Part shown: positions 1-64,000 of the stretch, in pieces
Layout: each line of letters opens with the position of its first letter
How positions within the stretch are numbered: position 1 is the first letter of the stretch
NCBI GenBank assembly: GCA_900554835.1
Contig: USJD01000001.1
Coordinates: 24,758 to 88,757 of the forward strand
DNA: 64,000 bases
Origin: an uncultured Prevotella sp.
GTDB lineage: Bacteria; Bacteroidota; Bacteroidia; Bacteroidales; Bacteroidaceae
Direction: 5' to 3'
Program-made: the position numbers and the translations under genes
Notes under the pieces: model-generated
The model's database searches: none
What the model saw: the letters and a program-made list of their open reading frames with translations, nothing else
Told to the model about the DNA's origin: nothing

Positions 1-696
1 ACATTCCGCCTTATATTTATTAAGGCTATGTGTATCAGTACCAGCTATTAAAGGCTTATTATATTTAATTGCCATCTGATACAGCCATTGATTATACTCT
101 TTTTGCTCCTCACTATTTACATGCGGCTGTATTTCAAGATAATCATAATACGGAATAAGAGTTTCATCACGCAACTTATTTAGAGGAGATGCAAGACACG
201 CACTAATTTTAATGACATTATCTGATATATTTTTAAACTCATCAAAACTAATACGGTTTTTATAATAAAAGTGATCATCTTGTGTGGATTTATCTAGAAG
301 CGAATTTATCTCCTTAACACCCTCATAATTTCGAGCAATAAGGATGGTATGATAGTTATCACGAACTTTCTTTTTATTCTCTTCTAAAATTGCACTAAGC
401 TCTTCCTGAGTTTCTGTTTCATCGCAACCAAGATGAGCTTCGTACCATTCATCTGGTATCTCTGGATATTCAAACAGTTCTTTAGTGAGATATGCCTCTA
501 CTCCGTGTAGATATTTTATACCTTGTTCTTCACAATATTCTTTCTTTTCAATCCAATCATAACAATTGCCATGTTCTGTAAAGCATATTGCAAACTGCCC
601 TAATTCTTTTGCTTTATCCACATAGAGTGTAAAGTTTGTACATGAATCTAATAAGCTTAACTCAGTATGTAAATGATAAACTGTATAATTCCCCAT
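1..696 (-). CDS. DnaE-type DNA polymerase III alpha-like protein, N-terminal PHP domain (partial; continues left of window)
   Basis: ATG at 696 with GAGGTGAGAGG upstream. Own translation MGNYTVYHLHTELSLLDSCT..FTEHGN..LHGVEAY shows the PHP-domain pattern. Frame checked open to nt 1; absent from ORF track because there is no stop in the window. Confidence 0.7.
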   Translation of the reverse strand, partial: MGNYTVYHLHTELSLLDSCTNFTLYVDKAKELGQFAICFTEHGNCYDWIEKKEYCEEQGIKYLHGVEAYLTKELFEYPEIPDEWYEAHLGCDETETQEELSAILEENKKKVRDNYHTILIARNYEGVKEINSLLDKSTQDDHFYYKNRISFDEFKNISDNVIKISACLASPLNKLRDETLIPYYDYLEIQPHVNSEEQKEYNQWLYQMAIKYNKPLIAGTDTHSLNKYKAEC

Positions 697-706
697 CCTC
701 TCACCT

Positions 707-898
707 CTATCCTAAAAATTGTATTTGCACATAATAAGTCCACTTAGGCTTCCAAAACTGCCACCACTTGCGCTTAAACTTATCAAATTTCATAATTTGA
801 AACTGCCTACTCCAAAGAGTACTCTCAGACATAAACATATTTAGATCAACGCTAAAGATATCTCCGGGATGTAATTCATAAACTCTTACTTTGTCCAT
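707..898 (-). CDS. hypothetical protein (63 aa)
   Basis: ORF track; start overlaps stop of upstream gene (TAATG). Confidence 0.5.
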   Translation of the reverse strand: MDKVRVYELHPGDIFSVDLNMFMSESTLWSRQFQIMKFDKFKRKWWQFWKPKWTYYVQIQFLG

Positions 899-2493
899 TA
901 CTCACACCTCCAGTCCTGAATTGTTAATTGTATATAATCAGACCTACCATAATGTGCTTTTTCTAATGTTCCAATCGCCTTAAACGTGCCATTAAAATCC
1001 CAGCTACCGTTATAATTCCACTTAACAAATATTATGCCAGTATTATTATCAATAATCTTAAGGTGTTTCCCCTTAGACATATTGCTGACTTCATAATCAT
1101 CTGTTTCTATCATAACCATAATTGGCTCAAAATCTGTTCCACTAATCCTATTAAGGGCATTCAAGCTTTTAATTAAATTCTCAGTTACTTGACATACGTC
1201 AAGTTGAATATCCGCAGAAGTCTCACATACAAACTCAACATCTGAAAGTTCTGCTAAGATTGCTGTCTTAAATTCTTCAAACTGGGCAATAGGAATACCT
1301 GCACCACAAGCATTTTCGTGCCCAGCGAACCATCCAATACTAGTTTTATTGCAATACTCTATAAAACTCTTTACGCCAATAGCTCTCATAGAGCCACTAA
1401 ATTCATCCTCATGTTTCTGAAGAACAAATAAAGGACGATTATATCTCTCTAACAACTTATTACCTATCAGTCCACTTACAGAAGCTTCTATATCATCTGG
1501 AATAAAGAAAAACATACACTTATTGTCTAATTGTTCTTGTGCCTGTTCTTCCAAACTAGGCATAATACTCTCTACAATTTTATTCTGTTCTTCTCTACAC
1601 TCATTAAGTCCTTTAACAATTTCTGCAATCTCATCTTCATCATCTGATAAGAAAACCTGCATTGCTAAATTATTATGATTAACTCTATTAGCTGCATTAA
1701 TTTTAGGGGCAATGCCAAAACTAATGTTCCTTGATACGAATGCATAACCGCCATTAATCTTTTTGATACCGGGATTATGTAAATTCTTAAATGCTTTATC
1801 ACAGATTGCTCTGTTTTCTGGTGAAGTCATACTGCACATATCAGCGACCAGCCCTGTGGCTGCTAAATCAATTAATTTATCAGAATAATCATCAAAATTC
1901 ATGCAATCCATATACTGACACAGTTTCCACGTTACTCCTGACCCACTTAAGGCTGGATTGTCATAATCAACCGCAGAACTAACTAATATAATATCCAAGT
2001 CTTCCATCTCTTTGCGAAGCTCATCCTTAATTAGATGGTGGTCAGTAATTACAATCTGCACATCCTTATCCAAAAATCTCTTATACGGCTCAATAGAATC
2101 TTGAATACTATCTACAATCCAAACAATATCAATGTTATCCAAAAGGTTCGTATCAAAATTTTTTATACCATGATCCTTCTTCTCATTAATATATGTAAAA
2201 ACATTAGCTCCTAAATGCTCCAAATACCTTGTTGCAATACTTCCTGCCGTTGCTCCATCAACATCAACATCAAAGTAAATCAAAAATGAAGTATCTATAT
2301 CCTCTGCTCCATCTAAAATTACTTGAGCCGCCTTATCAATGTTACGCAACTTCTCAAGTGGCAACATATCATTCTCGTCTGGATGTAGGAAGTCCGTGAC
2401 ATCTTCAATGCCACGGCTTTCTAATATTTCATCTATAATGTCTTCCTGTTTGAATTTTCTACCATCAATCTTTATATTCCATTCTTTTTTCAT
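898..2493 (-). CDS. RecJ-like DHH-family single-strand DNA exonuclease
   Basis: 531 aa; DHH motifs FDVDVDGATAG and VITDHHL, DHHA1-like GHENACGAG; sits next to the polymerase as yorK does in SPbeta. Confidence 0.8.
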   Translation of the reverse strand: MKKEWNIKIDGRKFKQEDIIDEILESRGIEDVTDFLHPDENDMLPLEKLRNIDKAAQVILDGAEDIDTSFLIYFDVDVDGATAGSIATRYLEHLGANVFTYINEKKDHGIKNFDTNLLDNIDIVWIVDSIQDSIEPYKRFLDKDVQIVITDHHLIKDELRKEMEDLDIILVSSAVDYDNPALSGSGVTWKLCQYMDCMNFDDYSDKLIDLAATGLVADMCSMTSPENRAICDKAFKNLHNPGIKKINGGYAFVSRNISFGIAPKINAANRVNHNNLAMQVFLSDDEDEIAEIVKGLNECREEQNKIVESIMPSLEEQAQEQLDNKCMFFFIPDDIEASVSGLIGNKLLERYNRPLFVLQKHEDEFSGSMRAIGVKSFIEYCNKTSIGWFAGHENACGAGIPIAQFEEFKTAILAELSDVEFVCETSADIQLDVCQVTENLIKSLNALNRISGTDFEPIMVMIETDDYEVSNMSKGKHLKIIDNNTGIIFVKWNYNGSWDFNGTFKAIGTLEKAHYGRSDYIQLTIQDWRCE

Positions 2494-2506
2494 TCACATC
2501 ACCTAA

Positions 2507-2740
2507 TTAAATACCAAAATAATATTCAGGAACATCATTCCCATCCGAATATATTTGTATAGGTACTCCATAAAATGTTCTTACTACTCCTGTGTCAGTC
2601 ATTCTATAGCAAATCTTAAAAGGATCTATACATGCAAAAGCTGCCATATTCATAAAAATCTTTTTAATAAATCCTTCTCCATATTGCCTGTTGTAAGAAA
2701 GAATATCATAAGAAATTCCTAACGTGAAATCATGTTTCAT
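2507..2740 (-). CDS. hypothetical protein (77 aa)
   Basis: ORF track; co-oriented, tightly packed in - operon. Confidence 0.55.
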   Translation of the reverse strand: MKHDFTLGISYDILSYNRQYGEGFIKKIFMNMAAFACIDPFKICYRMTDTGVVRTFYGVPIQIYSDGNDVPEYYFGI

Positions 2741-2943
2741 TTTCTCGCCACCATTAATTCATCTACGAACCCCTCTGGCATAATATCTGTATCGATATTA
2801 ATACGTGGAGCTTCACCATCTTCTGCTGGATAACAATGAATTGATATGTCCGAATAGTACTTATAACTTGCAATAGTCTCTGCATTATCAATTAGTGATT
2901 GCCCACAATACTTAATGTTCTTAATCAGGTTTTCTTTTGTCAT
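2737..2943 (-). CDS. hypothetical protein (68 aa)
   Basis: ORF track; 4-nt overlaps with both neighbours. Confidence 0.55.
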   Translation of the reverse strand: MTKENLIKNIKYCGQSLIDNAETIASYKYYSDISIHCYPAEDGEAPRINIDTDIMPEGFVDELMVARK

Positions 2944-3155
2944 ATCTTCATACCGTACCTTTCTTCAAATTCTTTCAATTCTTCCTCTGTAGGCTGAGTA
3001 TTTTCTAACCCATATATACACCCAGAATCAAAACAACATCCATCGAGGTCTTCTCTTGTCTCAACCCACGAGGGATATTCTATCCAACCATATCTACACC
3101 CTTGACAATATTTCACTATGGGATCAATGCACCGTGTAGGTTTATCATTCTTCAT
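2940..3155 (-). CDS. hypothetical Cys-rich protein (71 aa)
   Basis: ORF track; CxxC pairs; packed in operon. Confidence 0.55.
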   Translation of the reverse strand: MKNDKPTRCIDPIVKYCQGCRYGWIEYPSWVETREDLDGCCFDSGCIYGLENTQPTEEELKEFEERYGMKI

Positions 3156-3390
3156 CGTTCATTCTCCACCAATCTTTCATATCCCACCGATAACTTTCTT
3201 GAGCTTCCTCATGCATTCTACTCAGCGCATCCTTCAAGAATGCTTTAGTCTGTTCATCCCAGCCAATGCACTCCAACTGCATACGAGCATTGTCATCACA
3301 TTTACTTAAAGCATGATTTAAATTTCCAAGAAAAGAACGTGCTTTATTGTATGCTGGATAGAAATACTTATTATAATCAAATACAGTCAT
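3145..3390 (-). CDS. hypothetical protein (81 aa, start trimmed)
   Basis: ORF 3145..3432 trimmed to the ATG at 3390 (MTVFDYNKYF), which follows GGAGGG. The longer form would contain its own promoter. Confidence 0.55.
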   Translation of the reverse strand: MTVFDYNKYFYPAYNKARSFLGNLNHALSKCDDNARMQLECIGWDEQTKAFLKDALSRMHEEAQESYRWDMKDWWRMNDEE

Positions 3391-3404
3391 AACTCCCTCC
3401 AAAA

Positions 3405-3448
3405 TTAATTTTGTATTGTTATTATAACACAAAATTACCGATTGTCAA
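3405..3448 (-). promoter_or_regulatory. sigmaA-type promoter (TTGACA-16-TATAAT) followed by the 15-nt motif ACAATACAAAATTAA
   Basis: -35 at 3443-3448, -10 at 3421-3426, motif at 3405-3419, then GGAGGG and the ATG at 3390. Confidence 0.6.
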
Positions 3449-3776
3449 GATACTCTCGTAAGTTTTTACATGTCTCTTGACAAGTCTTGCCCCCATCTGC
3501 TGATATATAACCCCAACCTTTATCACATCCGATACATGGATTAGGAATATCCTTGGGAAATAGTATCCCCTTACTGAGACAATCTCTCGCCTTTTGAGAC
3601 ATTTCAATGAGCTCATCGATGAGGTGCTTTAAATCCTCGACAGAATGGCAACCATCATAATCACAGCCAATCTGCCATATAAATTCTAGCCATTCATCAG
3701 CACAGTTTGGCTCACACATATTACAACCTGTCTGTTCATCTTTCCAAAAGTTCACTTTATTTTTCTCCCTAGACAA
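3435..3776 (-). CDS. hypothetical Cys-rich protein (113 aa)
   Basis: ORF track; several CxxC/CxxxxC pairs; the alternative frame 3422..3616 was rejected. Confidence 0.6.
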   Translation of the reverse strand: MSREKNKVNFWKDEQTGCNMCEPNCADEWLEFIWQIGCDYDGCHSVEDLKHLIDELIEMSQKARDCLSKGILFPKDIPNPCIGCDKGWGYISADGGKTCQETCKNLREYLDNR

Positions 3777-4024
3777 TCAACTTCAATAATATCATTATCT
3801 AACACATCTGTTTCATAAAGTATCTTTTCAAGTGCATGAAATTCACGAAAATAATATTCAAGCTCTTCTTTAAGATTTTGTACCGCTTCTTCCTTGCTTT
3901 CTCCATAACCACGTATGTTTTCTATATCTGTAGGTGAATAAAATTCAGAAGTATCTATTAGATAACATACATGTGAACCACATTTTTCTTTTCCATCATT
4001 ATAATGTGCAATTTTCATCAACAT
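3752..4024 (-). CDS. hypothetical protein (90 aa)
   Basis: ORF track; co-oriented, packed. Confidence 0.55.
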   Translation of the reverse strand: MLMKIAHYNDGKEKCGSHVCYLIDTSEFYSPTDIENIRGYGESKEEAVQNLKEELEYYFREFHALEKILYETDVLDNDIIEVDCLGRKIK

Positions 4025-4203
4025 GACTTTTCTCCTTTCGGTATATATTCATCACACGCTGGGGTGTCTTCATAGCATAAATGCCCAAAAATAAATGTCA
4101 ACCCTTTTTCACGTTCACCTTTTGTAGGATGACAAATATCACAGCAAAGATTCCAATCTCCACCGCCTATATAATGGTCACAGGTTCCACAATACTTAGA
4201 CAT
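4018..4203 (-). CDS. hypothetical Cys-rich protein (61 aa)
   Basis: ORF track; CGTCDH..CCDIC..C pattern. Confidence 0.55.
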   Translation of the reverse strand: MSKYCGTCDHYIGGGDWNLCCDICHPTKGEREKGLTFIFGHLCYEDTPACDEYIPKGEKSC

Positions 4204-4204
4204 A

Positions 4205-4615
4205 TTACTTCTCCTTTAAAAACTTCTTCATATCAAGTCCACGAAAGTTTTCTTGCCCCTTATAAATTTCGCCTTTATATGGAGCTGATTTCCAGTTGCT
4301 CCCTTCTGAAAATTTCTTGATATAATAGTTGTTTTCACCCTCATGATATAGATTTTCAGCTTCTTTATCTGTCATATAAGCTTGAAACATGCCAACTCCG
4401 TTACAATAAAAGATGTAACCATTTAAGTTATTTTTGCACCATGCAAATCGTATTTTTCTATAAATCCAACCAAAGAAAGAAATAATCGCAACAGGAACGA
4501 GTAGCGCTGTCCAAACTAGTACTTCGTCATTCTCCTTAGATAGCAAATATACAATTGTGCAAATGACCTGCCACGCTATAATACCTATTACAGTAGAAAT
4601 AATATAATTCATCAA
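4205..4615 (-). CDS. hypothetical membrane protein (136 aa)
   Basis: ORF track; two hydrophobic N-terminal segments. Confidence 0.6.
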   Translation of the reverse strand: MMNYIISTVIGIIAWQVICTIVYLLSKENDEVLVWTALLVPVAIISFFGWIYRKIRFAWCKNNLNGYIFYCNGVGMFQAYMTDKEAENLYHEGENNYYIKKFSEGSNWKSAPYKGEIYKGQENFRGLDMKKFLKEK

Positions 4616-4933
4616 TTAAACCTCCACACCAAAGCGTTCTTTTATTTGCTTAACGGCTTCTGCTCTCATACCCATATGCTCATCTTCTAGCATATCTAGC
4701 AAATAATTTATAACATTATCACTTGCTTTCCTATTGGCTCGAATGGCTTTTTCACGCTTTTCAGGATAGAAACTGCATATAGTTTCATCACCATCACAAC
4801 TACACGCATCACATTCTTTTGTGCCATAACATACTCCATATGTGCTAAGATATGAGCTCTCTGGCATCCCAGTAAAAGCATTGAAAATGTATCTACGTTC
4901 TGATCTTTCATGATAACTACTACATTTTTCCAT
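4616..4933 (-). CDS. hypothetical Cys-rich protein (start trimmed)
   Basis: ORF 4616..4993 trimmed to MEKCSSYHE (ATG at 4933) preceded by GGAGGATAAT; this removes the overlap with 4947..5294. Confidence 0.55.
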   Translation of the reverse strand: MEKCSSYHERSERRYIFNAFTGMPESSYLSTYGVCYGTKECDACSCDGDETICSFYPEKREKAIRANRKASDNVINYLLDMLEDEHMGMRAEAVKQIKERFGVEV

Positions 4934-4946
4934 ATTATCCTCCACC

Positions 4947-5294
4947 TTAATCCATTTGATAAGGTTTATCTTCCAAGATCCAAACCTCACCATCTTGCCC
5001 TATAATATCATAAAATGTAACAAGTTCATTTAGATTTACATTAGATATTTTTGCTCTATATTGATAGCGCCCAGTAGGAATATCTTGCTCAAAATCTCTT
5101 ACAAATATAATTAAAAGAGTTAGCACAATACATGCTATCGCACAAACCGCCGCACAAATCGCATCATTATATACTGATGTCAACACAAAAAATACAATTG
5201 CTACTGCAAGTGAAATAATAACTAGCCATACATACCAAGGAGGCAATACGCTATTAGTTATCGCTGTCTGGCTTAAAATTTCAACACCACTCAT
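4947..5294 (-). CDS. hypothetical 2-TM membrane protein, paralog of 5291..5644
   Basis: ORF track; C-terminus IPTGRYQYRA..YDIIGQDGEVWILEDK matches the neighbour's VPTGRYEYQV..YDIVGQDGLIWTLEDK. Confidence 0.6.
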   Translation of the reverse strand: MSGVEILSQTAITNSVLPPWYVWLVIISLAVAIVFFVLTSVYNDAICAAVCAIACIVLTLLIIFVRDFEQDIPTGRYQYRAKISNVNLNELVTFYDIIGQDGEVWILEDKPYQMD

Positions 5295-5644
5295 TTTTTA
5301 TCCTCCAAAGTCCAAATCAGTCCATCTTGCCCGACAATATCATAACGCAAGGCAAGCTCGTTTATATCGACAGTTTCATCAAGTAAAACCTGATATTCAT
5401 AGCGGCCAGTTGGAACTTCTTTTCTGGAAACTCCACCCGTGACAAGACAAAAGACAAAGGCCATAAGGAAGACCAAAGACCCCCAAGCACAACCTTCAGA
5501 ACATTCGCCCATCGCTACCAAAAATAATAAAAGACTTAGAACACCAAAAATAATTGCTGCAATCCACCAACCTTCTCCAACTATCTTGACAATCTCGTGC
5601 TGCGCCAGCACAGTTATTCCGTCAATCAGATATGTCATTGTCAT
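5291..5644 (-). CDS. hypothetical 2-TM membrane protein, paralog of 4947..5294
   Basis: ORF track; tandem duplicate, see the neighbouring feature. Confidence 0.6.
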   Translation of the reverse strand: MTMTYLIDGITVLAQHEIVKIVGEGWWIAAIIFGVLSLLLFLVAMGECSEGCAWGSLVFLMAFVFCLVTGGVSRKEVPTGRYEYQVLLDETVDINELALRYDIVGQDGLIWTLEDKK

Positions 5645-5792
5645 TTTTCAAACACCCCTCAATCGTTTTCAAACACTTTCTCCACTGACAAGCTACCGTA
5701 GCATCAAAGTCTCGTTCACATTCAAAGTTCAAGCAATCATAACAAAACTGCCTCTCATAAGCCTCTTTCCACAGTGCTTCTTCCCCGCCCAT
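5622..5792 (-). CDS. small Cys-rich protein (56 aa; not in ORF track)
   Basis: Own translation MGGEEALWKEAYERQFCYDCLNFECERDFDATVACQWRK.. after GGAGATGGAGG; paralogous to 5755..5940 (CxxCLNxEC..ACQWR). Confidence 0.4.
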   Translation of the reverse strand: MGGEEALWKEAYERQFCYDCLNFECERDFDATVACQWRKCLKTIEGCLKNDNDISD

Positions 5793-5940
5793 TAGCCTCC
5801 ATCTCCTTATGATATTTAGCCCAATTCCTCCATTGACAAGCTATTATATCTGAATAACCACGTTTACACTCGGAATTAAGGCAGAAATAACAGTAATTTA
5901 CTCGCCACCAACTAATCCAACCCTGATTTTCATCGCCCAT
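5755..5940 (-). CDS. small Cys-rich protein (start trimmed)
   Basis: ORF 5755..6006 trimmed to MGDENQGWISWW (ATG at 5940) after GGAGGAG; CYFCLNSEC..ACQWR motif. Confidence 0.45.
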   Translation of the reverse strand: MGDENQGWISWWRVNYCYFCLNSECKRGYSDIIACQWRNWAKYHKEMEANGRGRSTVERGL

Positions 5941-5962
5941 TAGTTCTCCTCCATCTCTGCTC

Positions 5963-6280
5963 TTAGTTATAGCGTACATACCCGTGTTCAAAAAGCCATT
6001 CTTCACTTACGACCTGTGGAATACGATCAAAGAAATGTTCTTTACACCAATTCCAATTTGATAACACCCCCCACTCTTTGAAATCACGATAAAAAGCTCG
6101 ATCATCCCCAACATCAATATAGATACGTATCGTATCTGGTTCACCCCATTTGTCCCAGATTTTAGGGTGAAACATACTCATCTGTGCAAGTTTATCTTGC
6201 TTATCAGGGGAGGAAGAACGAACGACAGTAATAAATTTTTCTATATAATAAGTACAAAAGTCCTTGTATTCATTGTCCAT
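5963..6280 (-). CDS. hypothetical protein (start trimmed)
   Basis: ORF 5963..6316 trimmed to MDNEYKDF (ATG at 6280), just after the stop of 6285..6515. Confidence 0.55.
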   Translation of the reverse strand: MDNEYKDFCTYYIEKFITVVRSSSPDKQDKLAQMSMFHPKIWDKWGEPDTIRIYIDVGDDRAFYRDFKEWGVLSNWNWCKEHFFDRIPQVVSEEWLFEHGYVRYN

Positions 6281-6284
6281 ATAA

Positions 6285-6515
6285 TTAGTCCTCTTCATAG
6301 TCATCAAAGTATTCAAATTCCTCTGACTCTACATAGTATTCCTCATTCACATCTATGACTGTTACATAATTGCCAATGCTCTCAACAATGTCATCGAGGT
6401 TATCGCCTTCAAAATTCTCAATGGCTCTCTCAAGCTCCTCTTCGTCGCTATAGGCTACAAAAATCTGATGCCGGACTTTTACTGTCTCTTCTAGTTCAAT
6501 AATTCTCTTCTGCAT
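6285..6515 (-). CDS. hypothetical highly acidic protein (76 aa)
   Basis: ORF track; D/E-rich throughout. Confidence 0.55.
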   Translation of the reverse strand: MQKRIIELEETVKVRHQIFVAYSDEEELERAIENFEGDNLDDIVESIGNYVTVIDVNEEYYVESEEFEYFDDYEED

Positions 6516-6527
6516 AATTAATCCTCC

Positions 6528-6740
6528 TTAATGTTGTTTATTATACTGTAGATCACCGATAAAATTATATATGTCTTCCTTACAATCTTTGCATACATCC
6601 TTTAAATAAAAATCACAATCGCATATAGGATAACCATCCTCATCTACCAAAGCAGAATTCTCATGCTTTATAGTGACACTGTACCTATAATCCTTGTGCT
6701 TCATTTCTCTGCCACATATATCACAAAATGTTTTAGTCAT
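6528..6740 (-). CDS. hypothetical zinc-ribbon protein (70 aa)
   Basis: ORF track; CDICG..CDC..CKDC. Confidence 0.55.
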   Translation of the reverse strand: MTKTFCDICGREMKHKDYRYSVTIKHENSALVDEDGYPICDCDFYLKDVCKDCKEDIYNFIGDLQYNKQH

Positions 6741-6741
6741 T

Positions 6742-6915
6742 TTAGTCTCCTTTTAATTCGTTATAATGTTCTTCAATCCATCCAAACCAAATACACTTTA
6801 CTATTATATCTGGATAATTTACAACATACATTAGGCATTTGCTTCGATTATTACATGCGGGACACGCAGGTTTAATTTGCTCAAACGGTGTTGCTTTTAA
6901 TTCCATCTCATCCAT
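6742..6915 (-). CDS. hypothetical protein (start trimmed)
   Basis: ORF 6742..6936 trimmed to MDEMELK (ATG at 6915) after GGAGG; the ATG overlaps the upstream stop. Confidence 0.5.
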   Translation of the reverse strand: MDEMELKATPFEQIKPACPACNNRSKCLMYVVNYPDIIVKCIWFGWIEEHYNELKGD

Positions 6916-7162
6916 AATAACCTCCATCTGGTGCATCTCTCTTATAATCCTTACATCCTACTGGATTGCCGTGACATCCAACTTCGTAGACACATTTGTG
7001 ACAATCTCTTGTAAACGGAACTTTATCTCCAAGTGCAACGTCCTTAACATCTACAAATTGTTCTGCATACTTACGCGCAGCTTCTTCTACAACTTCTGGA
7101 TGTTCTCGGATATATTCATCAAATTTCTTAACGACATCTACAAATATTTCTGGTGTTAGCAT
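6908..7162 (-). CDS. hypothetical protein (84 aa)
   Basis: ORF track; packed. Confidence 0.55.
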   Translation of the reverse strand: MLTPEIFVDVVKKFDEYIREHPEVVEEAARKYAEQFVDVKDVALGDKVPFTRDCHKCVYEVGCHGNPVGCKDYKRDAPDGGYYG

Positions 7163-7164
7163 AA

Positions 7165-7350
7165 TTAGTTCTCCTTTATACTATTCTGCATTTCATCAAA
7201 AATAATAACACTAGCCCTCGCTTTGGGAGTATAATGTTCCGCTAACTCAGCATAAACTTTATCTAACTCACAAAAAGTCCCTATCCAATGAGGGCACTTT
7301 GTATTTGGAGCAGTACAACGTCCATGTCCATATTCACATATCTGACTCAT
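7165..7350 (-). CDS. hypothetical protein (61 aa)
   Basis: ORF track; packed. Confidence 0.5.
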   Translation of the reverse strand: MSQICEYGHGRCTAPNTKCPHWIGTFCELDKVYAELAEHYTPKARASVIIFDEMQNSIKEN

Positions 7351-7549
7351 CTTTAACCTCCAAAACAGAATACTGTGTGCATTCAGTAAAAGCCTTTATT
7401 GAAGCCATAGCCATACCCCACATTGCTCCTCGCTTAAAATCTACATTGCCATTCTCACAATTGTTAATTAAGTCATTGAATTCATCTGATCCTATAAAAT
7501 CGAGAATTACTCGCCCAAATTCTTTTGTATCTATCAGAAACTTTTCCAT
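7334..7549 (-). CDS. hypothetical protein (71 aa)
   Basis: ORF track; packed. Confidence 0.5.
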   Translation of the reverse strand: MEKFLIDTKEFGRVILDFIGSDEFNDLINNCENGNVDFKRGAMWGMAMASIKAFTECTQYSVLEVKDESDM

Positions 7550-7738
7550 TTAATCCTCCTTTACATTCTTGCAAATAAAATCATCACAATATCCAAGACC
7601 AATAGCAATCTCTTTGTGCTCTTCATCAGGATGCAACTTACAACCTTTTGGCCCAAAATTAATTCCATCTTCTATATCTGGGGCAACATGTTTACAAAAA
7701 TCACAACAAGGTATGCAATCAAATTCACATAATTTCAT
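7550..7738 (-). CDS. hypothetical Cys-rich protein (start trimmed)
   Basis: ORF 7550..7762 trimmed to MKLCEFDCIPCCDFC (ATG at 7738), which overlaps the upstream TGA. Confidence 0.5.
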   Translation of the reverse strand: MKLCEFDCIPCCDFCKHVAPDIEDGINFGPKGCKLHPDEEHKEIAIGLGYCDDFICKNVKED

Positions 7739-7932
7739 TCTAATACCCCCATTTCCACGCAATCAGCTACTCCACCATTGATACGTTTCATCCACCAAAT
7801 ATGGTCTTCTAACGCTATCAGACTAATACGAACAGAATCTCCTCCGAGAACTTCAAATTGTTCATCTCTAAGATACATTCCATATCTCATAAGAATCTTT
7901 GGAAAGCGAGAGCAATCATCTTCTCTATTCAT
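7735..7932 (-). CDS. hypothetical protein (start trimmed)
   Basis: ORF 7735..7947 trimmed to MNREDD (ATG at 7932), 8 nt after GGAGG. Confidence 0.5.
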   Translation of the reverse strand: MNREDDCSRFPKILMRYGMYLRDEQFEVLGGDSVRISLIALEDHIWWMKRINGGVADCVEMGVLE

Positions 7933-7946
7933 AAATTTTTCCTCCA

Positions 7947-7991
7947 TTAATTTTGTACTGTCATAGTATCATAGATTTTTATATTTGTCAA
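7947..7991 (-). promoter_or_regulatory. sigmaA-type promoter (CTCTTGACAAAT-..-TACTAT) followed by motif ACAGTACAAAATTAA
   Basis: -35 at 7986-7991, 17-nt spacer, -10 at 7963-7968, motif at 7947-7961 running directly into GGAGG. Confidence 0.65.
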
Positions 7992-8021
7992 GAGGGAAGA
8001 TAGAATATTTCTGTCTCCCCT

Positions 8022-9035
8022 CTATGATTTATATTCAACTAATTGCTCTTGCATAATCTCTTCAAATTTTTCTTTACCCATATCTGTTGGACTTGCTTTA
8101 AGTGGGATATCTATATCCATTGTACTGTCCCAGTATAGAATATCTATATCTCTCATTGTTGCAAGAGATTTTAATAAATCCATATTTTTAGCAATTTGCT
8201 CAAACTCAAGACCTTCATCAAGAGCCATAATAATCCGTTTTGGTTGTAGCTGTAAGATTAGCTTTGCTTGAGTTTCACTTAAATTATTTGAACCAAGTGC
8301 AACAATATTTCTATAATCAAATGTGTAACCTTGTAGGCAACTCTTCTCTGCTTCTACAACAACCACATCATTGCCATATAAATATTGATAATTTTGGCTA
8401 TATCCATATAAGCTGCTTGATATGTTCCCTCCTACAGGATACCAGTACTTTGAAACCCCTTCAGGGGGATCACCATTAATTCTGGCTTTCACAGCAATAA
8501 TTTCATCTTTATCATTACGCCAAGGAAAGATTATTGAGCTGCTTTCTACATCAAAACAAACATCAAACTTTCTTTGTGTTTCTAAAGAAATCCCATCTTT
8601 CATCCATAATGTATTGCCTATTGGTAAATATGGATCAAGAATTTCTTCTGGATATGTGCGTGTTAAATATTCTCTCTTATGAATAATATTTTCATAGCAT
8701 CCCCCAAATAGAGAACGTACCTTCGATGGAGGTTGCCAATAATCATCAAGTTTAAGAATTCTTTTAATTTCTTTTAAGACATCTCGAAATTCAACGTGCT
8801 TCTCATTACATAGATAACTGACAATGTTATTACATACATTTCGAGAATAGTCTTTTACCAAACAGGCTTCATTGCCAAGTCTTATGCTGATATTTGGGCC
8901 ACTTCCGGGCTTATCATCTCTCGCAAATCTAATCTCTTTTGCATTTACTTTTATACGTGCGCAACCATAAAACTCTAGGAGCTCAACAATTGCGTCCGTA
9001 TTTTGGCTAAGTTTACTTAATACATCTGATAGCAT
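8022..9035 (-). CDS. Toprim-domain DNA primase
   Basis: 337 aa; Toprim acidic motifs VVVVEAEKSC and IIMALDEG; adjacent to the helicase. Confidence 0.65.
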   Translation of the reverse strand: MLSDVLSKLSQNTDAIVELLEFYGCARIKVNAKEIRFARDDKPGSGPNISIRLGNEACLVKDYSRNVCNNIVSYLCNEKHVEFRDVLKEIKRILKLDDYWQPPSKVRSLFGGCYENIIHKREYLTRTYPEEILDPYLPIGNTLWMKDGISLETQRKFDVCFDVESSSIIFPWRNDKDEIIAVKARINGDPPEGVSKYWYPVGGNISSSLYGYSQNYQYLYGNDVVVVEAEKSCLQGYTFDYRNIVALGSNNLSETQAKLILQLQPKRIIMALDEGLEFEQIAKNMDLLKSLATMRDIDILYWDSTMDIDIPLKASPTDMGKEKFEEIMQEQLVEYKS

Positions 9036-9062
9036 TCATTGTCTGAGCTCTCCTTTCTACAT

Positions 9063-9106
9063 TAATTTTGTATTGCTATTATACTACTGGGGATAGAATT
9101 TGTCAA
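9063..9106 (-). promoter_or_regulatory. sigmaA-type promoter (CTCTTGACAAAT-17-TATAAT) followed by motif GCAATACAAAATTAA
   Basis: -35 at 9101-9106, -10 at 9078-9083, motif at 9063-9077; upstream of the primase RBS. Confidence 0.65.
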
Positions 9107-9906
9107 GAGGTGGTTATCCCGTATTCTTCAAAAAGATGTTTTTGCGGGGCAAATTCTCCTACAAAATCTGCTTCTGCCTGTAGTCTTGCTCTAATTGCTT
9201 CATCTTTTGTTAAATAAAATTCACTTAATACCTTAACTTTATTTACTTTTAATTCTGCATACCAACATCTAACTCTATGCTGATTATCCACATATCGAAC
9301 ACCTATAATACCACTTTTATTATCTTTTCTTTTATTTCTATTAACCATCTGCTGACTTCCAGTAGCTTCTCTAAGATTATATCTACGATTATTTAGTGGG
9401 TTTCTATCGGCATGATCCCAATTAACGACGTTTAAAAGTCTTGTTATTTTCAGCATCTTTTCATTTACAGTTGTCTGCAATGAATGATACCCAGTTTGAT
9501 CAACATGCTCATACCAACAATATTGTTTTACAACATCATAATCATTTGCATCAATGTAAAATTCTTTATTGGTATTATTTGTCCATCCGATATAATAATC
9601 CCCATATTCATCCGTTAATTTATCAGACCATTTATTTGGCTTGGTTTTAAATAATTGAGGAAGTTCTTGTAATGCTTCCCACCAAAGACACCCACATGAG
9701 CGTGTTGGTTTTCTTTTTCCATCTTCTCTTCTAAATAAATCACTAACATATATATCACAGATAGTATGATTTTCGCAATTACATTGGCATCTTACAGTTC
9801 TTCTGTAATATCCATTACTTTGTAATTTTGGTTCACCCTCTCCAAGAACAGTAAGCCTACCAAATTCTTGCCCTATATAGTCTTCAATATTTCTTTTATT
9901 CCCCAT
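9103..9906 (-). CDS. free-standing HNH homing endonuclease with AP2-type DNA-binding domain
   Basis: ORF 9103..9987 trimmed to MGNKRNIEDY (ATG at 9906, AAAGGTGA upstream). HNH core WDHADRNPLNNRRYNLREAT; AP2-like GIIGVRYV..WYAELKVNKV. Confidence 0.75.
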   Translation of the reverse strand: MGNKRNIEDYIGQEFGRLTVLGEGEPKLQSNGYYRRTVRCQCNCENHTICDIYVSDLFRREDGKRKPTRSCGCLWWEALQELPQLFKTKPNKWSDKLTDEYGDYYIGWTNNTNKEFYIDANDYDVVKQYCWYEHVDQTGYHSLQTTVNEKMLKITRLLNVVNWDHADRNPLNNRRYNLREATGSQQMVNRNKRKDNKSGIIGVRYVDNQHRVRCWYAELKVNKVKVLSEFYLTKDEAIRARLQAEADFVGEFAPQKHLFEEYGITTS

Positions 9907-9916
9907 ATAATCACCT

Positions 9917-11485
9917 TTAATTTGTTCCAATGAAACCGTGTTTTGGTTTTCCCCAACAACATTCGCTAAATGTCGCGTATCTACCATTAAACTTAAACAT
10001 TAATGCCGAACCAGATGAATTACTATTTTCGGAATTACGACTCTTTGCTAAGAAACAGAACTTCCAAGCATATTTAGGGTCACATAAATAGTCTTGGGCA
10101 ACCACATTCCCATCATTATCCTTCTTCATCTGATAAGGATGACAGAAATATTTTGACATAGGATCAAGCTCCTCTTTATATACATCTCTTAGACATAATA
10201 AAGTATCTAGCTGTTCGACCATTCCCTTTGCCCCAGAAAGCATATTAGAGTCAAGGAATAAAGATCCTTTTTGACTTTGGGTTAACTGTACAGAGGCACA
10301 CATAATCAAATTTAATTTTTTGGCTAAAATATCCAAATCTCTTGAATACTGAACTAATTCTTCCCATGCGGCAACATTACTATCTCTTTTGTTACTATCT
10401 GAAATTTTAAGAGTATCAAATATTACCATTGAATATCCATATTGTAAAGCATAAAATCTAATCTTTGCCTTTACAACATCAAAAGAGTTTTCTGATAACT
10501 GAATAAAGTGCATTCTCCCTTTATAATTATCATTAAAATATTTTTTTGCTTTTTGTAGCATAGCTTTATTTTCATCTGTAAGTTTACCCGCCATTAAATT
10601 TGATTTAGTAATTCCATACTCTTTAAAATGTTTGTATAGAATGAACAAAATCATATTAATTTTCCAAACTTTACTACTTTGTTCATTACAAATAATTAAG
10701 ATTTTCTCTTCTTTTGCCATAGCCATTGCTATTGAACACCACATCGCAGTTTTGCCACTTGATGAGAAACCGGCTATATAATGAGAAGCTTGTCTTGTAA
10801 ATCCTAAAGTAAGAGACGATAGATATGGAAATACATTCATTGTATCTCCATTTATATCTTCTCCTGCATAAGCATATGGAGTTCCATATTCCTCAGCATT
10901 TGCTAAAGATTCAAGAAATTCATCCGTAATTTCAATATCTACATCTTCAAGCAATTTTACATCATATCCACCTGCATACATTTTATTGAGCTGTGCCTCG
11001 TACCATTCTACAACTTCAACAGAAGTGAGACTTTTGAAAAAATCAAGCGGGGCCATTTCTCTTTTACCAATTTGAATCTTTTTTGTAAGATTAAATCCAG
11101 AATCATGCAACTTTAAAATTGTGTTATATTTATAAAGCTCATCAAGAATACTATCTCGATTTTTCAATGAAACAATAGTTGCTATATTATCAATTGCTTT
11201 ATATCCGCCACGTTCATTAAATTGTTCTAGCGTTTCCTCAGATAAATTACTAATTACTGCAACTTCATCAAATTCATTTAAATTTTTTGCACGAAGCTGA
11301 CGTTCTATTCCAAAATAAAAACGACCATCTTTACTTAAAAAATCTGTGCTAGATAAAGAAACTTCGTCTAAAATTAATGGGTCTTTCCACAGTATCCCTA
11401 TAACTGATGCTTCTGCATTAATGCGGCCCTCTAAAAGTTCCTTTGGATATTTATCCTCAACTCCTCTTAACCAAATGTCGTTCAT
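9917..11485 (-). CDS. DnaB-like replicative DNA helicase
   Basis: 522 aa; DnaB N-terminal-like AEASVIGILWKDP, Walker A GFSSSGKTAM, Walker B-like MVIFDTLK. Confidence 0.85.
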   Translation of the reverse strand: MNDIWLRGVEDKYPKELLEGRINAEASVIGILWKDPLILDEVSLSSTDFLSKDGRFYFGIERQLRAKNLNEFDEVAVISNLSEETLEQFNERGGYKAIDNIATIVSLKNRDSILDELYKYNTILKLHDSGFNLTKKIQIGKREMAPLDFFKSLTSVEVVEWYEAQLNKMYAGGYDVKLLEDVDIEITDEFLESLANAEEYGTPYAYAGEDINGDTMNVFPYLSSLTLGFTRQASHYIAGFSSSGKTAMWCSIAMAMAKEEKILIICNEQSSKVWKINMILFILYKHFKEYGITKSNLMAGKLTDENKAMLQKAKKYFNDNYKGRMHFIQLSENSFDVVKAKIRFYALQYGYSMVIFDTLKISDSNKRDSNVAAWEELVQYSRDLDILAKKLNLIMCASVQLTQSQKGSLFLDSNMLSGAKGMVEQLDTLLCLRDVYKEELDPMSKYFCHPYQMKKDNDGNVVAQDYLCDPKYAWKFCFLAKSRNSENSNSSGSALMFKFNGRYATFSECCWGKPKHGFIGTN

Positions 11486-11982
11486 AGATCATCCTCCAGT
11501 TCCGCAAATGACTTACGCATTTTTTTGCTTTCTTTTATTGGTTCAAATAACTCAAAAAAAGAATCATTTTTCACTTCTATTTTCTCTGGTTCTTTCCTTG
11601 GCTCTACTTTATAATCAACCAGTGAATTTTTTAATATCGCAGACATATACCTTACCCGTGCGTACTCAGTACTATTTAATTTGCCTACTGCGCCTTTTAT
11701 GTAATCCTTATTCTCCTGAATATAACTCAGGATTTTTTCATTAGATGCAAGCTCATTCCAACATTTCCATTCCTTGAATAAAGCTGAATTTTGTATTTTA
11801 TAACCAAAAATATCTACTATTTCTGCATATATAGCGTCCTTATCTGCCTTTTCTTTTGCTGCAGCCTCGACTTTTTTGAAACAGCTTTCATTACAGTAAT
11901 ATTTATTACCCTTTTCCGTAGTCACCTTATACGCGTTCTCACGTTCAATCTTATTTCCACAGCACTTGCATTTAACTAACAT
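11482..11982 (-). CDS. hypothetical protein with N-terminal zinc ribbon (possible replication accessory protein)
   Basis: ORF track; CKCCG..YYCNESC; 4-nt overlap with the helicase start. Confidence 0.55.
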   Translation of the reverse strand: MLVKCKCCGNKIERENAYKVTTEKGNKYYCNESCFKKVEAAAKEKADKDAIYAEIVDIFGYKIQNSALFKEWKCWNELASNEKILSYIQENKDYIKGAVGKLNSTEYARVRYMSAILKNSLVDYKVEPRKEPEKIEVKNDSFFELFEPIKESKKMRKSFAELEDDL

Positions 11983-11999
11983 AACATCACCACCTAAAC

Positions 12000-12026
12000 A
12001 AAAAAAATGGGGAGGTTGCCCTCCCC
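12000..12026 (-). terminator. intrinsic terminator
   Basis: On the - strand, GGGGAGG-GCAA-CCTCCCC followed by ATTTTTTT; lies just after the stop of 12033..13211. Confidence 0.6.
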
Positions 12027-12032
12027 TTGTTC

Positions 12033-13211
12033 TTAAGACAGAGCCTCTAGAATTCTCTTTAGAGTTGCCTCATCATGAATATTCGCTAGTTTGCCTCCAT
12101 TTAGGATGCCTCTAACTTCTTTCTTGAGTGCAGCATCTGCATTTTTGAAAAGAGCATTTATTTCTTCTTTTACAGCTTCCTCATCAAAAGAGTCATCCTC
12201 GTCCTCATCATCTAGGTCAAATGGAAGATCCATATCATCCTCTTCATCTATCTGTTCTGACATTGCTTCAATTTCAGGATCTTCCTCTACAGGCGCAGGC
12301 GCGGGTACGGGCGCAGAAATAGGAGCAGCCTTTGCTACTGGCTTGCTTTCAGAAGTTCCATTAGGATGTTTGCTCTGTTCATCTAGTGCATCTCTAACCG
12401 CCTGAATAAAGTTGGCAGCTCCAAAATCTACCTTTGCAACAATATATGGGAAGTGGCTCTTACAATCAACAGCATTTTCCGTATCAGCAAAAACCATAAC
12501 TCTCTTACGATCTGTAAGCTGACCAATTTTATCCATCTTCTTAGTGAAAGCGTTCTTCTTTTCCTCTACATTGTCTACAACATTCTCTGTATAGCACATC
12601 GCTACAAGATTTACCTTGTCCTTTAAAGCATTGTAATACTTATTATCAAGGTTACAAGTTAGCTGCTCAAACTGAATCTTAGTAATGACATCCTCTTTTA
12701 GCTTTGTCTTTGTATGTCCAACAAGTAGCAGAGAATAACCAGCATTCTGTAGCTTCATAATCTGAGTTAGCATAAGGTCACAAGCTCTGCTTTCACCCTT
12801 CTGGAATCCCTTATATGCCTGTGCTATCGACTTTGCTCTATCGTTAATATCACAGGTCTTATTCCATTCTGCAACAACATAATTCTCCGTTATACGGGCA
12901 AATTCATCCATAGAATCTATTGCTACAAACTTTGTATCTGGGTACTCTGCCTTGTTCTCACAAAGTTCCTTTACAATATCAGTAAAGGTCTTAAAATCTG
13001 GGGCAACATCACCGAATGCATCATCAATATGCTTTGGTTTATTTTCAACGCCGCAAGTAATAATAAATGTACCTTCATTACTACCAGTGATTAGCTTACC
13101 AATTTCATAAACCATGGTGGTCTTACCTATACCACCAATGCCGTTAATAATATAACTGTAATCTTCAAAATTCTTACTTAATCTATAAGTATGTCCAAAC
13201 TTTCTTGCCAT
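12033..13211 (-). CDS. P-loop AAA/RecA-fold ATPase with acidic C-terminal region
   Basis: 392 aa; Walker A INGIGGIGKTT, Walker B-like KFVAIDSMDE; long D/E-rich tail. Confidence 0.6.
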   Translation of the reverse strand: MARKFGHTYRLSKNFEDYSYIINGIGGIGKTTMVYEIGKLITGSNEGTFIITCGVENKPKHIDDAFGDVAPDFKTFTDIVKELCENKAEYPDTKFVAIDSMDEFARITENYVVAEWNKTCDINDRAKSIAQAYKGFQKGESRACDLMLTQIMKLQNAGYSLLLVGHTKTKLKEDVITKIQFEQLTCNLDNKYYNALKDKVNLVAMCYTENVVDNVEEKKNAFTKKMDKIGQLTDRKRVMVFADTENAVDCKSHFPYIVAKVDFGAANFIQAVRDALDEQSKHPNGTSESKPVAKAAPISAPVPAPAPVEEDPEIEAMSEQIDEEDDMDLPFDLDDEDEDDSFDEEAVKEEINALFKNADAALKKEVRGILNGGKLANIHDEATLKRILEALS

Positions 13212-13232
13212 AATCTTAACTCCTTTTTATAA

Positions 13233-13247
13233 TTAATTTTGTACTGT
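13233..13247 (-). promoter_or_regulatory. 15-nt motif ACAGTACAAAATTAA (no recognisable -35/-10)
   Basis: Sits between the terminator hairpin 13247-13270 and the RBS of the ATPase gene. Confidence 0.5.
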
Positions 13248-13270
13248 AAAAGGGAAAATTAATTTCCCTT
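13247..13270 (-). terminator. terminator-like hairpin
   Basis: AGGGAAA-loop-TTTCCCT followed by TTTT on the - strand; directly after the stop of 13269..14384. Confidence 0.5.
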
Positions 13271-14384
13271 ATAAAATATCCTCATCGTCATCATCACTTG
13301 AATCAACCGGAGGTTCTTTCATAGGTTTCTTAATTAGATCATTCACCTCATAATTAGTAGGCTCACTTCCTGTAGAAAATCCACGTCCCGGCTTTTCAAT
13401 CCTAATTTCCTGAATTTTGTCTTCGACTTTACTACCTCCAACATCACGAATAGCATCTTCAAGAGAAATGAGACCAAGATCTATATATTCTTTTGTATCT
13501 TCGCTTAGATCTTCATATGTTACAGCAACCCTTGAGCTACCATTAATCTGCTGACATGCAAGACCCATCTTACGAACCTCGTCATCTTCAAACTTACTAA
13601 AAACTTTCTTCCATCCCTTAATCTTCTTTTTACCAGCTTCATCTGTACCACATCTCATTGCAAGAGTTATAGGACAGAACCAAGATTTCTTTGTATTGTT
13701 ATCATAAAATTGAGTATATCCTGATACAATTGCCTTACCAGTTTCGCTATAATCTTCGCAATCCATTGCATTTTCAGTATAAAAGAAATCAATATTAACA
13801 CTGCTATCTGTATCTACATCATCGTCAACTTTATATATCTTAGTAACTTCATATGTTGAATAATATCTATCGTCTTTTGAACTATATGTATAATTGATAT
13901 TTCCATTAACTCTAAATTTTATATTCTTCATTTTATCTGAATTAACTACCCTGTTTACATATTCACAGAATTCAGTAGGAGCAAGAAAATGATGTTCTTT
14001 CTTCTTTGATGCAGCAAGGGCCTCCGCATCTCCACTATTTTCTATTGCACTACGATGGCTCTTAGTGTCAAGATCTACAGTATATATTTTCCATCCTGCC
14101 ATTCTATTTATAATTGTTGGATCGTTTCTCTGACTCCAAGGCACTTGGAAGGATTCCCCCTTCTTTCCGTTTTCTGCCTTAGTCATTCCATATATAACAT
14201 TCTTATTTTCATCTGCCCAACGTCCTGCATTAATTTCCACAAATTGTGTATTATCACCTGCCTGCACTATAAAACGTAGTCTTTCTGACATCCATCCGCT
14301 ATCGTAATGAGTTACTGAAAAACTCTTTCTATTTTCTGAGTCTTTAATGGGCCTCAGATAACCCACATAACTAAATGTATTCAT
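13269..14384 (-). CDS. hypothetical protein, possible ssDNA-binding protein
   Basis: 371 aa; lies in the replication module; ends in the acidic tail DSSDDDDEDIL, as SSB-type proteins do. Function is inference only. Confidence 0.4.
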   Translation of the reverse strand: MNTFSYVGYLRPIKDSENRKSFSVTHYDSGWMSERLRFIVQAGDNTQFVEINAGRWADENKNVIYGMTKAENGKKGESFQVPWSQRNDPTIINRMAGWKIYTVDLDTKSHRSAIENSGDAEALAASKKKEHHFLAPTEFCEYVNRVVNSDKMKNIKFRVNGNINYTYSSKDDRYYSTYEVTKIYKVDDDVDTDSSVNIDFFYTENAMDCEDYSETGKAIVSGYTQFYDNNTKKSWFCPITLAMRCGTDEAGKKKIKGWKKVFSKFEDDEVRKMGLACQQINGSSRVAVTYEDLSEDTKEYIDLGLISLEDAIRDVGGSKVEDKIQEIRIEKPGRGFSTGSEPTNYEVNDLIKKPMKEPPVDSSDDDDEDIL

Positions 14385-14443
14385 TGTGATTTACCTCCAT
14401 TAACATTATCAATAATATATCCTAATTTTATTGCATTCTTTCT

Positions 14444-14458
14444 TTAATTTTGTATTGT
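14444..14458 (-). promoter_or_regulatory. 15-nt motif ACAATACAAAATTAA
   Basis: Starts at the last base of the stop codon of 14458..14661; about 60 nt upstream of the ATG at 14384. Confidence 0.5.
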
Positions 14459-14661
14459 TAATAATATCTCGAATCTTTTGTCACGTCGTATAATTCATAA
14501 TAATCTAATATGCTTTCCCCGCACCATAATTGCTTCGTTTCTGTTCCACACTGTTCACAATAAAACGTTTTATATATGTCATCAGAATCAACCTGATAAA
14601 ATATTTCCATATAATGAACTTCTCCACATTCGGAACATTGCCAATAGGATTTCTTTTTCAT
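14458..14661 (-). CDS. hypothetical zinc-ribbon protein (start trimmed)
   Basis: ORF 14458..14718 trimmed to MKKKSYWQCSECG..CEQCG; start uncertain. Confidence 0.45.
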   Translation of the reverse strand: MKKKSYWQCSECGEVHYMEIFYQVDSDDIYKTFYCEQCGTETKQLWCGESILDYYELYDVTKDSRYY

Positions 14662-14738
14662 AATTTCGCCTGATGTCACGCGACATTTCAGCTCCCTCCT
14701 TTCCGGTTTTAGGCACACAGCCTTTCTACTATGTGCCT

Positions 14739-14767
14739 ATTATACCATACAAAATTAATGTTGTCAA
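14739..14767 (-). promoter_or_regulatory. sigmaA-type promoter TTGACA-17-TATAAT
   Basis: -35 at 14762-14767, -10 at 14739-14744; the spacer carries an inverted copy of the 15-nt motif (14744-14758 on the + strand). Confidence 0.6.
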
Positions 14768-15015
14768 CCCCTTTTGACAATTTTAATTTCCATGTCCTTT
14801 CCGTTAATAATTATCTCATTGTCCCCTACGACATAATCTACAATTTCACCCTCGCGTATATAAATAGTTTGTTCCTTACAATGGAACCCATAACCAATTT
14901 CTGTTTCTGGGTCAAACTTCATTTGAATATGTTGACTACCAAAAAATCTATGCTTTGTATAGATCTCAACATATTCTCCTCTCATCTCTTCTAGTGCTTC
15001 TTTTAATTTTATCAT
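14764..15015 (-). CDS. hypothetical protein (83 aa)
   Basis: ORF track. Confidence 0.55.
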   Translation of the reverse strand: MIKLKEALEEMRGEYVEIYTKHRFFGSQHIQMKFDPETEIGYGFHCKEQTIYIREGEIVDYVVGDNEIIINGKDMEIKIVKRG

Positions 15016-15052
15016 GCCTAAATTCGCCCCTTTTACGTAAGTTTATACAAGT

Positions 15053-15081
15053 ATATTACCACAATTTCCTGTATCTTGCAA
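15053..15081 (-). promoter_or_regulatory. sigmaA-type promoter TTGCAA-17-(TGg)TAATAT with extended -10
   Basis: -35 at 15076-15081, -10 at 15053-15058, TG at -15/-14. Confidence 0.55.
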
Positions 15082-15113
15082 GAACATATGTGCCCCCTGT
15101 TACAATTTTCTAA

Positions 15114-15128
15114 TTAATTTTGTACTGT
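15114..15128 (-). promoter_or_regulatory. 15-nt motif ACAGTACAAAATTAA
   Basis: Between hairpin 15144-15166 and the promoter at 15053-15081. Confidence 0.5.
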
Positions 15129-15143
15129 GTCATATTGACAAAG

Positions 15144-15166
15144 GAGCAATATTATATATATTGCTC
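15144..15166 (-). terminator. terminator-like hairpin overlapping the stop codon of 15152..16057
   Basis: GAGCAATAT-loop-ATATTGCTC; weak T-tract. Confidence 0.4.
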
Positions 15167-16057
15167 ATACTTTTGGGCCACATTATCTACCCAATAGTTA
15201 CCAAAATCATAACGTTTTGCTAATATCTCACCTTGTTTTGTCTTTAGAAATTCTCTTAACCCTAATTTTTTCTCTTCCATACCTAGTTGAAGATAATGCC
15301 ATAATCCTGATGCTGCAATATTTTTCATGGTAAGTCCCGGAATATCTAAATAATCTCTAAACATTTGTATTCGACGATAAACATATCTAAAACGTGAATC
15401 CTCGGTACTTACGCCCCTCATATTAAATCTTTCCTTATAAATTCTTCCTTTGCCGTTAACTTCAATAATCTTTGCAGTTTCTCCGTATGACATAATTTCT
15501 TCTTCTGCAAATGCCTTTGGAAGAATTTCTTTCAACCTATCGGTTATTGCATATTCTTTTCCATTAATGTATAAAACATCCCCTCTTACACATTCAACAG
15601 AAACAGCCAGTAAATCAACCATACTTTTCCCCGCAACACCCTCCCATAATAATTCTACAATTGCTTTATCAGACCAATTAAGCAATTGGGATTCGATATC
15701 ATCCAACTCTTCTCTTGTTAATAAAAGAATTGCATCTTTACTTATTAACTTGGCAAGATCTGCTTTTTCTATTGTTTCAAAAGCATTATTCTCAATATTT
15801 CCAGTTACCCAACGAGAATAATGCTTTAACACTACGCAATAATTCAATAATGAATTTATAGATTTCGCCTTAAATTTTGCGAACATATCAAGTATCTCAT
15901 CTTTAGTAAAATCTGAAACATCCTTATTATACTTTTCTTCAAAAGGTTCGGTCTTTTTTAATATTGCATAAAGGCTGGTCTTTGCAATAACTTTACTTCT
16001 TAAATATTCTTTCGCAAACTTTTCTTTTTGTTCTTGATTATACATCTCCTTCTTCAC
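15152..16057 (-). CDS. integrase-fold (SAM-like N-terminal domain) protein lacking catalytic residues; candidate MrpR/YopR-like repressor
   Basis: 301 aa; N-terminus resembles the core-binding domain of phage integrases; where HxxR would be it has LTMKNIAASGLWHYL; adjacent to a true integrase, as yopR is to yopP in SPbeta. Confidence 0.45.
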   Translation of the reverse strand: MKKEMYNQEQKEKFAKEYLRSKVIAKTSLYAILKKTEPFEEKYNKDVSDFTKDEILDMFAKFKAKSINSLLNYCVVLKHYSRWVTGNIENNAFETIEKADLAKLISKDAILLLTREELDDIESQLLNWSDKAIVELLWEGVAGKSMVDLLAVSVECVRGDVLYINGKEYAITDRLKEILPKAFAEEEIMSYGETAKIIEVNGKGRIYKERFNMRGVSTEDSRFRYVYRRIQMFRDYLDIPGLTMKNIAASGLWHYLQLGMEEKKLGLREFLKTKQGEILAKRYDFGNYWVDNVAQKYEQYI

Positions 16058-16068
16058 TCCTCAATTTA

Positions 16069-16097
16069 ATTGTAACAATACAATTTTAATTTGTCAA
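16069..16097 (-). promoter_or_regulatory. sigmaA-type promoter TTGACA-17-TACAAT
   Basis: -35 at 16092-16097, -10 at 16069-16074; the spacer has a motif-like sequence in inverted orientation (16075-16089). Confidence 0.55.
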
Positions 16098-17074
16098 ACC
16101 ATATCATCCATAATATTTATTGCCTGTTTAAGTTTCTTATTAGACATATCGGCGTAACGCATAGTTGTAGAAATATTGCTATGATGCAATTGTGCAGAGG
16201 CCAAATAAAGATCTCCTGTCTTTTCATAAATTGCAGTCGCGCATGAATGCCTTAGTACATGCGGAGTAATTTTTTTATTAGTTACACCCTCCGCATATTT
16301 AATTAACAGCTTTCTTATCGCATCATAACTAATACGCTGCCCATACTGAGATACAAACAGAGCATTAGTATTAGCCTTGCCAAAATATTTTTCCCTATCC
16401 TTTAACCATGCAACAAGAACTTTCTTAACCTTTTTACTAATCAATATATCAAATTCTTTATTTCTTTTTTCAATTACATGGATAGTATTATTCTCCAAGT
16501 TTATATCTTCAATATTAATCTGCTCAAGCGCAGCGACACGAATGCCTGTAGTTACACCAAGCATGAACAGCAAAAGATCCCTATTTACCATAGTTTCTTT
16601 TGCTTCATCCTCAATACACTCAATAATTCCTGTAATTTCATCCTCTGTTAAATAAGTCGCAGAAGGCTTATCAGTAATTTTAGGTCTGCTCTTTTTTGAA
16701 ACAGGATTTATTGTTATTTGCTTTGTATCAACCAAAAAATCAAAAAACGAATTTAGTGCATACCAATGACTTGCTCTAAATGAACTTGAAGTTGCCTTTG
16801 TTCTTCCCTTAATCGTTTTTGTTTCAAGACTAATCATATATTTATTAACATCCATAGTTGAAACATTTTTATAAAAATTTCTACTATCATTTCCATTTGT
16901 TGTAAATTCCATAAAATTTTTCATGGAATTGATATACTCTCCAATAGTCCTATAGGACTTTTTTTCTGCACGAAGGGTGTAATAATATTCTGTAAAGATT
17001 TCAGGTAATGATTTAAGTTTATTTTCAATCTTTGCAAATTCTATAGTTTCTTTTTCTAAACGTCCATTACTCAT
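16094..17074 (-). CDS. tyrosine recombinase / phage integrase
   Basis: 326 aa; GIRVAAL (Arg), HVLRHSCAT (HxxR) and LHHSNISTTMRYA (His..Tyr) form the catalytic signature. Confidence 0.85.
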   Translation of the reverse strand: MSNGRLEKETIEFAKIENKLKSLPEIFTEYYYTLRAEKKSYRTIGEYINSMKNFMEFTTNGNDSRNFYKNVSTMDVNKYMISLETKTIKGRTKATSSSFRASHWYALNSFFDFLVDTKQITINPVSKKSRPKITDKPSATYLTEDEITGIIECIEDEAKETMVNRDLLLFMLGVTTGIRVAALEQINIEDINLENNTIHVIEKRNKEFDILISKKVKKVLVAWLKDREKYFGKANTNALFVSQYGQRISYDAIRKLLIKYAEGVTNKKITPHVLRHSCATAIYEKTGDLYLASAQLHHSNISTTMRYADMSNKKLKQAINIMDDMV

Positions 17075-17519
17075 AATAATAATTCTCCTCTTTAATTTTC
17101 TTTCTCTTATTAAAGAAATAAATACTCGCCGCTATCCAACCCATCCACCAGTCCTTGAAAAGCAAAAGCCCAAGCATGATAAATATATAAGCAATCCAGC
17201 CGAAAAACAGTTCCGGAATCTTGCTGTCCTTTACATAGCGTTTCCGCGCTTCAAGTTCAGTGTAATAATTGCCTTCTGTAATTTCAATAATCTTATTAGG
17301 GACATCTTCAGGTTTAACTCCAATATGATTCTGACATATCCCGCCGCTAAAATTAAAATCCTCGTACATTATATCTAATGGGTGTCCGTCACATCCACAA
17401 ACACCCCAAAAGACAGCATTAACTACTTTGCCATACTTCGGCTCTTTCATTGTAAATTTGGTGCCAGAATAATATCTGACACCGTTATACTCGAAATATG
17501 CTTCCTTATTCACTAGCAT
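17067..17519 (-). CDS. hypothetical protein with C-terminal TM segments (start trimmed, uncertain)
   Basis: ORF 17067..17561 trimmed to MLVNKEAYF; a GTG 6 nt downstream is an alternative start. Confidence 0.45.
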   Translation of the reverse strand: MLVNKEAYFEYNGVRYYSGTKFTMKEPKYGKVVNAVFWGVCGCDGHPLDIMYEDFNFSGGICQNHIGVKPEDVPNKIIEITEGNYYTELEARKRYVKDSKIPELFFGWIAYIFIMLGLLLFKDWWMGWIAASIYFFNKRKKIKEENYYYE

Positions 17520-17727
17520 CCTCCAAACAAATAATAGCTTCTTCAAGTGCATCAACCGCACTACTCAAATTATCCTGCGCTTCCTGTGACATATCTCCAC
17601 GTTCTGAACCCTGCAAACTCTCAGGCATATTATCAAATGCTTCTTCCTCGTCTGCCAATATAGATGACACAACGTTTTCAATTTGTCTAATTGCGTTTGC
17701 TATTTCTTTACGTCTTTTATTATTCAT
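17506..17727 (-). CDS. hypothetical acidic protein (73 aa)
   Basis: ORF track. Confidence 0.55.
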   Translation of the reverse strand: MNNKRRKEIANAIRQIENVVSSILADEEEAFDNMPESLQGSERGDMSQEAQDNLSSAVDALEEAIICLEDASE

Positions 17728-17957
17728 TACACAACTCCCCTTATCTTCTTTTCAATTTCCATCTTACGGTCTTTTCTTTTCTGTTTAGCACGAGCACGCT
17801 GGGCCCACCATTCATGCTCAAGATTTTTATCAAGGTGCCAACATTGTTTTTTAAGGCATTCTTTCCCTGTAATTTGTTTTGGGGTCATGTAACACCCATG
17901 TCTTTTGCAATACCCAGCGCAGTTATTACTGCACGTCCCATAAAGCGTATTTTCCAT
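17727..17957 (-). CDS. hypothetical Cys-rich basic protein (76 aa)
   Basis: ORF track. Confidence 0.5.
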   Translation of the reverse strand: MENTLYGTCSNNCAGYCKRHGCYMTPKQITGKECLKKQCWHLDKNLEHEWWAQRARAKQKRKDRKMEIEKKIRGVV

Positions 17958-17977
17958 ATATCATCTTCCTTTCTTGG

Positions 17978-18006
17978 ATTATACCAAATTAATTTTGTCT
18001 TGTCAA
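17978..18006 (-). promoter_or_regulatory. sigmaA-type promoter TTGACA-17-(TGg)TATAAT with a motif variant in the spacer
   Basis: -35 at 18001-18006, -10 at 17978-17983; the spacer reads AGACAAAATTAATTTGG (motif at 17989-18003). Confidence 0.6.
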
Positions 18007-18014
18007 GTCTAAAT

Positions 18015-18533
18015 TTAAGCTATTTTCATGCGCTTTGCCATAGCTTTGCGATACGGTTCAAACTCTGCAACCTCATCATAATTAATATCATTAAGAATTT
18101 GCATACGTTCATTTTCTGTTAAAATTCTTGTCACTCTAATACGGTCTGTGATTACCCAAAGTCTATTTCCAGATTCTCTAAAATTATAGAACCCGCCATC
18201 AGGCAATCTATCCACAAAACACTTTTTCGGAAGCTGCTCGACAACAGAAGTATAATCAACATCGGCAACATATTCTACCTCGCACCAAACTCTACGGAAA
18301 CGTTTCCCTCTCTGACTTTTATAAGTTCCATCTGCAGACATAAGCCAAGGGGCAGAAGGGATGGTAGCACCCAAATGCCAGCCGGGTCTATGTGCAAAGC
18401 CCGGATGATGATCAATAATCTCAGCCATAACCCATTCATTCATAGGGGTTTCCTCAGTTTTTCCAATAAAAAGAGGGAACAACTTATTGTCATCCCTCAT
18501 CTCAAACAATTTATATCCTTTTTTAATTTCCAT
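18015..18533 (-). CDS. hypothetical protein (172 aa)
   Basis: ORF track. Confidence 0.6.
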   Translation of the reverse strand: MEIKKGYKLFEMRDDNKLFPLFIGKTEETPMNEWVMAEIIDHHPGFAHRPGWHLGATIPSAPWLMSADGTYKSQRGKRFRRVWCEVEYVADVDYTSVVEQLPKKCFVDRLPDGGFYNFRESGNRLWVITDRIRVTRILTENERMQILNDINYDEVAEFEPYRKAMAKRMKIA

Positions 18534-18556
18534 TTTAAATCTCCTTTTTATTAATC

Positions 18557-18748
18557 TTAAAATGTTCCATTAGAGTCAAATTCTTTATATAACTCTGATA
18601 GTGCAAAGATCCTTGCATCAAAAAGGTTCAACACATCTTTGTGCTCATACCCATTCTTCTGGATATACGCAGTTTTCAATTCTTTTTCCTTTTCAATTTT
18701 TGTATCAATAATAGAATAAATCTCATATTGTGAAAATTTCTTTTCCAT
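18557..18748 (-). CDS. hypothetical protein (63 aa)
   Basis: ORF track. Confidence 0.5.
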   Translation of the reverse strand: MEKKFSQYEIYSIIDTKIEKEKELKTAYIQKNGYEHKDVLNLFDARIFALSELYKEFDSNGTF

Positions 18749-18800
18749 TTTAAATCTCCTTTATATTATATCTACTAAAGGACACAAAAAACGAGCATTT

Positions 18801-19025
18801 TCAATTTAAACGCAGAATAGGAAATCTATCTCTATCTGTATAATATTCGCTTATACACCAAGGATTTTCCCGACTCACAATCCATTCAACTGAACTGCCC
18901 TTAAATCTCTTTTTGGCTATTCTCACTGCGCTACTCTTGTGAAGATATTCTTCCATTGTCACACCAGCGGCATAACACTTCCCATTTTCATCAAATCTCT
19001 TAAACCAAATGCGCCACTTTTCCAT
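18801..19025 (-). CDS. hypothetical protein (74 aa)
   Basis: ORF track. Confidence 0.5.
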   Translation of the reverse strand: MEKWRIWFKRFDENGKCYAAGVTMEEYLHKSSAVRIAKKRFKGSSVEWIVSRENPWCISEYYTDRDRFPILRLN

Positions 19026-19027
19026 TT

Positions 19028-19288
19028 TTATTCTTCCTCATAATTAATTTCGAAATCTTCTTTATTCCAAATATGCTTTTTAGTCCAATCTACTCTATGT
19101 GGGTCTCCATAAAGAAATGCATTCATTTGTTCATTCACAATATCAGCACTTGCGCAACAAAGATCGATTTCAATCCCATCAGGTCTTCTTATATACAAAA
19201 AGATTTCAGGATAATCTTTCGGGTCTCCCCCAATTTCTGCACAAAGCATACCAAAAGGTGTTTCGACTTCAAGAGTTTTCTTTTCCAT
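19028..19288 (-). CDS. hypothetical protein (start trimmed)
   Basis: ORF 19028..19303 trimmed to MEKKTLEV after GAGGAG. Confidence 0.5.
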   Translation of the reverse strand: MEKKTLEVETPFGMLCAEIGGDPKDYPEIFLYIRRPDGIEIDLCCASADIVNEQMNAFLYGDPHRVDWTKKHIWNKEDFEINYEEE

Positions 19289-19299
19289 TTTATATCTCC

Positions 19300-19662
19300 T
19301 CATTTCTGCAAAATCTTTGCAAATTCATAATATTTCTTCCATGATTTCTTAGGAAGATCTTTTTTAAGGTCAATCATTTCTTTAAGAATTTTCCAATTTC
19401 TCTTTATTTTACGAAATGGCTTCCAAATAATGTTCTTCATCTCACACAGCCAACAAACTTCTGTAGATAGGCTATCATAACCATCAAGTGTATAAAAATA
19501 CTCCGTATACACGACATTTAGTTTGTGCCACTTTCCGCATTCGCTACACTTATAATCCCAAGTACTCCACTCACGAGAGTTCTGTGGAAGTTCTGTATAG
19601 AAGTAATCATATTCATCATATTCAGCTCCCTCAGTTACAGGAATTCTCCACCAGTTTTTCAT
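19300..19662 (-). CDS. hypothetical protein (120 aa)
   Basis: ORF track; CSECG..CWLC. Confidence 0.55.
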   Translation of the reverse strand: MKNWWRIPVTEGAEYDEYDYFYTELPQNSREWSTWDYKCSECGKWHKLNVVYTEYFYTLDGYDSLSTEVCWLCEMKNIIWKPFRKIKRNWKILKEMIDLKKDLPKKSWKKYYEFAKILQK

Positions 19663-19673
19663 AATTAATCTCC

Positions 19674-19925
19674 TTAATTATAAATGATTCCAATTTTCAT
19701 ATATGTCGTATCAATTCTATCATTAAATCTATTAAAAATTACTGCAATGCCTTCCTCTTCATCAATGAATGCATTAGTATCCCAGCCATTCTCTTCCTTA
19801 TCAATACGGACTTCTTCATTAAATGAATCTCTAAGAAATTTCTGCGCTTGCTTAAAAGTTTCAAACAAATATACTGGAATTTCAGCATCAAACGAATATT
19901 CGAATATTACCGCATAGTTTTTCAT
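19674..19925 (-). CDS. hypothetical protein (83 aa)
   Basis: ORF track. Confidence 0.55.
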   Translation of the reverse strand: MKNYAVIFEYSFDAEIPVYLFETFKQAQKFLRDSFNEEVRIDKEENGWDTNAFIDEEEGIAVIFNRFNDRIDTTYMKIGIIYN

Positions 19926-19927
19926 GA

Positions 19928-20080
19928 TTAATCCCCCTTGAGCAATTCTGTAACAAGTTTAATTACATAGTCATTTGCCTGATCTATGTTGTCACAATAG
20001 ATTCCAATTTCCTGATATGTTTCATCATCACTAATTTTAATAAATCTTCCGTCTTTGCTTGAGATATCAATGTGTTTCAT
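19928..20080 (-). CDS. small hypothetical protein (50 aa; not in ORF track)
   Basis: Own translation MKHIDISSKDGRF..ELLKGD fills the gap exactly between its neighbours. Confidence 0.4.
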   Translation of the reverse strand: MKHIDISSKDGRFIKISDDETYQEIGIYCDNIDQANDYVIKLVTELLKGD

Positions 20081-20082
20081 AA

Positions 20083-20469
20083 TTATCCTCCCTTTTCATT
20101 TACAAGTGTTATTCCAGATAACAATTTGTAGCTCGATGCCTTTCTTTGGGGTATGGGTATTTTATTCTGATGTGCAAAGAATTTAATGTCGCTTCTATAT
20201 TCTAGCAATGTTTTGGTAAGTTTGATAATTTTTGCTGTTTGCGCGGCATTCAAATCTGCCATACCAATAAGATGGTACAAATCGCTTGTAACAAATTTAT
20301 CCATTTTTCCTTGCGCTTCCCGACAAGAAGAAATAGTCAAGTTGATCTGCTCAATCATCATTTTGCTGATGTCTTGTGAGTACAGATTGTACCAAGATAA
20401 AGCGGATTCACATTGATTAATTTGATTGGCAAGGGTTTGAACTATCATCTGATAATCTGAATCTTTCAT
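20083..20469 (-). CDS. hypothetical protein (128 aa)
   Basis: ORF track. Confidence 0.55.
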   Translation of the reverse strand: MKDSDYQMIVQTLANQINQCESALSWYNLYSQDISKMMIEQINLTISSCREAQGKMDKFVTSDLYHLIGMADLNAAQTAKIIKLTKTLLEYRSDIKFFAHQNKIPIPQRKASSYKLLSGITLVNEKGG

Positions 20470-20481
20470 AATTAAATCCCT

Positions 20482-20865
20482 TTATATAATCTCTTCGATC
20501 CACCGTCTATTATCGTCTGTCACTTCAACACACACAGTTTCCTTAAGTTTGTTATAAGCATACTCGCTCCACTCTTTAAACTGCCTTGCGATTGCCTTCT
20601 GATTTTCTCTTACATCGTAAATATCATCAGAAATCATATCTAATTCTACAGCTTGATTGCATCCACCCCCATAATAACCATAGCAGAGTACCCCGCCCTC
20701 TTCATCAAACAGTTGCGTGATTTTTATACCATACCAGCCCGTAGGGTCAGGGATATCGTCTTCACACTGTTTTGAGTCATATGTGAAATCAAATAACGTA
20801 TCCCAAGGTGCAGAAGCTATTGCGTCTGCAAACTGATCTACTGTCATGTAAATATATTTATCCAT
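20482..20865 (-). CDS. hypothetical protein (127 aa)
   Basis: ORF track. Confidence 0.55.
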   Translation of the reverse strand: MDKYIYMTVDQFADAIASAPWDTLFDFTYDSKQCEDDIPDPTGWYGIKITQLFDEEGGVLCYGYYGGGCNQAVELDMISDDIYDVRENQKAIARQFKEWSEYAYNKLKETVCVEVTDDNRRWIEEII

Positions 20866-20866
20866 T

Positions 20867-21019
20867 TCAATTCCTCCTAATTTTTCTTAGCGCATAATCC
20901 ATAATCTTACAATATTCTTCATTAGTGATTGCATCATCAAACGCTGCACGTTCTTCAACAATTTCCGTTAACTCATCAATGTCTGTTGAGTTATCAATTT
21001 GTTTAATATAATATTCCAT
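20867..21019 (-). CDS. small hypothetical protein (50 aa; not in ORF track)
   Basis: Own translation MEYYIKQIDNSTDIDEL..RKIRRN fills the gap. Confidence 0.4.
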   Translation of the reverse strand: MEYYIKQIDNSTDIDELTEIVEERAAFDDAITNEEYCKIMDYALRKIRRN

Positions 21020-21027
21020 CCTACACC

Positions 21028-21285
21028 TCAGCTAAACCAGCAATTATACTTTTCCGCAATATCATTTACCTCCTCAAAAGAAGCAGCAGAACCATAAAGT
21101 CGCTGACACCATTTATTAGTTTCCTTCTCTAAATTTTCATAATCATTTTGAGGGTTATCATTCTTCCACATGTCCCATACAAAATCACAAATCTTTGCTG
21201 TTACAAAACAAGTATCTTCATCCCATATAAGAACAACCGGCACCCCAGTAACAGGGCACTGAAAATCAGCGCTTGTATAAATCAT
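21028..21285 (-). CDS. hypothetical protein (85 aa)
   Basis: ORF track. Confidence 0.5.
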   Translation of the reverse strand: MIYTSADFQCPVTGVPVVLIWDEDTCFVTAKICDFVWDMWKNDNPQNDYENLEKETNKWCQRLYGSAASFEEVNDIAEKYNCWFS

Positions 21286-21515
21286 TTTATCACCTTCGTG
21301 CGACGGAATATATCACGTCCCATTACTATAATTGTTCCCTTTTCCACATCTCTAAGTTTCTTCTTAAAAAGCATATCATCATAGTCCATTATATCAATGC
21401 CCTCCAAAGGACTTTCCATAGTGCTTACCCATTTCAGGCAACACTCCTTAAGCTTACTAGTCAGTTCTTTCTTGGAAACTGAATTTCCATTCACAAAATA
21501 CTGATATTTATTCAT
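21282..21515 (-). CDS. hypothetical protein (start trimmed)
   Basis: ORF 21282..21578 trimmed to MNKYQYFVNG; the upstream part belongs to another small ORF in a different frame. Confidence 0.5.
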   Translation of the reverse strand: MNKYQYFVNGNSVSKKELTSKLKECCLKWVSTMESPLEGIDIMDYDDMLFKKKLRDVEKGTIIVMGRDIFRRTKVIK

Positions 21516-21516
21516 T

Positions 21517-21648
21517 TTATTTCTGTTTCCTCCATACATTATAATAATAACCAGCATCCATGATGGTGTACCCACCATCTATTTTAACAACAATCTCATC
21601 CCCTCTGGCATGTTTCTTAGCCTGATATCTGGTTTTATAAATAAGCAT
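21517..21648 (-). CDS. small hypothetical protein (43 aa; not in ORF track)
   Basis: Own translation MLIYKTRYQAKKHARGDEIVVKIDGGYTIMDAGYYYNVWRKQK. Confidence 0.35.
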   Translation of the reverse strand: MLIYKTRYQAKKHARGDEIVVKIDGGYTIMDAGYYYNVWRKQK

Positions 21649-21770
21649 TATTCTCTTCCTTTCAAGATTTCAATAATATGAGAAATGTCAAGGTCATCAA
21701 TCTCTTCATTTGCATCATATTTATCAATAAGCTCTCTACAAAATTCAATTGCTTTATCTACATTAGTCAT
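21648..21770 (-). CDS. small hypothetical protein (40 aa; not in ORF track)
   Basis: Own translation MTNVDKAIEFCRELIDKYDANEE..; its stop overlaps the next ATG. Confidence 0.35.
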   Translation of the reverse strand: MTNVDKAIEFCRELIDKYDANEEIDDLDISHIIEILKGRE

Positions 21771-21782
21771 TTCTTTTCCTCC

Positions 21783-22475
21783 CTAAATTAAATTGTCTTC
21801 AAGCACAAGTACATTGACTTTCTTACTGTAGGCAGTACAGGCATCGATACAAATGATATCGTTATCAATATACGGCTCAAAATTAGCACCCTCACCCCAT
21901 TCAGGAGTTCCATATGCTCTATGGTTTGCATAGCTGCAATGCCAATGCCCTACAACTATCTGTTTCCCTCCTACGGTGTAATACTCAGACTCAGCAAATC
22001 CATTAAGCCATCTTGCCTTTTCCCATTCAGCATAAGATGCATTACGCCAATCCTCCAAGAAGGGAATATATCCATGAGTGAAGATGTAATGCTGGGTTTC
22101 AAAATAATCCACCATAATATCAAGCATCGGTTTCATTTTGAAATACGCAACAGAACATGCCACTCTAAAGCTCTCCGTATTAGGAGCAAGATCAAGCACT
22201 GTTTGATAAGTTCCATTGTGGAAATCATTTAAATGCGGAGATCCTCTCTGCATCATATCAAGCATGAGAGATTCATGATTACCTCGCACCAAAACCTTAT
22301 TGGGAAGTTCCATCAGATAATCAATCATTTCTGCAGGTTTAGGCCCTCTGTCAACTGTATCTCCACAATGTATAAGCATGTGATTAGGATTCTCTTTATC
22401 AAATCCTGCTTCATCCAATGCCTTAATCATTTCATCAAAGTATGAATGAGTATCGCTCACTACAAAAAGTTTCAT
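21783..22475 (-). CDS. calcineurin-like Ser/Thr metallophosphatase
   Basis: 230 aa; motifs VVSDTH, GDTVDRG, RGNHE, THGY, VGHWH. Confidence 0.8.
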   Translation of the reverse strand: MKLFVVSDTHSYFDEMIKALDEAGFDKENPNHMLIHCGDTVDRGPKPAEMIDYLMELPNKVLVRGNHESLMLDMMQRGSPHLNDFHNGTYQTVLDLAPNTESFRVACSVAYFKMKPMLDIMVDYFETQHYIFTHGYIPFLEDWRNASYAEWEKARWLNGFAESEYYTVGGKQIVVGHWHCSYANHRAYGTPEWGEGANFEPYIDNDIICIDACTAYSKKVNVLVLEDNLI

Positions 22476-22670
22476 TTACACTCTCCCATAATCATAAATC
22501 TGAGCTTTATTTCTGCCACAGTCAATATCTGCCACAAGTCTGCTCTCTGCATCAAACATTTTATAATTGGTTCCCTTATGTTTTGTTTCCGCTACATCAA
22601 TTCCCATTCTATGGAGCTGGCTTTTAACCAGCTCATAACCACATAAATTTAATATCGTTATCTTTCTCAT
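22476..22670 (-). CDS. hypothetical protein (start trimmed)
   Basis: ORF 22476..22685 trimmed to MRKITILN after GGAGGTG. Confidence 0.5.
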   Translation of the reverse strand: MRKITILNLCGYELVKSQLHRMGIDVAETKHKGTNYKMFDAESRLVADIDCGRNKAQIYDYGRV

Positions 22671-22688
22671 TACATACACCTCCAAATT

Positions 22689-23372
22689 TTAATGCTGAAT
22701 AAACTTGACTGCCTTTACATTTTTCTTCCAGCACTTCTGACAGATACTGCAAGTTATCAGCTTGTCTTTCTGATTCGGACAACCAGTGATTCCCTTCGGG
22801 AATTCAGGATTAAGAGTCTTATCAGTAAAATCTACATAAGCCACAGGTAGATTGTGAGGGTTCTCTACCTTCCAGCCCAGATGCCAAGCAGAAAACATTA
22901 CATTGAAATTATCTGGTAGCTTTCCATGCTTATCAAGCCAATCATTTACAATGTAATACTTCTTAGTAAATGCCATAAACTTAATCTTCGGGAACTCCAG
23001 AGCCAGATTTACCATTCCCTCAAAAAAAGCTGCATCAGGAATATCTCCGCTATCGTACCATCTGAACAGCGGGAACGGACGATGCTCAAGCTTAAACTTA
23101 ACCTGTGCCCAAAAGTCTTCAGGATTTTCATTATAAAGTCTCAGATTCCTTGTATATGCGCCAACCACAGTAGCCATATTCTGCGTCCCTTTCATGCAGT
23201 AGCATCCTGTTGCCTTACAAGGTGCGTCCTCTCTGCAAGTACTAGTAGGAAATGCAAGTGTATTGCACATAGGGCCTGTCTTAGAATTGTGACAACTAAG
23301 ATTAATCTCATTTGTCTTACAAGCAAGTTCCCAAATATATTCATCTCTCGGTATCATTATTTTCTCTTCCAT
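22689..23372 (-). CDS. hypothetical Cys-rich protein (227 aa)
   Basis: ORF track; GAAGGAG RBS; multiple Cys clusters; family not recognised with confidence. Confidence 0.55.
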   Translation of the reverse strand: MEEKIMIPRDEYIWELACKTNEINLSCHNSKTGPMCNTLAFPTSTCREDAPCKATGCYCMKGTQNMATVVGAYTRNLRLYNENPEDFWAQVKFKLEHRPFPLFRWYDSGDIPDAAFFEGMVNLALEFPKIKFMAFTKKYYIVNDWLDKHGKLPDNFNVMFSAWHLGWKVENPHNLPVAYVDFTDKTLNPEFPKGITGCPNQKDKLITCSICQKCWKKNVKAVKFIQH

Positions 23373-23395
23373 TTTATTATCTCCTTCATATTACA

Positions 23396-23410
23396 TTAAT
23401 TTTGTATTGT
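23396..23410 (-). promoter_or_regulatory. 15-nt motif ACAATACAAAATTAA
   Basis: Immediately after the stop of 23411..23713 and 24 nt before the ATG at 23372. Confidence 0.5.
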
Positions 23411-23713
23411 TTACTTTACCTCTAATTCATCAATCCATACCTGATGAATTGTGTGATATTCATCGCTTCCATATGACATTTCAAAATAAATTTCATCATC
23501 TTCTATATAAAGAGCTGCCACATCTCCCTCTGGATAAAGCTCTTTATCACCATATTTTTCAATCTCTTCTGAGAAAATATTTTTGTAAAATGCTACCTCC
23601 TTTTCTTTTTGCTTTATTGCATCCTGTTTATTTGAATAACACCCATTTTGGTGTAAATTTACATTAAAATCATAATCATATTGGGACATTGACATTACGT
23701 TATAAACTTTCAT
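23411..23713 (-). CDS. hypothetical protein (100 aa)
   Basis: ORF track. Confidence 0.55.
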   Translation of the reverse strand: MKVYNVMSMSQYDYDFNVNLHQNGCYSNKQDAIKQKEKEVAFYKNIFSEEIEKYGDKELYPEGDVAALYIEDDEIYFEMSYGSDEYHTIHQVWIDELEVK

Positions 23714-24204
23714 TACTCTTCCTCCTTAAAAAATACATCTTCATATCCAAGAGCACATAGCTCCTCATCCTCAAAGCCAATATCGTGAAGCTCATCCTTT
23801 ACAGAATCAGTTTCAGTAAAAATCAATGCATAATTAATTGTACTCTGTAGAAGTGAGATTGCCCTCTGGTAACTTAGATCTCCAAATTCTGCGGAAAGCC
23901 AAATTTCTCTCTGCATATACATAAGGATATCATTTGACTCAAACTCAGCAAGTTCTCTTGCACACTCACAAACTCCCTTTTCAACATCTCTACCTACAAG
24001 GAGAATCTTATTCTCTGCTTCTGCCTTATTATGACTCTCATCTATATGCTGTATCTGTTTATTGAACCATTCAGTATCTTTTAGAGTTTCCTGTCCACAC
24101 TCAATCATATAGCCGATTGCTGCACGAAAAATAACATCCCATGCAGAAGTATATTTGCGACGAATATCATCGATTGCCTTTTTGGTTTCTGTATAATTAT
24201 TCAT
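23713..24204 (-). CDS. hypothetical protein (163 aa)
   Basis: ORF track. Confidence 0.55.
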   Translation of the reverse strand: MNNYTETKKAIDDIRRKYTSAWDVIFRAAIGYMIECGQETLKDTEWFNKQIQHIDESHNKAEAENKILLVGRDVEKGVCECARELAEFESNDILMYMQREIWLSAEFGDLSYQRAISLLQSTINYALIFTETDSVKDELHDIGFEDEELCALGYEDVFFKEEE

Positions 24205-24420
24205 TTATTCATCCTCCTCATCAATTTCTATATTAAATTCAATATGAATACATTTCTTTTTCTCGTCATACCATATATCCATACCCCCAATTTCATAATT
24301 TTCCCACTCAGAATATTCTTCCTCTGAAATATTGAATGTTTTTTCGCTATTGCAATCAAATATTGAGAACTCTACATTATCAAGAGAACAACAAGCACTT
24401 ATAAAATCATAAATTGTCAT
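24205..24420 (-). CDS. hypothetical acidic protein (71 aa)
   Basis: ORF track; D/E-rich. Confidence 0.5.
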   Translation of the reverse strand: MTIYDFISACCSLDNVEFSIFDCNSEKTFNISEEEYSEWENYEIGGMDIWYDEKKKCIHIEFNIEIDEEDE

Positions 24421-24639
24421 TTACTCATCCTCCTCTGTTGTAATATATTTGATATAATCTTCATCTTCATCGTCCCATAATTCAAACCAATCATATGGGT
24501 CTCCGCAACTGCTTCTAAATTCCGTTATCTTATGCCTTTCAACTACTTTTTTTGCAAGAGATTCCATATCCGGTTTATCACCTTTATTTAGCTCATCATA
24601 CACATCATTGTCTTTGTCATATCCCATTAAATGTATCAT
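24421..24639 (-). CDS. hypothetical acidic protein (72 aa)
   Basis: ORF track; D/E-rich. Confidence 0.5.
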   Translation of the reverse strand: MIHLMGYDKDNDVYDELNKGDKPDMESLAKKVVERHKITEFRSSCGDPYDWFELWDDEDEDYIKYITTEEDE

Positions 24640-25293
24640 TTACATTTCCTCCTCATCGTCTTCTGTAATATACTCTACTCGAATTGCAACAATCTTCCCC
24701 TCATCATTATGTGCAGTCCAACAATCATAGCCTCCGTCTCCGTAGCCCGAAGAAGATACAAATCCAAGACCATCAATAGTGTTTCCATCACTAATTTGAA
24801 TCGTTGGCCAGTTTACATTTGCGTTTCTGCTCCATTCGCTGTATCTTTCAAACTGTTCAACCATATTTTCGGCATCATAATTCCAAACAAACTTTACATA
24901 ATTTGGATTTTTCTTAGTCGTTACAGTAAGTTCGCATACTTCCCAATACCAAGCTTTATTTACATGTTCAATTTCACTACTGTCACTATGATATTTTTTA
25001 TAATATTCATAATCAAAGATACCAGCCTGACCACTATCAACGCCAACCTCAAAGTTCTCCTTGCTGTATTCAAGGGATTTCTTGACATAATCTTCATGCA
25101 CAACCTGAATTGCAGAAACTCGATTACCCCATTCACCTTCATCAGAAGTTTCTACCGTACACTTATAGTTGCCTTTGAGTACATTATCAATCACACCTTG
25201 ACACCAAGTATTCATTCCATAACATGGATCAGAAACCATTATCTTATCACCAAGAGCAATAAAACCTTTGTCATTAATTTCAATATTATTCAT
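24640..25293 (-). CDS. hypothetical protein (217 aa), possibly DUF4241-like
   Basis: ORF track; VSDPCY.., VGVDSGQAGIFD, SSGYGDGGY patterns. The family assignment is from memory only. Confidence 0.45.
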   Translation of the reverse strand: MNNIEINDKGFIALGDKIMVSDPCYGMNTWCQGVIDNVLKGNYKCTVETSDEGEWGNRVSAIQVVHEDYVKKSLEYSKENFEVGVDSGQAGIFDYEYYKKYHSDSSEIEHVNKAWYWEVCELTVTTKKNPNYVKFVWNYDAENMVEQFERYSEWSRNANVNWPTIQISDGNTIDGLGFVSSSGYGDGGYDCWTAHNDEGKIVAIRVEYITEDDEEEM

Positions 25294-25605
25294 TTACATT
25301 TCCTCCTTAATATTCATTGTTTTATCTGGCGGAATTGCATTTCCGTCTTCATCTTCGTCGCCTTCAACCCACCAAGACTCCCACATATTGTAGGTTTCGC
25401 TCAATCTCTCTACCATAAACTCTTCGCAGCAAGAGTCTTCTACATAATCTCTATATTCTCCCTCTTCCATATCCTCGGTACTGTGCCATTCAAGATAATA
25501 TTCATCAAGCATATCAAGAATTTCCTTTTCAAGACTCTTGTATGCATCATCCCACTCTATACATAATTCTCTTTCAAAACAATTTACCCAATATCTTGTT
25601 ATCAT
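25294..25605 (-). CDS. hypothetical highly acidic protein (103 aa)
   Basis: ORF track; AAGGAG RBS directly after structured unit 1. Confidence 0.55.
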   Translation of the reverse strand: MITRYWVNCFERELCIEWDDAYKSLEKEILDMLDEYYLEWHSTEDMEEGEYRDYVEDSCCEEFMVERLSETYNMWESWWVEGDEDEDGNAIPPDKTMNIKEEM

Positions 25606-25639
25606 TTAACATCACTCCTTAATATTTTTATGTTATATA

Positions 25640-25806
25640 CTCATGAACTTTGTAAGCTTCCTTTATCAGTTTCATATAATGCTGCGGAAGATGAGGACAA
25701 GGATTACGATGACCTGTGATAGCAGGTCATAGTGATCGTATGCCTCATATTTCGGCAGCATAATTGAAGTTTAGTTCCCTTGTATATAATGGCGCTTATA
25801 CCATTT
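25640..25806. ncRNA. structured RNA-like unit 1 (novel family, array 1)
   Basis: Left box TTCCTTTATCAGTTTCATATAAT; 80-nt imperfect hairpin 25681-25760 with apical GACCTG-TGATAG-CAGGTC; right box TAATTGAAG..CCCTTGTA; small hairpin. Confidence 0.6.
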
Positions 25807-25986
25807 TACGCACTCAATAATTTTGTAAGCTCTCTTTAATGGCTTCATATAATACGACAGTATCCTGAATGGATGCGCCGAGTGCCCCGTCTGATAGGAC
25901 GGGGTGATCGTATCCATCTATTCAGGACTTACTGCCGTAGCATTGAATTGAATTACCTTGTGCATATTGGTGCTTATACCAAAATG
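25807..25986. ncRNA. structured RNA-like unit 2
   Basis: Left box CTCTTTAATGGCTTCATATAAT; hairpin 25854-25942 with apical CCCCGTC-TGATAG-GACGGGG; right box TTGAATTGAATTACCTTGTG; small hairpin TTGGT..ACCAA. Confidence 0.6.
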
Positions 25987-26160
25987 TACTCTGCATTTCC
26001 GTAGATATTTCTTTAACTGTTTCATATTCTGATCCTTCTGGAATTAGGATACAGCGATCGGCAGTGGCGATAGCCCTGCGGTTAGCTGTATCTTTATTCT
26101 TATGAAGGATCATAATTGAATTGAAATACCTTGTACATTGGCAGTATCTATCTGCATTTA
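25987..26160. ncRNA. structured RNA-like unit 3
   Basis: Left box ATTTCTTTAACTGTTTCATATTC; hairpin 26030-26112 with apical GGC-GATA-GCC; right box TAATTGAATTGAAATACCTTGTA; ends 1 nt before the stop codon of 26162..27100. Confidence 0.6.
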
Positions 26161-26161
26161 A

Positions 26162-34307: not shown

Positions 34308-34741
34308 TGCGGTCTCACCTCCGATGCTGGTTCCATTCTTGCAAGAAGATTAAGTACCTCTTCCTTTGACATCCAGAAATGTTCCTGCGAAATATAAATG
34401 CCATCTTCAACTACACAATTGAAGCGATCATCCCATTCAATAAAGTGTATATGCTGATTGAAAGCGTTCTCCTGAAAAAGATACTTAGTAAATTTATCTG
34501 TCACCTCATTTCTGGTGAGCCAACCATATTTCCTTGTTCCATTTTGGAGCTCGAAAGCCACAAACATTTCTTTTGCCTTGTCTTGCGGGACGTTACGAAA
34601 CTGTCGCCAAATAGTTCTTCCATCCTTTGTCTTTCTATTTGTGGGAACACTAAAGATGTGCTCCCTTATTCCTCCTAATTCTTCTGCTTCAATCCATGGA
34701 AAGTCTCTTAGATTCCCTTTGCTATCGTGATAAATGTCCAT
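34304..34741 (-). CDS. hypothetical protein (145 aa)
   Basis: ORF track. Confidence 0.55.
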   Translation of the reverse strand: MDIYHDSKGNLRDFPWIEAEELGGIREHIFSVPTNRKTKDGRTIWRQFRNVPQDKAKEMFVAFELQNGTRKYGWLTRNEVTDKFTKYLFQENAFNQHIHFIEWDDRFNCVVEDGIYISQEHFWMSKEEVLNLLARMEPASEVRPH

Positions 34742-34743
34742 AT

Positions 34744-34992
34744 TTACACGCTCCTCATTGATAATATTTGCATTGCCTCAGCTTCTTCTTTGGTACAATT
34801 ATAAAGCTGATTCATATATTCACAGGTCTCTTCTGCCATTTCCTTTGTCGGATATGACTGATAAGGATAATAACCAGTCTCTCCCTTAGCCAGTATTATT
34901 ACCTGCGTTTTATCACTGGGCAACAGAACTGCAGCACGTTCAGGCAGTTCATCAGGATGATTAAGGGCATACATAAGTTTCTCTTTATTCAT
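34744..34992 (-). CDS. hypothetical protein (82 aa)
   Basis: ORF track. Confidence 0.5.
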   Translation of the reverse strand: MNKEKLMYALNHPDELPERAAVLLPSDKTQVIILAKGETGYYPYQSYPTKEMAEETCEYMNQLYNCTKEEAEAMQILSMRSV

Positions 34993-35228
34993 TTTGATAC
35001 ACTCCTTTTATTAATTGCCTCAATGTAATCCATATATCGTTTTCCACCATAGCCAGATAATATACGTCGTTTATCATACGCCGCCGCTTCCTTAAACAAC
35101 TTCAAGTTTGATCCACATCCTTTGGCATATTTATCAATTCCGGCCCCGCCAATAGGCTCATCTTTGTAATAAAGCATATAACCTCTGGTATTACATTCAT
35201 AATGAATATCATTTGCATTAATATCCAT
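34989..35228 (-). CDS. hypothetical protein (79 aa)
   Basis: ORF track; 4-nt overlap. Confidence 0.5.
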   Translation of the reverse strand: MDINANDIHYECNTRGYMLYYKDEPIGGAGIDKYAKGCGSNLKLFKEAAAYDKRRILSGYGGKRYMDYIEAINKRSVSK

Positions 35229-35229
35229 T

Positions 35230-35640
35230 TTAGAACGTCCTCAACACGCCGCCACCAATGCTCTTCCATTGGATCTCGCCAAACTCACTACAATCAAGCA
35301 TATCGTAATTCACTACATAGACACAAGCATAGCCCTCATCAATGTCAGTATGATCCATGAACCATTCAGACTGATAGTCACTTACATAGAAGATGTTATC
35401 CATTTTCCCTATATTTGTGTAGCTACGCACGACAAGATACACAAGAGCATTGTACTTCTGCTCAAAGTCCTGCACCATTTTCTTCTCTTCATCGTTAAGC
35501 CAGAACAAACCTCCAAGCGGCGGTTCGCTTACCATGATTACATCTTCTTCGGCAAACTGCTTGATTGCATCCGAGATAATACCCATTGCCTTCATTCGCT
35601 TGATTGCTTCTGCCTTTTTGATTTCTCTTGATACGTTCAT
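35230..35640 (-). CDS. hypothetical protein (136 aa)
   Basis: ORF track. Confidence 0.55.
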   Translation of the reverse strand: MNVSREIKKAEAIKRMKAMGIISDAIKQFAEEDVIMVSEPPLGGLFWLNDEEKKMVQDFEQKYNALVYLVVRSYTNIGKMDNIFYVSDYQSEWFMDHTDIDEGYACVYVVNYDMLDCSEFGEIQWKSIGGGVLRTF

Positions 35641-35643
35641 AAT

Positions 35644-35997
35644 TTATTCCTCCTTAATTTCTTTTACATTGAAACCGTCATGACAATATTCATATTCGTC
35701 AGTAAGCCAATCTGCAATCTCGTCAAGTAAATCGTCATCATTGATGTCGTTATATCCAACAAAAATGTGTTCTACTTTCTTGGGAAGATTAACTTTTTCT
35801 CCGTCTGTGTCCCACTTAATGTCATAAATGAGAACCTTAATTTGGCTTTCCATATTCTCAAAACTTGCAACTTCTTCGTATGCCTTTTGAATTGGACACC
35901 ATTCACAAGTATCTCCAGTACAATGTCCAAGGTTTATTTCATTTCGGCAATACTTTCCAAACAAAGTCTTGAACGCTCTCATTTCATCATTAGTCAT
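35644..35997 (-). CDS. hypothetical protein (117 aa)
   Basis: ORF track. Confidence 0.55.
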   Translation of the reverse strand: MTNDEMRAFKTLFGKYCRNEINLGHCTGDTCEWCPIQKAYEEVASFENMESQIKVLIYDIKWDTDGEKVNLPKKVEHIFVGYNDINDDDLLDEIADWLTDEYEYCHDGFNVKEIKEE

Positions 35998-36069
35998 TTT
36001 ACTTTTCCTCCTTATTCGTGGTTAAATCCACATCTTGATGCATGATAAGCTCATGCACCAAATCTAGAT

Positions 36070-36270
36070 TTAAATGAAATCCCTTATTGACATCCCCGGA
36101 GCATCCCAAGGATTGCTTGGGGAATAGTCTCCATTTTCAGATGAGGGAATATATTCATCTTCGTCTTCATCTACGCCCAGACCACAACACACTCTGCAAT
36201 CTTCTGCATACATTGCATCGAAGGGGCACATTCCGTCATCTCCGTCACATGGAGTAATTCTTTTTCTCAT
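36070..36270 (-). CDS. hypothetical Cys-rich protein (start trimmed)
   Basis: ORF 36070..36285 trimmed to MRKRITPCDG after GAGGAG. Confidence 0.5.
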   Translation of the reverse strand: MRKRITPCDGDDGMCPFDAMYAEDCRVCCGLGVDEDEDEYIPSSENGDYSPSNPWDAPGMSIRDFI

Positions 36271-36271
36271 A

Positions 36272-36724
36272 TTACTTCTCCTCAACTTTCTTTTTCAGTT
36301 CCTCAAGTAACTCTTTCATATCCACTTCATTAAAATAAGATTTTGACTGCCATTCCTCTTTACATCCCTTACTCAGATTCTTATAGTAAACTTTTCTTGC
36401 CTGTTTAAGGATTTCTTTTACTTCCATCTCTGACCTATCCCTTGAATACCTGATATATCTGTGTTTGAGCCAGAGCGTTTCAAGCTTATACGCTTTAAGC
36501 ACTGCTTCATCATTAATGCAGACTTCGGTTATACAGACATTGAAATCTGAATATAATTCTCTTTTCGAAACCGTAAAGTCAACACCCTTAAAAGTGAATG
36601 TTAACGGCTGACTAAACTGATATAAATTTTCAATTATATTTTTTCGCGGGATTTCCTCAGAAAGCCAAACCAGAAATATGGAAAAAGCAACTATTGATAT
36701 ACTCCCGATGATTATAAAAAGCAT
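36272..36724 (-). CDS. hypothetical protein with N-terminal TM anchor (150 aa)
   Basis: ORF track; MLFIIIGSISIVAFSIFLVWL. Confidence 0.55.
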   Translation of the reverse strand: MLFIIIGSISIVAFSIFLVWLSEEIPRKNIIENLYQFSQPLTFTFKGVDFTVSKRELYSDFNVCITEVCINDEAVLKAYKLETLWLKHRYIRYSRDRSEMEVKEILKQARKVYYKNLSKGCKEEWQSKSYFNEVDMKELLEELKKKVEEK

Positions 36725-36736
36725 ATTTCTCCTTTC

Positions 36737-36765
36737 ATTATTTCACTTTAATTTTGTGTTGTCAA
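36737..36765 (-). promoter_or_regulatory. candidate promoter TTGACA-17-AATAAT with the 15-nt motif in the spacer
   Basis: -35 at 36760-36765, -10 at 36737-36742, motif ACAACACAAAATTAA at 36748-36762. Confidence 0.45.
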
Positions 36766-36867
36766 CTCCATATCTCTTTCAGCTTCGAAATATGTGTCAG
36801 CACTGCCGCAGAAATTTCCGTTATCATCAAGGATAACGTAGTGTCCATGATAAGGAATTATTTTCAT
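36748..36867 (-). CDS. small hypothetical protein (39 aa; not in ORF track)
   Basis: Own translation MKIIPYHGHYVILDDNGNFCGSADTYFEAERDMELTTQN; the motif supplies the last codons and the stop. Confidence 0.35.
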   Translation of the reverse strand: MKIIPYHGHYVILDDNGNFCGSADTYFEAERDMELTTQN

Positions 36868-36868
36868 T

Positions 36869-37063
36869 TTACAGCTCCCATGTACCAACCTGATTACCAT
36901 TGTAATCCATGCAAACTCCCTCAGTTCTACCTGCCTTGATATGATTGCAAATAGATGAGAAGATGTCTTTCAATTCTCTTGCTGTGGCATAATTGTCCAT
37001 GCTTTCATCATACCCATATGGGGCATGAAAAGCTGCGTTGCCAGTGTTAATTTCTATTTTCAT
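36869..37063 (-). CDS. hypothetical protein (64 aa)
   Basis: ORF track. Confidence 0.5.
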   Translation of the reverse strand: MKIEINTGNAAFHAPYGYDESMDNYATARELKDIFSSICNHIKAGRTEGVCMDYNGNQVGTWEL

Positions 37064-37259
37064 TATGTTTCCTCACTTTCACTTTAATAGGTTTGTTCTC
37101 AAGGATGTCGGCTACTTCATTGAAGAATTTCTGTTTTGCCAGATATATATCAGAGACACTACAAATTACTCCAGAAGATGGGCATTCCTCACAAGGACGG
37201 CAACACCCTTTCTCGTCGAAATACTGACGAATTATTGCCGCTCTTTCCTTATTCGTCAA
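37047..37259 (-). CDS. hypothetical protein (70 aa, TTG start)
   Basis: ORF track. Confidence 0.45.
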   Translation of the reverse strand: MTNKERAAIIRQYFDEKGCCRPCEECPSSGVICSVSDIYLAKQKFFNEVADILENKPIKVKVRKHNENRN

Positions 37260-37428
37260 TTTCCTTCACCTCCACAATTTGTATCATGTCCCCTATATTA
37301 GGGAAAAGCTGCTTTATTTTCTTGATTGCAAGGGTTTCTGCTTTGCGTTCTGTATTGGCTCGAACATAAATAGGTTCTATGTGATCGGCACTCCAGAAAC
37401 ATTTTACTTTAACAAGCCAGTTTTTCAT
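37249..37428 (-). CDS. small hypothetical protein (59 aa; not in ORF track)
   Basis: Own translation MKNWLVKVKCFWSADHIEPIYVRANTERKAE.. Confidence 0.4.
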   Translation of the reverse strand: MKNWLVKVKCFWSADHIEPIYVRANTERKAETLAIKKIKQLFPNIGDMIQIVEVKEIDE

Positions 37429-37436
37429 TTACCCTC

Positions 37437-37631
37437 TCACTTTCTATTGCGCTGTTTGCTTTTCTTTGCCTGCTTTCGCTTATTTCGCTTGAGCTGCTTG
37501 TGATTTTTCTTGGGCTTCTCTCTGTCGGAAGCTCGGACATGCCCATGTCCCTCACCTGTGATAAGGTTCGGTTTGGGAATGGGAGGGAACATAAGTGCGC
37601 CCAACTCCCATTCGTCATAATAATCGAACAT
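37437..37631 (-). CDS. hypothetical protein with very basic C-terminal tail (64 aa)
   Basis: ORF track; AAGGAG RBS; preferred over the overlapping frame 37409..37681. Confidence 0.45.
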   Translation of the reverse strand: MFDYYDEWELGALMFPPIPKPNLITGEGHGHVRASDREKPKKNHKQLKRNKRKQAKKSKQRNRK

Positions 37632-37638
37632 TTCTTAA

Positions 37639-37824
37639 CTATCTCCTTTGTGCCATAGGGCATCCAAAACATGTGACGCAATTCATCAAATCCCTAACGT
37701 GCATATTTCCAATGACTTCATCATTCGAAGCATCTTCATCACTTATCTGATGACCACATTCCTCCATGCTAGACTTTTCGCTTTCTTCATAGATTTTGCC
37801 AGAGAACAAACCAAGATATTTCAT
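37639..37824 (-). CDS. hypothetical protein (61 aa)
   Basis: ORF track. Confidence 0.45.
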   Translation of the reverse strand: MKYLGLFSGKIYEESEKSSMEECGHQISDEDASNDEVIGNMHVRDLMNCVTCFGCPMAQRR

Positions 37825-37829
37825 TTGCC

Positions 37830-38315
37830 TTACCCTATCACCTGCAGATTAGGCATGATTGCAAGGATGCTCTGAATCTGTGCATCTATCTTTTCTGCTC
37901 GTTCATTTGCCTGTTTTACATATTCTTGTTTTGCTTCTCTGTCTGCTTCAACGAGCTTCAGAACCTCATATACTATACGACTCATTTTTTCTCGACTAAT
38001 GCTTTCGTCTGCTGTTTTCTTGAGTTCTATAATATACTTAGAAATGTCATTTGCCTTGTAGCCCATTTCTGCAATGTAGCAGAACTTAAGACCATTCTTT
38101 TTTCTCCCTCGGCCAACACCACCACCAACAGTTTTATATTTCCCAGCAAGATGCCCTATAAGGGAATTATAATTAAGGTTGTAATAATTTGCTGCTTCCT
38201 TTGCAGACTTGAATACTTCGCCAGTGATAATGCACAGAACTGCTTTGCCTTTATGCACCTGCATATTGTCGGGCATGATGTCGAACTTCGCACGGTTAAC
38301 AATGACGTTTTTCAT
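37830..38315 (-). CDS. hypothetical DNA-binding protein with NUMOD1-like HTH
   Basis: 161 aa; FKSAKEAANYYNLNYNSLIGHLAGK resembles the NUMOD1 modules of homing-endonuclease DNA-binding regions; no nuclease motif seen. Confidence 0.4.
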   Translation of the reverse strand: MKNVIVNRAKFDIMPDNMQVHKGKAVLCIITGEVFKSAKEAANYYNLNYNSLIGHLAGKYKTVGGGVGRGRKKNGLKFCYIAEMGYKANDISKYIIELKKTADESISREKMSRIVYEVLKLVEADREAKQEYVKQANERAEKIDAQIQSILAIMPNLQVIG

Positions 38316-38454
38316 AGATTTAATTCCCTTTCTGCCTTATGGCTTTGATTCTTCTTCAATTTTTTGTTGTAGGATATCTAACGCAATTTCCATTGCTTCA
38401 CGATATTCATGGGGTAGCTGGGATAGTGCTTCGCAGAGTTTGAAATAGGCTTCT

Positions 38455-38652
38455 TTAGTTGTCGTTGAACATTACCTCGCTTTCATATACGAAACCTCGG
38501 TCTCCCGTTTCCGTATCATAGAGTTCGCAATTAAATCCCTTCATGCATTGTTCATGCACAAAATCCTGTACCTCATAGAAGTTATCTGTTTCCAGACTAT
38601 CCATGAGACCAGCAAAGTTTGTGCATAAATATGCACTCGCTTTATATCGCAT
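38455..38652 (-). CDS. hypothetical protein (65 aa)
   Basis: ORF track. Confidence 0.5.
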   Translation of the reverse strand: MRYKASAYLCTNFAGLMDSLETDNFYEVQDFVHEQCMKGFNCELYDTETGDRGFVYESEVMFNDN

Positions 38653-38824
38653 ATACTTTTCTCCCTTCCAGCACTCCTGCCATTTCTATTTTGTGATATT
38701 TGATGAGCAAATCCATTGCCTTGACACCTATCAGGTCAATGATAGCGTCAGCATAAACACCATTTCCTTTGGGATATCGGGCAATGAGCTTGGCATATGC
38801 CTCATTTGCTTTCTGTTCTTCCAT
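38642..38824 (-). CDS. hypothetical protein (60 aa)
   Basis: ORF track; AAAGGAGG RBS. Confidence 0.5.
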   Translation of the reverse strand: MEEQKANEAYAKLIARYPKGNGVYADAIIDLIGVKAMDLLIKYHKIEMAGVLEGRKVYAI

Positions 38825-38845
38825 TTATATTACCTCCTTTTTTAT

Positions 38846-38900
38846 TAAGCCCATAAGCAAACCCTCAAAGTTTCCCTTGAGGGCTTAATATAGGTTTAAC
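38846..38900 (-). repeat. intergenic element family copy A (stop-ACC .. hairpin .. TATGGGCTTA)
   Basis: - strand: TAAACC-N8-GCCCTCAA..TTGAGGGT-TTGCT-TATGGGCTTAAT; hairpin arms at 38862-38868 and 38877-38883. Confidence 0.5.
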
Positions 38901-39273
38901 TATAATATATGTCTGTGATATCCCTTCCGTTATGTGTGATATACAGGGGAATATCATAGCTGATATCGCTTGCAAAGATAATTACATTATCAATTCCTGC
39001 CTTGTCCAATGTTATGCTTAAGGTATCAACTGCATCGCACAGCTCAACAAATTCTGAACTTCCGTATCCCATTGTTGCACCGTCGAAAGTGAAAAGGACA
39101 TAATACATCCCTTCATCATAATCTGTTTCCAGCACTAAGTCACCAAGATTTTCATAAATAATCTGGTCTGCTATCTGGATTTTCTCTTCTGTGGTATAGG
39201 TTTCGCTTTCGCTTCCACAAGCACACATAAACAGGGCACACAGGGCGAGGATGATGCAAATGATTTTTTTCAT
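38896..39273 (-). CDS. lipoprotein (start trimmed)
   Basis: ORF 38896..39312 trimmed to MKKIICIILALCALFMCACGSE (signal peptide plus lipobox-like L-F-M-C). Confidence 0.6.
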   Translation of the reverse strand: MKKIICIILALCALFMCACGSESETYTTEEKIQIADQIIYENLGDLVLETDYDEGMYYVLFTFDGATMGYGSSEFVELCDAVDTLSITLDKAGIDNVIIFASDISYDIPLYITHNGRDITDIYYS

Positions 39274-39372
39274 AATTTCTTTTCCTTTCTTAATTTTAAT
39301 GGGCAATTTCAACTGTTACCACGAGTATGGCTCCAATAATCAACAATGCTATCATGATTATCATCTCCTTTC

Positions 39373-39549
39373 TTATCCACAATAGCAATAACCATTGTGG
39401 CAAATTCCCTCATTGTCAATCCATTTTATAATCTGATGCCCGTACTTGTTGCACCATTTCTGGAATCTTTCATTCGACATACAGGTTCTATGTGCAATTG
39501 CTCTTTCCTTATGACTTGTGATAATGACACGCCGCCATTGAATTTTCAT
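39373..39549 (-). CDS. small hypothetical Cys/His-rich protein (58 aa; not in ORF track)
   Basis: Own translation MKIQWRRVIITSHKERAIAHRTCMSNERFQKWCNKYGHQIIKWIDNEGICHNGYCYCG. Confidence 0.4.
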   Translation of the reverse strand: MKIQWRRVIITSHKERAIAHRTCMSNERFQKWCNKYGHQIIKWIDNEGICHNGYCYCG

Positions 39550-39579
39550 GATAATTTCCTTTCATAATTTAATTTAGGT

Positions 39580-39633
39580 AAAGCCCTTAATGAGACTTGC
39601 AAGAGAAATCTTGCAAGCCCGATAAAGGTTTTA
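39580..39633 (-). repeat. intergenic element family copy D (diverged)
   Basis: - strand: TAAAACC..CTTGCAAGA-TTTC-TCTTGCAAG..TTAAGGGCTTTA. Confidence 0.4.
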
Positions 39634-39798
39634 CTATACTCTTTCTGCTTTATAGACAGTTGTATAACAACAGTAATCTGAATTCTCTTCCGCAAAACGT
39701 TTTGCTGCTTCAAGAGTAGTGAAACTGCGAACTTCGCTTACAAAGTCAGTTTCTCCCTCTTGAGGTTCCCCTACACCATAAACAATGCAAAGATACAT
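39634..39798 (-). CDS. small hypothetical protein (54 aa; not in ORF track)
   Basis: Own translation MYLCIVYGVGEPQEGETDFVSEVRSFTTLEAAKRFAEENSDYCCYTTVYKAERV; AAGGAAA RBS. Confidence 0.4.
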   Translation of the reverse strand: MYLCIVYGVGEPQEGETDFVSEVRSFTTLEAAKRFAEENSDYCCYTTVYKAERV

Positions 39799-39812
39799 GA
39801 TGATTTCCTTTC

Positions 39813-40025
39813 TTAATCAATGTAATATTCGTCGGTCTGCCCGAACACTGTGAAGTAACCAATGTGGTTATTTGCCTTGTCTATTTCAATGATTCCCTTA
39901 GTGACTGTCATACGCCAGCCAATAAGGAAGCCAAGGATTAACGCTATGATTATGATTGAGATTTGCTTAATTTCTCTTACCTCTCTTTCCGTAGTCGTTG
40001 ACTTCACACCATGTGAGATAGTCAT
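39813..40025 (-). CDS. hypothetical TM protein (start very uncertain)
   Basis: ORF 39813..40130 overlaps 39967..40152 out of frame. Only the part from MTISHGV.. onward is plausible, and it has no good RBS. Confidence 0.3.
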   Translation of the reverse strand: MTISHGVKSTTTEREVREIKQISIIIIALILGFLIGWRMTVTKGIIEIDKANNHIGYFTVFGQTDEYYID

Positions 40026-40152
40026 CTTCCTGCGTTTCCCTTTTCCATGTTTGCCACTCATCACCAGTTCCCTTGAGAACTTCCTTGAGAACCTTAACAG
40101 CAACGCCAAAGCCGATGACGGCAAAGACAAACCATGATAATACGCTATCCAT
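39967..40152 (-). CDS. hypothetical protein with N-terminal TM segment (61 aa)
   Basis: ORF track; AAGAGG upstream. Confidence 0.45.
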   Translation of the reverse strand: MDSVLSWFVFAVIGFGVAVKVLKEVLKGTGDEWQTWKRETQEDDYLTWCEVNDYGKRGKRN

Positions 40153-40282
40153 TGATGATATACCTCTTTTCCTTTGGAATTTTACGGATTAAGCCAGCTT
40201 TTATGAGTAAAGAAATCCCTTCCTCGCCTATTGCCGACTTGACTACTCTTTCTGTTGCATGGTCTCCATATTTCTCTTTGAG

Positions 40283-40474
40283 CTATGCATGATAGGTTTC
40301 TGCTTCATGCTCAAATGCATACTCCATATAGGGTTTGCATATTCTATCGAGCACAAGCTCTGGATCTTTATCGGGATGAGCCGACATTTCCTTTTTGAAC
40401 TCATCCTTGATAGATGAATTCCAAGGAATACGCAAGTCATTAAAGACTTGCTTTTTATCCCTTATGAGAGGCAT
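40283..40474 (-). CDS. hypothetical protein (63 aa); its in-frame TAG is followed by 45 further open codons
   Basis: ORF track; AAAGGAG RBS; see the finding on 40145-40474. Confidence 0.5.
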   Translation of the reverse strand: MPLIRDKKQVFNDLRIPWNSSIKDEFKKEMSAHPDKDPELVLDRICKPYMEYAFEHEAETYHA

Positions 40475-40476
40475 TT

Positions 40477-40677
40477 TTACTCCTTTCCCGTTAATTTTGT
40501 GCTGTCAAAACACGCCATGACAAGGCTGTGAACATTTGCGATTGCACAAGTGTCACAGTCAAGACGCATTCCCTTGTTGCAACAACAGTCACAACTATAA
40601 GCAAATGCCTTTTGTGCTTCTGCCTTGCTATTTGCGGCATACTGTTTGTTGACACCGACCTGTTCAAATTTGTACAT
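40477..40677 (-). CDS. hypothetical Cys-rich protein (66 aa)
   Basis: ORF track; AAAGGGGA RBS; CDCCCN..CDTC. Confidence 0.5.
   Translation of the reverse strand: MYKFEQVGVNKQYAANSKAEAQKAFAYSCDCCCNKGMRLDCDTCAIANVHSLVMACFDSTKLTGKE
40491..40505 (-). promoter_or_regulatory. 15-nt motif ACAGCACAAAATTAA preceded by TTG (giving TTGACA)
   Basis: Lies in the 3' end of 40477..40677, 11 nt upstream of the AAAGGAG of the next gene; no -10 seen. Confidence 0.45.
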
Positions 40678-40703
40678 AATATTCCCCTTTCTATGAACTT
40701 AAA

Positions 40704-40754
40704 TAAGCCCATACAAAAGCCCTTGAAGTATTCAAGAGCTTTAATCTGGGTTTA
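40704..40754 (-). repeat. intergenic element family copy B
   Basis: - strand: TAAACC-N11-GCTCTTGAA-TAC-TTCAAGGGC-TTTTG-TATGGGCTTATT; TAA is the stop of 40752..40991. Confidence 0.5.
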
Positions 40755-40991
40755 TGATATTGTTAGATATTTCTCACATTTGATATAATTGCCATTAGCA
40801 ATATATCCTTGAATTTTCGTCCACCCATATTCAGTAGTACGGTCAGCAGGAAATACAATGCGTAAACACTCTACTGTGTACTCTATCCCATATTCATCTT
40901 TGACCTTGAGAATAGTTGCATGACGAGCATGACTCATATCGTCAATGTGAAATGAAACTACTCCTATCTCTGGTAATCGTATCTGATACAT
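40752..40991 (-). CDS. hypothetical protein (79 aa)
   Basis: ORF track; AGAGGTG RBS. Confidence 0.5.
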   Translation of the reverse strand: MYQIRLPEIGVVSFHIDDMSHARHATILKVKDEYGIEYTVECLRIVFPADRTTEYGWTKIQGYIANGNYIKCEKYLTIS

Positions 40992-41000
40992 TTTACACCT

Positions 41001-41261
41001 CTACCATATACGTACCCCTACATAGGCTTGAATAAGCATCGGGTCTGTCAGCAATAGATGACACATATTCAGTGCCACAGTTTTTGCAGGTGTTTCAGGT
41101 TCAAAGAATTGAGCGTTACGCACTGCATTGTTAATGCACTTGATTTTATCGTCAAGTGTAGGCTCACCATGGTTATACAAATGGTATGCACCCCCATAGA
41201 TTTCAATAGACCTTGAGCCATAGCAATTTGACTCAAGTCGCTTTAATATCATTTTTTGCAT
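41001..41261 (-). CDS. hypothetical protein (86 aa)
   Basis: ORF track. Confidence 0.5.
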   Translation of the reverse strand: MQKMILKRLESNCYGSRSIEIYGGAYHLYNHGEPTLDDKIKCINNAVRNAQFFEPETPAKTVALNMCHLLLTDPMLIQAYVGVRIW

Positions 41262-41287
41262 AATATGTCCTCGCTTCCTATGGACAA

Positions 41288-41341
41288 TAAGCCCATAATT
41301 ATACCCTTGAGATTAACTCAAGGGCATAGGTTATAGGTTTA
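41288..41341 (-). repeat. intergenic element family copy C
   Basis: - strand: TAAACC-N13-CCCTTGAG-TTAAT-CTCAAGGG-TATAAT-TATGGGCTTATT. Confidence 0.5.
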
Positions 41342-41344
41342 TCG

Positions 41345-41359
41345 TTAATTTTGTGCTGT
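41345..41359 (-). promoter_or_regulatory. 15-nt motif ACAGCACAAAATTAA
   Basis: 6 nt after the stop of 41366..42052, immediately upstream of element copy C. Confidence 0.5.
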
Positions 41360-41365
41360 CCTATT

Positions 41366-42052
41366 TTAGATAGTAGCAGCATCTTTAGCCTGCTGACGAG
41401 CCTTTTCCTCTTCACGCTTACGAAGCAAACGACCTTTACGCTCATCTGCAAGACGCTGTGCTTCTGCCTGAAGCTCTTCAATGGTCATCAGGTCACGCTC
41501 TGCAATGATATCAGCTATCGTATCTTCTATGGCTTTACGAGCATTAGCCGAAGCGTGCTTACGAGTGTTATCCAGCATGGGCTGAAGCTCAAACCAATAG
41601 TTACCAGACTCAAGATAGAGAGCCTCCAGAGCTTTAGTCTTTTCGTCAAAGACAGTCTTGAGAGCTGTTGCATTGTCGGCTTCACCGTTGGCAAGGGCAG
41701 CTTCATAGGCTTCCTTGGCTTCACGCTTGGCTTTAGTCGCACTCTTGAGCTTGTCGGAACGCTGAGCTTTACGGTTGATAACTGCAACCATAAGACGGTG
41801 CTGGTATTCAGGCGTAGGCTTGACATCTACCCCAAAGAGAGAAAACAGACCGGTTACAGAGAGTCCAAGGGCATTGATGTCAACACCCTTACCATGCAGA
41901 CGCTTCCAGCTCTCAAACACGATATTGTCGCAGAGCTTGATATACTGCTCCCATGTAGAACAACCAACTCCTCCCATGTCATCAGCATTGAGCTGAATTT
42001 TGCCAATGTAACGATTGTCAACAATCTTGCTACCCATGGTATTTGTATTCAT
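41366..42052 (-). CDS. hypothetical protein (228 aa), first gene of the leftward block
   Basis: ORF track; GAAGGAG RBS; Ala/Lys/Glu-rich helical C-terminal half; more G+C-rich than the rest of the window; the antisense ORF 41351..42082 was rejected. Confidence 0.65.
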   Translation of the reverse strand: MNTNTMGSKIVDNRYIGKIQLNADDMGGVGCSTWEQYIKLCDNIVFESWKRLHGKGVDINALGLSVTGLFSLFGVDVKPTPEYQHRLMVAVINRKAQRSDKLKSATKAKREAKEAYEAALANGEADNATALKTVFDEKTKALEALYLESGNYWFELQPMLDNTRKHASANARKAIEDTIADIIAERDLMTIEELQAEAQRLADERKGRLLRKREEEKARQQAKDAATI

Positions 42053-43231
42053 AATAACTCCTTCTGCCCCATAGGGCTTTAAGCGTAGGTCGCTACCCTA
42101 ATATATTGAGCTTGTATGCTCATTACTACCACTTATTAAGTGGCACTAATGAACACACAAAAAAGACCCTATTACATGAAGTAACAGAGCCTTATTATTG
42201 TATATTCATTGATAAACATTACCCACCCTACCATATGTAGAGTAGATATAATCCACCCTACCCAACTATGCAAGTATTGTAAACATAGTAATAATGTTTA
42301 TCGGCTGTGTGCTACGGCGTCATTGCCGTTGAAAAGCTACAAGATAGAATTATCACGTAGCAGACCACACTGTGAGCTTGACGGCTTAATTACTGGCATA
42401 GTTGTACCTAATGCAGTTACCCACATCAGCCCGACAGAAGGGTATAGTACCCCCAACTATGTCATAGCTCCACTTATCCAAGGGTATACTACTCCCAAGG
42501 ATAGCACTGTAAATCCTATTTTTTGAGACCCGATTTTCGTCTATTACATGGGGTTTACCCATGCCCAAAATATACCACCTCGAAGTATATGTTTTTGGTT
42601 TGGTCTGTTCAATATTCAATTAGATTTGTCTAAAGTGACAGAACATTAACCGATTATCGCTAGAACCTCAGCCATTTTTGCCCTGTCCCTTGGGACACTC
42701 TTATAATACAACGGACACACTAAAAAGTCAAACAAATAGTTATTTGTACGGGGGTACATAAAACCGGTCAAACCATTGAAAATACACGCTTTTTTGAAAG
42801 GTCATTGTTCCATACACTGACTGAAAATAGCGCATAATGCTTAATAAAATGTAAGAAAACAATAATTCATCTCTTCTGATCCCCTTATTTTTAAAACCCT
42901 AGCAATCCCCTACCATTCTATTCATTCTAACTCCTTCGCCTTTTACTAGTCTTCCCCTACTATTATTCCACCAAAATATACCATATAATTAACCATATCA
43001 ACTGTACTAATACGATTAATACAGTTCAAAATCTCAAGTCATCCCCTCCTATTCCCCATCTTTTAGCCCACAAACGTATCAAAAATCCACCAAATCACCC
43101 ATTTTTCAAACCTCATCTTTAAAAATCCTAGTCTCCATCTACCATCCCCCGGTACATTCAACTAAAAATATACCCTACAACATAACAGAATAACAATCTT
43201 TTGGTTAGCGTCAGCTAAACAAAAAGCAAGA

Positions 43232-43256
43232 GTCCCAATGAAATGGGACGTTTTTA
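43232..43256 (+). terminator. intrinsic terminator (+ strand) inside the non-coding control region
   Basis: GTCCCA-ATGAA-ATGGGAC (outer bases of the AT/AT loop edge may pair) followed by GTTTTTATT. Confidence 0.55.
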
Positions 43257-43380
43257 TTATGAGCAACGCGAATAATAAAACGCGCTAGAAGGTTAAACAA
43301 TATAAGATCAATATATATAACCCTTGCCCCTCTATTAGCCTAGAAAAATGTATGCCCCAACACATACCCTAATTTTTAAA

Positions 43381-43430
43381 CTAAAAGAAAATATATATTA
43401 AAATTTTATTATTAATATTATATTATTAAG
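43381..43430. other. AT-rich tract (3 G/C in 50 nt), candidate DNA-unwinding element
   Basis: CTAAAAGAAAATATATATTAAAATTTTATTATTAATATTATATTATTAAG directly precedes the iterons. Confidence 0.4.
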
Positions 43431-43435
43431 CGTTA

Positions 43436-43588
43436 TCATTTTGAGACATAAAAAGTCTCTTTTTGAGACATATGTAGTGTCATTTTGAGACATTCTCATT
43501 TTGAGACATTATATCTCTTTTTGACACATAAAGTATCATTTTGAGACAAGTAGTCTCTTTTTTAATATAGTCGTATCTTTTTGACACA
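43436..43588 (+). repeat. eight direct iterons, consensus TC(A/T)(T/C)TTTTGA(G/C)ACA
   Basis: Copies start at 43436, 43456, 43480, 43496, 43514, 43536, 43554 (degenerate) and 43574; spacing 16-24 bp; all in the same orientation. Confidence 0.7.
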
Positions 43589-43595
43589 AAACCTC

Positions 43596-43643
43596 TTGAC
43601 AAATTAATCTTTATATGCTATATTAGCTACAGTACAAAATTAA
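43596..43643 (+). promoter_or_regulatory. rightward sigmaA-type promoter (CTCTTGACAAAT-17-TATATT) followed by motif ACAGTACAAAATTAA
   Basis: -35 at 43596-43601, -10 at 43619-43624, motif at 43629-43643, then GGGAGG and the TTG start at 43663. Confidence 0.65.
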
Positions 43644-43662
43644 AGCGAAGGGAGGCTAAGTT

Positions 43663-43968
43663 TTGGCAAAAAACATTACCATTCATAAGAATATAAAAAG
43701 TGCGGATATGCCATATTGTATGGTAGACAACGAAGAATTAAATAACGCTATGATATCTTTAACTGGGGCAGGATTTAAACTTTATATATATTTGTGTAAA
43801 AATCAAGACTCAGTTACATGGTTACTACGGGAAAAACATGTTTTAGATTTCACTGGCCTATCTCGTAGCGCTTATTATAGAGCTATGAATGAACTTAAAG
43901 AGCAAGGTTATATTATTGAAAGTGAAGACAAAATTGATTTTTATGAAACATCACAGGAGGAATTATGA
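43663..43968 (+). CDS. winged-helix DNA-binding protein (candidate iteron-binding initiator/regulator)
   Basis: 101 aa, TTG start; LSRSAYYRAMNELKEQGYII is a typical wHTH recognition helix plus wing. Confidence 0.5.
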   Translation: MAKNITIHKNIKSADMPYCMVDNEELNNAMISLTGAGFKLYIYLCKNQDSVTWLLREKHVLDFTGLSRSAYYRAMNELKEQGYIIESEDKIDFYETSQEEL

Positions 43969-44351
43969 ATAGAAAATATTTAGATGACATTGGCGTAACT
44001 GATCGCCCAGACACATGGGAATTCAATGATGGTCGAGAAGAGAAATGGGCGCTACAAAGAAAAGAATATGGGTTTGATAGTCGTGAAACTTGGGATCTTA
44101 ACTATAGTTGGCATCTATGGCTATATGAAAGACTTAAAATGTTTGTTGATATAACTAACATCGACTTAGACTTCCATAAGTTTAAATTTAAAGAAAAAGA
44201 ATATACACAGCAAGAAATGATAGACCTCATGCTAGAACGTCTTAAATTTAGCTTCTCAGAAGAATATAATGATTGGGACGAAGAACAAGTTGAGTATGTG
44301 TGTGAGATTGAGGAAATTTGGGCTATAGTGTGCTTTGCTATGTGGTGGTAA
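43965..44351 (+). CDS. hypothetical protein (128 aa)
   Basis: ORF track; CAGGAGG RBS. Confidence 0.55.
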   Translation: MNRKYLDDIGVTDRPDTWEFNDGREEKWALQRKEYGFDSRETWDLNYSWHLWLYERLKMFVDITNIDLDFHKFKFKEKEYTQQEMIDLMLERLKFSFSEEYNDWDEEQVEYVCEIEEIWAIVCFAMWW

Positions 44352-44364
44352 GGAGGAATTATAA

Positions 44365-44547
44365 ATGAAAGTTAAGATAATCACTTTATATGATAAGTAT
44401 GAATTTGAAAAGAGTATTAATAATCAGCTAAGAAATTATAACTCTTCAGATATTATTGACATCAAGTTTTCTACTGTTGCAACGACATATCACATAACCT
44501 ATACTGCTATGATAATAATTAAAACGGAGGAAGAAGATGAGATTTAA
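44365..44547 (+). CDS. hypothetical protein (60 aa)
   Basis: ORF track; AAGGAGG RBS. Confidence 0.5.
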   Translation: MKVKIITLYDKYEFEKSINNQLRNYNSSDIIDIKFSTVATTYHITYTAMIIIKTEEEDEI

Positions 44548-44716
44548 GTATAAAAGCAATAAACCAATGTTCACTATTCTCCCCCATGAATGCATTAACT
44601 GTGGAGATTGGATTTGGTTAGATAAGATGGTAAGACATAAGAACTCTTATGGTGACATATTCTACTATTGCAAAGACTGCGCTAAAACTAGATTAATTAG
44701 GGAGGCAAATAAATGA
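44537..44716 (+). CDS. small zinc-ribbon protein (59 aa; not in ORF track)
   Basis: Own translation MRFKYKSNKPMFTILPHECINCGDWIW..YYCKDCAK..; ACGGAGGAAG RBS. Confidence 0.45.
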   Translation: MRFKYKSNKPMFTILPHECINCGDWIWLDKMVRHKNSYGDIFYYCKDCAKTRLIREANK

Positions 44717-44928
44717 CACGTAAGAAATTTATTAAACTTTGTATGGCTAATTTTGGCTATTCCCGCAATGAGGCTGAGGAATCGGCTAGTCATATTGTTG
44801 AACTAAATAAGAATTATATTGCATCATATGAAGAAAGATATAATTTTATATTAAAACTTCGTCAGTCAAGGGAGCCGTTTGAATCATGTACTTTGTATGA
44901 TAACGGAAAATGTATCGAGGTGATGTAA
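44713..44928 (+). CDS. hypothetical protein (71 aa)
   Basis: ORF track; GGGAGG RBS. Confidence 0.5.
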   Translation: MTRKKFIKLCMANFGYSRNEAEESASHIVELNKNYIASYEERYNFILKLRQSREPFESCTLYDNGKCIEVM

Positions 44929-45078
44929 ATGGAAAATAGACATTGTAGCGCTTGTGGTAAAAAGCTACCTGATTGGTCTGAGTCGGGTAAATGCTTTGAA
45001 TGTATAGAACAAGCTTTGGCTCAACTTTTTAAGAAAGAAACTAAACGAAAGAAGGAAAAGAATAATGCAGACACCTAA
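44929..45078 (+). CDS. small zinc-ribbon protein (49 aa; not in ORF track)
   Basis: Own translation MENRHCSACGKKLPDWSESGKCFECIEQ.. Confidence 0.4.
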   Translation: MENRHCSACGKKLPDWSESGKCFECIEQALAQLFKKETKRKKEKNNADT

Positions 45079-45298
45079 TGCGGTTGCCGAAGATATTATA
45101 AAGATTATTTATGATATATATTATGGTCAAGATGAGGAAGCAATTCAGTTTCGTGTACGTTATGGAGCTAATGGTGCAGTGAATAAAATTATTCGTACAA
45201 TACGAGAAAAGTATGGTGTAGAGCCTAAATCTAACGCCTACCCTCTTGACAAATCTGAAAAATCTGATATAATAACACTAGAAACAATACAAAATTAA
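45065..45298 (+). CDS. hypothetical protein (77 aa)
   Basis: ORF track; its 3' end contains a promoter and the 15-nt motif (..LETIQN-stop). Confidence 0.5.
   Translation: MQTPNAVAEDIIKIIYDIYYGQDEEAIQFRVRYGANGAVNKIIRTIREKYGVEPKSNAYPLDKSEKSDIITLETIQN
45246..45298 (+). promoter_or_regulatory. sigmaA-type promoter (CTCTTGACAAAT-16-TATAAT) followed by motif ACAATACAAAATTAA
   Basis: -35 at 45246-45251, -10 at 45268-45273, motif at 45284-45298, then GGAGG and the ATG at 45312. Confidence 0.6.
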
Positions 45299-45311
45299 TG
45301 GAGGTATTAAA

Positions 45312-45578
45312 ATGAACTTTGCAAAAAGTATTTTTGTAATTACCAAGCACCCTGATAAAGACGAAGATATTCTCGCTGACGCTAAGAATCTTATGGATTT
45401 TGCTAATGCTCATGATATTAGTGTGGAGCTGGCTTATAATGGGAGTTGGAATTTAATTTGTACAGTGGATGTCGAGGGGAAGACCTCGATGTATTGTAGA
45501 GGCTGTGTAGCTGAAATTAAGAATATGTTAGAAGAAGCTTTTAATTGCAAACTGAAAACCTTACTAACTGCTTATTAA
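45312..45578 (+). CDS. hypothetical protein (88 aa)
   Basis: ORF track. Confidence 0.55.
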   Translation: MNFAKSIFVITKHPDKDEDILADAKNLMDFANAHDISVELAYNGSWNLICTVDVEGKTSMYCRGCVAEIKNMLEEAFNCKLKTLLTAY

Positions 45579-45588
45579 GGAGAAGTCA

Positions 45589-46041
45589 ATGAAAAGAACT
45601 AATAATTTATCTTGGGGCCTATTTAATTTTCGTGGTCGTTATTTTTGGCGCAATATAAAAGATATACCAATTTTTATTAAGCGTATTTTCTTTACGCTTC
45701 AACATGGATATGCCCCTCAAGCTCAGTGGGAAACTTACCAATGGTTTATAGATACAATGCATGAAATTTTACTTTGGCATCGGCATCATCGCATGGGGAC
45801 GGGCTATATTCTTGATGAACCGCCTGAGTTTGATAATGACGAACAGTCTAAGCGCAGCATAAAGGTTTATAATGATGGACTTGATAGAATGCTTGAACTT
45901 CTTGTTCTAATGGATGAAAGAAATGACATGTATGATAACTTCGAGCCAGATGATTGGAAAAAGATATATGAGATGCGCGAAATGGCTAGTGAAGAATTTT
46001 TTAAACTATTTAAAAAGTATTTCTATTATTTATGGGACTGA
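45589..46041 (+). CDS. hypothetical protein (150 aa)
   Basis: ORF track; AAGGAG RBS. Confidence 0.55.
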   Translation: MKRTNNLSWGLFNFRGRYFWRNIKDIPIFIKRIFFTLQHGYAPQAQWETYQWFIDTMHEILLWHRHHRMGTGYILDEPPEFDNDEQSKRSIKVYNDGLDRMLELLVLMDERNDMYDNFEPDDWKKIYEMREMASEEFFKLFKKYFYYLWD

Positions 46042-46053
46042 GAGGGGGATAAT

Positions 46054-46227
46054 ATGACTGAGAAAGATCTTATTATTCAGGAGTTGCGCAGAAAGAATAA
46101 ATATCAAGCTTATGTGATTCGTAGATTGGTTCTCGATGCGAACCCTTGCCGTTTTTGCAAAAAAGATTGCAATAGTGGACGGGGATGTGAAGAGTTTGAG
46201 TTAAAAGAGGGAAGACTATGCTTTTAG
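46054..46227 (+). CDS. small hypothetical protein (57 aa; not in ORF track)
   Basis: Own translation MTEKDLIIQELRRKNKYQAYVIRRLVLDANPCRFCKKDCNSGRGCEEF..; GAGGGGG RBS. Confidence 0.4.
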   Translation: MTEKDLIIQELRRKNKYQAYVIRRLVLDANPCRFCKKDCNSGRGCEEFELKEGRLCF

Positions 46228-46655
46228 AGTTTTTAATTGCTTTGTTGGTAACAGGGAGCATACTGTATGGAGTATGGTGGTTTACATGGTGGATAGAATT
46301 GGAAGAAGATACATATAAATTTTCTTTTAAGCAATTTTATTCATTTTATACTATTTCGCCTAATAAATGGTATTTAGGCGATAAGCATGTTAGCTTGCGT
46401 ATTACGGGGCAACTTATTGGTGAAACATATGAATTTCGTTCTTTTATTGATTGTTTAAGATATAAACGCTTTAGAAGAAAGGTTGAGAAAAATCAAGAGC
46501 AACAAAAGGCGATGCGGTCTCAGCAGAAGCTCATTGATGAAATGAAAAAGGTCATTGCTGAAGAAGAAAGAAAAAATCAGCAGTGGACACAAGATAAGCT
46601 CCACTCAAACCACGAATGGAGACAGGATAAGTTAAAATCCAATAGTGACTATTGA
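46218..46655 (+). CDS. hypothetical membrane-anchored protein (145 aa)
   Basis: ORF track; hydrophobic N-terminus, basic coiled C-terminus. Confidence 0.55.
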   Translation: MLLEFLIALLVTGSILYGVWWFTWWIELEEDTYKFSFKQFYSFYTISPNKWYLGDKHVSLRITGQLIGETYEFRSFIDCLRYKRFRRKVEKNQEQQKAMRSQQKLIDEMKKVIAEEERKNQQWTQDKLHSNHEWRQDKLKSNSDY

Positions 46656-46764
46656 AAAACGGCGTGAATTTCGCACCCAATTCTTTAAGCAAGGCAATTT
46701 CATTAGGAACATATAAAATTAAAAATAGCTTCAAAAAATCAATAGAATACAATAGGAGGCATTT

Positions 46765-47061
46765 ATGGTAGAACTAAAAGAAACATGTATGGAGTGTACT
46801 AATGATAGAAATATAGCTACCTTTTGTTCTAATGAGCAAAAATGGATTAATAAGATTTATAAATTAGCAGAAAAGCATCAGAATGAGGTTCAGATTATGA
46901 AAAAGCCAGAAGACAATGATGGGTATATATTGGTGCATGTACCTAAGAGCTGGATGAAGCTCTCCCCTCCTAAACAGGTTAATTATACTGATGAGCAGAG
47001 GGCGGCACTTGCAGAACGTATGTCGATGGCTCGACAGAAAGCTAAGGAGGGCAATAGATGA
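46765..47061 (+). CDS. hypothetical protein (98 aa)
   Basis: ORF track; TAGGAGG RBS. Confidence 0.55.
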   Translation: MVELKETCMECTNDRNIATFCSNEQKWINKIYKLAEKHQNEVQIMKKPEDNDGYILVHVPKSWMKLSPPKQVNYTDEQRAALAERMSMARQKAKEGNR

Positions 47062-47576
47062 GTAAGCTAATAGTTATGACTGGCCCGTGTTGTGTGGGTA
47101 AGTCAGAGTTCGTTCGCCAGATGGAAAAGCGTGGCGAGCTTGAAGGATATGACATCGTTTGCCCTGAAGACTTTTATGAACTCTTAAATGGCAGTGCGAG
47201 TGACCGTTTCAATAGAGATGCCATCTGGCTTCAGATTTGGTGCCATATTATGGGGAATATGACGGTGGGTGTCAATACAATTGTTGATGCCAATGCGCCG
47301 ACTGAGTGTTCGCGCACACAGTACCTTGAGTGGTTCCGCGACTTTGATGAGCATATTCTTATTCAGATAGATACTAATTATGACATTCTGGAGAAAAACA
47401 ACAAGAAGCGTATTGAACGGCAGCTTTCAGATGCGGAGCTTCTCAAACAGTTTCGTAATTATGAGAGTCCGTGTTATGATAGGCATCTTCTTGACTGGGA
47501 TGAATATAGACATTTTCATAGTGATGGTATGGGTAATTTTACTATCATTGATGGTTGGATGAAAGGAGAGTTCTAA
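47058..47576 (+). CDS. P-loop kinase-like ATP-binding protein
   Basis: 172 aa; Walker A MTGPCCVGKS at the N-terminus; size typical of nucleotide/polynucleotide kinase-like folds. Confidence 0.5.
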   Translation: MSKLIVMTGPCCVGKSEFVRQMEKRGELEGYDIVCPEDFYELLNGSASDRFNRDAIWLQIWCHIMGNMTVGVNTIVDANAPTECSRTQYLEWFRDFDEHILIQIDTNYDILEKNNKKRIERQLSDAELLKQFRNYESPCYDRHLLDWDEYRHFHSDGMGNFTIIDGWMKGEF

Positions 47577-47695
47577 TGATTGAGAAAATAGACGGCTCTT
47601 TGGTTTGTAATGGAGATGACGATGATGTATCTAATCCTTGCTGGGAATGTAAATATTTTGTGTTCCCAATTGGTTGTATGAAAGGAGAAGAATAA
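47576..47695 (+). CDS. small hypothetical Cys-containing protein (39 aa; not in ORF track)
   Basis: Own translation MIEKIDGSLVCNGDDDDVSNPCWECKYFVFPIGCMKGEE fills the gap exactly. Confidence 0.35.
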   Translation: MIEKIDGSLVCNGDDDDVSNPCWECKYFVFPIGCMKGEE

Positions 47696-48415
47696 ATGAA
47701 TATACAGATTTCTGCACCGTATCAGCCTTGCGTGTATCATTGCCCTTTCTGTGTGGCGCGTGGGCATAAGCATGAGTATAAGTTTGATGACCTTTATGGC
47801 ACTGATGAGCAGCGCTATTTCAAAAAGCTTCGTGATTTTCTTATTGAGTACAGCAAGAAGATTGACGGATATCCGACTGTTATAATTACAGGAGAGTGCG
47901 ACCCGTCCCAGAATATGCGATGGGCAACTAAAGTAGCCAATGAGTGTTCTGATCTTGGGTGCAAGGTAGAATTTCAGACTCATAATCTATCGTTGAAGGA
48001 GCGGGATCTTCCTCGTTCAATTAAAGTGCTCAGTTATTCAATTACGAATCCTCGTGAATATCTAAGTGCGTGGCGTTATACTAAGCCTACTTGGTGTACT
48101 AATCGAATGGTAATGATATTGCGCGATGGCTTTGGATTCCTCAATAAGGATAATTTCTCCCCTATGGGGTTTGATCAGGTTACGTTTAAGGCATTGAATG
48201 AGGGAGAAGATGATAGAATAAATGCTTGGATTGCTAATCATCGTCCCGGTAATATAGATAATTTTTATGAAATTATGGAAAGTCGTAATGGTAGTACTCT
48301 CTCTGTTAGAGTAGATACCACGTGTCAGCAGGCTGAGGGACGTTATTATGTTTTTCGTAGTGATGGTAAAGTATATGAGAGCTGGGAAGCTGCGGAACCA
48401 ATAGGAGGTATGTAA
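47696..48415 (+). CDS. radical SAM enzyme (small, single-cluster type)
   Basis: 239 aa; canonical CxxxCxxC at the N-terminus (PCVYHCPFC); ITGECDPS and FQTHN resemble the GGEP / TNG motifs of QueE/activase-type members. Confidence 0.6.
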   Translation: MNIQISAPYQPCVYHCPFCVARGHKHEYKFDDLYGTDEQRYFKKLRDFLIEYSKKIDGYPTVIITGECDPSQNMRWATKVANECSDLGCKVEFQTHNLSLKERDLPRSIKVLSYSITNPREYLSAWRYTKPTWCTNRMVMILRDGFGFLNKDNFSPMGFDQVTFKALNEGEDDRINAWIANHRPGNIDNFYEIMESRNGSTLSVRVDTTCQQAEGRYYVFRSDGKVYESWEAAEPIGGM

Positions 48416-48416
48416 G

Positions 48417-48806
48417 ATGTATGATTTTTGTAGACATTGTGAGTGGATTAGCAAACCTTATTGGAGTATTGTAAGTCCATGCCAAAGTTGTCCAAATAAT
48501 ATGATTGGGACTTATCGTTGCAATACTGTAACAACGACTGGTGGAAAAACAGTTACTATACATTCTGGTAAGAATACAGGGGATGTGTTTGTGACTGGAT
48601 TGGATGCAAATCTGCCTACTGAGGAAGAATATCGTAAATTTGCTGAGGACACGCTTCAGCAAAAAGAATGGTCTGAACCAAAGTATATTTGCCCTGAATG
48701 TGGTGGGGGTATGTGTCGTAATGAGATGTATGAACTTGCTTCCTATCTTCCTAAATATCAATATCAGTGCAACAAGTGTGGACATATAGATTATCAGTAT
48801 ATTTGA
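48417..48806 (+). CDS. hypothetical zinc-ribbon protein (129 aa)
   Basis: ORF track; CRHC, CQSC, CPECG..C, CNKCG. Confidence 0.55.
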   Translation: MYDFCRHCEWISKPYWSIVSPCQSCPNNMIGTYRCNTVTTTGGKTVTIHSGKNTGDVFVTGLDANLPTEEEYRKFAEDTLQQKEWSEPKYICPECGGGMCRNEMYELASYLPKYQYQCNKCGHIDYQYI

Positions 48807-48814
48807 GGTGCAAT

Positions 48815-49171
48815 ATGAATCAAAGAAATTGTCCAAATTGTGGGGCCCCATATGACATTGAATTAAATAAGTGCCCATATTGTGGAACTAGTTATTATGA
48901 TTTATCTGCTCTTGATATAGATGCTCAGGAACCATTTTATTTGAAAATTAAAAGTAATATTAATGGCATGCCTTGTTATATTACACAGCTTGTTAGACCT
49001 ATGCGAGATATGAATATGGAATTTAGTATGGAGACTACAAATGTAATAGGGATGGGTGGAAGTCGGCTTTGTTCATTTGTACAGAACCAGACTTTGACAA
49101 CAAACATTAGCTTTCAGGCAATCCCATCAGGTGAAAATAAAGAGTTATGCATAATTGAGGTGATGGAATGA
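48815..49171 (+). CDS. hypothetical protein with N-terminal zinc ribbon (start trimmed)
   Basis: ORF 48767..49171 trimmed to MNQRNCPNCGAPY..CPYCG after GAGGTG. Confidence 0.55.
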   Translation: MNQRNCPNCGAPYDIELNKCPYCGTSYYDLSALDIDAQEPFYLKIKSNINGMPCYITQLVRPMRDMNMEFSMETTNVIGMGGSRLCSFVQNQTLTTNISFQAIPSGENKELCIIEVME

Positions 49172-49323
49172 GAGTTATTTCAAAGAATGCATTGATGCAA
49201 CAACTTACTCAAAGTTCTGGGGAATATGTGAGTAAAACAAAATTATTATATTGGTTTGCAACATTTGGATATGACGTTGATATAAAGGAGGAGCCACAAA
49301 ATGGAGAAAAATCACATGAATGA
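49168..49323 (+). CDS. small hypothetical protein (51 aa; not in ORF track)
   Basis: Own translation MRVISKNALMQQLTQSSGEYVSKTKLLYWFATFGYDV..; ATGA overlap with the upstream gene. Confidence 0.35.
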   Translation: MRVISKNALMQQLTQSSGEYVSKTKLLYWFATFGYDVDIKEEPQNGEKSHE

Positions 49324-49681
49324 AATTGCTGTATTATTAGGCATAGAGCTTGATGAAGAATTCATAATAGAGGATTACGGTACTTATGTATTGACTTGGA
49401 AAGGGCTTATGCGAAAAGATGGGGCTGTACAAGGGTTGATACTTACTTTGTTACTTACTGGAGAGCTAAAAATTAGGCGTAAGCCTTGGAAACCTATAAA
49501 ATATGGTGCATATTATTATGTTGCCGAAGATGGACTGACGTGGGAAGAAGAGTGGATCAATAATGATGTAGACCGGATGAGATATAAGCTTGGTAATTGC
49601 TATCGTACTATAAAAGAGGCAGAAGCGAATATAAACAAGTGGAGTGCTTTTTATGCTTCAGATAAGCAAATTGAAATATGA
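49301..49681 (+). CDS. hypothetical protein (126 aa)
   Basis: ORF track; AAGGAGGAG RBS. Confidence 0.55.
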   Translation: MEKNHMNEIAVLLGIELDEEFIIEDYGTYVLTWKGLMRKDGAVQGLILTLLLTGELKIRRKPWKPIKYGAYYYVAEDGLTWEEEWINNDVDRMRYKLGNCYRTIKEAEANINKWSAFYASDKQIEI

Positions 49682-49692
49682 GGTGATCACTT

Positions 49693-49935
49693 ATGTATGT
49701 ATGTTTAGATTGTCAAAAGACATTTGAAACCCCTAAATATTGGATGGACAAACATGGTTTGGACTCTCCTCCTTATGAAACATGGAGGGGATGCCCTTAT
49801 TGTGGAGGTACTTATGTAGAGGCAATGCTTTGTGATGGCTGTGGAGAACCTATCACAGGAGAATACGTTGAAATATTCCCTGAGCATGAAGTGTATTGTG
49901 AAAATTGTTTTATTATGAAAGATATCGAGGATTGA
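49693..49935 (+). CDS. hypothetical zinc-ribbon protein (80 aa)
   Basis: ORF track; CLDC..CPYCG..CDGCG..CENC. Confidence 0.55.
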   Translation: MYVCLDCQKTFETPKYWMDKHGLDSPPYETWRGCPYCGGTYVEAMLCDGCGEPITGEYVEIFPEHEVYCENCFIMKDIED

Positions 49936-49970
49936 TTATCATACAATCCACAAGATTGGAGTGATGATTA

Positions 49971-52802
49971 TTGGCGAAAGCGCAAAAAACACAGCAATTT
50001 ATATATAAAATTAATTCAAGCTTATTAAAACAAAATAATTGGGACTTAAATTTGCCCTTATCAGATGCAAGAAAGATTCCCGGAGTGGTTGTTTCTTTAG
50101 CTGACTCACAAATTTTGACTTGGATTAATGAATTAAATGGAACAGAAGATTATGATTTTAAAGCAAAACAGATCAAAAAAGAAATAAAAGAGATTAAAAA
50201 ACAGCCAAATAGTACAGAAAATAAAGAAGAAGTTTCAAAAAAATATAAGGATTTATATGAACTACAGTTTAAAAAAGACTATTTGTGCTTAGTAATAGAT
50301 AAAAAAGGTGATTATGATAGAGCTAATCAGGGGTTTAAAATAAATGGCATTCCATATAAACGCCTTATTTGTACGACAAATGGTGTAAAAACATCTAGTG
50401 TTGTTTATGCTGCAGATAGATTTGTTGAATATAATGGTAGCATGATTAATATTCATGATGAACTAAAAAGGCGCATAGAAAATGGTAGAAATACATCAGT
50501 TAAATTGTCTCCTGCTAAATATGGGGCCTACGAATCTCTGGCTGCAAGTGCTTCTATACCCGTTAGTTGGCCGAGAACTGGGGATAATAAAATTCCCGGA
50601 GGTATAATCGTAGTTAAGGATTGCATTGTCCATTTTAAAACTGATTTTATAGAGATTGATGATAGCGATCCTACAAAAGAACCAAAAGTTACTGAAAAGC
50701 ATAATGAAGATTTTGAAAATAATATGTCTGATGGGTGTTCAATGATGCTCCCCCATTTGTCAAAAAGATGGAATGGTGAACTGAATGGAGATCCAGAGCA
50801 TACAATGAGTGGATGTAATATGCGTTGCGCATTCACAAAAGGTATGGCTTTGACTTTTGATTTTATAAAATTTGCGGAAGAAGTTGTTGGTGCTTCTGAA
50901 AATTGTCCTGAAAAATATTTAATTAAGGATTATTGGGGGCAAGAAAGAGACATCAGAGATGCAGATTTAATATTGACTGAAAGTCAGCTTAAATTATGCG
51001 GAAGTTATTCTTCATGGGAAGATTATTATCAAAAATGTATTGAAAATAAATATACTTTAAGAGTTACAAAGACTTCTGAAGAAGAAAATGATGATATAAG
51101 ACAATTAAATTATCAATTTATCCAATCTTTAAACCTTACAGATGAGGATATTGATGAGCTTGTCTCCCCTACTGTTAATGAAATAAAAGACATTATGGGG
51201 TTAGACCCTCGAAAAAGTATAGCTTATTTATGCGGCAAAGGTTTGAATGAAAATAATGTTATGAGTGCGGATAATATTGCAAAAGCACTTATGATTGATA
51301 AAAATACGATAAATGACCCTTATATTCGCTCAAAAATCAAAAAAATGATTAATAGGCGCATAAAAGATGCTAAAATTGGGGTTTTGGACTTACATGGCAA
51401 CTTTCAAATTCTTTCAGGGGACTTATATGCTCTTTGTGAGAGTATGTTCGGGTTAGAACCTCATGGGATTTTAGATGCAGGAGAAATTTATAGCAAATAT
51501 TGGTATGATGAGGGTGTTGATAGAGTGCTTTGTTTTAGAGCTCCAATGAGCAATGCTCACTCAATAGTGGCTCAGAATATTTGTAAAAAACAAAAAGCTC
51601 TTTACTGGTTTCAATATATTGATACCTGTATAGTTGTTAATGGTTGGGACACTATGCCAGCGGCGCTAAATGGCTTTGATTTTGATGGAGATCTTTTATT
51701 TACAACAAATAATGCTCCTTTAATGAGAAGACAAACTAATCTTCCTGCTTTAAATTGTATACAGACTAAGGCTCCCAAAAAGATTGTGACAGAAGATGAT
51801 GTAATTGCATCTAATAAGGCTGGATTTGGTAGCAAAATTGGTTCTATAACAAATAAAATTACTCAAATGACAAGTTTAATGGCAAATTATGCTCCCGGCA
51901 GCAAAGAGTACGAAGCTCTTAGATATAGAACTCAATGTGGGCAGGCATTGCAACAAAGAGAGATTGACAAGGCAAAAGGAATTTTACCTATCCCGATGCC
52001 TAAAGAATGGCATAATTATGGAGCAAATATTATTCAATCTGATGATTCTGAGGAAATTCAAGAACAAAAACGCTTTAATCAGAGGATTTGTGCTCATAAA
52101 AAGCCTTATTTCTTCATATATAACTATGATGCAGAAAGAATTAATTATCAAAAATTTATTGAAGAAGCGAACTCAAAATCAACCAGTTTATATGGAATTT
52201 CGTTTGAGGAAATGTTAAAATTGGGCGATTTAGATGGTGAAACTGAGAAATTTGTTAATTATTGTTCTGCAAAATGCCCAATTGATATGTCCCCTTCTAC
52301 TATGAATCGTATATGTCATAAAATAGAGAGTGAATTTAAAGAAAATTTTTCGTGTGAGGATGTTGAATTTGATTATACAATTTATAAATCAAAAAATGAT
52401 GTAAAAAGAGCTTCGTATGCTGAAATAAAATCCTTGTGCGAACATTATTTAATGGATTTAAAGACCTTGAATAGTAGAAAAGTTAATAATGAAGAAGAAA
52501 GAAAAGTACTTTTAGCGGATAAAGATAGACTTCTTGAAACTCTTGTAGAAGATGTTACCTCTGTTTGTCCTAATGAAGAATCTCTATGTGATATACTTTT
52601 AGACATTTGTTATAGCGGCAAGATGAGTAAAAGTATAGTTTGGGATATTTGTGGAGGACAAATTATTAAAAATATGTTAGAAAAGCATGATTATACTTTG
52701 ACATATCCTGAAAAATGTGGAGAAGCAGATTTTTGGTGTTGCGGTACTAAATTTTCTAATAAAACTATAAAAATTGGAGGTGACGGTATAGATGAAGTTT
52801 AA
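49971..52802 (+). CDS. YonO-like single-subunit two-barrel DNA-dependent RNA polymerase
   Basis: 943 aa, TTG start after GGAGTGA. VLCFRAPMSNAHSIVAQNI..ALNGFDFDGDLLF parallels the beta-prime double-psi barrel (NRAPTLH..NADFDGD); DFDGD is encoded at 51678-51692. Confidence 0.6.
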   Translation: MAKAQKTQQFIYKINSSLLKQNNWDLNLPLSDARKIPGVVVSLADSQILTWINELNGTEDYDFKAKQIKKEIKEIKKQPNSTENKEEVSKKYKDLYELQFKKDYLCLVIDKKGDYDRANQGFKINGIPYKRLICTTNGVKTSSVVYAADRFVEYNGSMINIHDELKRRIENGRNTSVKLSPAKYGAYESLAASASIPVSWPRTGDNKIPGGIIVVKDCIVHFKTDFIEIDDSDPTKEPKVTEKHNEDFENNMSDGCSMMLPHLSKRWNGELNGDPEHTMSGCNMRCAFTKGMALTFDFIKFAEEVVGASENCPEKYLIKDYWGQERDIRDADLILTESQLKLCGSYSSWEDYYQKCIENKYTLRVTKTSEEENDDIRQLNYQFIQSLNLTDEDIDELVSPTVNEIKDIMGLDPRKSIAYLCGKGLNENNVMSADNIAKALMIDKNTINDPYIRSKIKKMINRRIKDAKIGVLDLHGNFQILSGDLYALCESMFGLEPHGILDAGEIYSKYWYDEGVDRVLCFRAPMSNAHSIVAQNICKKQKALYWFQYIDTCIVVNGWDTMPAALNGFDFDGDLLFTTNNAPLMRRQTNLPALNCIQTKAPKKIVTEDDVIASNKAGFGSKIGSITNKITQMTSLMANYAPGSKEYEALRYRTQCGQALQQREIDKAKGILPIPMPKEWHNYGANIIQSDDSEEIQEQKRFNQRICAHKKPYFFIYNYDAERINYQKFIEEANSKSTSLYGISFEEMLKLGDLDGETEKFVNYCSAKCPIDMSPSTMNRICHKIESEFKENFSCEDVEFDYTIYKSKNDVKRASYAEIKSLCEHYLMDLKTLNSRKVNNEEERKVLLADKDRLLETLVEDVTSVCPNEESLCDILLDICYSGKMSKSIVWDICGGQIIKNMLEKHDYTLTYPEKCGEADFWCCGTKFSNKTIKIGGDGIDEV

Positions 52803-53688
52803 TTTTAATGAAAAAAGTAGAATTTATAACATTATAGAAGATGGTAATGTTGAAGGGTTAAGTGAAAATAAAGCTATTTGGAATGCCGCAATTTATTATA
52901 CACAATTAAATCCGGTTGATCCGCAGGACGTGTTCTGGGAAATTGTTAAATTTATGGAAAAGCATTATCAAGGGTTTATGTATCAGGGATATGTAAATAT
53001 TATTAATAAGGATATTAATAAGGCTTATAAATATAGAATCAAGGATGTCAATCTGATTAATATTACTAAAAAGGAAATGGATAAAATTATGTCCCTTGGT
53101 GATATTAAAAAAGAAAAAATTGCATTTGTAGTATTAGCTTTAGCTAAGTATCAAAATGCTGAGAGTCAAAGAGATAATGATACCTTTTATGCAAAGACCT
53201 CTGAAATTTTTAAATTTGCAAGAGTCTCAATACCTGCGAAAGAAAGAGATCTATATTTTGGATTTGCATATAGAGAAGGAATCCTTAAACAGAATTTTAG
53301 TATTGGATATAATGCCTTGACTGCCGCTTTTGTGGATCATGAGGAGGAAGAAGTTGTTCTTACCCTTGATGAATATGATTATTTAGAGCTTGCTTATGCC
53401 TTTTTGAATTATAAGAATGGTGGCTATAAGAGGTGCAAAACTTGTGGAAGATGGTTTAGGGTAAGAAATAATGCAATGCAATATTGTAGTATTCATAGAG
53501 AAAATTATGAGCCAATGGGTATTAAAGAAATTGAATGTATTGAATGTGGAACTCATTTTATTGTAGCATCTTCTAATAAGAGAAGCTGTAGATGTGAAGA
53601 ATGTCAGCATCAAAAGCAGTTAGAGTATCAGAGAAATGCAATGATGAAAAATAGAAAGGTTGCAATGAGTGATAATGGAAATTTATAA
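52792..53688 (+). CDS. hypothetical protein with C-terminal double zinc-ribbon module
   Basis: 298 aa; overlaps the RNAP stop; its C-terminus IECIECGTHF..CRCEECQHQKQLEYQRN matches the C-terminus of the downstream GIY-YIG protein. Confidence 0.55.
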   Translation: MKFNFNEKSRIYNIIEDGNVEGLSENKAIWNAAIYYTQLNPVDPQDVFWEIVKFMEKHYQGFMYQGYVNIINKDINKAYKYRIKDVNLINITKKEMDKIMSLGDIKKEKIAFVVLALAKYQNAESQRDNDTFYAKTSEIFKFARVSIPAKERDLYFGFAYREGILKQNFSIGYNALTAAFVDHEEEEVVLTLDEYDYLELAYAFLNYKNGGYKRCKTCGRWFRVRNNAMQYCSIHRENYEPMGIKEIECIECGTHFIVASSNKRSCRCEECQHQKQLEYQRNAMMKNRKVAMSDNGNL

Positions 53689-54388
53689 TGACACCTATTG
53701 TGTTTATATGCATACCAATAAAATCAATGGTAAAAAATATGTGGGACAAACGAAATATGGAGACGATCCAAATAAACGTTGGCGTAATGGATTAGGGTAT
53801 GAATTATCTTCATATTTTTATCATGCTATTCAAAAATATGGTTGGGATAATTTTGAGCATGAAGTCATTGCTTCAAATTTAACTCAGGAAGAAGCTAATC
53901 ATTTTGAAGAATTATTAATAGAAAAATTAGAAACTACAAATCCAGATAAGGGATATAATTTAAAATCTGGTGGAGAGAATCATATTCGTTCTGAGTCTTC
54001 TATATTAAAGCAAATTTCTTCTATGCAAAATACAATAAGAAGAAGACATAAAGAGCAGTCTTTTGAAAAATATCAAGAAAGATTTAATAATGGAGATCCT
54101 GCCATAAGAAAGTGTTCACAATGCGGAGCATTATTTGAAATTAAATTAAAGTGGAACAAACTTCATACTAAGATGATTCCATATTCTAATAAAATTAAAA
54201 AATGTGAAGATTGCAGAAAGTGTGTGCCAGCTCAAAATAAAGTGATTGTTTGCATTGATTGTGGAATTGATGTAGTTATTAATCCATTGGCAACAGCAAC
54301 TTGTAGATGTGAAAAATGTCAAACGGAGCATAACAAATTGATTAATAGAGAGAGACAAAAGCGATGGTACAATAAAAATGTGAAGTGA
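53669..54388 (+). CDS. GIY-YIG homing endonuclease
   Basis: 239 aa; YCVYMHTNKINGKKYVGQT..RWRNG..YGWDNFEHEV is the GIY-YIG core; C-terminal zinc-ribbon DNA-binding module. Confidence 0.8.
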   Translation: MIMEIYNDTYCVYMHTNKINGKKYVGQTKYGDDPNKRWRNGLGYELSSYFYHAIQKYGWDNFEHEVIASNLTQEEANHFEELLIEKLETTNPDKGYNLKSGGENHIRSESSILKQISSMQNTIRRRHKEQSFEKYQERFNNGDPAIRKCSQCGALFEIKLKWNKLHTKMIPYSNKIKKCEDCRKCVPAQNKVIVCIDCGIDVVINPLATATCRCEKCQTEHNKLINRERQKRWYNKNVK

Positions 54389-54400
54389 TTTGTCAATTCG

Positions 54401-54415
54401 ACAGCACAAAATTAA
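54401..54415 (+). promoter_or_regulatory. 15-nt motif ACAGCACAAAATTAA
   Basis: 12 nt after the GIY-YIG stop and directly upstream of the terminator at 54421-54449. Confidence 0.5.
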
Positions 54416-54420
54416 TGTCA

Positions 54421-54449
54421 AAAATGCAAGGTATTCTCTTGCATTTTTG
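54421..54449 (+). terminator. intrinsic terminator
   Basis: ATGCAAG-GTATTCT-CTTGCAT followed by TTTT. Confidence 0.6.
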
Positions 54450-54542
54450 GCACTTTAGCTAACTAAAGTTGGGGCAAAATAGTAATGATATAAGGATATG
54501 CCTTGTATTAAACTAATAAAAACAATAACGGAGGTACAAAGA

Positions 54543-55169
54543 ATGGACGAACTATTAAGTAATGTATTGGTGGGAGTTCCTGAACCTATTGCGAATCTAC
54601 AATTACCTGATCCAAATCTCAGGGATTACTATAGGGATGAGCAAGATAGAATTTATTGGCTAGATAGTCAGATTTCTGATAATAGTCTTGATCTTGTAGA
54701 ATTTATTATGAAATGCAACAAAGAAGATGCTGGTAAATCTGCGGAAGAAAGAAAACGTATTCTTGTTATGATAGATTCCCCCGGTGGTTCAGTCGAGTGT
54801 GAACAGTCAATAATTGGAGCAATGAGAATTAGTCAGACTCCTGTTTGGACATGCGTATATTGCACAGCATATTCTGCTGCAGCAGATATACTTACATGTG
54901 GACATAAGCGTTTAGCTCTTCCCGGTACTGCTGTAATGTTTCATGCGGGTTCTGGAAGGTACGAAGGTACTCAGGCACAGATTGAATCAGCTAAGAACTT
55001 TTTTGATAAGATGAATAAGAGTATTAATGAGTACGTCTATAGTAGGACAAATTTTGATACGAAGATGAAGAATAAGCTTAAGAAGGATGACGTTTATATG
55101 AATGAAGAAGATGCATTAACTAATGGGGTAATCGATGGAATTATTAAGTCATTCGATGAACTATTTTAA
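54543..55169 (+). CDS. ClpP-family serine protease-like protein (start trimmed)
   Basis: ORF 54498..55169 trimmed to MDELLSN after GGAGG; VMIDSPGGSV, CTAYSAAADIL and MFHAGSG align with ClpP motifs. Confidence 0.6.
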   Translation: MDELLSNVLVGVPEPIANLQLPDPNLRDYYRDEQDRIYWLDSQISDNSLDLVEFIMKCNKEDAGKSAEERKRILVMIDSPGGSVECEQSIIGAMRISQTPVWTCVYCTAYSAAADILTCGHKRLALPGTAVMFHAGSGRYEGTQAQIESAKNFFDKMNKSINEYVYSRTNFDTKMKNKLKKDDVYMNEEDALTNGVIDGIIKSFDELF

Positions 55170-55186
55170 TGCAAGGGAGGGTTTGT

Positions 55187-55897
55187 ATGGCTACAAAGAA
55201 AAAGGCTGTTACAAATGAGCATGGCGAAGCACCAAAGAATATAAATGAACATCCGTTTTATGGATTAATGTTAGATGATGAACAAAAAGAATTTGTAAAT
55301 GCTATTTTAAATCCAGATAAATTAATTGTTTTTGCAAATGCAAGAGCTGGTACTGGTAAGACACTTATGGCAGTAGCGGCAGCGAATCTTTTGGTTCAGC
55401 ATGGAGAATATGATGGAATAGTATATATAGTTAGTCCTGTACAGGAGGCTAAACTTGGATTCCTTCCCGGTAGTGTGGATGAAAAAATTTCTATTTATAC
55501 CGCTCCATTGTATGATGCTTTAGTAAAGCTTGGGATTAATCCCTATACTACGGTTATTCAAGAGGGCGTAGAAAATCAAAAGAATGGAACCGCTTATATT
55601 GATTGCATTTCTCATGTTTATTTAAGAGGTTGTAATTTAGAAAATAAGGTGATTATAATTGAAGAAAGTCAGAATATGTATCTTGATGAATTAAAGAAAG
55701 TGTTAACAAGAATTTCTGATACTTCTAAGACAATTGTTATTGGACATAGTGGGCAATGCGATCTATATTATCACCCTGAAAATAGTGGGTTTGTTAGATA
55801 TATAGAACATTATAGAAATGAACCTTATGCTCAGATATGCAATCTAACTATAAATCATAGAGGCATTGTGAGTACTAAAGCGGATGAATTGGAATAA
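55187..55897 (+). CDS. phoH: PhoH-like ATPase (start trimmed)
   Basis: ORF 55169..55897 trimmed to MATKKKAV after GGGAGGG; Walker A ARAGTGKT, IIIEESQN, VIGHSGQCDL. Confidence 0.75.
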   Translation: MATKKKAVTNEHGEAPKNINEHPFYGLMLDDEQKEFVNAILNPDKLIVFANARAGTGKTLMAVAAANLLVQHGEYDGIVYIVSPVQEAKLGFLPGSVDEKISIYTAPLYDALVKLGINPYTTVIQEGVENQKNGTAYIDCISHVYLRGCNLENKVIIIEESQNMYLDELKKVLTRISDTSKTIVIGHSGQCDLYYHPENSGFVRYIEHYRNEPYAQICNLTINHRGIVSTKADELE

Positions 55898-55914
55898 ATA
55901 GGAGGAACAAGAAA

Positions 55915-56100
55915 ATGAGTAAAGCAGCATTTAGTCGTAAATATACTTTGAATGCCACGGGCATTCTTTCAATAGAAGATGATATTGTCGCAATAGAGAA
56001 TCCTGATACTGGAGAACTCATACCTCTATCTGATTTAATGGCTGATTTTAAAGACAAGACTTGTAAACTCAGTCTGAATTATGATGAAGACTATGAGTAA
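55915..56100 (+). CDS. hypothetical protein (61 aa)
   Basis: ORF track; TAGGAGG RBS. Confidence 0.5.
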   Translation: MSKAAFSRKYTLNATGILSIEDDIVAIENPDTGELIPLSDLMADFKDKTCKLSLNYDEDYE

Positions 56101-56114
56101 GGCGGTGTACATAG

Positions 56115-56411
56115 ATGATCCTAAAAAAGAAAGATATTGTTGATGAGTTAAGCAAGAGAACTAAATTTTATAAGAACTCAACAGAACGTTTTGTAAGTGC
56201 TCTTGAAGATATGATTATTGAATATCTTAATCAGGCAGAGGTAGATGATAATGTTGAAATTCAAATTGCTAAGGGGTTAATAATAGGGTCACGTAGAGTT
56301 CCTGAGCATGAGGCAAAAGATCCTAGAAATCAGGATGATGTTATTGTTCCTGAGAGAGTCCTCCCCTACGCAAGATTTACAGATACCTTTAAGCAAAAAA
56401 TAAACGAGTGA
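56115..56411 (+). CDS. HU/IHF-family DNA-binding protein
   Basis: 98 aa; KKDIVDELSKRT..F..ALEDMI.., arm region RRVPEHEAKDPRNQDDVIVPERVLPYARF matches the HU beta-arm pattern (R.NP.T...I....VP.F). Confidence 0.7.
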   Translation: MILKKKDIVDELSKRTKFYKNSTERFVSALEDMIIEYLNQAEVDDNVEIQIAKGLIIGSRRVPEHEAKDPRNQDDVIVPERVLPYARFTDTFKQKINE

Positions 56412-56422
56412 GAGGTATAAAT

Positions 56423-57616
56423 ATGGAATATAAGAGATTTGAGAATGAAGCAGAAGATTCGTATATTTTAAGGATATGTGAGATGAAGCAAACTCAGGGC
56501 TGGACGTGGCAAGACATCGCGGATATTTTGAATGATGCTCTTGGACATAATTTTGATGAGAGCAGATATAGAAAGCAGTATCAATCTTACTCTAAAATGC
56601 TTGAGGCTAATGAGGACAAGATTTTTACTGATGATGAATACCTGAAGAAAATTCGTGAAGAAAAAGATGAATTATATAAAGCCAAGAAACAGTTTCAAGA
56701 CCAAAGGCGTGAATATAATAAGATTCTTGCCATGGACGCACGTTCTGACCATTTAACGGAAGAGCTTATCAAGGCTGCGAATAGATTAAATTCTGAAAAG
56801 CAACTCGGGATGGATAATGTAAGTTTTTATATGAATTCTGAGAATGATGCAGTTCTTTGCTTGACGGATTGGCACTATGGAATGGTGACTGATAATATTT
56901 GGAATAAATTTGATGTGGCTACATGTGTTGAAAGAGTTAATACGTTGTGTGCGAAGTGCAAGGAGTATTTAAGCTTACATAATGTGAATAGGCTTCATGT
57001 TCTATTGCTTGGAGATTTTATTTCAGGGGCAATTCATTCAACGGTTAGGGTTGCTTCTGAGGAAGATTGTTGTGACCAGTTGATTCATGTTACTGAATTG
57101 ATTGCAGAATTTATTGATGAAGTTTCGACTAAAGTTAATGAAGTTCATGTCTATTCTACTTATGGCAATCATGCAAGAACTGTGCAGAAGAAAGACGATA
57201 GTATTCATTCAGATAATATGGAGAAAGTCATTCCTTGGTGGCTTAATCAAAGATTTATAAATAGCAAAAAGGTATTTATACAAAGCAATGATTTTTATGA
57301 GTTTATTTATTTGAATGTTCTTGGACATGATATTATTGGTGTTCATGGTGATTTAGATAGGTTTGAAAAGATAGGCATGGATATGCATACATTATTCCAT
57401 AAGCAATATGGGTTTGATGTTGAATATACATTTAGTGGAGATAAGCATCATCTTGACTCAAATGACCCTTATGGCATAGAGAATGTGTTGGTCAGATCAT
57501 TATGTGGTACTGATAATTATGCAAATAATAAGAGACTATACTCTAAAGCTGGACAAACTTTATGTATTTTTAATCAGGAAGATGGTAAGGTTTGTACTTA
57601 TAACATAGCATTTTAA
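56423..57616 (+). CDS. calcineurin-like metallophosphoesterase (SbcD/Mre11-style motifs) with N-terminal helical extension
   Basis: ORF 56408..57616 trimmed to MEYKRFEN; motifs LTDWHYG, LLGDFISG, YGNHAR, GVHGD, SGDKHH. Confidence 0.65.
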   Translation: MEYKRFENEAEDSYILRICEMKQTQGWTWQDIADILNDALGHNFDESRYRKQYQSYSKMLEANEDKIFTDDEYLKKIREEKDELYKAKKQFQDQRREYNKILAMDARSDHLTEELIKAANRLNSEKQLGMDNVSFYMNSENDAVLCLTDWHYGMVTDNIWNKFDVATCVERVNTLCAKCKEYLSLHNVNRLHVLLLGDFISGAIHSTVRVASEEDCCDQLIHVTELIAEFIDEVSTKVNEVHVYSTYGNHARTVQKKDDSIHSDNMEKVIPWWLNQRFINSKKVFIQSNDFYEFIYLNVLGHDIIGVHGDLDRFEKIGMDMHTLFHKQYGFDVEYTFSGDKHHLDSNDPYGIENVLVRSLCGTDNYANNKRLYSKAGQTLCIFNQEDGKVCTYNIAF

Positions 57617-57617
57617 T

Positions 57618-57632
57618 ACAATACAAAATTAT
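57618..57632 (+). promoter_or_regulatory. 15-nt motif variant ACAATACAAAATTAT
   Basis: 2 nt after the stop of 56423..57616 and directly upstream of the terminator at 57638-57667. Confidence 0.4.
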
Positions 57633-57637
57633 TTATT

Positions 57638-57667
57638 CGGCAGTAATTATACTTTACTGCCGTTTTG
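57638..57667 (+). terminator. intrinsic terminator
   Basis: CGGCAGTAA-loop-TTACTGCCG followed by TTTTGTT. Confidence 0.65.
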
Positions 57668-57693
57668 TTATATTGAAAGGAAGAAAAAGACAA

Positions 57694-57891
57694 ATGGAAG
57701 AAAAGAAAGCAAAATTGATATTTAATGCTGGGCTATGTAGAGCCCTTCTGAAGCGTAATTGTAATCTTATTGATATAAAACCAGATAGGGATAACCCTGT
57801 TAAGAGTGTTTTTGTCTTTGAGAGAAATGAAACTTTTGAAAAGGCATTTGCAGAAATTAATGATGAATTAAAGGCTAAAGAGGCAGAATAA
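57694..57891 (+). CDS. hypothetical protein (start trimmed)
   Basis: ORF 57673..57891 trimmed to MEEKKAKLIF. Confidence 0.5.
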   Translation: MEEKKAKLIFNAGLCRALLKRNCNLIDIKPDRDNPVKSVFVFERNETFEKAFAEINDELKAKEAE

Positions 57892-57930
57892 TGCCTCTTT
57901 AAAAAATACTAAACGAAGGGAGGAAGAGCG

Positions 57931-59136
57931 ATGGCACCAAGAAATCCTAGTAAAAGGGCTACTCCTAAAAGAGAAGAAAAGAAAAAATATTTATGCCCAT
58001 ATTGCAATAAGGAAAAGGTAGAAACTGAGTTTTATATGAGCTCAGATCCACTTGTAATGACTGGCAAAACTACAATGTGTAAAGATTGTGCAGAGAAAAT
58101 AGCCAGAAATTGGGATTCCCGTACCAAAGAATATCATGATTGTACTAAAGCTTCTGTGCAAGAAGCACTTGAACGTTTGGATAAACCATTTTTAGATAAA
58201 ATATGGGATTCTAGTTATTTTGAGTATATTAACGATGATTCTGGCCTGAAACGTACTAATATATGGGCTGCATATATTAAAAATATTGGAATGAAACAAT
58301 ATATTGGCTTGCGCTGGAGAGATGGAGACTTGTTTACGTCTTATAAAGAGTCAGCTCTTAAACAGGCTCGTCAGGAAGTGCAAAATGATGATGTTCCTAA
58401 GTCACAAGAAATTAGTGAAGAGTATGAAAAAAATAGAGCTGATGTAATAAGGTTGCTTGGTTATGATCCATTCGAGCATGAGCAAGAAGAAGATAAACCA
58501 TTACTCTACTCTCAATTAATTGGCTATTTGGATTTAGGGGGAGACAATGAAGATATGATGAGAACATCTTCTGCTATTACTATTGTTAGAGGATTTTCTC
58601 AACAAGCAAAGCTTGATGATATGATTGCCAAGGCAATGGCTTCCCCAAATGTTTCTAATAAATCTGGCGAAATTAAATCCTATTTGGATTCTAAACAAAA
58701 AGTTAGTGCTACTATTTCTCAGCTTGCAGAACAGAGCTGCCTTAGTCTTAAGCATAATAAAAATGCTAGTAAAGGAGAAAATACCTTTACAGGTAAAGTT
58801 AAAAAGCTTAAGGAAATTAATTTAAGAGAGGCAGAAGTTAATGCATTTGATATTGGAACAGCCGAGGGTATGAGACAGGTTGCTGATATTAGCAATGCTT
58901 CTATTATGAAACAAATTGCTCTTGATGAAAATGATTATACTGAAATGCTGGCAACACAGAGAGAGATGATTACTAAACTTCAAGAAAAAGCAGATTCTAA
59001 TGAAGAAAAAGCAAGGATTTTACTTCGTGAGAATTTAGATTTAAAGAAATATATAGAAGAACAAGGTATTGATATTAGTGGTATGTGTTCAAATGATACT
59101 ATTTTGTATGAAGATGAAACTGAGGTGGTTGAATGA
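57931..59136 (+). CDS. putative terminase small subunit / packaging accessory protein
   Basis: 401 aa; lies immediately upstream of, and overlaps, the large terminase; N-terminal zinc ribbon CPYC..CKDC. Call rests on position only. Confidence 0.4.
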   Translation: MAPRNPSKRATPKREEKKKYLCPYCNKEKVETEFYMSSDPLVMTGKTTMCKDCAEKIARNWDSRTKEYHDCTKASVQEALERLDKPFLDKIWDSSYFEYINDDSGLKRTNIWAAYIKNIGMKQYIGLRWRDGDLFTSYKESALKQARQEVQNDDVPKSQEISEEYEKNRADVIRLLGYDPFEHEQEEDKPLLYSQLIGYLDLGGDNEDMMRTSSAITIVRGFSQQAKLDDMIAKAMASPNVSNKSGEIKSYLDSKQKVSATISQLAEQSCLSLKHNKNASKGENTFTGKVKKLKEINLREAEVNAFDIGTAEGMRQVADISNASIMKQIALDENDYTEMLATQREMITKLQEKADSNEEKARILLRENLDLKKYIEEQGIDISGMCSNDTILYEDETEVVE

Positions 59137-61166
59137 GCGAAATTGTAGTCCCAGAGAAAACAATTTGGGTTCCACCAAAGTATTCTGTCTTTGTTAAGCC
59201 AACAGAGTATCAAATGAGTGAAAGAAAGTTAGAAGGATATAGAAAACTTGCAGAGATTAAAGCGTATTATCAAAGAAATCCAATTAAATTTATGAGGGAT
59301 ATTCTTGGTGCGGAATTATTTGATGCACAGGCATATTGTATTGCGAAGAGTTGGACAACTCCATATACTCTTTGGGTGTGTTCAAGAGGTTATGGTAAAT
59401 CGACCATAGTAGACCTTATTCTTATGTCAAAAGGTATGTTGTTTAATAACTATTGGAGTTATATAGCTTCTGGTTCTGGAGACCAAGCAATTTTAACATT
59501 TAAGACTCTTGAGAATATTGCAAATCAGAATATTGAATCTATGACTGGTTTGACTGGTATTTTTAAGCAAGAAATTGAAGTTAAAAATGCTGCGGGTGAT
59601 GGATTTGTGCATAATCCTTCTGGCCACTTTTATTCTTTATATAATGGTTCTTTCACTAAAACTTTAAATAGTAATGTTGATAAGCGAAGAGGCGCTCGTG
59701 GTAATATGGTTGTTTTCGATGAGTGTGGATGGCTTGATCAAAATATGATGCAAGTTTACGCTGCTTTTACTATTGTTAATAAAGATTTGAAACTTGGTGG
59801 TGACGTTGACCAAGATACTATTAAGACATTACCAAAAGAAGTGCCTAACCAATTATTTTATATATCTTCTGCATCTTCTGTAGATACTCCATTTTATGAA
59901 AAGTATCGAGATTTTTCTAAGCAAATGATACTTGGAAATAAGGATTATTTTGTTGCAGATATAAATTGTGATGTTGTTATTAAAGGAACTGTTGGTGGTA
60001 AAATTTATCCTGCTTCTTTGTTGACTCAAGAAACTGTTGACTCAGAAATGAGAAATAATCCTGAGAAAGCATTGCGTGAGTATTATAACAGATTTACGCA
60101 AGATGGTGGAGTTGGACAAATTATTAAAAGAGCATGGATTACAAGAAATTCATACGCGAGAAAGCCTATATTATCTAATGATACGAATGAAAGAAAAATT
60201 GCGGTCTTTTATGACCCTGCTAGAAGCTCGGATAACTCTATTATGTTGATTTGTGAACTTAGAGATGATGAAGAAAAGGGCTATATGTTAGATGTACTTA
60301 ATTGTATTAGCTTTGTTGATATAGGGTTGAGGAGAAAAACACCGATGCGTTATCAAGAGCAAATGAAAGAGATCCATGATATTTTGGTTAATTATAATGG
60401 GGACGCTCTTGATTATGATAATATAGAAATTTTTATGGCAGATGCTGGTGCTGGTGGTGGTGGTAACTCTTGGGTCGGAGACTCATTGATGGAAGATTGG
60501 ACTGATAAATCTGGTAAGGTACATCGTGGGCTTATTGATAAAGAGTATTCCGAAGAATATGTAAAAAGATTCCCAAATGCGGTAAATAAATTAAGATTAT
60601 TAAATCCAAGTGCATGGAAATCTGAGGCTTATGAGGCTCTTATTAAGATGGTAGAAGCGGATTTAATAACATTCCCAGCGGAATATGATGGCAAGGGATA
60701 CATCAATTTATTTGAAGTTGATGAGAAAACAAAAAAAAGAAAAACTGATGAAATTAAGGCAAAATTGGATAAATTAACTATCTCTCAAGCTGAATATGAA
60801 GAAAAGCTTCAAGATGAATTAGACAAGATTGACCTTGGTAAGGTTAAAATGTATAGATTAAGCATAGATGAAGAAATTGCGCTTAAGCAAATTGATGCAA
60901 TGAAAGAAGAGATTGTTAATATTTGTAGAACAAAACGTGATTCTGGTAAGGATGCATTTAAGCTCCCCTCTCATAAGGATGCAGACACAGGAGCAAGTGA
61001 TGCAACTATGCATGATGACCGTGCCTATTGTCTTGCGTTAGCTGGATTATTTTTATCAGAAAAACGTGCAGAGCGTATTCGTAATAAGAAACGTACCCCA
61101 GATCATAGCATAATAGATATGCTCCCAGTTAGACAAGGGAAACAAGTTAAAAAATTATTTGGATAA
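59133..61166 (+). CDS. terL: terminase large subunit
   Basis: 677 aa; Walker A CSRGYGKST, Walker B MVVFDECGW, C-terminal RNaseH-like nuclease acidic residues (FYDPARSSD, FMADAGAGG, MHDDRAY). Confidence 0.85.
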   Translation: MSEIVVPEKTIWVPPKYSVFVKPTEYQMSERKLEGYRKLAEIKAYYQRNPIKFMRDILGAELFDAQAYCIAKSWTTPYTLWVCSRGYGKSTIVDLILMSKGMLFNNYWSYIASGSGDQAILTFKTLENIANQNIESMTGLTGIFKQEIEVKNAAGDGFVHNPSGHFYSLYNGSFTKTLNSNVDKRRGARGNMVVFDECGWLDQNMMQVYAAFTIVNKDLKLGGDVDQDTIKTLPKEVPNQLFYISSASSVDTPFYEKYRDFSKQMILGNKDYFVADINCDVVIKGTVGGKIYPASLLTQETVDSEMRNNPEKALREYYNRFTQDGGVGQIIKRAWITRNSYARKPILSNDTNERKIAVFYDPARSSDNSIMLICELRDDEEKGYMLDVLNCISFVDIGLRRKTPMRYQEQMKEIHDILVNYNGDALDYDNIEIFMADAGAGGGGNSWVGDSLMEDWTDKSGKVHRGLIDKEYSEEYVKRFPNAVNKLRLLNPSAWKSEAYEALIKMVEADLITFPAEYDGKGYINLFEVDEKTKKRKTDEIKAKLDKLTISQAEYEEKLQDELDKIDLGKVKMYRLSIDEEIALKQIDAMKEEIVNICRTKRDSGKDAFKLPSHKDADTGASDATMHDDRAYCLALAGLFLSEKRAERIRNKKRTPDHSIIDMLPVRQGKQVKKLFG

Positions 61167-61178
61167 GAAAGGAGGCCG

Positions 61179-62723
61179 ATGCCTTTGGAAACGTTTGAGC
61201 AAAAGAAGAAAAAATTAACAGAACAAGAGCGCATTGAGGCTCTCCAGAAAGATGAAAAAGCTAGAGCAAAATTTGCTGCGGTAAAAGATATTTTGCAGCT
61301 AATTGATTTAACTCAAAATCAATCTAGGTCTTATACAGTATATTCTAAGGAAAATTTAAGATCTTATTTGCAGAATCCTTCCACGGAAGCGAACCAGAAA
61401 AACTTAAGGAATTTATCTGAATTTTTATATACTGTTAGTCATGTATATAGAAGATTGGTATTAAATAAGGCAAACCAATTTGATGCAAAAAGTTATATTG
61501 TTTATCCTAAATTAAATGATAATGGCGAAGTCGAAGAATCTTCTTATCAGAATTATATTAAGACCAGCAATTATGTTCAAGGGATGCATTTAGATACACA
61601 GATTCGTAAATGCTTAATTAAAGCATGGTTGGACGATGTTGTATTTGGATTTTGTTATGGCAACCCAGAAGAAGATATGTTTTTTATACATATATTAGAC
61701 CCTGATTATTGTAAAATTTCAAGTGTAGATTATTATAGTGGAAAAATAAATTTTGCATTTAACTTTTCATTTTTTGATGGTTCTAATAGTTTTTATCTTG
61801 ATGTGTATGACCCTGTTTTTAAGAAGATGTATAATTCTTATAAATCTGATAGTAAATTGCGTTGGCAAGAATTACCTCCCGAACAAACGTTTTGTTTAAA
61901 GATTAATGAAGATAACTTAAATTATCCTGTACCTCCATTTTCAGGCATGTTCAATTCTTTAATTGATCTTGTTGATTTATCTCAAATTCAAGCAGTTAAG
62001 GATGAGCTAAGTGCATATAAATTAATTTGGGCGAAGATTCCTACGATTCAAGGATCAAATGAAGTTGATGATTTTGCAATAGATTTGGAGCTTGCTAATC
62101 AATTTTACGAAAAGTTATTAGGTATTATTCCAGAAGGTATTGCTATGGGTTTATCTCCAATGGATTTGGATAGTATTGACTTTAACCAGAATGCTGCTGA
62201 GGACACTAATATCGTTAATAAGGCATACGCAAATCTTATTGAAGCTAATGGAGATATTGTATTAAATTCAAATAAGATTACTAATAGTACAAGCTTTAAA
62301 TATGCTATGATGGCCGAGAGCATGTCTGCAATGGCAGTTGTTTCTCAGTTTAATGTATGGGTTAACTTTTATATTAAACAGAATCTTGGGGTAGAAGATG
62401 TTATTGTTGAATTTTCTGATGTAAGTAAATATTTTAAAGATGACAAGATTGAGCAATTATTAAAACTTGGACAATATGGTTTACCAGTTAAAATGCAGAT
62501 GATTTCGTTATTAGGGGTTAATCCTGCTCAGTGTCGTGCTTTAGAATATCTTGAAGACAAACTTGGATTAGCTAAAACAAAGTGGGTTGCTCCACTTGTA
62601 TCTTCAAATGTTCAGTCTGGTTTATCAGAGAATGGTGATGGTTCTGATGGAAGACCTCCAAGTGATGGGCCTTTGAGTGATGAAGGCGAAGCCACAAAAG
62701 ATGGCGAGAAAAATGCAAAGTAA
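61179..62723 (+). CDS. portal protein (by position and size)
   Basis: 514 aa directly after terL; acidic/Gly-rich C-terminal tail. Confidence 0.6.
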   Translation: MPLETFEQKKKKLTEQERIEALQKDEKARAKFAAVKDILQLIDLTQNQSRSYTVYSKENLRSYLQNPSTEANQKNLRNLSEFLYTVSHVYRRLVLNKANQFDAKSYIVYPKLNDNGEVEESSYQNYIKTSNYVQGMHLDTQIRKCLIKAWLDDVVFGFCYGNPEEDMFFIHILDPDYCKISSVDYYSGKINFAFNFSFFDGSNSFYLDVYDPVFKKMYNSYKSDSKLRWQELPPEQTFCLKINEDNLNYPVPPFSGMFNSLIDLVDLSQIQAVKDELSAYKLIWAKIPTIQGSNEVDDFAIDLELANQFYEKLLGIIPEGIAMGLSPMDLDSIDFNQNAAEDTNIVNKAYANLIEANGDIVLNSNKITNSTSFKYAMMAESMSAMAVVSQFNVWVNFYIKQNLGVEDVIVEFSDVSKYFKDDKIEQLLKLGQYGLPVKMQMISLLGVNPAQCRALEYLEDKLGLAKTKWVAPLVSSNVQSGLSENGDGSDGRPPSDGPLSDEGEATKDGEKNAK

Positions 62724-62735
62724 GGAGGAATTGCC

Positions 62736-62912
62736 ATGAATTCTAAGAAATTTATTGTTACAAAAGATCCTGAAGTGGCAAAGAAGCTTGCTTCTATTTT
62801 TAAGCAAATAAGTGATAATAATGGTTCGTGGGTTTTTATAAATGCACCTACGAATTTTAATTTTGCCGAATATGGCAAAAAAATAGCATTTACTAATATT
62901 TTATGTCTGTAA
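62736..62912 (+). CDS. small hypothetical protein (58 aa; not in ORF track)
   Basis: Own translation MNSKKFIVTKDPEVAKKLASIFKQISDNNGSWVFINAPTNF..; AAGGAGG RBS. Confidence 0.45.
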   Translation: MNSKKFIVTKDPEVAKKLASIFKQISDNNGSWVFINAPTNFNFAEYGKKIAFTNILCL

Positions 62913-62959
62913 TCTCTTTTTAGAGTTTATAGTTATTCTGCAAGAAAGGAGGAAATTAC

Positions 62960-64000
62960 ATGCATAAAATTTTAACGCTTGATAATTTATATCAGTTCTT
63001 TGTAGAACAAAATAAGTCTGTTAATTTTAGCTCTAAAGAAAAAGGACAGCCAATTGTTGTTTCTACTCCTGCAAATTTTGAAGTATCAGATAATGATATG
63101 CCGGGTATGCTTAAATTAAAATTCAAGGTTTGTCATACTGAAACCAATAGAAATGGGAGCCATATTTCTAAAGAGAATATGGAAACTGCTATGCCTACTT
63201 TGAAGTATAGACCAGTTTTAGCTTATATTCATCAGCTTGATGATGGGACATATGACTTTTATGCTCACAATATGGAAATAGAAGAGGATGAATATGGTGA
63301 TGAAAAGATAGTTTATACAGAGAAGCAAGTTGGATGTTTTACGGTTGATGAGCCATGGCTTGAATATGATGAAAAGAATGATAAAACATATGTTAATGCA
63401 TATGCCGTTATTCCTGAAGAATATACTGAGGCGGCGAATATTATTCGTAGAAAGAATGGTACAAAGGTAAGTTGTGAGTTAGTTATCAACGAACTTGCTT
63501 ATAATGCTAAAGAAAAATATCTTGATATAACTGATTTTTATTTTGGCGGTTGTACTCTATTGGGTTGTGATGAACATGGTAATCCCATAGGGGAAGGCAT
63601 GTTAGGCGCAAGAGCTGATATTGCAGATTTCTGTCAGCAGGAACCTGTATTTAATTATCAAGAAAAATTGGTTGAAATACTAGGCAAACTTGATAGTACA
63701 TTGTCTAATTTCAATAAAAACAATACGAAAGGAGTGAAAGAAGAAATGGGACATTTTGAGGAGCTTCTAGAAAAGTATGGTTTTACCGCAGAAGAGATAG
63801 ATTTTGATTATGCAAATATGTCAGATGAAGAGCTTGATGCGGCGTTTGAAGAGTTTAAGAATAAGAAGTATGATGATGACGATCCCGATGCTGGTGATGG
63901 TACTGATCCTGCAGAGGGGACTGATCCCACAGATGAAACTGATCCGACTGATGATGAAAAAGATCCTGAAGAAGACCCCGAGGAAGATGAACCCGAAGAT
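62960..64000 (+). CDS. head-morphogenesis protein (scaffold/prohead-protease-like), partial; continues right of window
   Basis: ATG at 62960 after AAAGGAGG; 347 codons translated by hand without a stop up to nt 64000; D/E/P/T-rich tail at the end; position after the portal. Confidence 0.5.
   Translation, partial: MHKILTLDNLYQFFVEQNKSVNFSSKEKGQPIVVSTPANFEVSDNDMPGMLKLKFKVCHTETNRNGSHISKENMETAMPTLKYRPVLAYIHQLDDGTYDFYAHNMEIEEDEYGDEKIVYTEKQVGCFTVDEPWLEYDEKNDKTYVNAYAVIPEEYTEAANIIRRKNGTKVSCELVINELAYNAKEKYLDITDFYFGGCTLLGCDEHGNPIGEGMLGARADIADFCQQEPVFNYQEKLVEILGKLDSTLSNFNKNNTKGVKEEMGHFEELLEKYGFTAEEIDFDYANMSDEELDAAFEEFKNKKYDDDDPDAGDGTDPAEGTDPTDETDPTDDEKDPEEDPEEDEPED

Follow-up and report, generated by a model that had tools for sequence, protein, structure and literature searches.

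A dispersed 15-nt motif in an SPbeta-like gut phage is a candidate operator of an MrpR/SroF-type repressor

The 64,000-nt stretch of DNA analysed here (the window) comes from the ~163-kb genome of an uncultivated SPbeta-like phage. A 15-nt motif, ACARYACAAAATTAA, recurs between its genes. We propose, with a probability of about 0.7, that this motif is the asymmetric site of an MrpR/SroF-type master repressor encoded at 15152-16045, and thus a candidate counterpart of the SPBRE and Phi3TRE elements. The phage would most likely represent a new, gut-phage example of a kind of system already known from the Bacillus phages SPbeta and phi3T.

The motif itself is real. The window contains 13 exact copies, where shuffled sequences gave 0.01, and 22 copies with two or fewer mismatches (2.45 expected); no shuffle matched either number. 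Allowing a single mismatch at most gives 18 copies. All 10 exact copies left of ~42.7 kb lie on the - strand and all three to the right of it on the + strand, and 17 of the 18 copies are co-oriented with transcription (binomial p = 1.4e-4). Placement is mostly intergenic: 14 of the 18 include no more than three coding bases, while non-coding DNA makes up 13.7% of the window (p = 1.5e-9). The recurrence, intergenic location and orientation on both arms described in the initial annotation are thus borne out, and its coordinates are right overall, except that two copies start at 9062 and 28195 rather than 9063 and 28196 (the first base of the former is a G). The degenerate copy that it placed near 46709 is at 46708, has three mismatches and is not to be counted. 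The 15-nt edges are sharp, and the flanks are uninformative apart from a purine-rich ribosome-binding signal downstream, which for most copies lies 0-26 nt from the motif end; the same sharp bounds and uninformative flanks were found in 65 non-redundant contexts from relatives. The motif is the top over-represented k-mer of the window, and the k-mer search of the window yielded no other dispersed repeat, so that no other such repeat is available for repressor binding.

All nine strong intergenic sigmaA promoters of the window that have a perfect TTGACA and point in gene direction carry the motif, in three fixed registers. In the first, the motif starts 1-10 nt after the -10 and covers the transcription start (offsets +1, +1, +1, +4 and +10). 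Exact copies at 3405..3419 and 7947..7961 and a 1-mismatch copy (G1) at 9062..9076, all on the - strand, start 1 nt after the -10 of the consensus sigmaA promoter 3448..3421 and of promoters 7991..7963 and 9106..9078, respectively; as previously noted, ACAAAATTAA begins 7 nt after the -10 at these three sites. On the + strand, the exact copy at 43629..43643 starts 4 nt after the -10 of the first promoter of that arm (43596..43624), close to an iteron-like region at 43.4-43.6 kb, and the exact copy at 45284..45298 starts 10 nt after the -10 of promoter 45246..45273, which heads the gene run leading to a YonO-like RNA polymerase gene. In the second register (-26 in both cases), the motif is fused to the -35, covers the -35 and the spacer, and overlaps the hexamer TTGACA by its first three bases (ACA). 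This fusion, also part of the initial annotation, is seen on the - strand at 17989..18003 (one mismatch; promoter 18006..17978) and 36748..36762 (exact; promoter 36765..36737). Promoter 18006..17978 heads the operon whose last genes are the integrase-like gene and the repressor gene, and the 17989 copy has an orthologous site in relatives. The third register, which had escaped the initial annotation, consists of inverted copies on the + strand in the spacers of - strand promoters. Two of them lie at -20/-21, a 1-mismatch copy at 14744..14758 (consensus promoter 14767..14739) and the variant ACAATACAATTTTAA at 16075..16089 (16097..16069, the promoter of the repressor gene itself); a degenerate copy with two mismatches at 3424..3438 is in promoter 3448..3421, which also carries the 3405 copy. 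Among 11 relatives, the motif occurs at 26 of 33 strong coding-strand promoters, 16 times at exactly +1, six times at -26/-23 and four times inverted at -20/-21.

No sigmaA promoter is recognisable at about ten of the 18 copies, and simple promoter occlusion is therefore insufficient for those. On the - strand, exact copies without a promoter are found at 23396..23410 (abutting the upstream stop codon, with the next start codon 23 nt on), 30684..30698 (AGGAGG directly adjoining), 40491..40505 (providing the stop codon of the upstream ORF, with the next start 16 nt on) and 41345..41359 (the first copy of the - arm). The exact copy at 13233..13247 (-), also without a sigmaA promoter, has a hairpin on one side and the ribosome-binding site of a Sak4-like AAA_24 gene on the other, a position kept in relatives. 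That at 14444..14458 (-) lacks a strong promoter, overlaps a small zinc-ribbon ORF at its stop codon and lies upstream of a 371-aa gene. An exact copy at 15114..15128 (-), for which all relatives have an orthologous one, comes just past the hairpin downstream of the repressor gene; the -35 of a promoter with a LexA-like box is ~30 nt further downstream. A 1-mismatch copy at 28195..28209 (-) falls within the 3' end of a reverse-transcriptase ORF. On the + strand, the exact copy at 54401..54415, whose position is kept in relatives, directly precedes the terminator hairpin 54419-54449, and the 1-mismatch copy at 57618..57632 is followed by terminator 57638-57662 and then by the gene in the yonK position, the first late one, whose ribosome-binding site directly adjoins the motif in some relatives. 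The earlier observation of copies right before terminators thus holds for both, whereas that of copies after hairpins is confirmed for 15114 but only partly for 13233, where the hairpin is visible in the sequence and fails the T-run rule of the terminator scanner. The motif also supplies stop codons as had been described, its TAA ending ORFs 36748-36900, 40491-40712 and 45065-45298.

The repressor candidate (15152..16045, - strand; 297 aa from ATG, or 301 aa from a GTG at 16057) belongs to the MrpR/YopR/SroF family of integrase-fold proteins. It matches PDB entries 8bj6 and 8a0a (YopR/MrpR) and the 2025-26 entry 9rd5 with E about 1e-15, and the Pfam domains MrpR_N_CB (58.8 bits) and MrpR_C_cat (25.3 bits); an identical 297-aa product is encoded on 23 metagenome contigs. 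The gene directly upstream (16094..17074, -), in the yopP/sroD position, codes for a Phage_integrase-family protein, the same neighbourhood as in SPbeta, where yopP precedes yopR. Downstream of the repressor gene lies an 83-aa gene (14764..15015, -) whose promoter (TTGCAA 15081-15076, TAATAT 15058-15053) is overlapped by the LexA-like box at 15082-15093; in relatives, this box is a perfect GAAC-N4-GTTC in the same place. By its position, the 83-aa gene is a candidate for an SOS-controlled antirepressor, and its predicted fold did not match that of the known antirepressor YopT/Sar.

Among the functions initially proposed, that of an operator for the integrase-fold protein fits best, given the MrpR/YopR/SroF homology, the promoter overlap and the SPBRE/Phi3TRE syntax. 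The predicted target DNA of the 297-aa repressor carries ACAATACAAAATTAA. If the phage works as published for SPbeta and phi3T, a single monomer would clamp each site, which would explain its lack of symmetry, and the bound repressor would block host RNA polymerase at early promoters on both arms. The blocked promoters would include the head of the + arm run to the YonO-like polymerase gene and that of the repressor's own operon, and negative autoregulation might come from the inverted copy, a weaker one, in the promoter of the repressor gene itself. At the ~ten promoter-less copies, we infer that the repressor may act as a roadblock to read-through transcription along arms of same-direction genes; such a role would account for the fixed orientation of the motif too.

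Relatives in IMG/VR retain the motif at orthologous sites within diverged flanks. Mosaicism is high in the family; at the place of a single copy in L015, L010 has a 1.1-kb segment with a copy on either side, and the flanks around the copy site match at 118/120 (left) and 108/120 (right). The 3' end of the motif differs by repressor clade (TTAA, TKAA, TTAT or TGAT). It ends in ..AAAATTAA with clade A repressors (at least 61% identity to that of the window), in ..AAAAT[TG]AAT with clade B (~45%), in ..TTATT in clade C, represented by L148, and in ..TGATT with clade D (33-39%). The inverted copy in the repressor-promoter spacer is present in the examined relatives of clades A, B and D and varies with the motif class. 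The motif shows no such coupling to the neighbouring integrase, Sak4-like and helicase genes, which vary independently: in L004 all three products are only 34-43% identical and the motif is unchanged, while in L038 and L039 the motif is changed and the Sak4-like gene is 77% identical or, as a partial match, 84% identical. Repressor residues aligned to the DNA-reading positions of phi3T SroF vary by clade (F234 to Y and H237 to Q in clade D), and in the segment of helix alpha-2, clades A and B share SLY where clade C has SLS and clade D TTR; with 2-3 clade-specific changes at DNA-contact positions against about 0.7 expected, the enrichment is weak.

The covariation points to no single protein, because the clades of the YonO-like polymerase are also congruent with the motif classes. 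This single-chain enzyme of 943 aa (49971..52802, +; Pfam RdRP match) is 29% identical to SPbeta YonO, and the motif might be its promoter or promoter core, as was also suggested initially. Early, middle and late genes would then be re-transcribed in lytic growth, the promoter-less copies being the true phage promoters and those at sigmaA promoters dual promoters. The clade congruence fits such a role, as do the sharp bounds, conservation, copy number and co-orientation of a motif lying just upstream of ribosome-binding sites, the copies after terminators (13233 and 15114) and the conserved copy directly before the first late gene, which is syntenic with the YonO start site of SPbeta (PMC5467207); the YonO promoter sequence is not known (PMC5467207), hence there is no direct contradiction. 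We nevertheless consider this role unlikely. Overlap with nine of nine strong perfect-TTGACA promoters in three fixed registers would be needless for independent dual promoters, inverted copies in the repressor-promoter spacer are conserved, and both the lysogeny operon and the gene run of the polymerase itself have copies ahead of them. SPbeta YonO works from one late promoter, and it is the repressor that binds the dispersed repeat of that phage (PMC5467207, PMC10516654). If the motif were a polymerase promoter, the repressor homologue would be left without a candidate site.

Two further readings appear quite improbable, namely that the copies are mainly recombination linkers at gene-cassette boundaries, mostly non-regulatory, or that they form a replication-polar signal. 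The mosaicism of the family and the L015/L010 pair would suit linkers, but repeats recombine anyway, and linkers leave unexplained the invariant 15 nt amid diverging flanks, the fixed promoter registers and the concerted change of the 3' end across the genome. Motif orientation does follow presumed replication away from the iteron-like region, although replication and transcription orientation are inseparable here. Polar replication signals such as Chi and KOPS also occur outside intergenic DNA, whereas the copies are near-exclusively intergenic, which speaks against the replication signal put forward initially. Least probable of all is the proposed action in mRNA, as an unstructured A-rich leader (translation enhancer, processing or binding site) before the Shine-Dalgarno sequence: a ribosome-binding site does follow most copies within 0-26 nt, the sense orientation is conserved, and at five promoters with the motif after the -10 the transcript would start inside it, but an Rfam search gave no match, ten sites showed no common fold (z-scores -2.2 to +0.9, with differing structures), the conserved -35-fused and spacer-inverted copies lie outside the sense transcript of their promoter, the 54401 and 57618 copies precede terminators, and proximity to ribosome-binding sites, for which short intergenic spacers suffice, is also true of the phi3T DNA-binding box.

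The operator reading can be compared with known systems. ChAP-seq, EMSA and reporter assays show MrpR binding to SPBRE (PMC10516654; Kohm et al. NAR 2023), the SPbeta repeated element (Lazarevic 1999, as cited in PMC10516654). Like the present motif, SPBRE has a homologous cognate protein and is asymmetric, dispersed, intergenic and co-oriented; our scan of SPbeta with the SPBRE core gave 10 intergenic copies, 10/10 co-oriented with the next gene. Its place relative to sigmaA promoters is likewise variable (in the spacer, after the -10, before the -35 or next to the ribosome-binding site), and copies occur at the YonO operon head and at the repressor-operon promoter, the yopM promoter of SPbeta being equivalent to that of the 17989 copy. 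The sequences differ (about ACAAATACAAATAATATGTATA in SPBRE), exact ACARYACAAAATTAA has no copy in the SPbeta genome, and the repressors are ~26% identical over the aligned part only. The conserved SPBRE block is ~24 nt long compared with 15 nt here, which counts against the operator reading, and the density is ~4x higher here (18 in 64 kb vs 10 in 134 kb). Promoter-less, inverted-in-spacer and pre-late-gene copies set the present phage apart from SPbeta; no copy directly before the first late gene (yonK) was found in the scans of SPbeta or phi3T.

Phi3T SroF binds as a monomer to a 26-bp asymmetric box at many genome-wide sites (bioRxiv 10.1101/2025.11.27.690993). With the core AGAATAAAAATAAAAT and up to two mismatches, we found 35 copies in phi3T, 35/35 co-oriented and all within the early region, which they occupy on either side of the divergence point; as here, many adjoin a ribosome-binding site without an obvious promoter. 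Both elements have an A-tract core, the gene-sense box ending in ..ATAAAATTACTG in phi3T and in ..ATACAAAATTAATG here, but they share only this AAAATTA-type core, possibly by chance in AT-rich DNA. The phi3T box is CAGTAATTTTATTTTTATTCTTAATG, of which the repressor contacts 24 bp vs the 15-nt block here, and its frequent register is directly upstream of the -35 rather than directly after the -10.

Promoters of phage RNA polymerases, such as the 17 T7 promoters, resemble the motif in their sharp bounds, high conservation, co-orientation, multiple copies and lineage-specific positions, but the present motif is interlocked with host sigmaA elements and also inverted in spacers. Finally, in heteroimmune sets of lambdoid phages, operator and repressor likewise diverge jointly and define immunity classes. 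Lambdoid operators are palindromic, dimer-bound and clustered at two control regions, whereas those of the present phage lack symmetry, lie dispersed across tens of kilobases and probably bind monomers.

Gene content and order in the window are those of an SPbeta-like phage. By megablast, no GenBank phage matched 8 kb of the window, and we traced relatives of the phage via their proteins. The replication genes code for RecJ-like, DnaB-like and Sak4-like (AAA_24) proteins. The YonO-like polymerase (943 aa, 49971..52802, + strand) has a Pfam RdRP match and shares 29% identity with YonO of SPbeta. The GC skew switches sign at ~43 kb. An integrase-family gene is followed by ORF 15152-16045 (- strand), as in the SPbeta-like order. 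With the 297-aa product of this ORF, phmmer retrieved the YopR/MrpR structures 8bj6 and 8a0a as well as 9rd5 from the PDB, at E about 1e-15. In Pfam, it scores 58.8 bits for MrpR_N_CB (cut-off 27) and 25.3 bits for MrpR_C_cat, just below the cut-off of 27, and both MrpR domains are precomputed in all its homologues. The identical protein is encoded by 23 metagenome contigs, the longest of 163-165 kb. This putative repressor gene is preceded by three small ORFs and a Phage_integrase gene (16094-17074); the operon is shorter than sroA-F because it lacks a gene the size of yopQ.

The top over-represented k-mer of the window is the 15-mer ACARYACAAAATTAA (also written as ACAATACAAAATTAAT), found in 13 exact copies, compared with 0.01 expected from shuffled sequences, and in 22 copies at ≤2 mismatches, compared with 2.45 expected; neither count was equalled in any shuffle. 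The motif is non-palindromic, with sharp edges that set its length at 15 nt, and its mostly intergenic copies are dispersed over the early region. Seventeen of the 18 copies at ≤1 mismatch are co-oriented with the local genes (p = 1.4e-4), the motif being on the - strand to the left of ~42.7 kb and on the + strand to the right of it. Fourteen of the 18 include no more than three coding bases (p = 1.5e-9), for a non-coding share of 13.7% that rests on a rough gene model of the window. These counts bear out the description of a recurrent, co-oriented, intergenic 15-mer in the initial annotation. Most of the positions reported there stand, with the exception of the copy placed at 9063, which is at 9062 and has G as its first base. 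The copy in the reverse transcriptase gene is indeed a copy but is located at 28195 rather than 28196, and the degenerate one near 46709 has three mismatches and was dropped from the count. The reverse transcriptase itself (28120-29379, - strand, 419 aa; Pfam RVT_1, E = 1e-22) is encoded in the early region.

All nine intergenic, gene-direction promoters of the window with a perfect TTGACA carry the motif. According to a promoter scan, direct copies are found 1 nt after the -10 at 3405, 7947 and 9062 (- strand), 4 nt after it at 43629 (+ strand) and 10 nt after it at 45284 (+ strand). At 17989 and 36748 (- strand), the first ACA of the motif is the ACA of TTGACA. The scan also revealed three inverted copies that had been overlooked, in the spacers of - strand promoters (3424, 14744 and 16075). 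There are ten copies at nine promoters because promoter 3448-3421 holds both the direct copy 3405 and the inverted copy 3424. Promoter 18006-17978, in which the motif is fused to the -35, stands at the head of the operon whose last genes are the integrase-like and repressor genes. A weakened inverted copy is found in the promoter of the repressor gene itself (16097-16069), and promoter 45246-45273 heads the + strand gene run leading to the polymerase gene. The settings originally described for the copies, namely promoters, hairpins or terminators, ribosome-binding sites and stop codons, hold on re-inspection.

The strong early promoters at 7997, 9112, 43592 and 45242 (and those of relatives) have in common a TG-extended -10 as well as an upstream extension, CCTCTTGACAAA (4 copies), and hence look like duplicated promoter-operator cassettes. 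Such duplication may account for the fixed spacing of 1 nt that separates the motif from the -10. The region 43390-43590, immediately before the first + arm promoter, harbours seven or eight direct repeats (TCATTTTGAGACA / CTTTTTGAGACA / CTTTTTGACACA) 16-40 nt apart, including four exact copies where none is expected. Beside them is a block made up purely of A+T (43390-43430), and all of this is part of the 1-kb non-coding divergence region in which the GC skew flips. The ensemble is reminiscent of a replication origin, with iterons and an unwinding element, or of an array of sites for a second regulator.

The master repressor of SPbeta is MrpR, which has the synonyms YopR and SroF. ChAP-seq detected it at ten promoters, on the SPbeta repeated element (PMC10516654). 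Its phi3T homologue is a monomer that nearly encircles DNA on a 26-bp asymmetric box and is released by the SOS-controlled antirepressor Sar (bioRxiv 10.1101/2025.11.27.690993). Our scan of the SPbeta genome showed that a core, AATATGTATA, preceded by ACAAATACAAAT marks the ten published targets. These elements are all co-oriented with the next gene (10/10) and are found within the spacer of the promoter, downstream of the -10, upstream of the -35 or next to a ribosome-binding site. In phi3T, the core AGAATAAAAATAAAAT occurs in 35 copies at ≤2 mismatches, 35/35 of them co-oriented. All fall within the early region, to either side of the divergence point, and many directly abut a ribosome-binding site without an obvious promoter. 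The co-orientation criterion was derived here from SPbeta and phi3T and is not a published one; the words 'orientation' and 'roadblock' are absent from PMC10516654 and bioRxiv 10.1101/2025.11.27.690993.

The presence of the MrpR homologue, the promoter overlaps and the syntax of these two validated systems support the leading hypothesis of the initial annotation, that the motif set represents operators of an integrase-fold master repressor. The set would be of the same type as SPBRE and Phi3TRE, the dispersed repressor operators of SPbeta and phi3T. Such operators would explain why the motif overlaps promoters and shares bases with the -35, why there is an inverted, autoregulatory copy and why the lysogeny operon has a site. 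They would likewise account for the lack of other repeats, since the k-mer survey of the window revealed no second repeat available to the repressor, and for the syntax match with the validated systems.

Related phages form a large mosaic family in IMG/VR, with genomes of about 150-170 kb. Across these relatives, the motif stays at orthologous places while its flanks diverge, with no flank information in 65 non-redundant contexts; a longer operator (24-26 bp) around the 15-mer was rejected for this absence of flank conservation. In 11 relatives, 26 of the 33 strong coding-strand promoters have the motif in the same registers as in the window, 16 exactly at +1, six at -26/-23 and four inverted. 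Genome-wide, the motif's 3' end shifts according to the repressor clade, with four motif classes for four clades. It reads ..AAAATTAA in clade A, whose repressors are 61% or more identical to that of the window, ..AAAAT[TG]AAT in clade B (about 45%), ..TTATT in clade C (L148; about 45%) and ..TGATT in clade D (33-39%). The inverted copy of the repressor promoter shifts with the motif class, and the neighbour genes vary independently of the motif. In one relative (L004), identity to the window is only 34-43% for the integrase, Sak4-like and helicase genes, with a 79% identical repressor and an unchanged motif. In two others, the Sak4-like gene (L038) or a partial match (L039) is 77% or 84% identical, respectively, with repressors of 35-36% identity and a changed motif. 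The clades differ at repressor residues aligned with the DNA-reading positions of the phi3T protein, with a weak enrichment.

The repressor protein as a single query had no match in GTDB genomes. With an alignment query, the sole match in GTDB species genomes was the phage-sized contig JAZRQP010000051.1 (162,567 bp; 45% identical repressor), in a Faecalimonas sp. MAG bin, which hints at a Lachnospiraceae gut host, binning being weak evidence. In some relatives (L071 8001-11815, L072, L073, L074 and L087), the match to the polymerase gene extends over 3.0-3.8 kb, compared with 2.8 kb, and contains numerous in-frame stop codons, which suggests an intervening sequence, i.e. an intron or an endonuclease-bearing mobile insert. 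Two loci with more distant YonO-like genes (L085 and L088) are devoid of the ACAAAAT motif and harbour 8-9 one-strand copies of CGAAAAGGAA, which may be another lineage-specific repeated element.

A promoter of the YonO-like phage polymerase would be a natural account of the motif's co-orientation and of the copies that lack a host-type promoter. It is to some extent supported by a copy conserved immediately in front of the first late gene. The polymerase clades are also congruent with the motif classes (49 repressor loci, about 45 polymerase loci), and therefore covariation alone does not distinguish the repressor from the polymerase; in one clade-D phage, the polymerase is very divergent (32% over its C-terminal part). 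However, a polymerase promoter offers no account of the interlocking with sigmaA elements: the motif is not independent of host promoter elements, given its fixed -10/-35 registers, the ACA shared with the -35 and the inverted spacer copies. The YonO promoter sequence is unknown (PMC5467207), and no counterpart of the SPbeta yonN-yonK gap (YonO start region; 1.7-kb non-coding stretch) was found at the 57.6-kb site of the window.

Approximately ten window copies have no acceptable sigmaA promoter. They are located after hairpins (13233 and 15114), before terminators (54401 and 57618), against ribosome-binding sites (30684 and 40491) or elsewhere (14444, 23396, 28195 and 41345), and neither visual inspection nor a scan found weak sigmaA promoters with acceptable spacing at these copies. 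An operator function does not explain them on its own. They might be roadblocks against read-through transcription. The lysogeny operon and the lytic genes downstream of it have the same direction, and copies 15114 and 13233 are directly after hairpins on the path from the former into the latter. It is conceivable, though rather unlikely, that the motif acts one-way, with a repressor monomer clamped on the asymmetric site stopping RNA polymerase from one side. On both arms, the copies would therefore be maintained in the direction of transcription, even the promoter-less ones beside terminators and ribosome-binding sites, which would be directional roadblocks or insulators. In a variant of this one-way model, the 15-mer would double as a promoter for the YonO-like polymerase, and repressor release and initiation by the phage polymerase would coincide at one site.

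Recombination does occur at motif copies. A 1.1-kb segment flanked by two of them in L010 (4747-5884) is missing in L015, where a single copy is found at the junction (5311-5325), with flanks identical at 118/120 and 108/120 positions. In L012 this segment is truncated, and the copies lie at 5993 and 6077. Gene cassettes are bounded by motif copies, and the recombination is best regarded as a by-product of the repeats. The proximity to ribosome-binding sites, at first RNA-like in look, is part of the syntax match with SPbeta and phi3T. There is no support for an RNA element, as no Rfam match reached the gathering score, Rfam and tRNA scans of the window were empty and ten sites have no common fold.

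The repressor gene is followed by a hairpin, motif copy 15114, a promoter (TTGCAA 15081-15076, TAATAT 15058-15053) and an 83-aa gene. A LexA-like box, GAACATATGTGC (15082-15093; one mismatch), overlaps the -35 of that promoter, and relatives have a perfect GAAC-N4-GTTC at this place. As such boxes are not significant in the window (13 found compared with 16 expected), this one is backed by its conserved position in relatives alone. In its place beside the repressor gene and its putative SOS control, the 83-aa gene parallels Sar. An identity with Sar or YopT was found to be unsupported: the AlphaFold model (pLDDT 81) is rich in beta structure, and its best hit in a PDB fold search had an E of 0.025, with neither YopT nor Sar among the hits. 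The gene (14764-15093 with promoter and box) is a candidate SOS-controlled antirepressor by position only. A GIY-YIG/NUMOD homing-endonuclease gene, inserted directly after the 83-aa gene, distinguishes contigs that encode the identical repressor (L017 3650-4480, L018 and L019), which have variants of the window 14.4-14.7 kb region.

If the motif copies are operators, the reach of the MrpR/SroF 'clamp' repressor with dispersed operators widens from Bacillus Spbetaviruses to a large uncultivated family of phages of about 150-170 kb. The natural series of operator variants (TTAA, TKAA, TTAT and TGAT), each matched to a repressor clade, could help to map DNA reading by the integrase fold and the origin of immunity classes. 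The SPBRE/Phi3TRE type of operator is known, and what would be new is this further example. Its noteworthy features are the promoter-less copies, the operator-repressor class series and the co-orientation common to SPbeta and phi3T, for which phages, too, it raises the questions of why all sites are co-oriented and what role promoter-less sites have. The resemblance extends to individual sites: the motif at promoter 18006-17978 matches the SPBRE at the yopM promoter, and promoter 45246-45273 precedes the polymerase run much as an SPBRE precedes yonP-yonO. As in SPbeta and phi3T, the elements are non-palindromic, dispersed, intergenic and co-oriented, near early host-type promoters.

Follow-up and report, generated by a model that had tools for sequence, protein, structure and literature searches.

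The three tandem units at 25635-26155 on the minus strand of the window (the whole 64-kb stretch of DNA analysed here) are very probably the distal, three-unit half of a UG27 reverse transcriptase (RT) non-coding RNA (ncRNA) array, carried by a tailed gut phage of about 163 kb. The window contains six units of 168-175 nt, all encoded on the minus strand and arranged in two arrays of three: the distal one and a proximal one at 27602-28114, immediately downstream of the RT gene. Such arrays are already known, as they were foreshadowed by Mestre et al. (2022; PMC9226505) and, according to its text, described and tested in a preprint of September 2026 (bioRxiv 10.64898/2026.09.22.753630, hereafter the preprint). 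The novelty implied by the original prediction, which did not recognise the family because it is not in Rfam 15, is therefore lost. What goes beyond the published text, in so far as that text extends, and is possibly new, is the AUG found in place of AUC, the conserved apical loop, the exchange of units as modules and the pairing in favour of the cDNA sense.

We searched the 64-kb window with R2, a covariance model built with trimmed unit ends, which returned exactly the six units and no other. The distal units (E values from 7e-22 to 4e-28) are A1u1 at 25984-26155 (E=7e-22), A1u2 at 25808-25982 (E=2.6e-25) and A1u3 at 25635-25804 (E=3.9e-28), within about 5 nt of the boundaries originally drawn for three tandem units. 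The proximal units, likewise on the minus strand, are A2u1 at 27946-28114 (E=1.1e-29), A2u2 at 27772-27942 (E=7e-29) and A2u3 at 27602-27769 (E=2e-19). Read in RNA sense, a unit consists of a small 5′ hairpin, URCAAGGUA, AUUCAAU, a long imperfect hairpin with a (C)UAUC(A) apex, UUAUAUGAAAC-N3-UAAAGAAA and UGAGU. All the boxes proposed from the plus strand are present, as reverse complements of these RNA-sense motifs: the ACTCAT box corresponds to UGAGU, TTTCTTTA-N3-4-GYTTCATATAA to UUAUAUGAAAC-N3-UAAAGAAA, and AATTGAAT-N5-8-TACCTTGYA to URCAAGGUA-N-AUUCAAUU. The apical loops lie exactly where they had been placed, at 25717-25722, 25892-25897 and 26068-26073, and read CUAUCA or UAUC on the minus strand; the helices closing them are those that had been quoted, and the small hairpin was found in every unit. 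The strand, the presence of an RT gene some 2 kb off, the pseudoknot and the two outer helices (P1, P2) had escaped the original prediction.

In A1u1 the basal hairpin occupies 26155-26141, CAAGG starts at 26133, UUCA lies at 26120-26117, the apical UAUC at 26072-26069 and AUG-N7-UAAAG at 26025-26011, and the pseudoknot pairs the loop of the basal hairpin, UAGAUA (26150-26145), with UAUCUA (26007-26002). The corresponding UUCA, apical CUAUCA loop and AUG-N7-UAAAG are at 25947-25944, 25897-25892 and 25848-25834 in A1u2, and at 25768-25765, 25722-25717 and 25675-25661 in A1u3. In the proximal array UUCA starts at 28079 in A2u1 and at 27907 in A2u2, while A2u3 has UUUA at 27733-27730; the 3′ boxes are AUG-N7-UAGAG at 27985-27971 (A2u1) and AUG-N7-UAAAG at 27811-27797 (A2u2) and 27641-27627 (A2u3). 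Thus UUCA or UUUA together with UANAG was found in all six units of the window. In pattern searches single short boxes did not rise above chance, whereas their combination did. Scans of the units against Rfam 15, at gathering as well as permissive thresholds, gave no match, and a tRNA scan gave none.

All genes between about 20 and 34 kb of the window are carried by the minus strand, and on this strand the operon runs from the RT to three units, the small accessory open reading frame (ORF), the large accessory ORF and three further units. The RT (28120-29379, minus strand) is a protein of 419 aa with a YSDD active-site motif, identified by both PADLOC and Pfam. It matched the PADLOC profile RT_UG27 with E=1.8e-197 and 654 bits, its residues 1-419 covering profile positions 1-420 of 420; the secondary PADLOC matches were UG26, which was the runner-up (E=1.7e-37), UG17 and Drt9, and the Pfam match was RVT_1 (E=1.4e-22). 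Both UG27 accessory genes sit between the proximal and the distal array on the minus strand: the small accessory protein (sORF; 27114-27584, 156 aa) matched PADLOC RTas346 with E=5.5e-55 (cluster 346), and the large one (bORF; 26162-27100, 312 aa) matched RTas337 with E=4.6e-108 (cluster 337). As originally claimed, the distal array fills the gap between two coding sequences, beginning 6 nt past the stop codon of the 312-aa ORF (26162-26164) and running to the ribosome-binding site of a 103-aa ORF (25294-25605, minus strand, start at 25605). A second gap, equal in size and content, lies between the 419-aa and the 156-aa ORFs and holds three units of about 172 nt. The window belongs to a tailed phage, and its plus strand carries terminase and portal genes; the minus-strand block of the RT locus also encodes a RecJ-like exonuclease, a primase, a DnaB-like helicase and a Sak4-like annealase. 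The 4,086-nt locus was met again, with zero differences, on a metagenome contig of 163 kb and in a second, independent sample.

UG27 was defined by Mestre et al. (2022; PMC9226505) as a group of RTs common in gut phages, and a putative ncRNA with three long stem-loops was predicted next to the RT. The preprint (bioRxiv 10.64898/2026.09.22.753630), according to its text, reports 14,118 UG27 loci and describes units of about 149 or 167 nt that have a basal hairpin and a pseudoknot and whose central stem is bracketed by an asymmetric internal loop, the motifs being UUYA and AUC-N7-UANAG. The published set comprises 82,314 units. Additional units are said there to occur in adjoining intergenic regions and to be gained or lost between relatives. 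The same text reports that in five systems the RT, sORF and bORF copy the central hairpins into single-stranded DNA (ssDNA) of 50-100 nt, that synthesis begins at AUC and ends after UUYA, that the YSDD motif and both accessory proteins are required, and that the cDNAs have no complementarity to phage or host genomes.

We judged membership by the PADLOC profiles, our own covariance model and the description given in the preprint's text. The locus shares with the arrays described there the three-gene set of an RT, a small and a large accessory ORF; the tandem, intergenic units of about 167 nt on the RT strand in a gut phage; the basal hairpin and a variable central hairpin set in an asymmetric loop that carries UUYA and N7-UANAG; and the extra units in a nearby intergenic region, gained and lost between relatives. 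A pseudoknot is also common to both, and its partners, which the text does not specify, are here the basal loop and the nucleotides after UANAG. The difference is the triplet, AUC there and AUG here. As every testable published feature was found except the triplet, we filed the units as a member of the described UG27 family. The text of the preprint, in so far as available, makes no mention of an apical UAUC loop, a bias towards the cDNA sense or mosaicism at the level of units.

Each unit is built of a basal hairpin, two outer helices (P1 and P2) that enclose a conserved internal loop, a variable central hairpin of 80-100 nt, and a pseudoknot. The internal loop between P1 and P2 sets C-AA-G-G opposite U-GA-G (CAAGG/UGAG), the asymmetric loop carries UUCA on its 5′ side and AUG-N7-UANAG on its 3′ side, and the pseudoknot joins the loop of the basal hairpin to the 5-6 nt that follow UANAG-AAA. 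Whole-unit folds had z scores of −2.95 to −7.3 against shuffled sequence, and already among the six units of the window there were compensatory changes in 16 of the 26 consensus pairs. Covariance models were built with 27 related viral loci (RT 52-88% identical). For the covariation test 48 distinct units were aligned with MAFFT, with no fitting to a structure, and five helices were scored: the basal hairpin, P1, P2, the UUCA/UGAA contact and the pseudoknot. In this alignment 91.0% of the cells were paired, compared with 30-42% when the partners were slid by 1-3 columns, and the covariation score was 0.635 versus 0.21 for shuffles, a value reached by none of 500 shuffles. Pairing reached 99.6% in the pseudoknot, where each of the five positions showed 3-4 pair types, and the 4-bp basal hairpin was 84.7% paired, with changes on both sides at all four pairs; the UUCA/UGAA contact is uninformative either way, since it hardly varies. 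The fold of the scaffold is supported by strong covariation, which bears out the claim that the units form a functional structured RNA family with compensatory changes in their stems. The strand that folds is fixed as the RNA sense by the G29-U199 pair of the internal loop, which is G-U in 36 of the 48 sequences.

Beyond the window, R2 gave 124 further matches in 26 viral loci and 146 in 43 metagenome loci; in total, about 270 further units were found over 70 related phage loci, every one of them on the RT strand. In the loci searched the units were confined to UG27 RT operons and always adjoined the RT or the large accessory ORF, and the idea that the array is a deliberate component of its operon holds well. 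The two-array layout is the rule in this clade: the RT is followed by 1-6 units and the large accessory ORF by 1-3. The two arrays hold distinct unit subtypes that can be told apart by their pseudoknot sequences. Apart from identical copies, the metagenome scan found no relative above about 88-91% RT identity. In a motif census of 82 distinct units, UANAG and UUCA or UUUA were each present in all 82 and the 7-nt spacing was fixed. The start-site triplet was AUG in 74 units, AUC in seven (the L018/L019 group) and GUG in one; it is AUG in all six units of the window, where the published AUC is not found. L018 and L019 are more distant relatives whose units are fitted by the same covariance model. 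As the AUC and AUG forms share one model and the same scaffold, we treat the third letter of the triplet as variation between clades and not as a defining feature.

The central hairpins behave differently from the scaffold. Their z scores were all below −2, with a median of −7.6, and compensatory changes were seen between orthologous hairpins. The apical loop is conserved, in that 60 of the 82 distinct units have AUC in their central loop, mostly within a UAUC tetraloop whose closing pair covaries; UAUC in the RNA is GATA in the cDNA. Over 47 inter-locus pairs the mean identity was 0.89 in the scaffolds and 0.67 in the hairpin middles (shuffled baseline 0.54), so that the hairpins diverge much faster than the scaffolds. 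Compared with L001, the closest relative, the upper 25-45 nt of three hairpins are wholly exchanged, with pairing and loop retained. A2u3 has no counterpart in L001, yet phages with an RT of only about 80% identity carry a unit whose tip matches that of A2u3 at 96% identity. For A1u3 a unit with 100% identity exists in L001, although the RT genes agree at just 84%. Where the RTs are at least 97% identical the tips are mostly identical. The pattern of change at the tips is one of mosaicism, not of hypermutation. When the tips of the window were searched in 28 related loci, four were unique and two were common to L001 only; hence in this 28-locus sample there is no sign of tips shuffling independently of their units.

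The hairpins also differ from the scaffold in the strand that pairs better. Of 115 de-replicated hairpins, 102 were more stable in the cDNA sense under RNA parameters (p=2.5e-18) and 97 under DNA parameters, the p-values for this bias being indicative only, as the units are related to one another. G-U made up 1.6% of the hairpin pairs in the RNA sense versus 6.0% in the cDNA sense. A strand-neutral fold that allowed only Watson-Crick pairs gave 38 single mismatches of the A-C type versus 19 of the G-U type, and the commonest hairpin mismatch is C-U (G-A in the cDNA). The scaffold helices have the reverse bias, with 62 G-U versus 25 A-C cells outside the G29-U199 pair. GC skew is −0.13 in the hairpins and +0.27 in the genes of that strand, and the pairing bias runs against this local base composition. 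Most simply, selection would act on the scaffold as RNA and on the central hairpin, at least in part, as DNA; alternatively, a weaker fold of the template may aid the RT or the release of the product.

Several explanations for the repeats other than a UG27 template array have to be weighed. Units that are tandem, rich in hairpins and variable in number between relatives could be DNA-level repeats with no role as RNA (iterons, mobile repeats, attC-like or IS200/IS605-type hairpin sites, or an ssDNA origin), but this is highly improbable: the many G-U pairs of the scaffold would be C-A mismatches on the opposite strand, a covarying pseudoknot would be meaningless in duplex DNA, and in the loci searched the units are tied to UG27 genes and to the strand of the RT. 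Nor does a transposase or integrase adjoin them. That the arrays encode small proteins is suggested by minus-strand ORFs of 63, 48 and 61 aa at 25922-26113, 25771-25917 and 27887-28072. We rejected this reading, to which we give next to no weight, on frame statistics and on the pattern of change. Unit lengths are spread evenly over the three frame classes (69, 63 and 71 units), an open sense frame exists in only 37 of 203 distinct units, and hairpin tips are swapped wholesale between close relatives with base pairing kept; moreover, neither array has a gene called in the public annotation of the identical contig. A diversity-generating retroelement, in which the units would be template repeats for mutagenic retrohoming, shares with the locus a phage-encoded RT that adjoins repeated non-coding sequence. 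It is just as hard to credit, since no hairpin has a second copy within the 64-kb window of the ~163-kb genome, an Avd-like gene is absent, the RT falls in UG27 and not in the clade of these elements, and the locus did not change between the two independent samples. Hypermutation of the tips driven by the RT was rejected as well, on the same constancy of the locus and of the tips of phages with near-identical RTs. The alternation of a conserved scaffold with variable hairpin tips, in a number that varies between strains, resembles a CRISPR array, but this is an analogy of layout only. We rejected a CRISPR array, as there was no match to an Rfam CRISPR family and no cas gene among the flanking ORFs scanned and the variable parts are self-complementary; the hairpins have no detectable targets, the units are about 170 nt long and the product would be DNA made by an RT.

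Two further readings keep the units as structured RNAs. One is that in the AUG clade no cDNA is made from the units, which would function purely as RNA, for instance as protein sponges or processed small RNAs; the AUG that replaces the published AUC in 74 of the 82 distinct units of the clade speaks for it. We consider it quite unlikely, as the RT retains YSDD and both accessory genes are conserved, UUYA, the 7-nt spacing and the remainder of the box are intact, one covariance model fits AUC and AUG units, and a purely RNA role would not predict hairpins biased towards pairing in the cDNA sense. The other, somewhat less unlikely but still improbable, is a multi-template variant of a retron, with msr-msd-type RNAs and a branched cDNA primed from the 2′-OH of a conserved guanosine; it concerns the mechanism and the family label and not cDNA production itself. 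The logic is the same, an RT and a structured RNA with paired ends (P1 resembles a1/a2) that give a short hairpin ssDNA, an invariant G lies near the start of the template in UANAG and in UGAG, and according to the preprint's text the RT there also matches the retron-type RT domain cd01646. However, the best retron RT profile, RT_Ec107-like, scored E=5e-14 and about 50 bits against the 654 bits of RT_UG27, six tandem templates lie downstream of the RT and of a large ORF in place of one upstream ncRNA, two unrelated accessory proteins are needed, and no branch has been reported.

A UG27 template array thus remains our preferred reading, and cDNA synthesis, demonstrated in five other UG27 systems according to the preprint's text, is here predicted from sequence. 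The whole locus would be one polycistronic minus-strand transcript that carries both arrays, as a minus-strand terminator was not found; a promoter and terminator scan of the locus gave no excess over shuffled expectation. The scaffold of each unit may be the platform recognised by the RT and the two accessory proteins, holding out the variable central hairpin capped by its UAUC loop. By homology to the five systems, DNA synthesis would start at the AU(C/G) triplet of the 3′ box, here AUG; this start site is extrapolated, as the six units read AUG and the published motif is AUC. The RT would copy the central hairpin and halt just past UUYA (UUCA or UUUA here), and with a start in the 3′ box and a stop at this motif each unit would yield its own short ssDNA hairpin. 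The expected products are six different ssDNAs of about 95-102 nt with plus-strand sequence, each with a GATA-type loop. The predicted templates and cDNAs correspond to 27983-28079 (A2u1), 27809-27907 (A2u2), 27639-27733 (A2u3), 26023-26120 (A1u1), 25846-25947 (A1u2) and 25673-25768 (A1u3), and all six fold as long DNA hairpins, with DNA fold z scores of −5.9, −6.3, −5.8, −7.1, −6.6 and −8.4, respectively. The hedge in the original prediction between a structured RNA and an ssDNA was right on both counts, since in the literature, as the preprint's text has it for the five other systems, the RNA is the template and the ssDNA hairpin is the product.

We suggest that the folded cDNA is the functional product. 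As a tentative proposal, the cDNAs, and not the RNAs, would form a repertoire of hairpins with a d(GATA)-type loop, stems selected in the DNA sense and tips swapped as modules, which would bind or decoy host or phage proteins by means other than complementarity; ssDNA- or hairpin-recognising defence or repair factors, for example, are candidate partners. It is equally only a possibility that such structure-specific, protein-binding DNA hairpins are used against host factors or in the ssDNA metabolism of the phage. The bias towards the cDNA sense, the conserved loop and the mosaic conservation of units are compatible with a DNA-hairpin repertoire and do not prove it. When the hairpins were compared with the rest of the 64-kb window only chance-level matches of 11-16 nt were obtained (E at least 0.2). 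We identified 1,574 homologues of the large and 236 of the small accessory protein, and no Pfam domain in either. With pLDDT values of 78.6 (large protein) and 91.1 (small protein) the AlphaFold2 models were usable, and neither sequence search nor Foldseek with these models found a relative in the PDB (best E 0.87 and 2.4, respectively). With no PDB relative for the accessory proteins and no match for the hairpins elsewhere in the window, there is no pointer to a target or an effector activity, and the accessory proteins, as modelled, offer no clue to priming or effector activity.

UG27 systems are common in human-gut phages, and their biochemical output has just been established. Apart from UG27, no virus of bacteria is known in which an RT turns a template array into a series of short hairpin DNAs. 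The present case shows that a genuine RT-template RNA family can be picked out of raw sequence, and it adds testable details, namely AUG at the start site, the UAUC/GATA loop, the pairing bias in the DNA sense and the exchange of modules, although the increment is small. In retrons, too, an RT copies the hairpin-forming part of a structured ncRNA into an abundant short ssDNA, and an outer helix joins the two ends of the RNA, as P1 closes each unit here. Unlike the retron, with its one msr-msd ncRNA, usually upstream of the RT and flanked by a1/a2 inverted repeats, UG27 has an RT of another clade with several tandem templates downstream of it, requires two unrelated accessory proteins for synthesis, is borne by phages and not enriched in defence islands, and has no known 2′-5′ branch. 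The RT class is shared by DRT2 (UG2), DRT9 (UG28; PMC12483538) and DRT10 (UG17; 10.64898/2026.04.29.721553), which are class 2 UG/Abi RTs with a structured template ncRNA beside the RT. From one template those systems produce DNA that is concatemeric, homopolymeric or a 7-nt tandem repeat, and they serve host defence, whereas the phage-encoded UG27 copies many templates into discrete short hairpins. R2 also found about eight units in the cultured Bacteroides phage BS-TP1, in an unannotated stretch of 1.35 kb after the RT, which is gp79 of that phage and bears the annotation 'tail protein'; the phage's host is Bacteroides salyersiae BG8, and the two form a cultured phage-host pair in which function could be tested.

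The central hairpin of the ~170-nt units was analyzed in both the RNA sense, which is encoded on the minus strand, and the sense of the cDNA predicted to be copied from it. The cDNA sense gave the better pairing of the two in 102 of 115 de-replicated central hairpins, examples from the window being those at 26023-26120 and 25673-25768, and the positions of G-T type and G-A type in these hairpins are located in the cDNA sense. The central hairpins have a GC skew of -0.13 compared with +0.27 in the flanking genes, and the wobble bias of the scaffold helices is opposite to theirs. These results suggest that the central hairpin is under selection as DNA. The conserved apex of this hairpin is a UAUC loop, found on the minus strand at 26072-26069, 25896-25893 and 25721-25718 in the distal units and at 28031-28028, 27857-27854 and 27687-27684 in the proximal ones, and it becomes GATA, of the d(GNNA) type, in the predicted cDNA. 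A central loop containing AUC is present in 60 of 82 distinct units; the pair closing the apical loop covaries. The apical UAUC loop is not mentioned in the available portion of the text of the preprint on UG27 units (bioRxiv 10.64898/2026.09.22.753630).

That preprint places the start of reverse transcription at the AUC of the motif AUC-N7-UANAG. In all six units of the window this triplet reads AUG instead (minus strand, 26025-26023, 25848-25846 and 25675-25673 in the distal array; 27985-27983, 27811-27809 and 27641-27639 in the proximal array). AUG is also the prevailing form among 82 distinct units of the same clade, where it was found 74 times, as against seven AUC and one GUG. [quoted passage not shown]

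Each array has its own unit subtypes (27602-28114 and 25635-26155), and these are kept across the clade (loci L001-L026). Units of the proximal array carry basal loops of the AG(Y)(R)(Y)A type, while the first unit of the distal array is of the UAGAUA type and those after it are of the AUAAGC type, and in each subtype the pseudoknot partner matches the basal loop. In a sequence comparison of the third units of the two arrays, A2u3 and A1u3, with the related loci L001, L032, L033 and L034, the units behave as exchangeable modules. L001, the closest relative, lacks A2u3 (proximal, 27602-27769) except for the 5′ part of its basal hairpin, and the A2u3 tip is 96% identical to a unit tip in phages whose reverse transcriptase (RT) is only ~80% identical. 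A1u3 (distal, 25635-25804) is 100% identical to an L001 unit, while the RT genes are just 84% identical. Three ORFs of 63, 48 and 61 aa within the arrays (minus strand, 25922-26113, 25771-25917 and 27887-28072) are callable as genes but are not conserved, and they are almost certainly spurious.

AlphaFold2 models of the small and large UG27 accessory proteins were usable (pLDDT of 91 for 27114-27584 and 79 for 26162-27100), and Foldseek found no structural relatives in the PDB (best E-values 2.4 and 0.87, respectively). The locus ORFs are preceded by AAGGAG, a strong Shine-Dalgarno sequence (minus strand, 25606-25625 and 27585-27600). Such sequences are unusual in Bacteroides phages, although the sole cultured relative, BS-TP1 (PQ571274.1), is a phage of Bacteroides, with Bacteroides salyersiae BG8 as host. 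BS-TP1 encodes a UG27-type RT, gp79, annotated as 'tail protein' (locus at 2507-3841 and 3838-5100, minus strand), and downstream of the RT lie about eight tandem unannotated units spanning 1.35 kb. BS-TP1 and its host thus offer a tractable phage-host pair for studying function.

Elsewhere in the window, about eight copies of TC(A/T)TTTTGA(G/C)ACA, spaced ~20-22 nt apart (43436-43595), sit in a ~1-kb non-coding gap where the direction of transcription switches, and are followed by a near-consensus promoter (TTGACA-17-TATATT, 43597-43625). These repeats resemble the iterons or operator sites that an origin or an early control region would carry.
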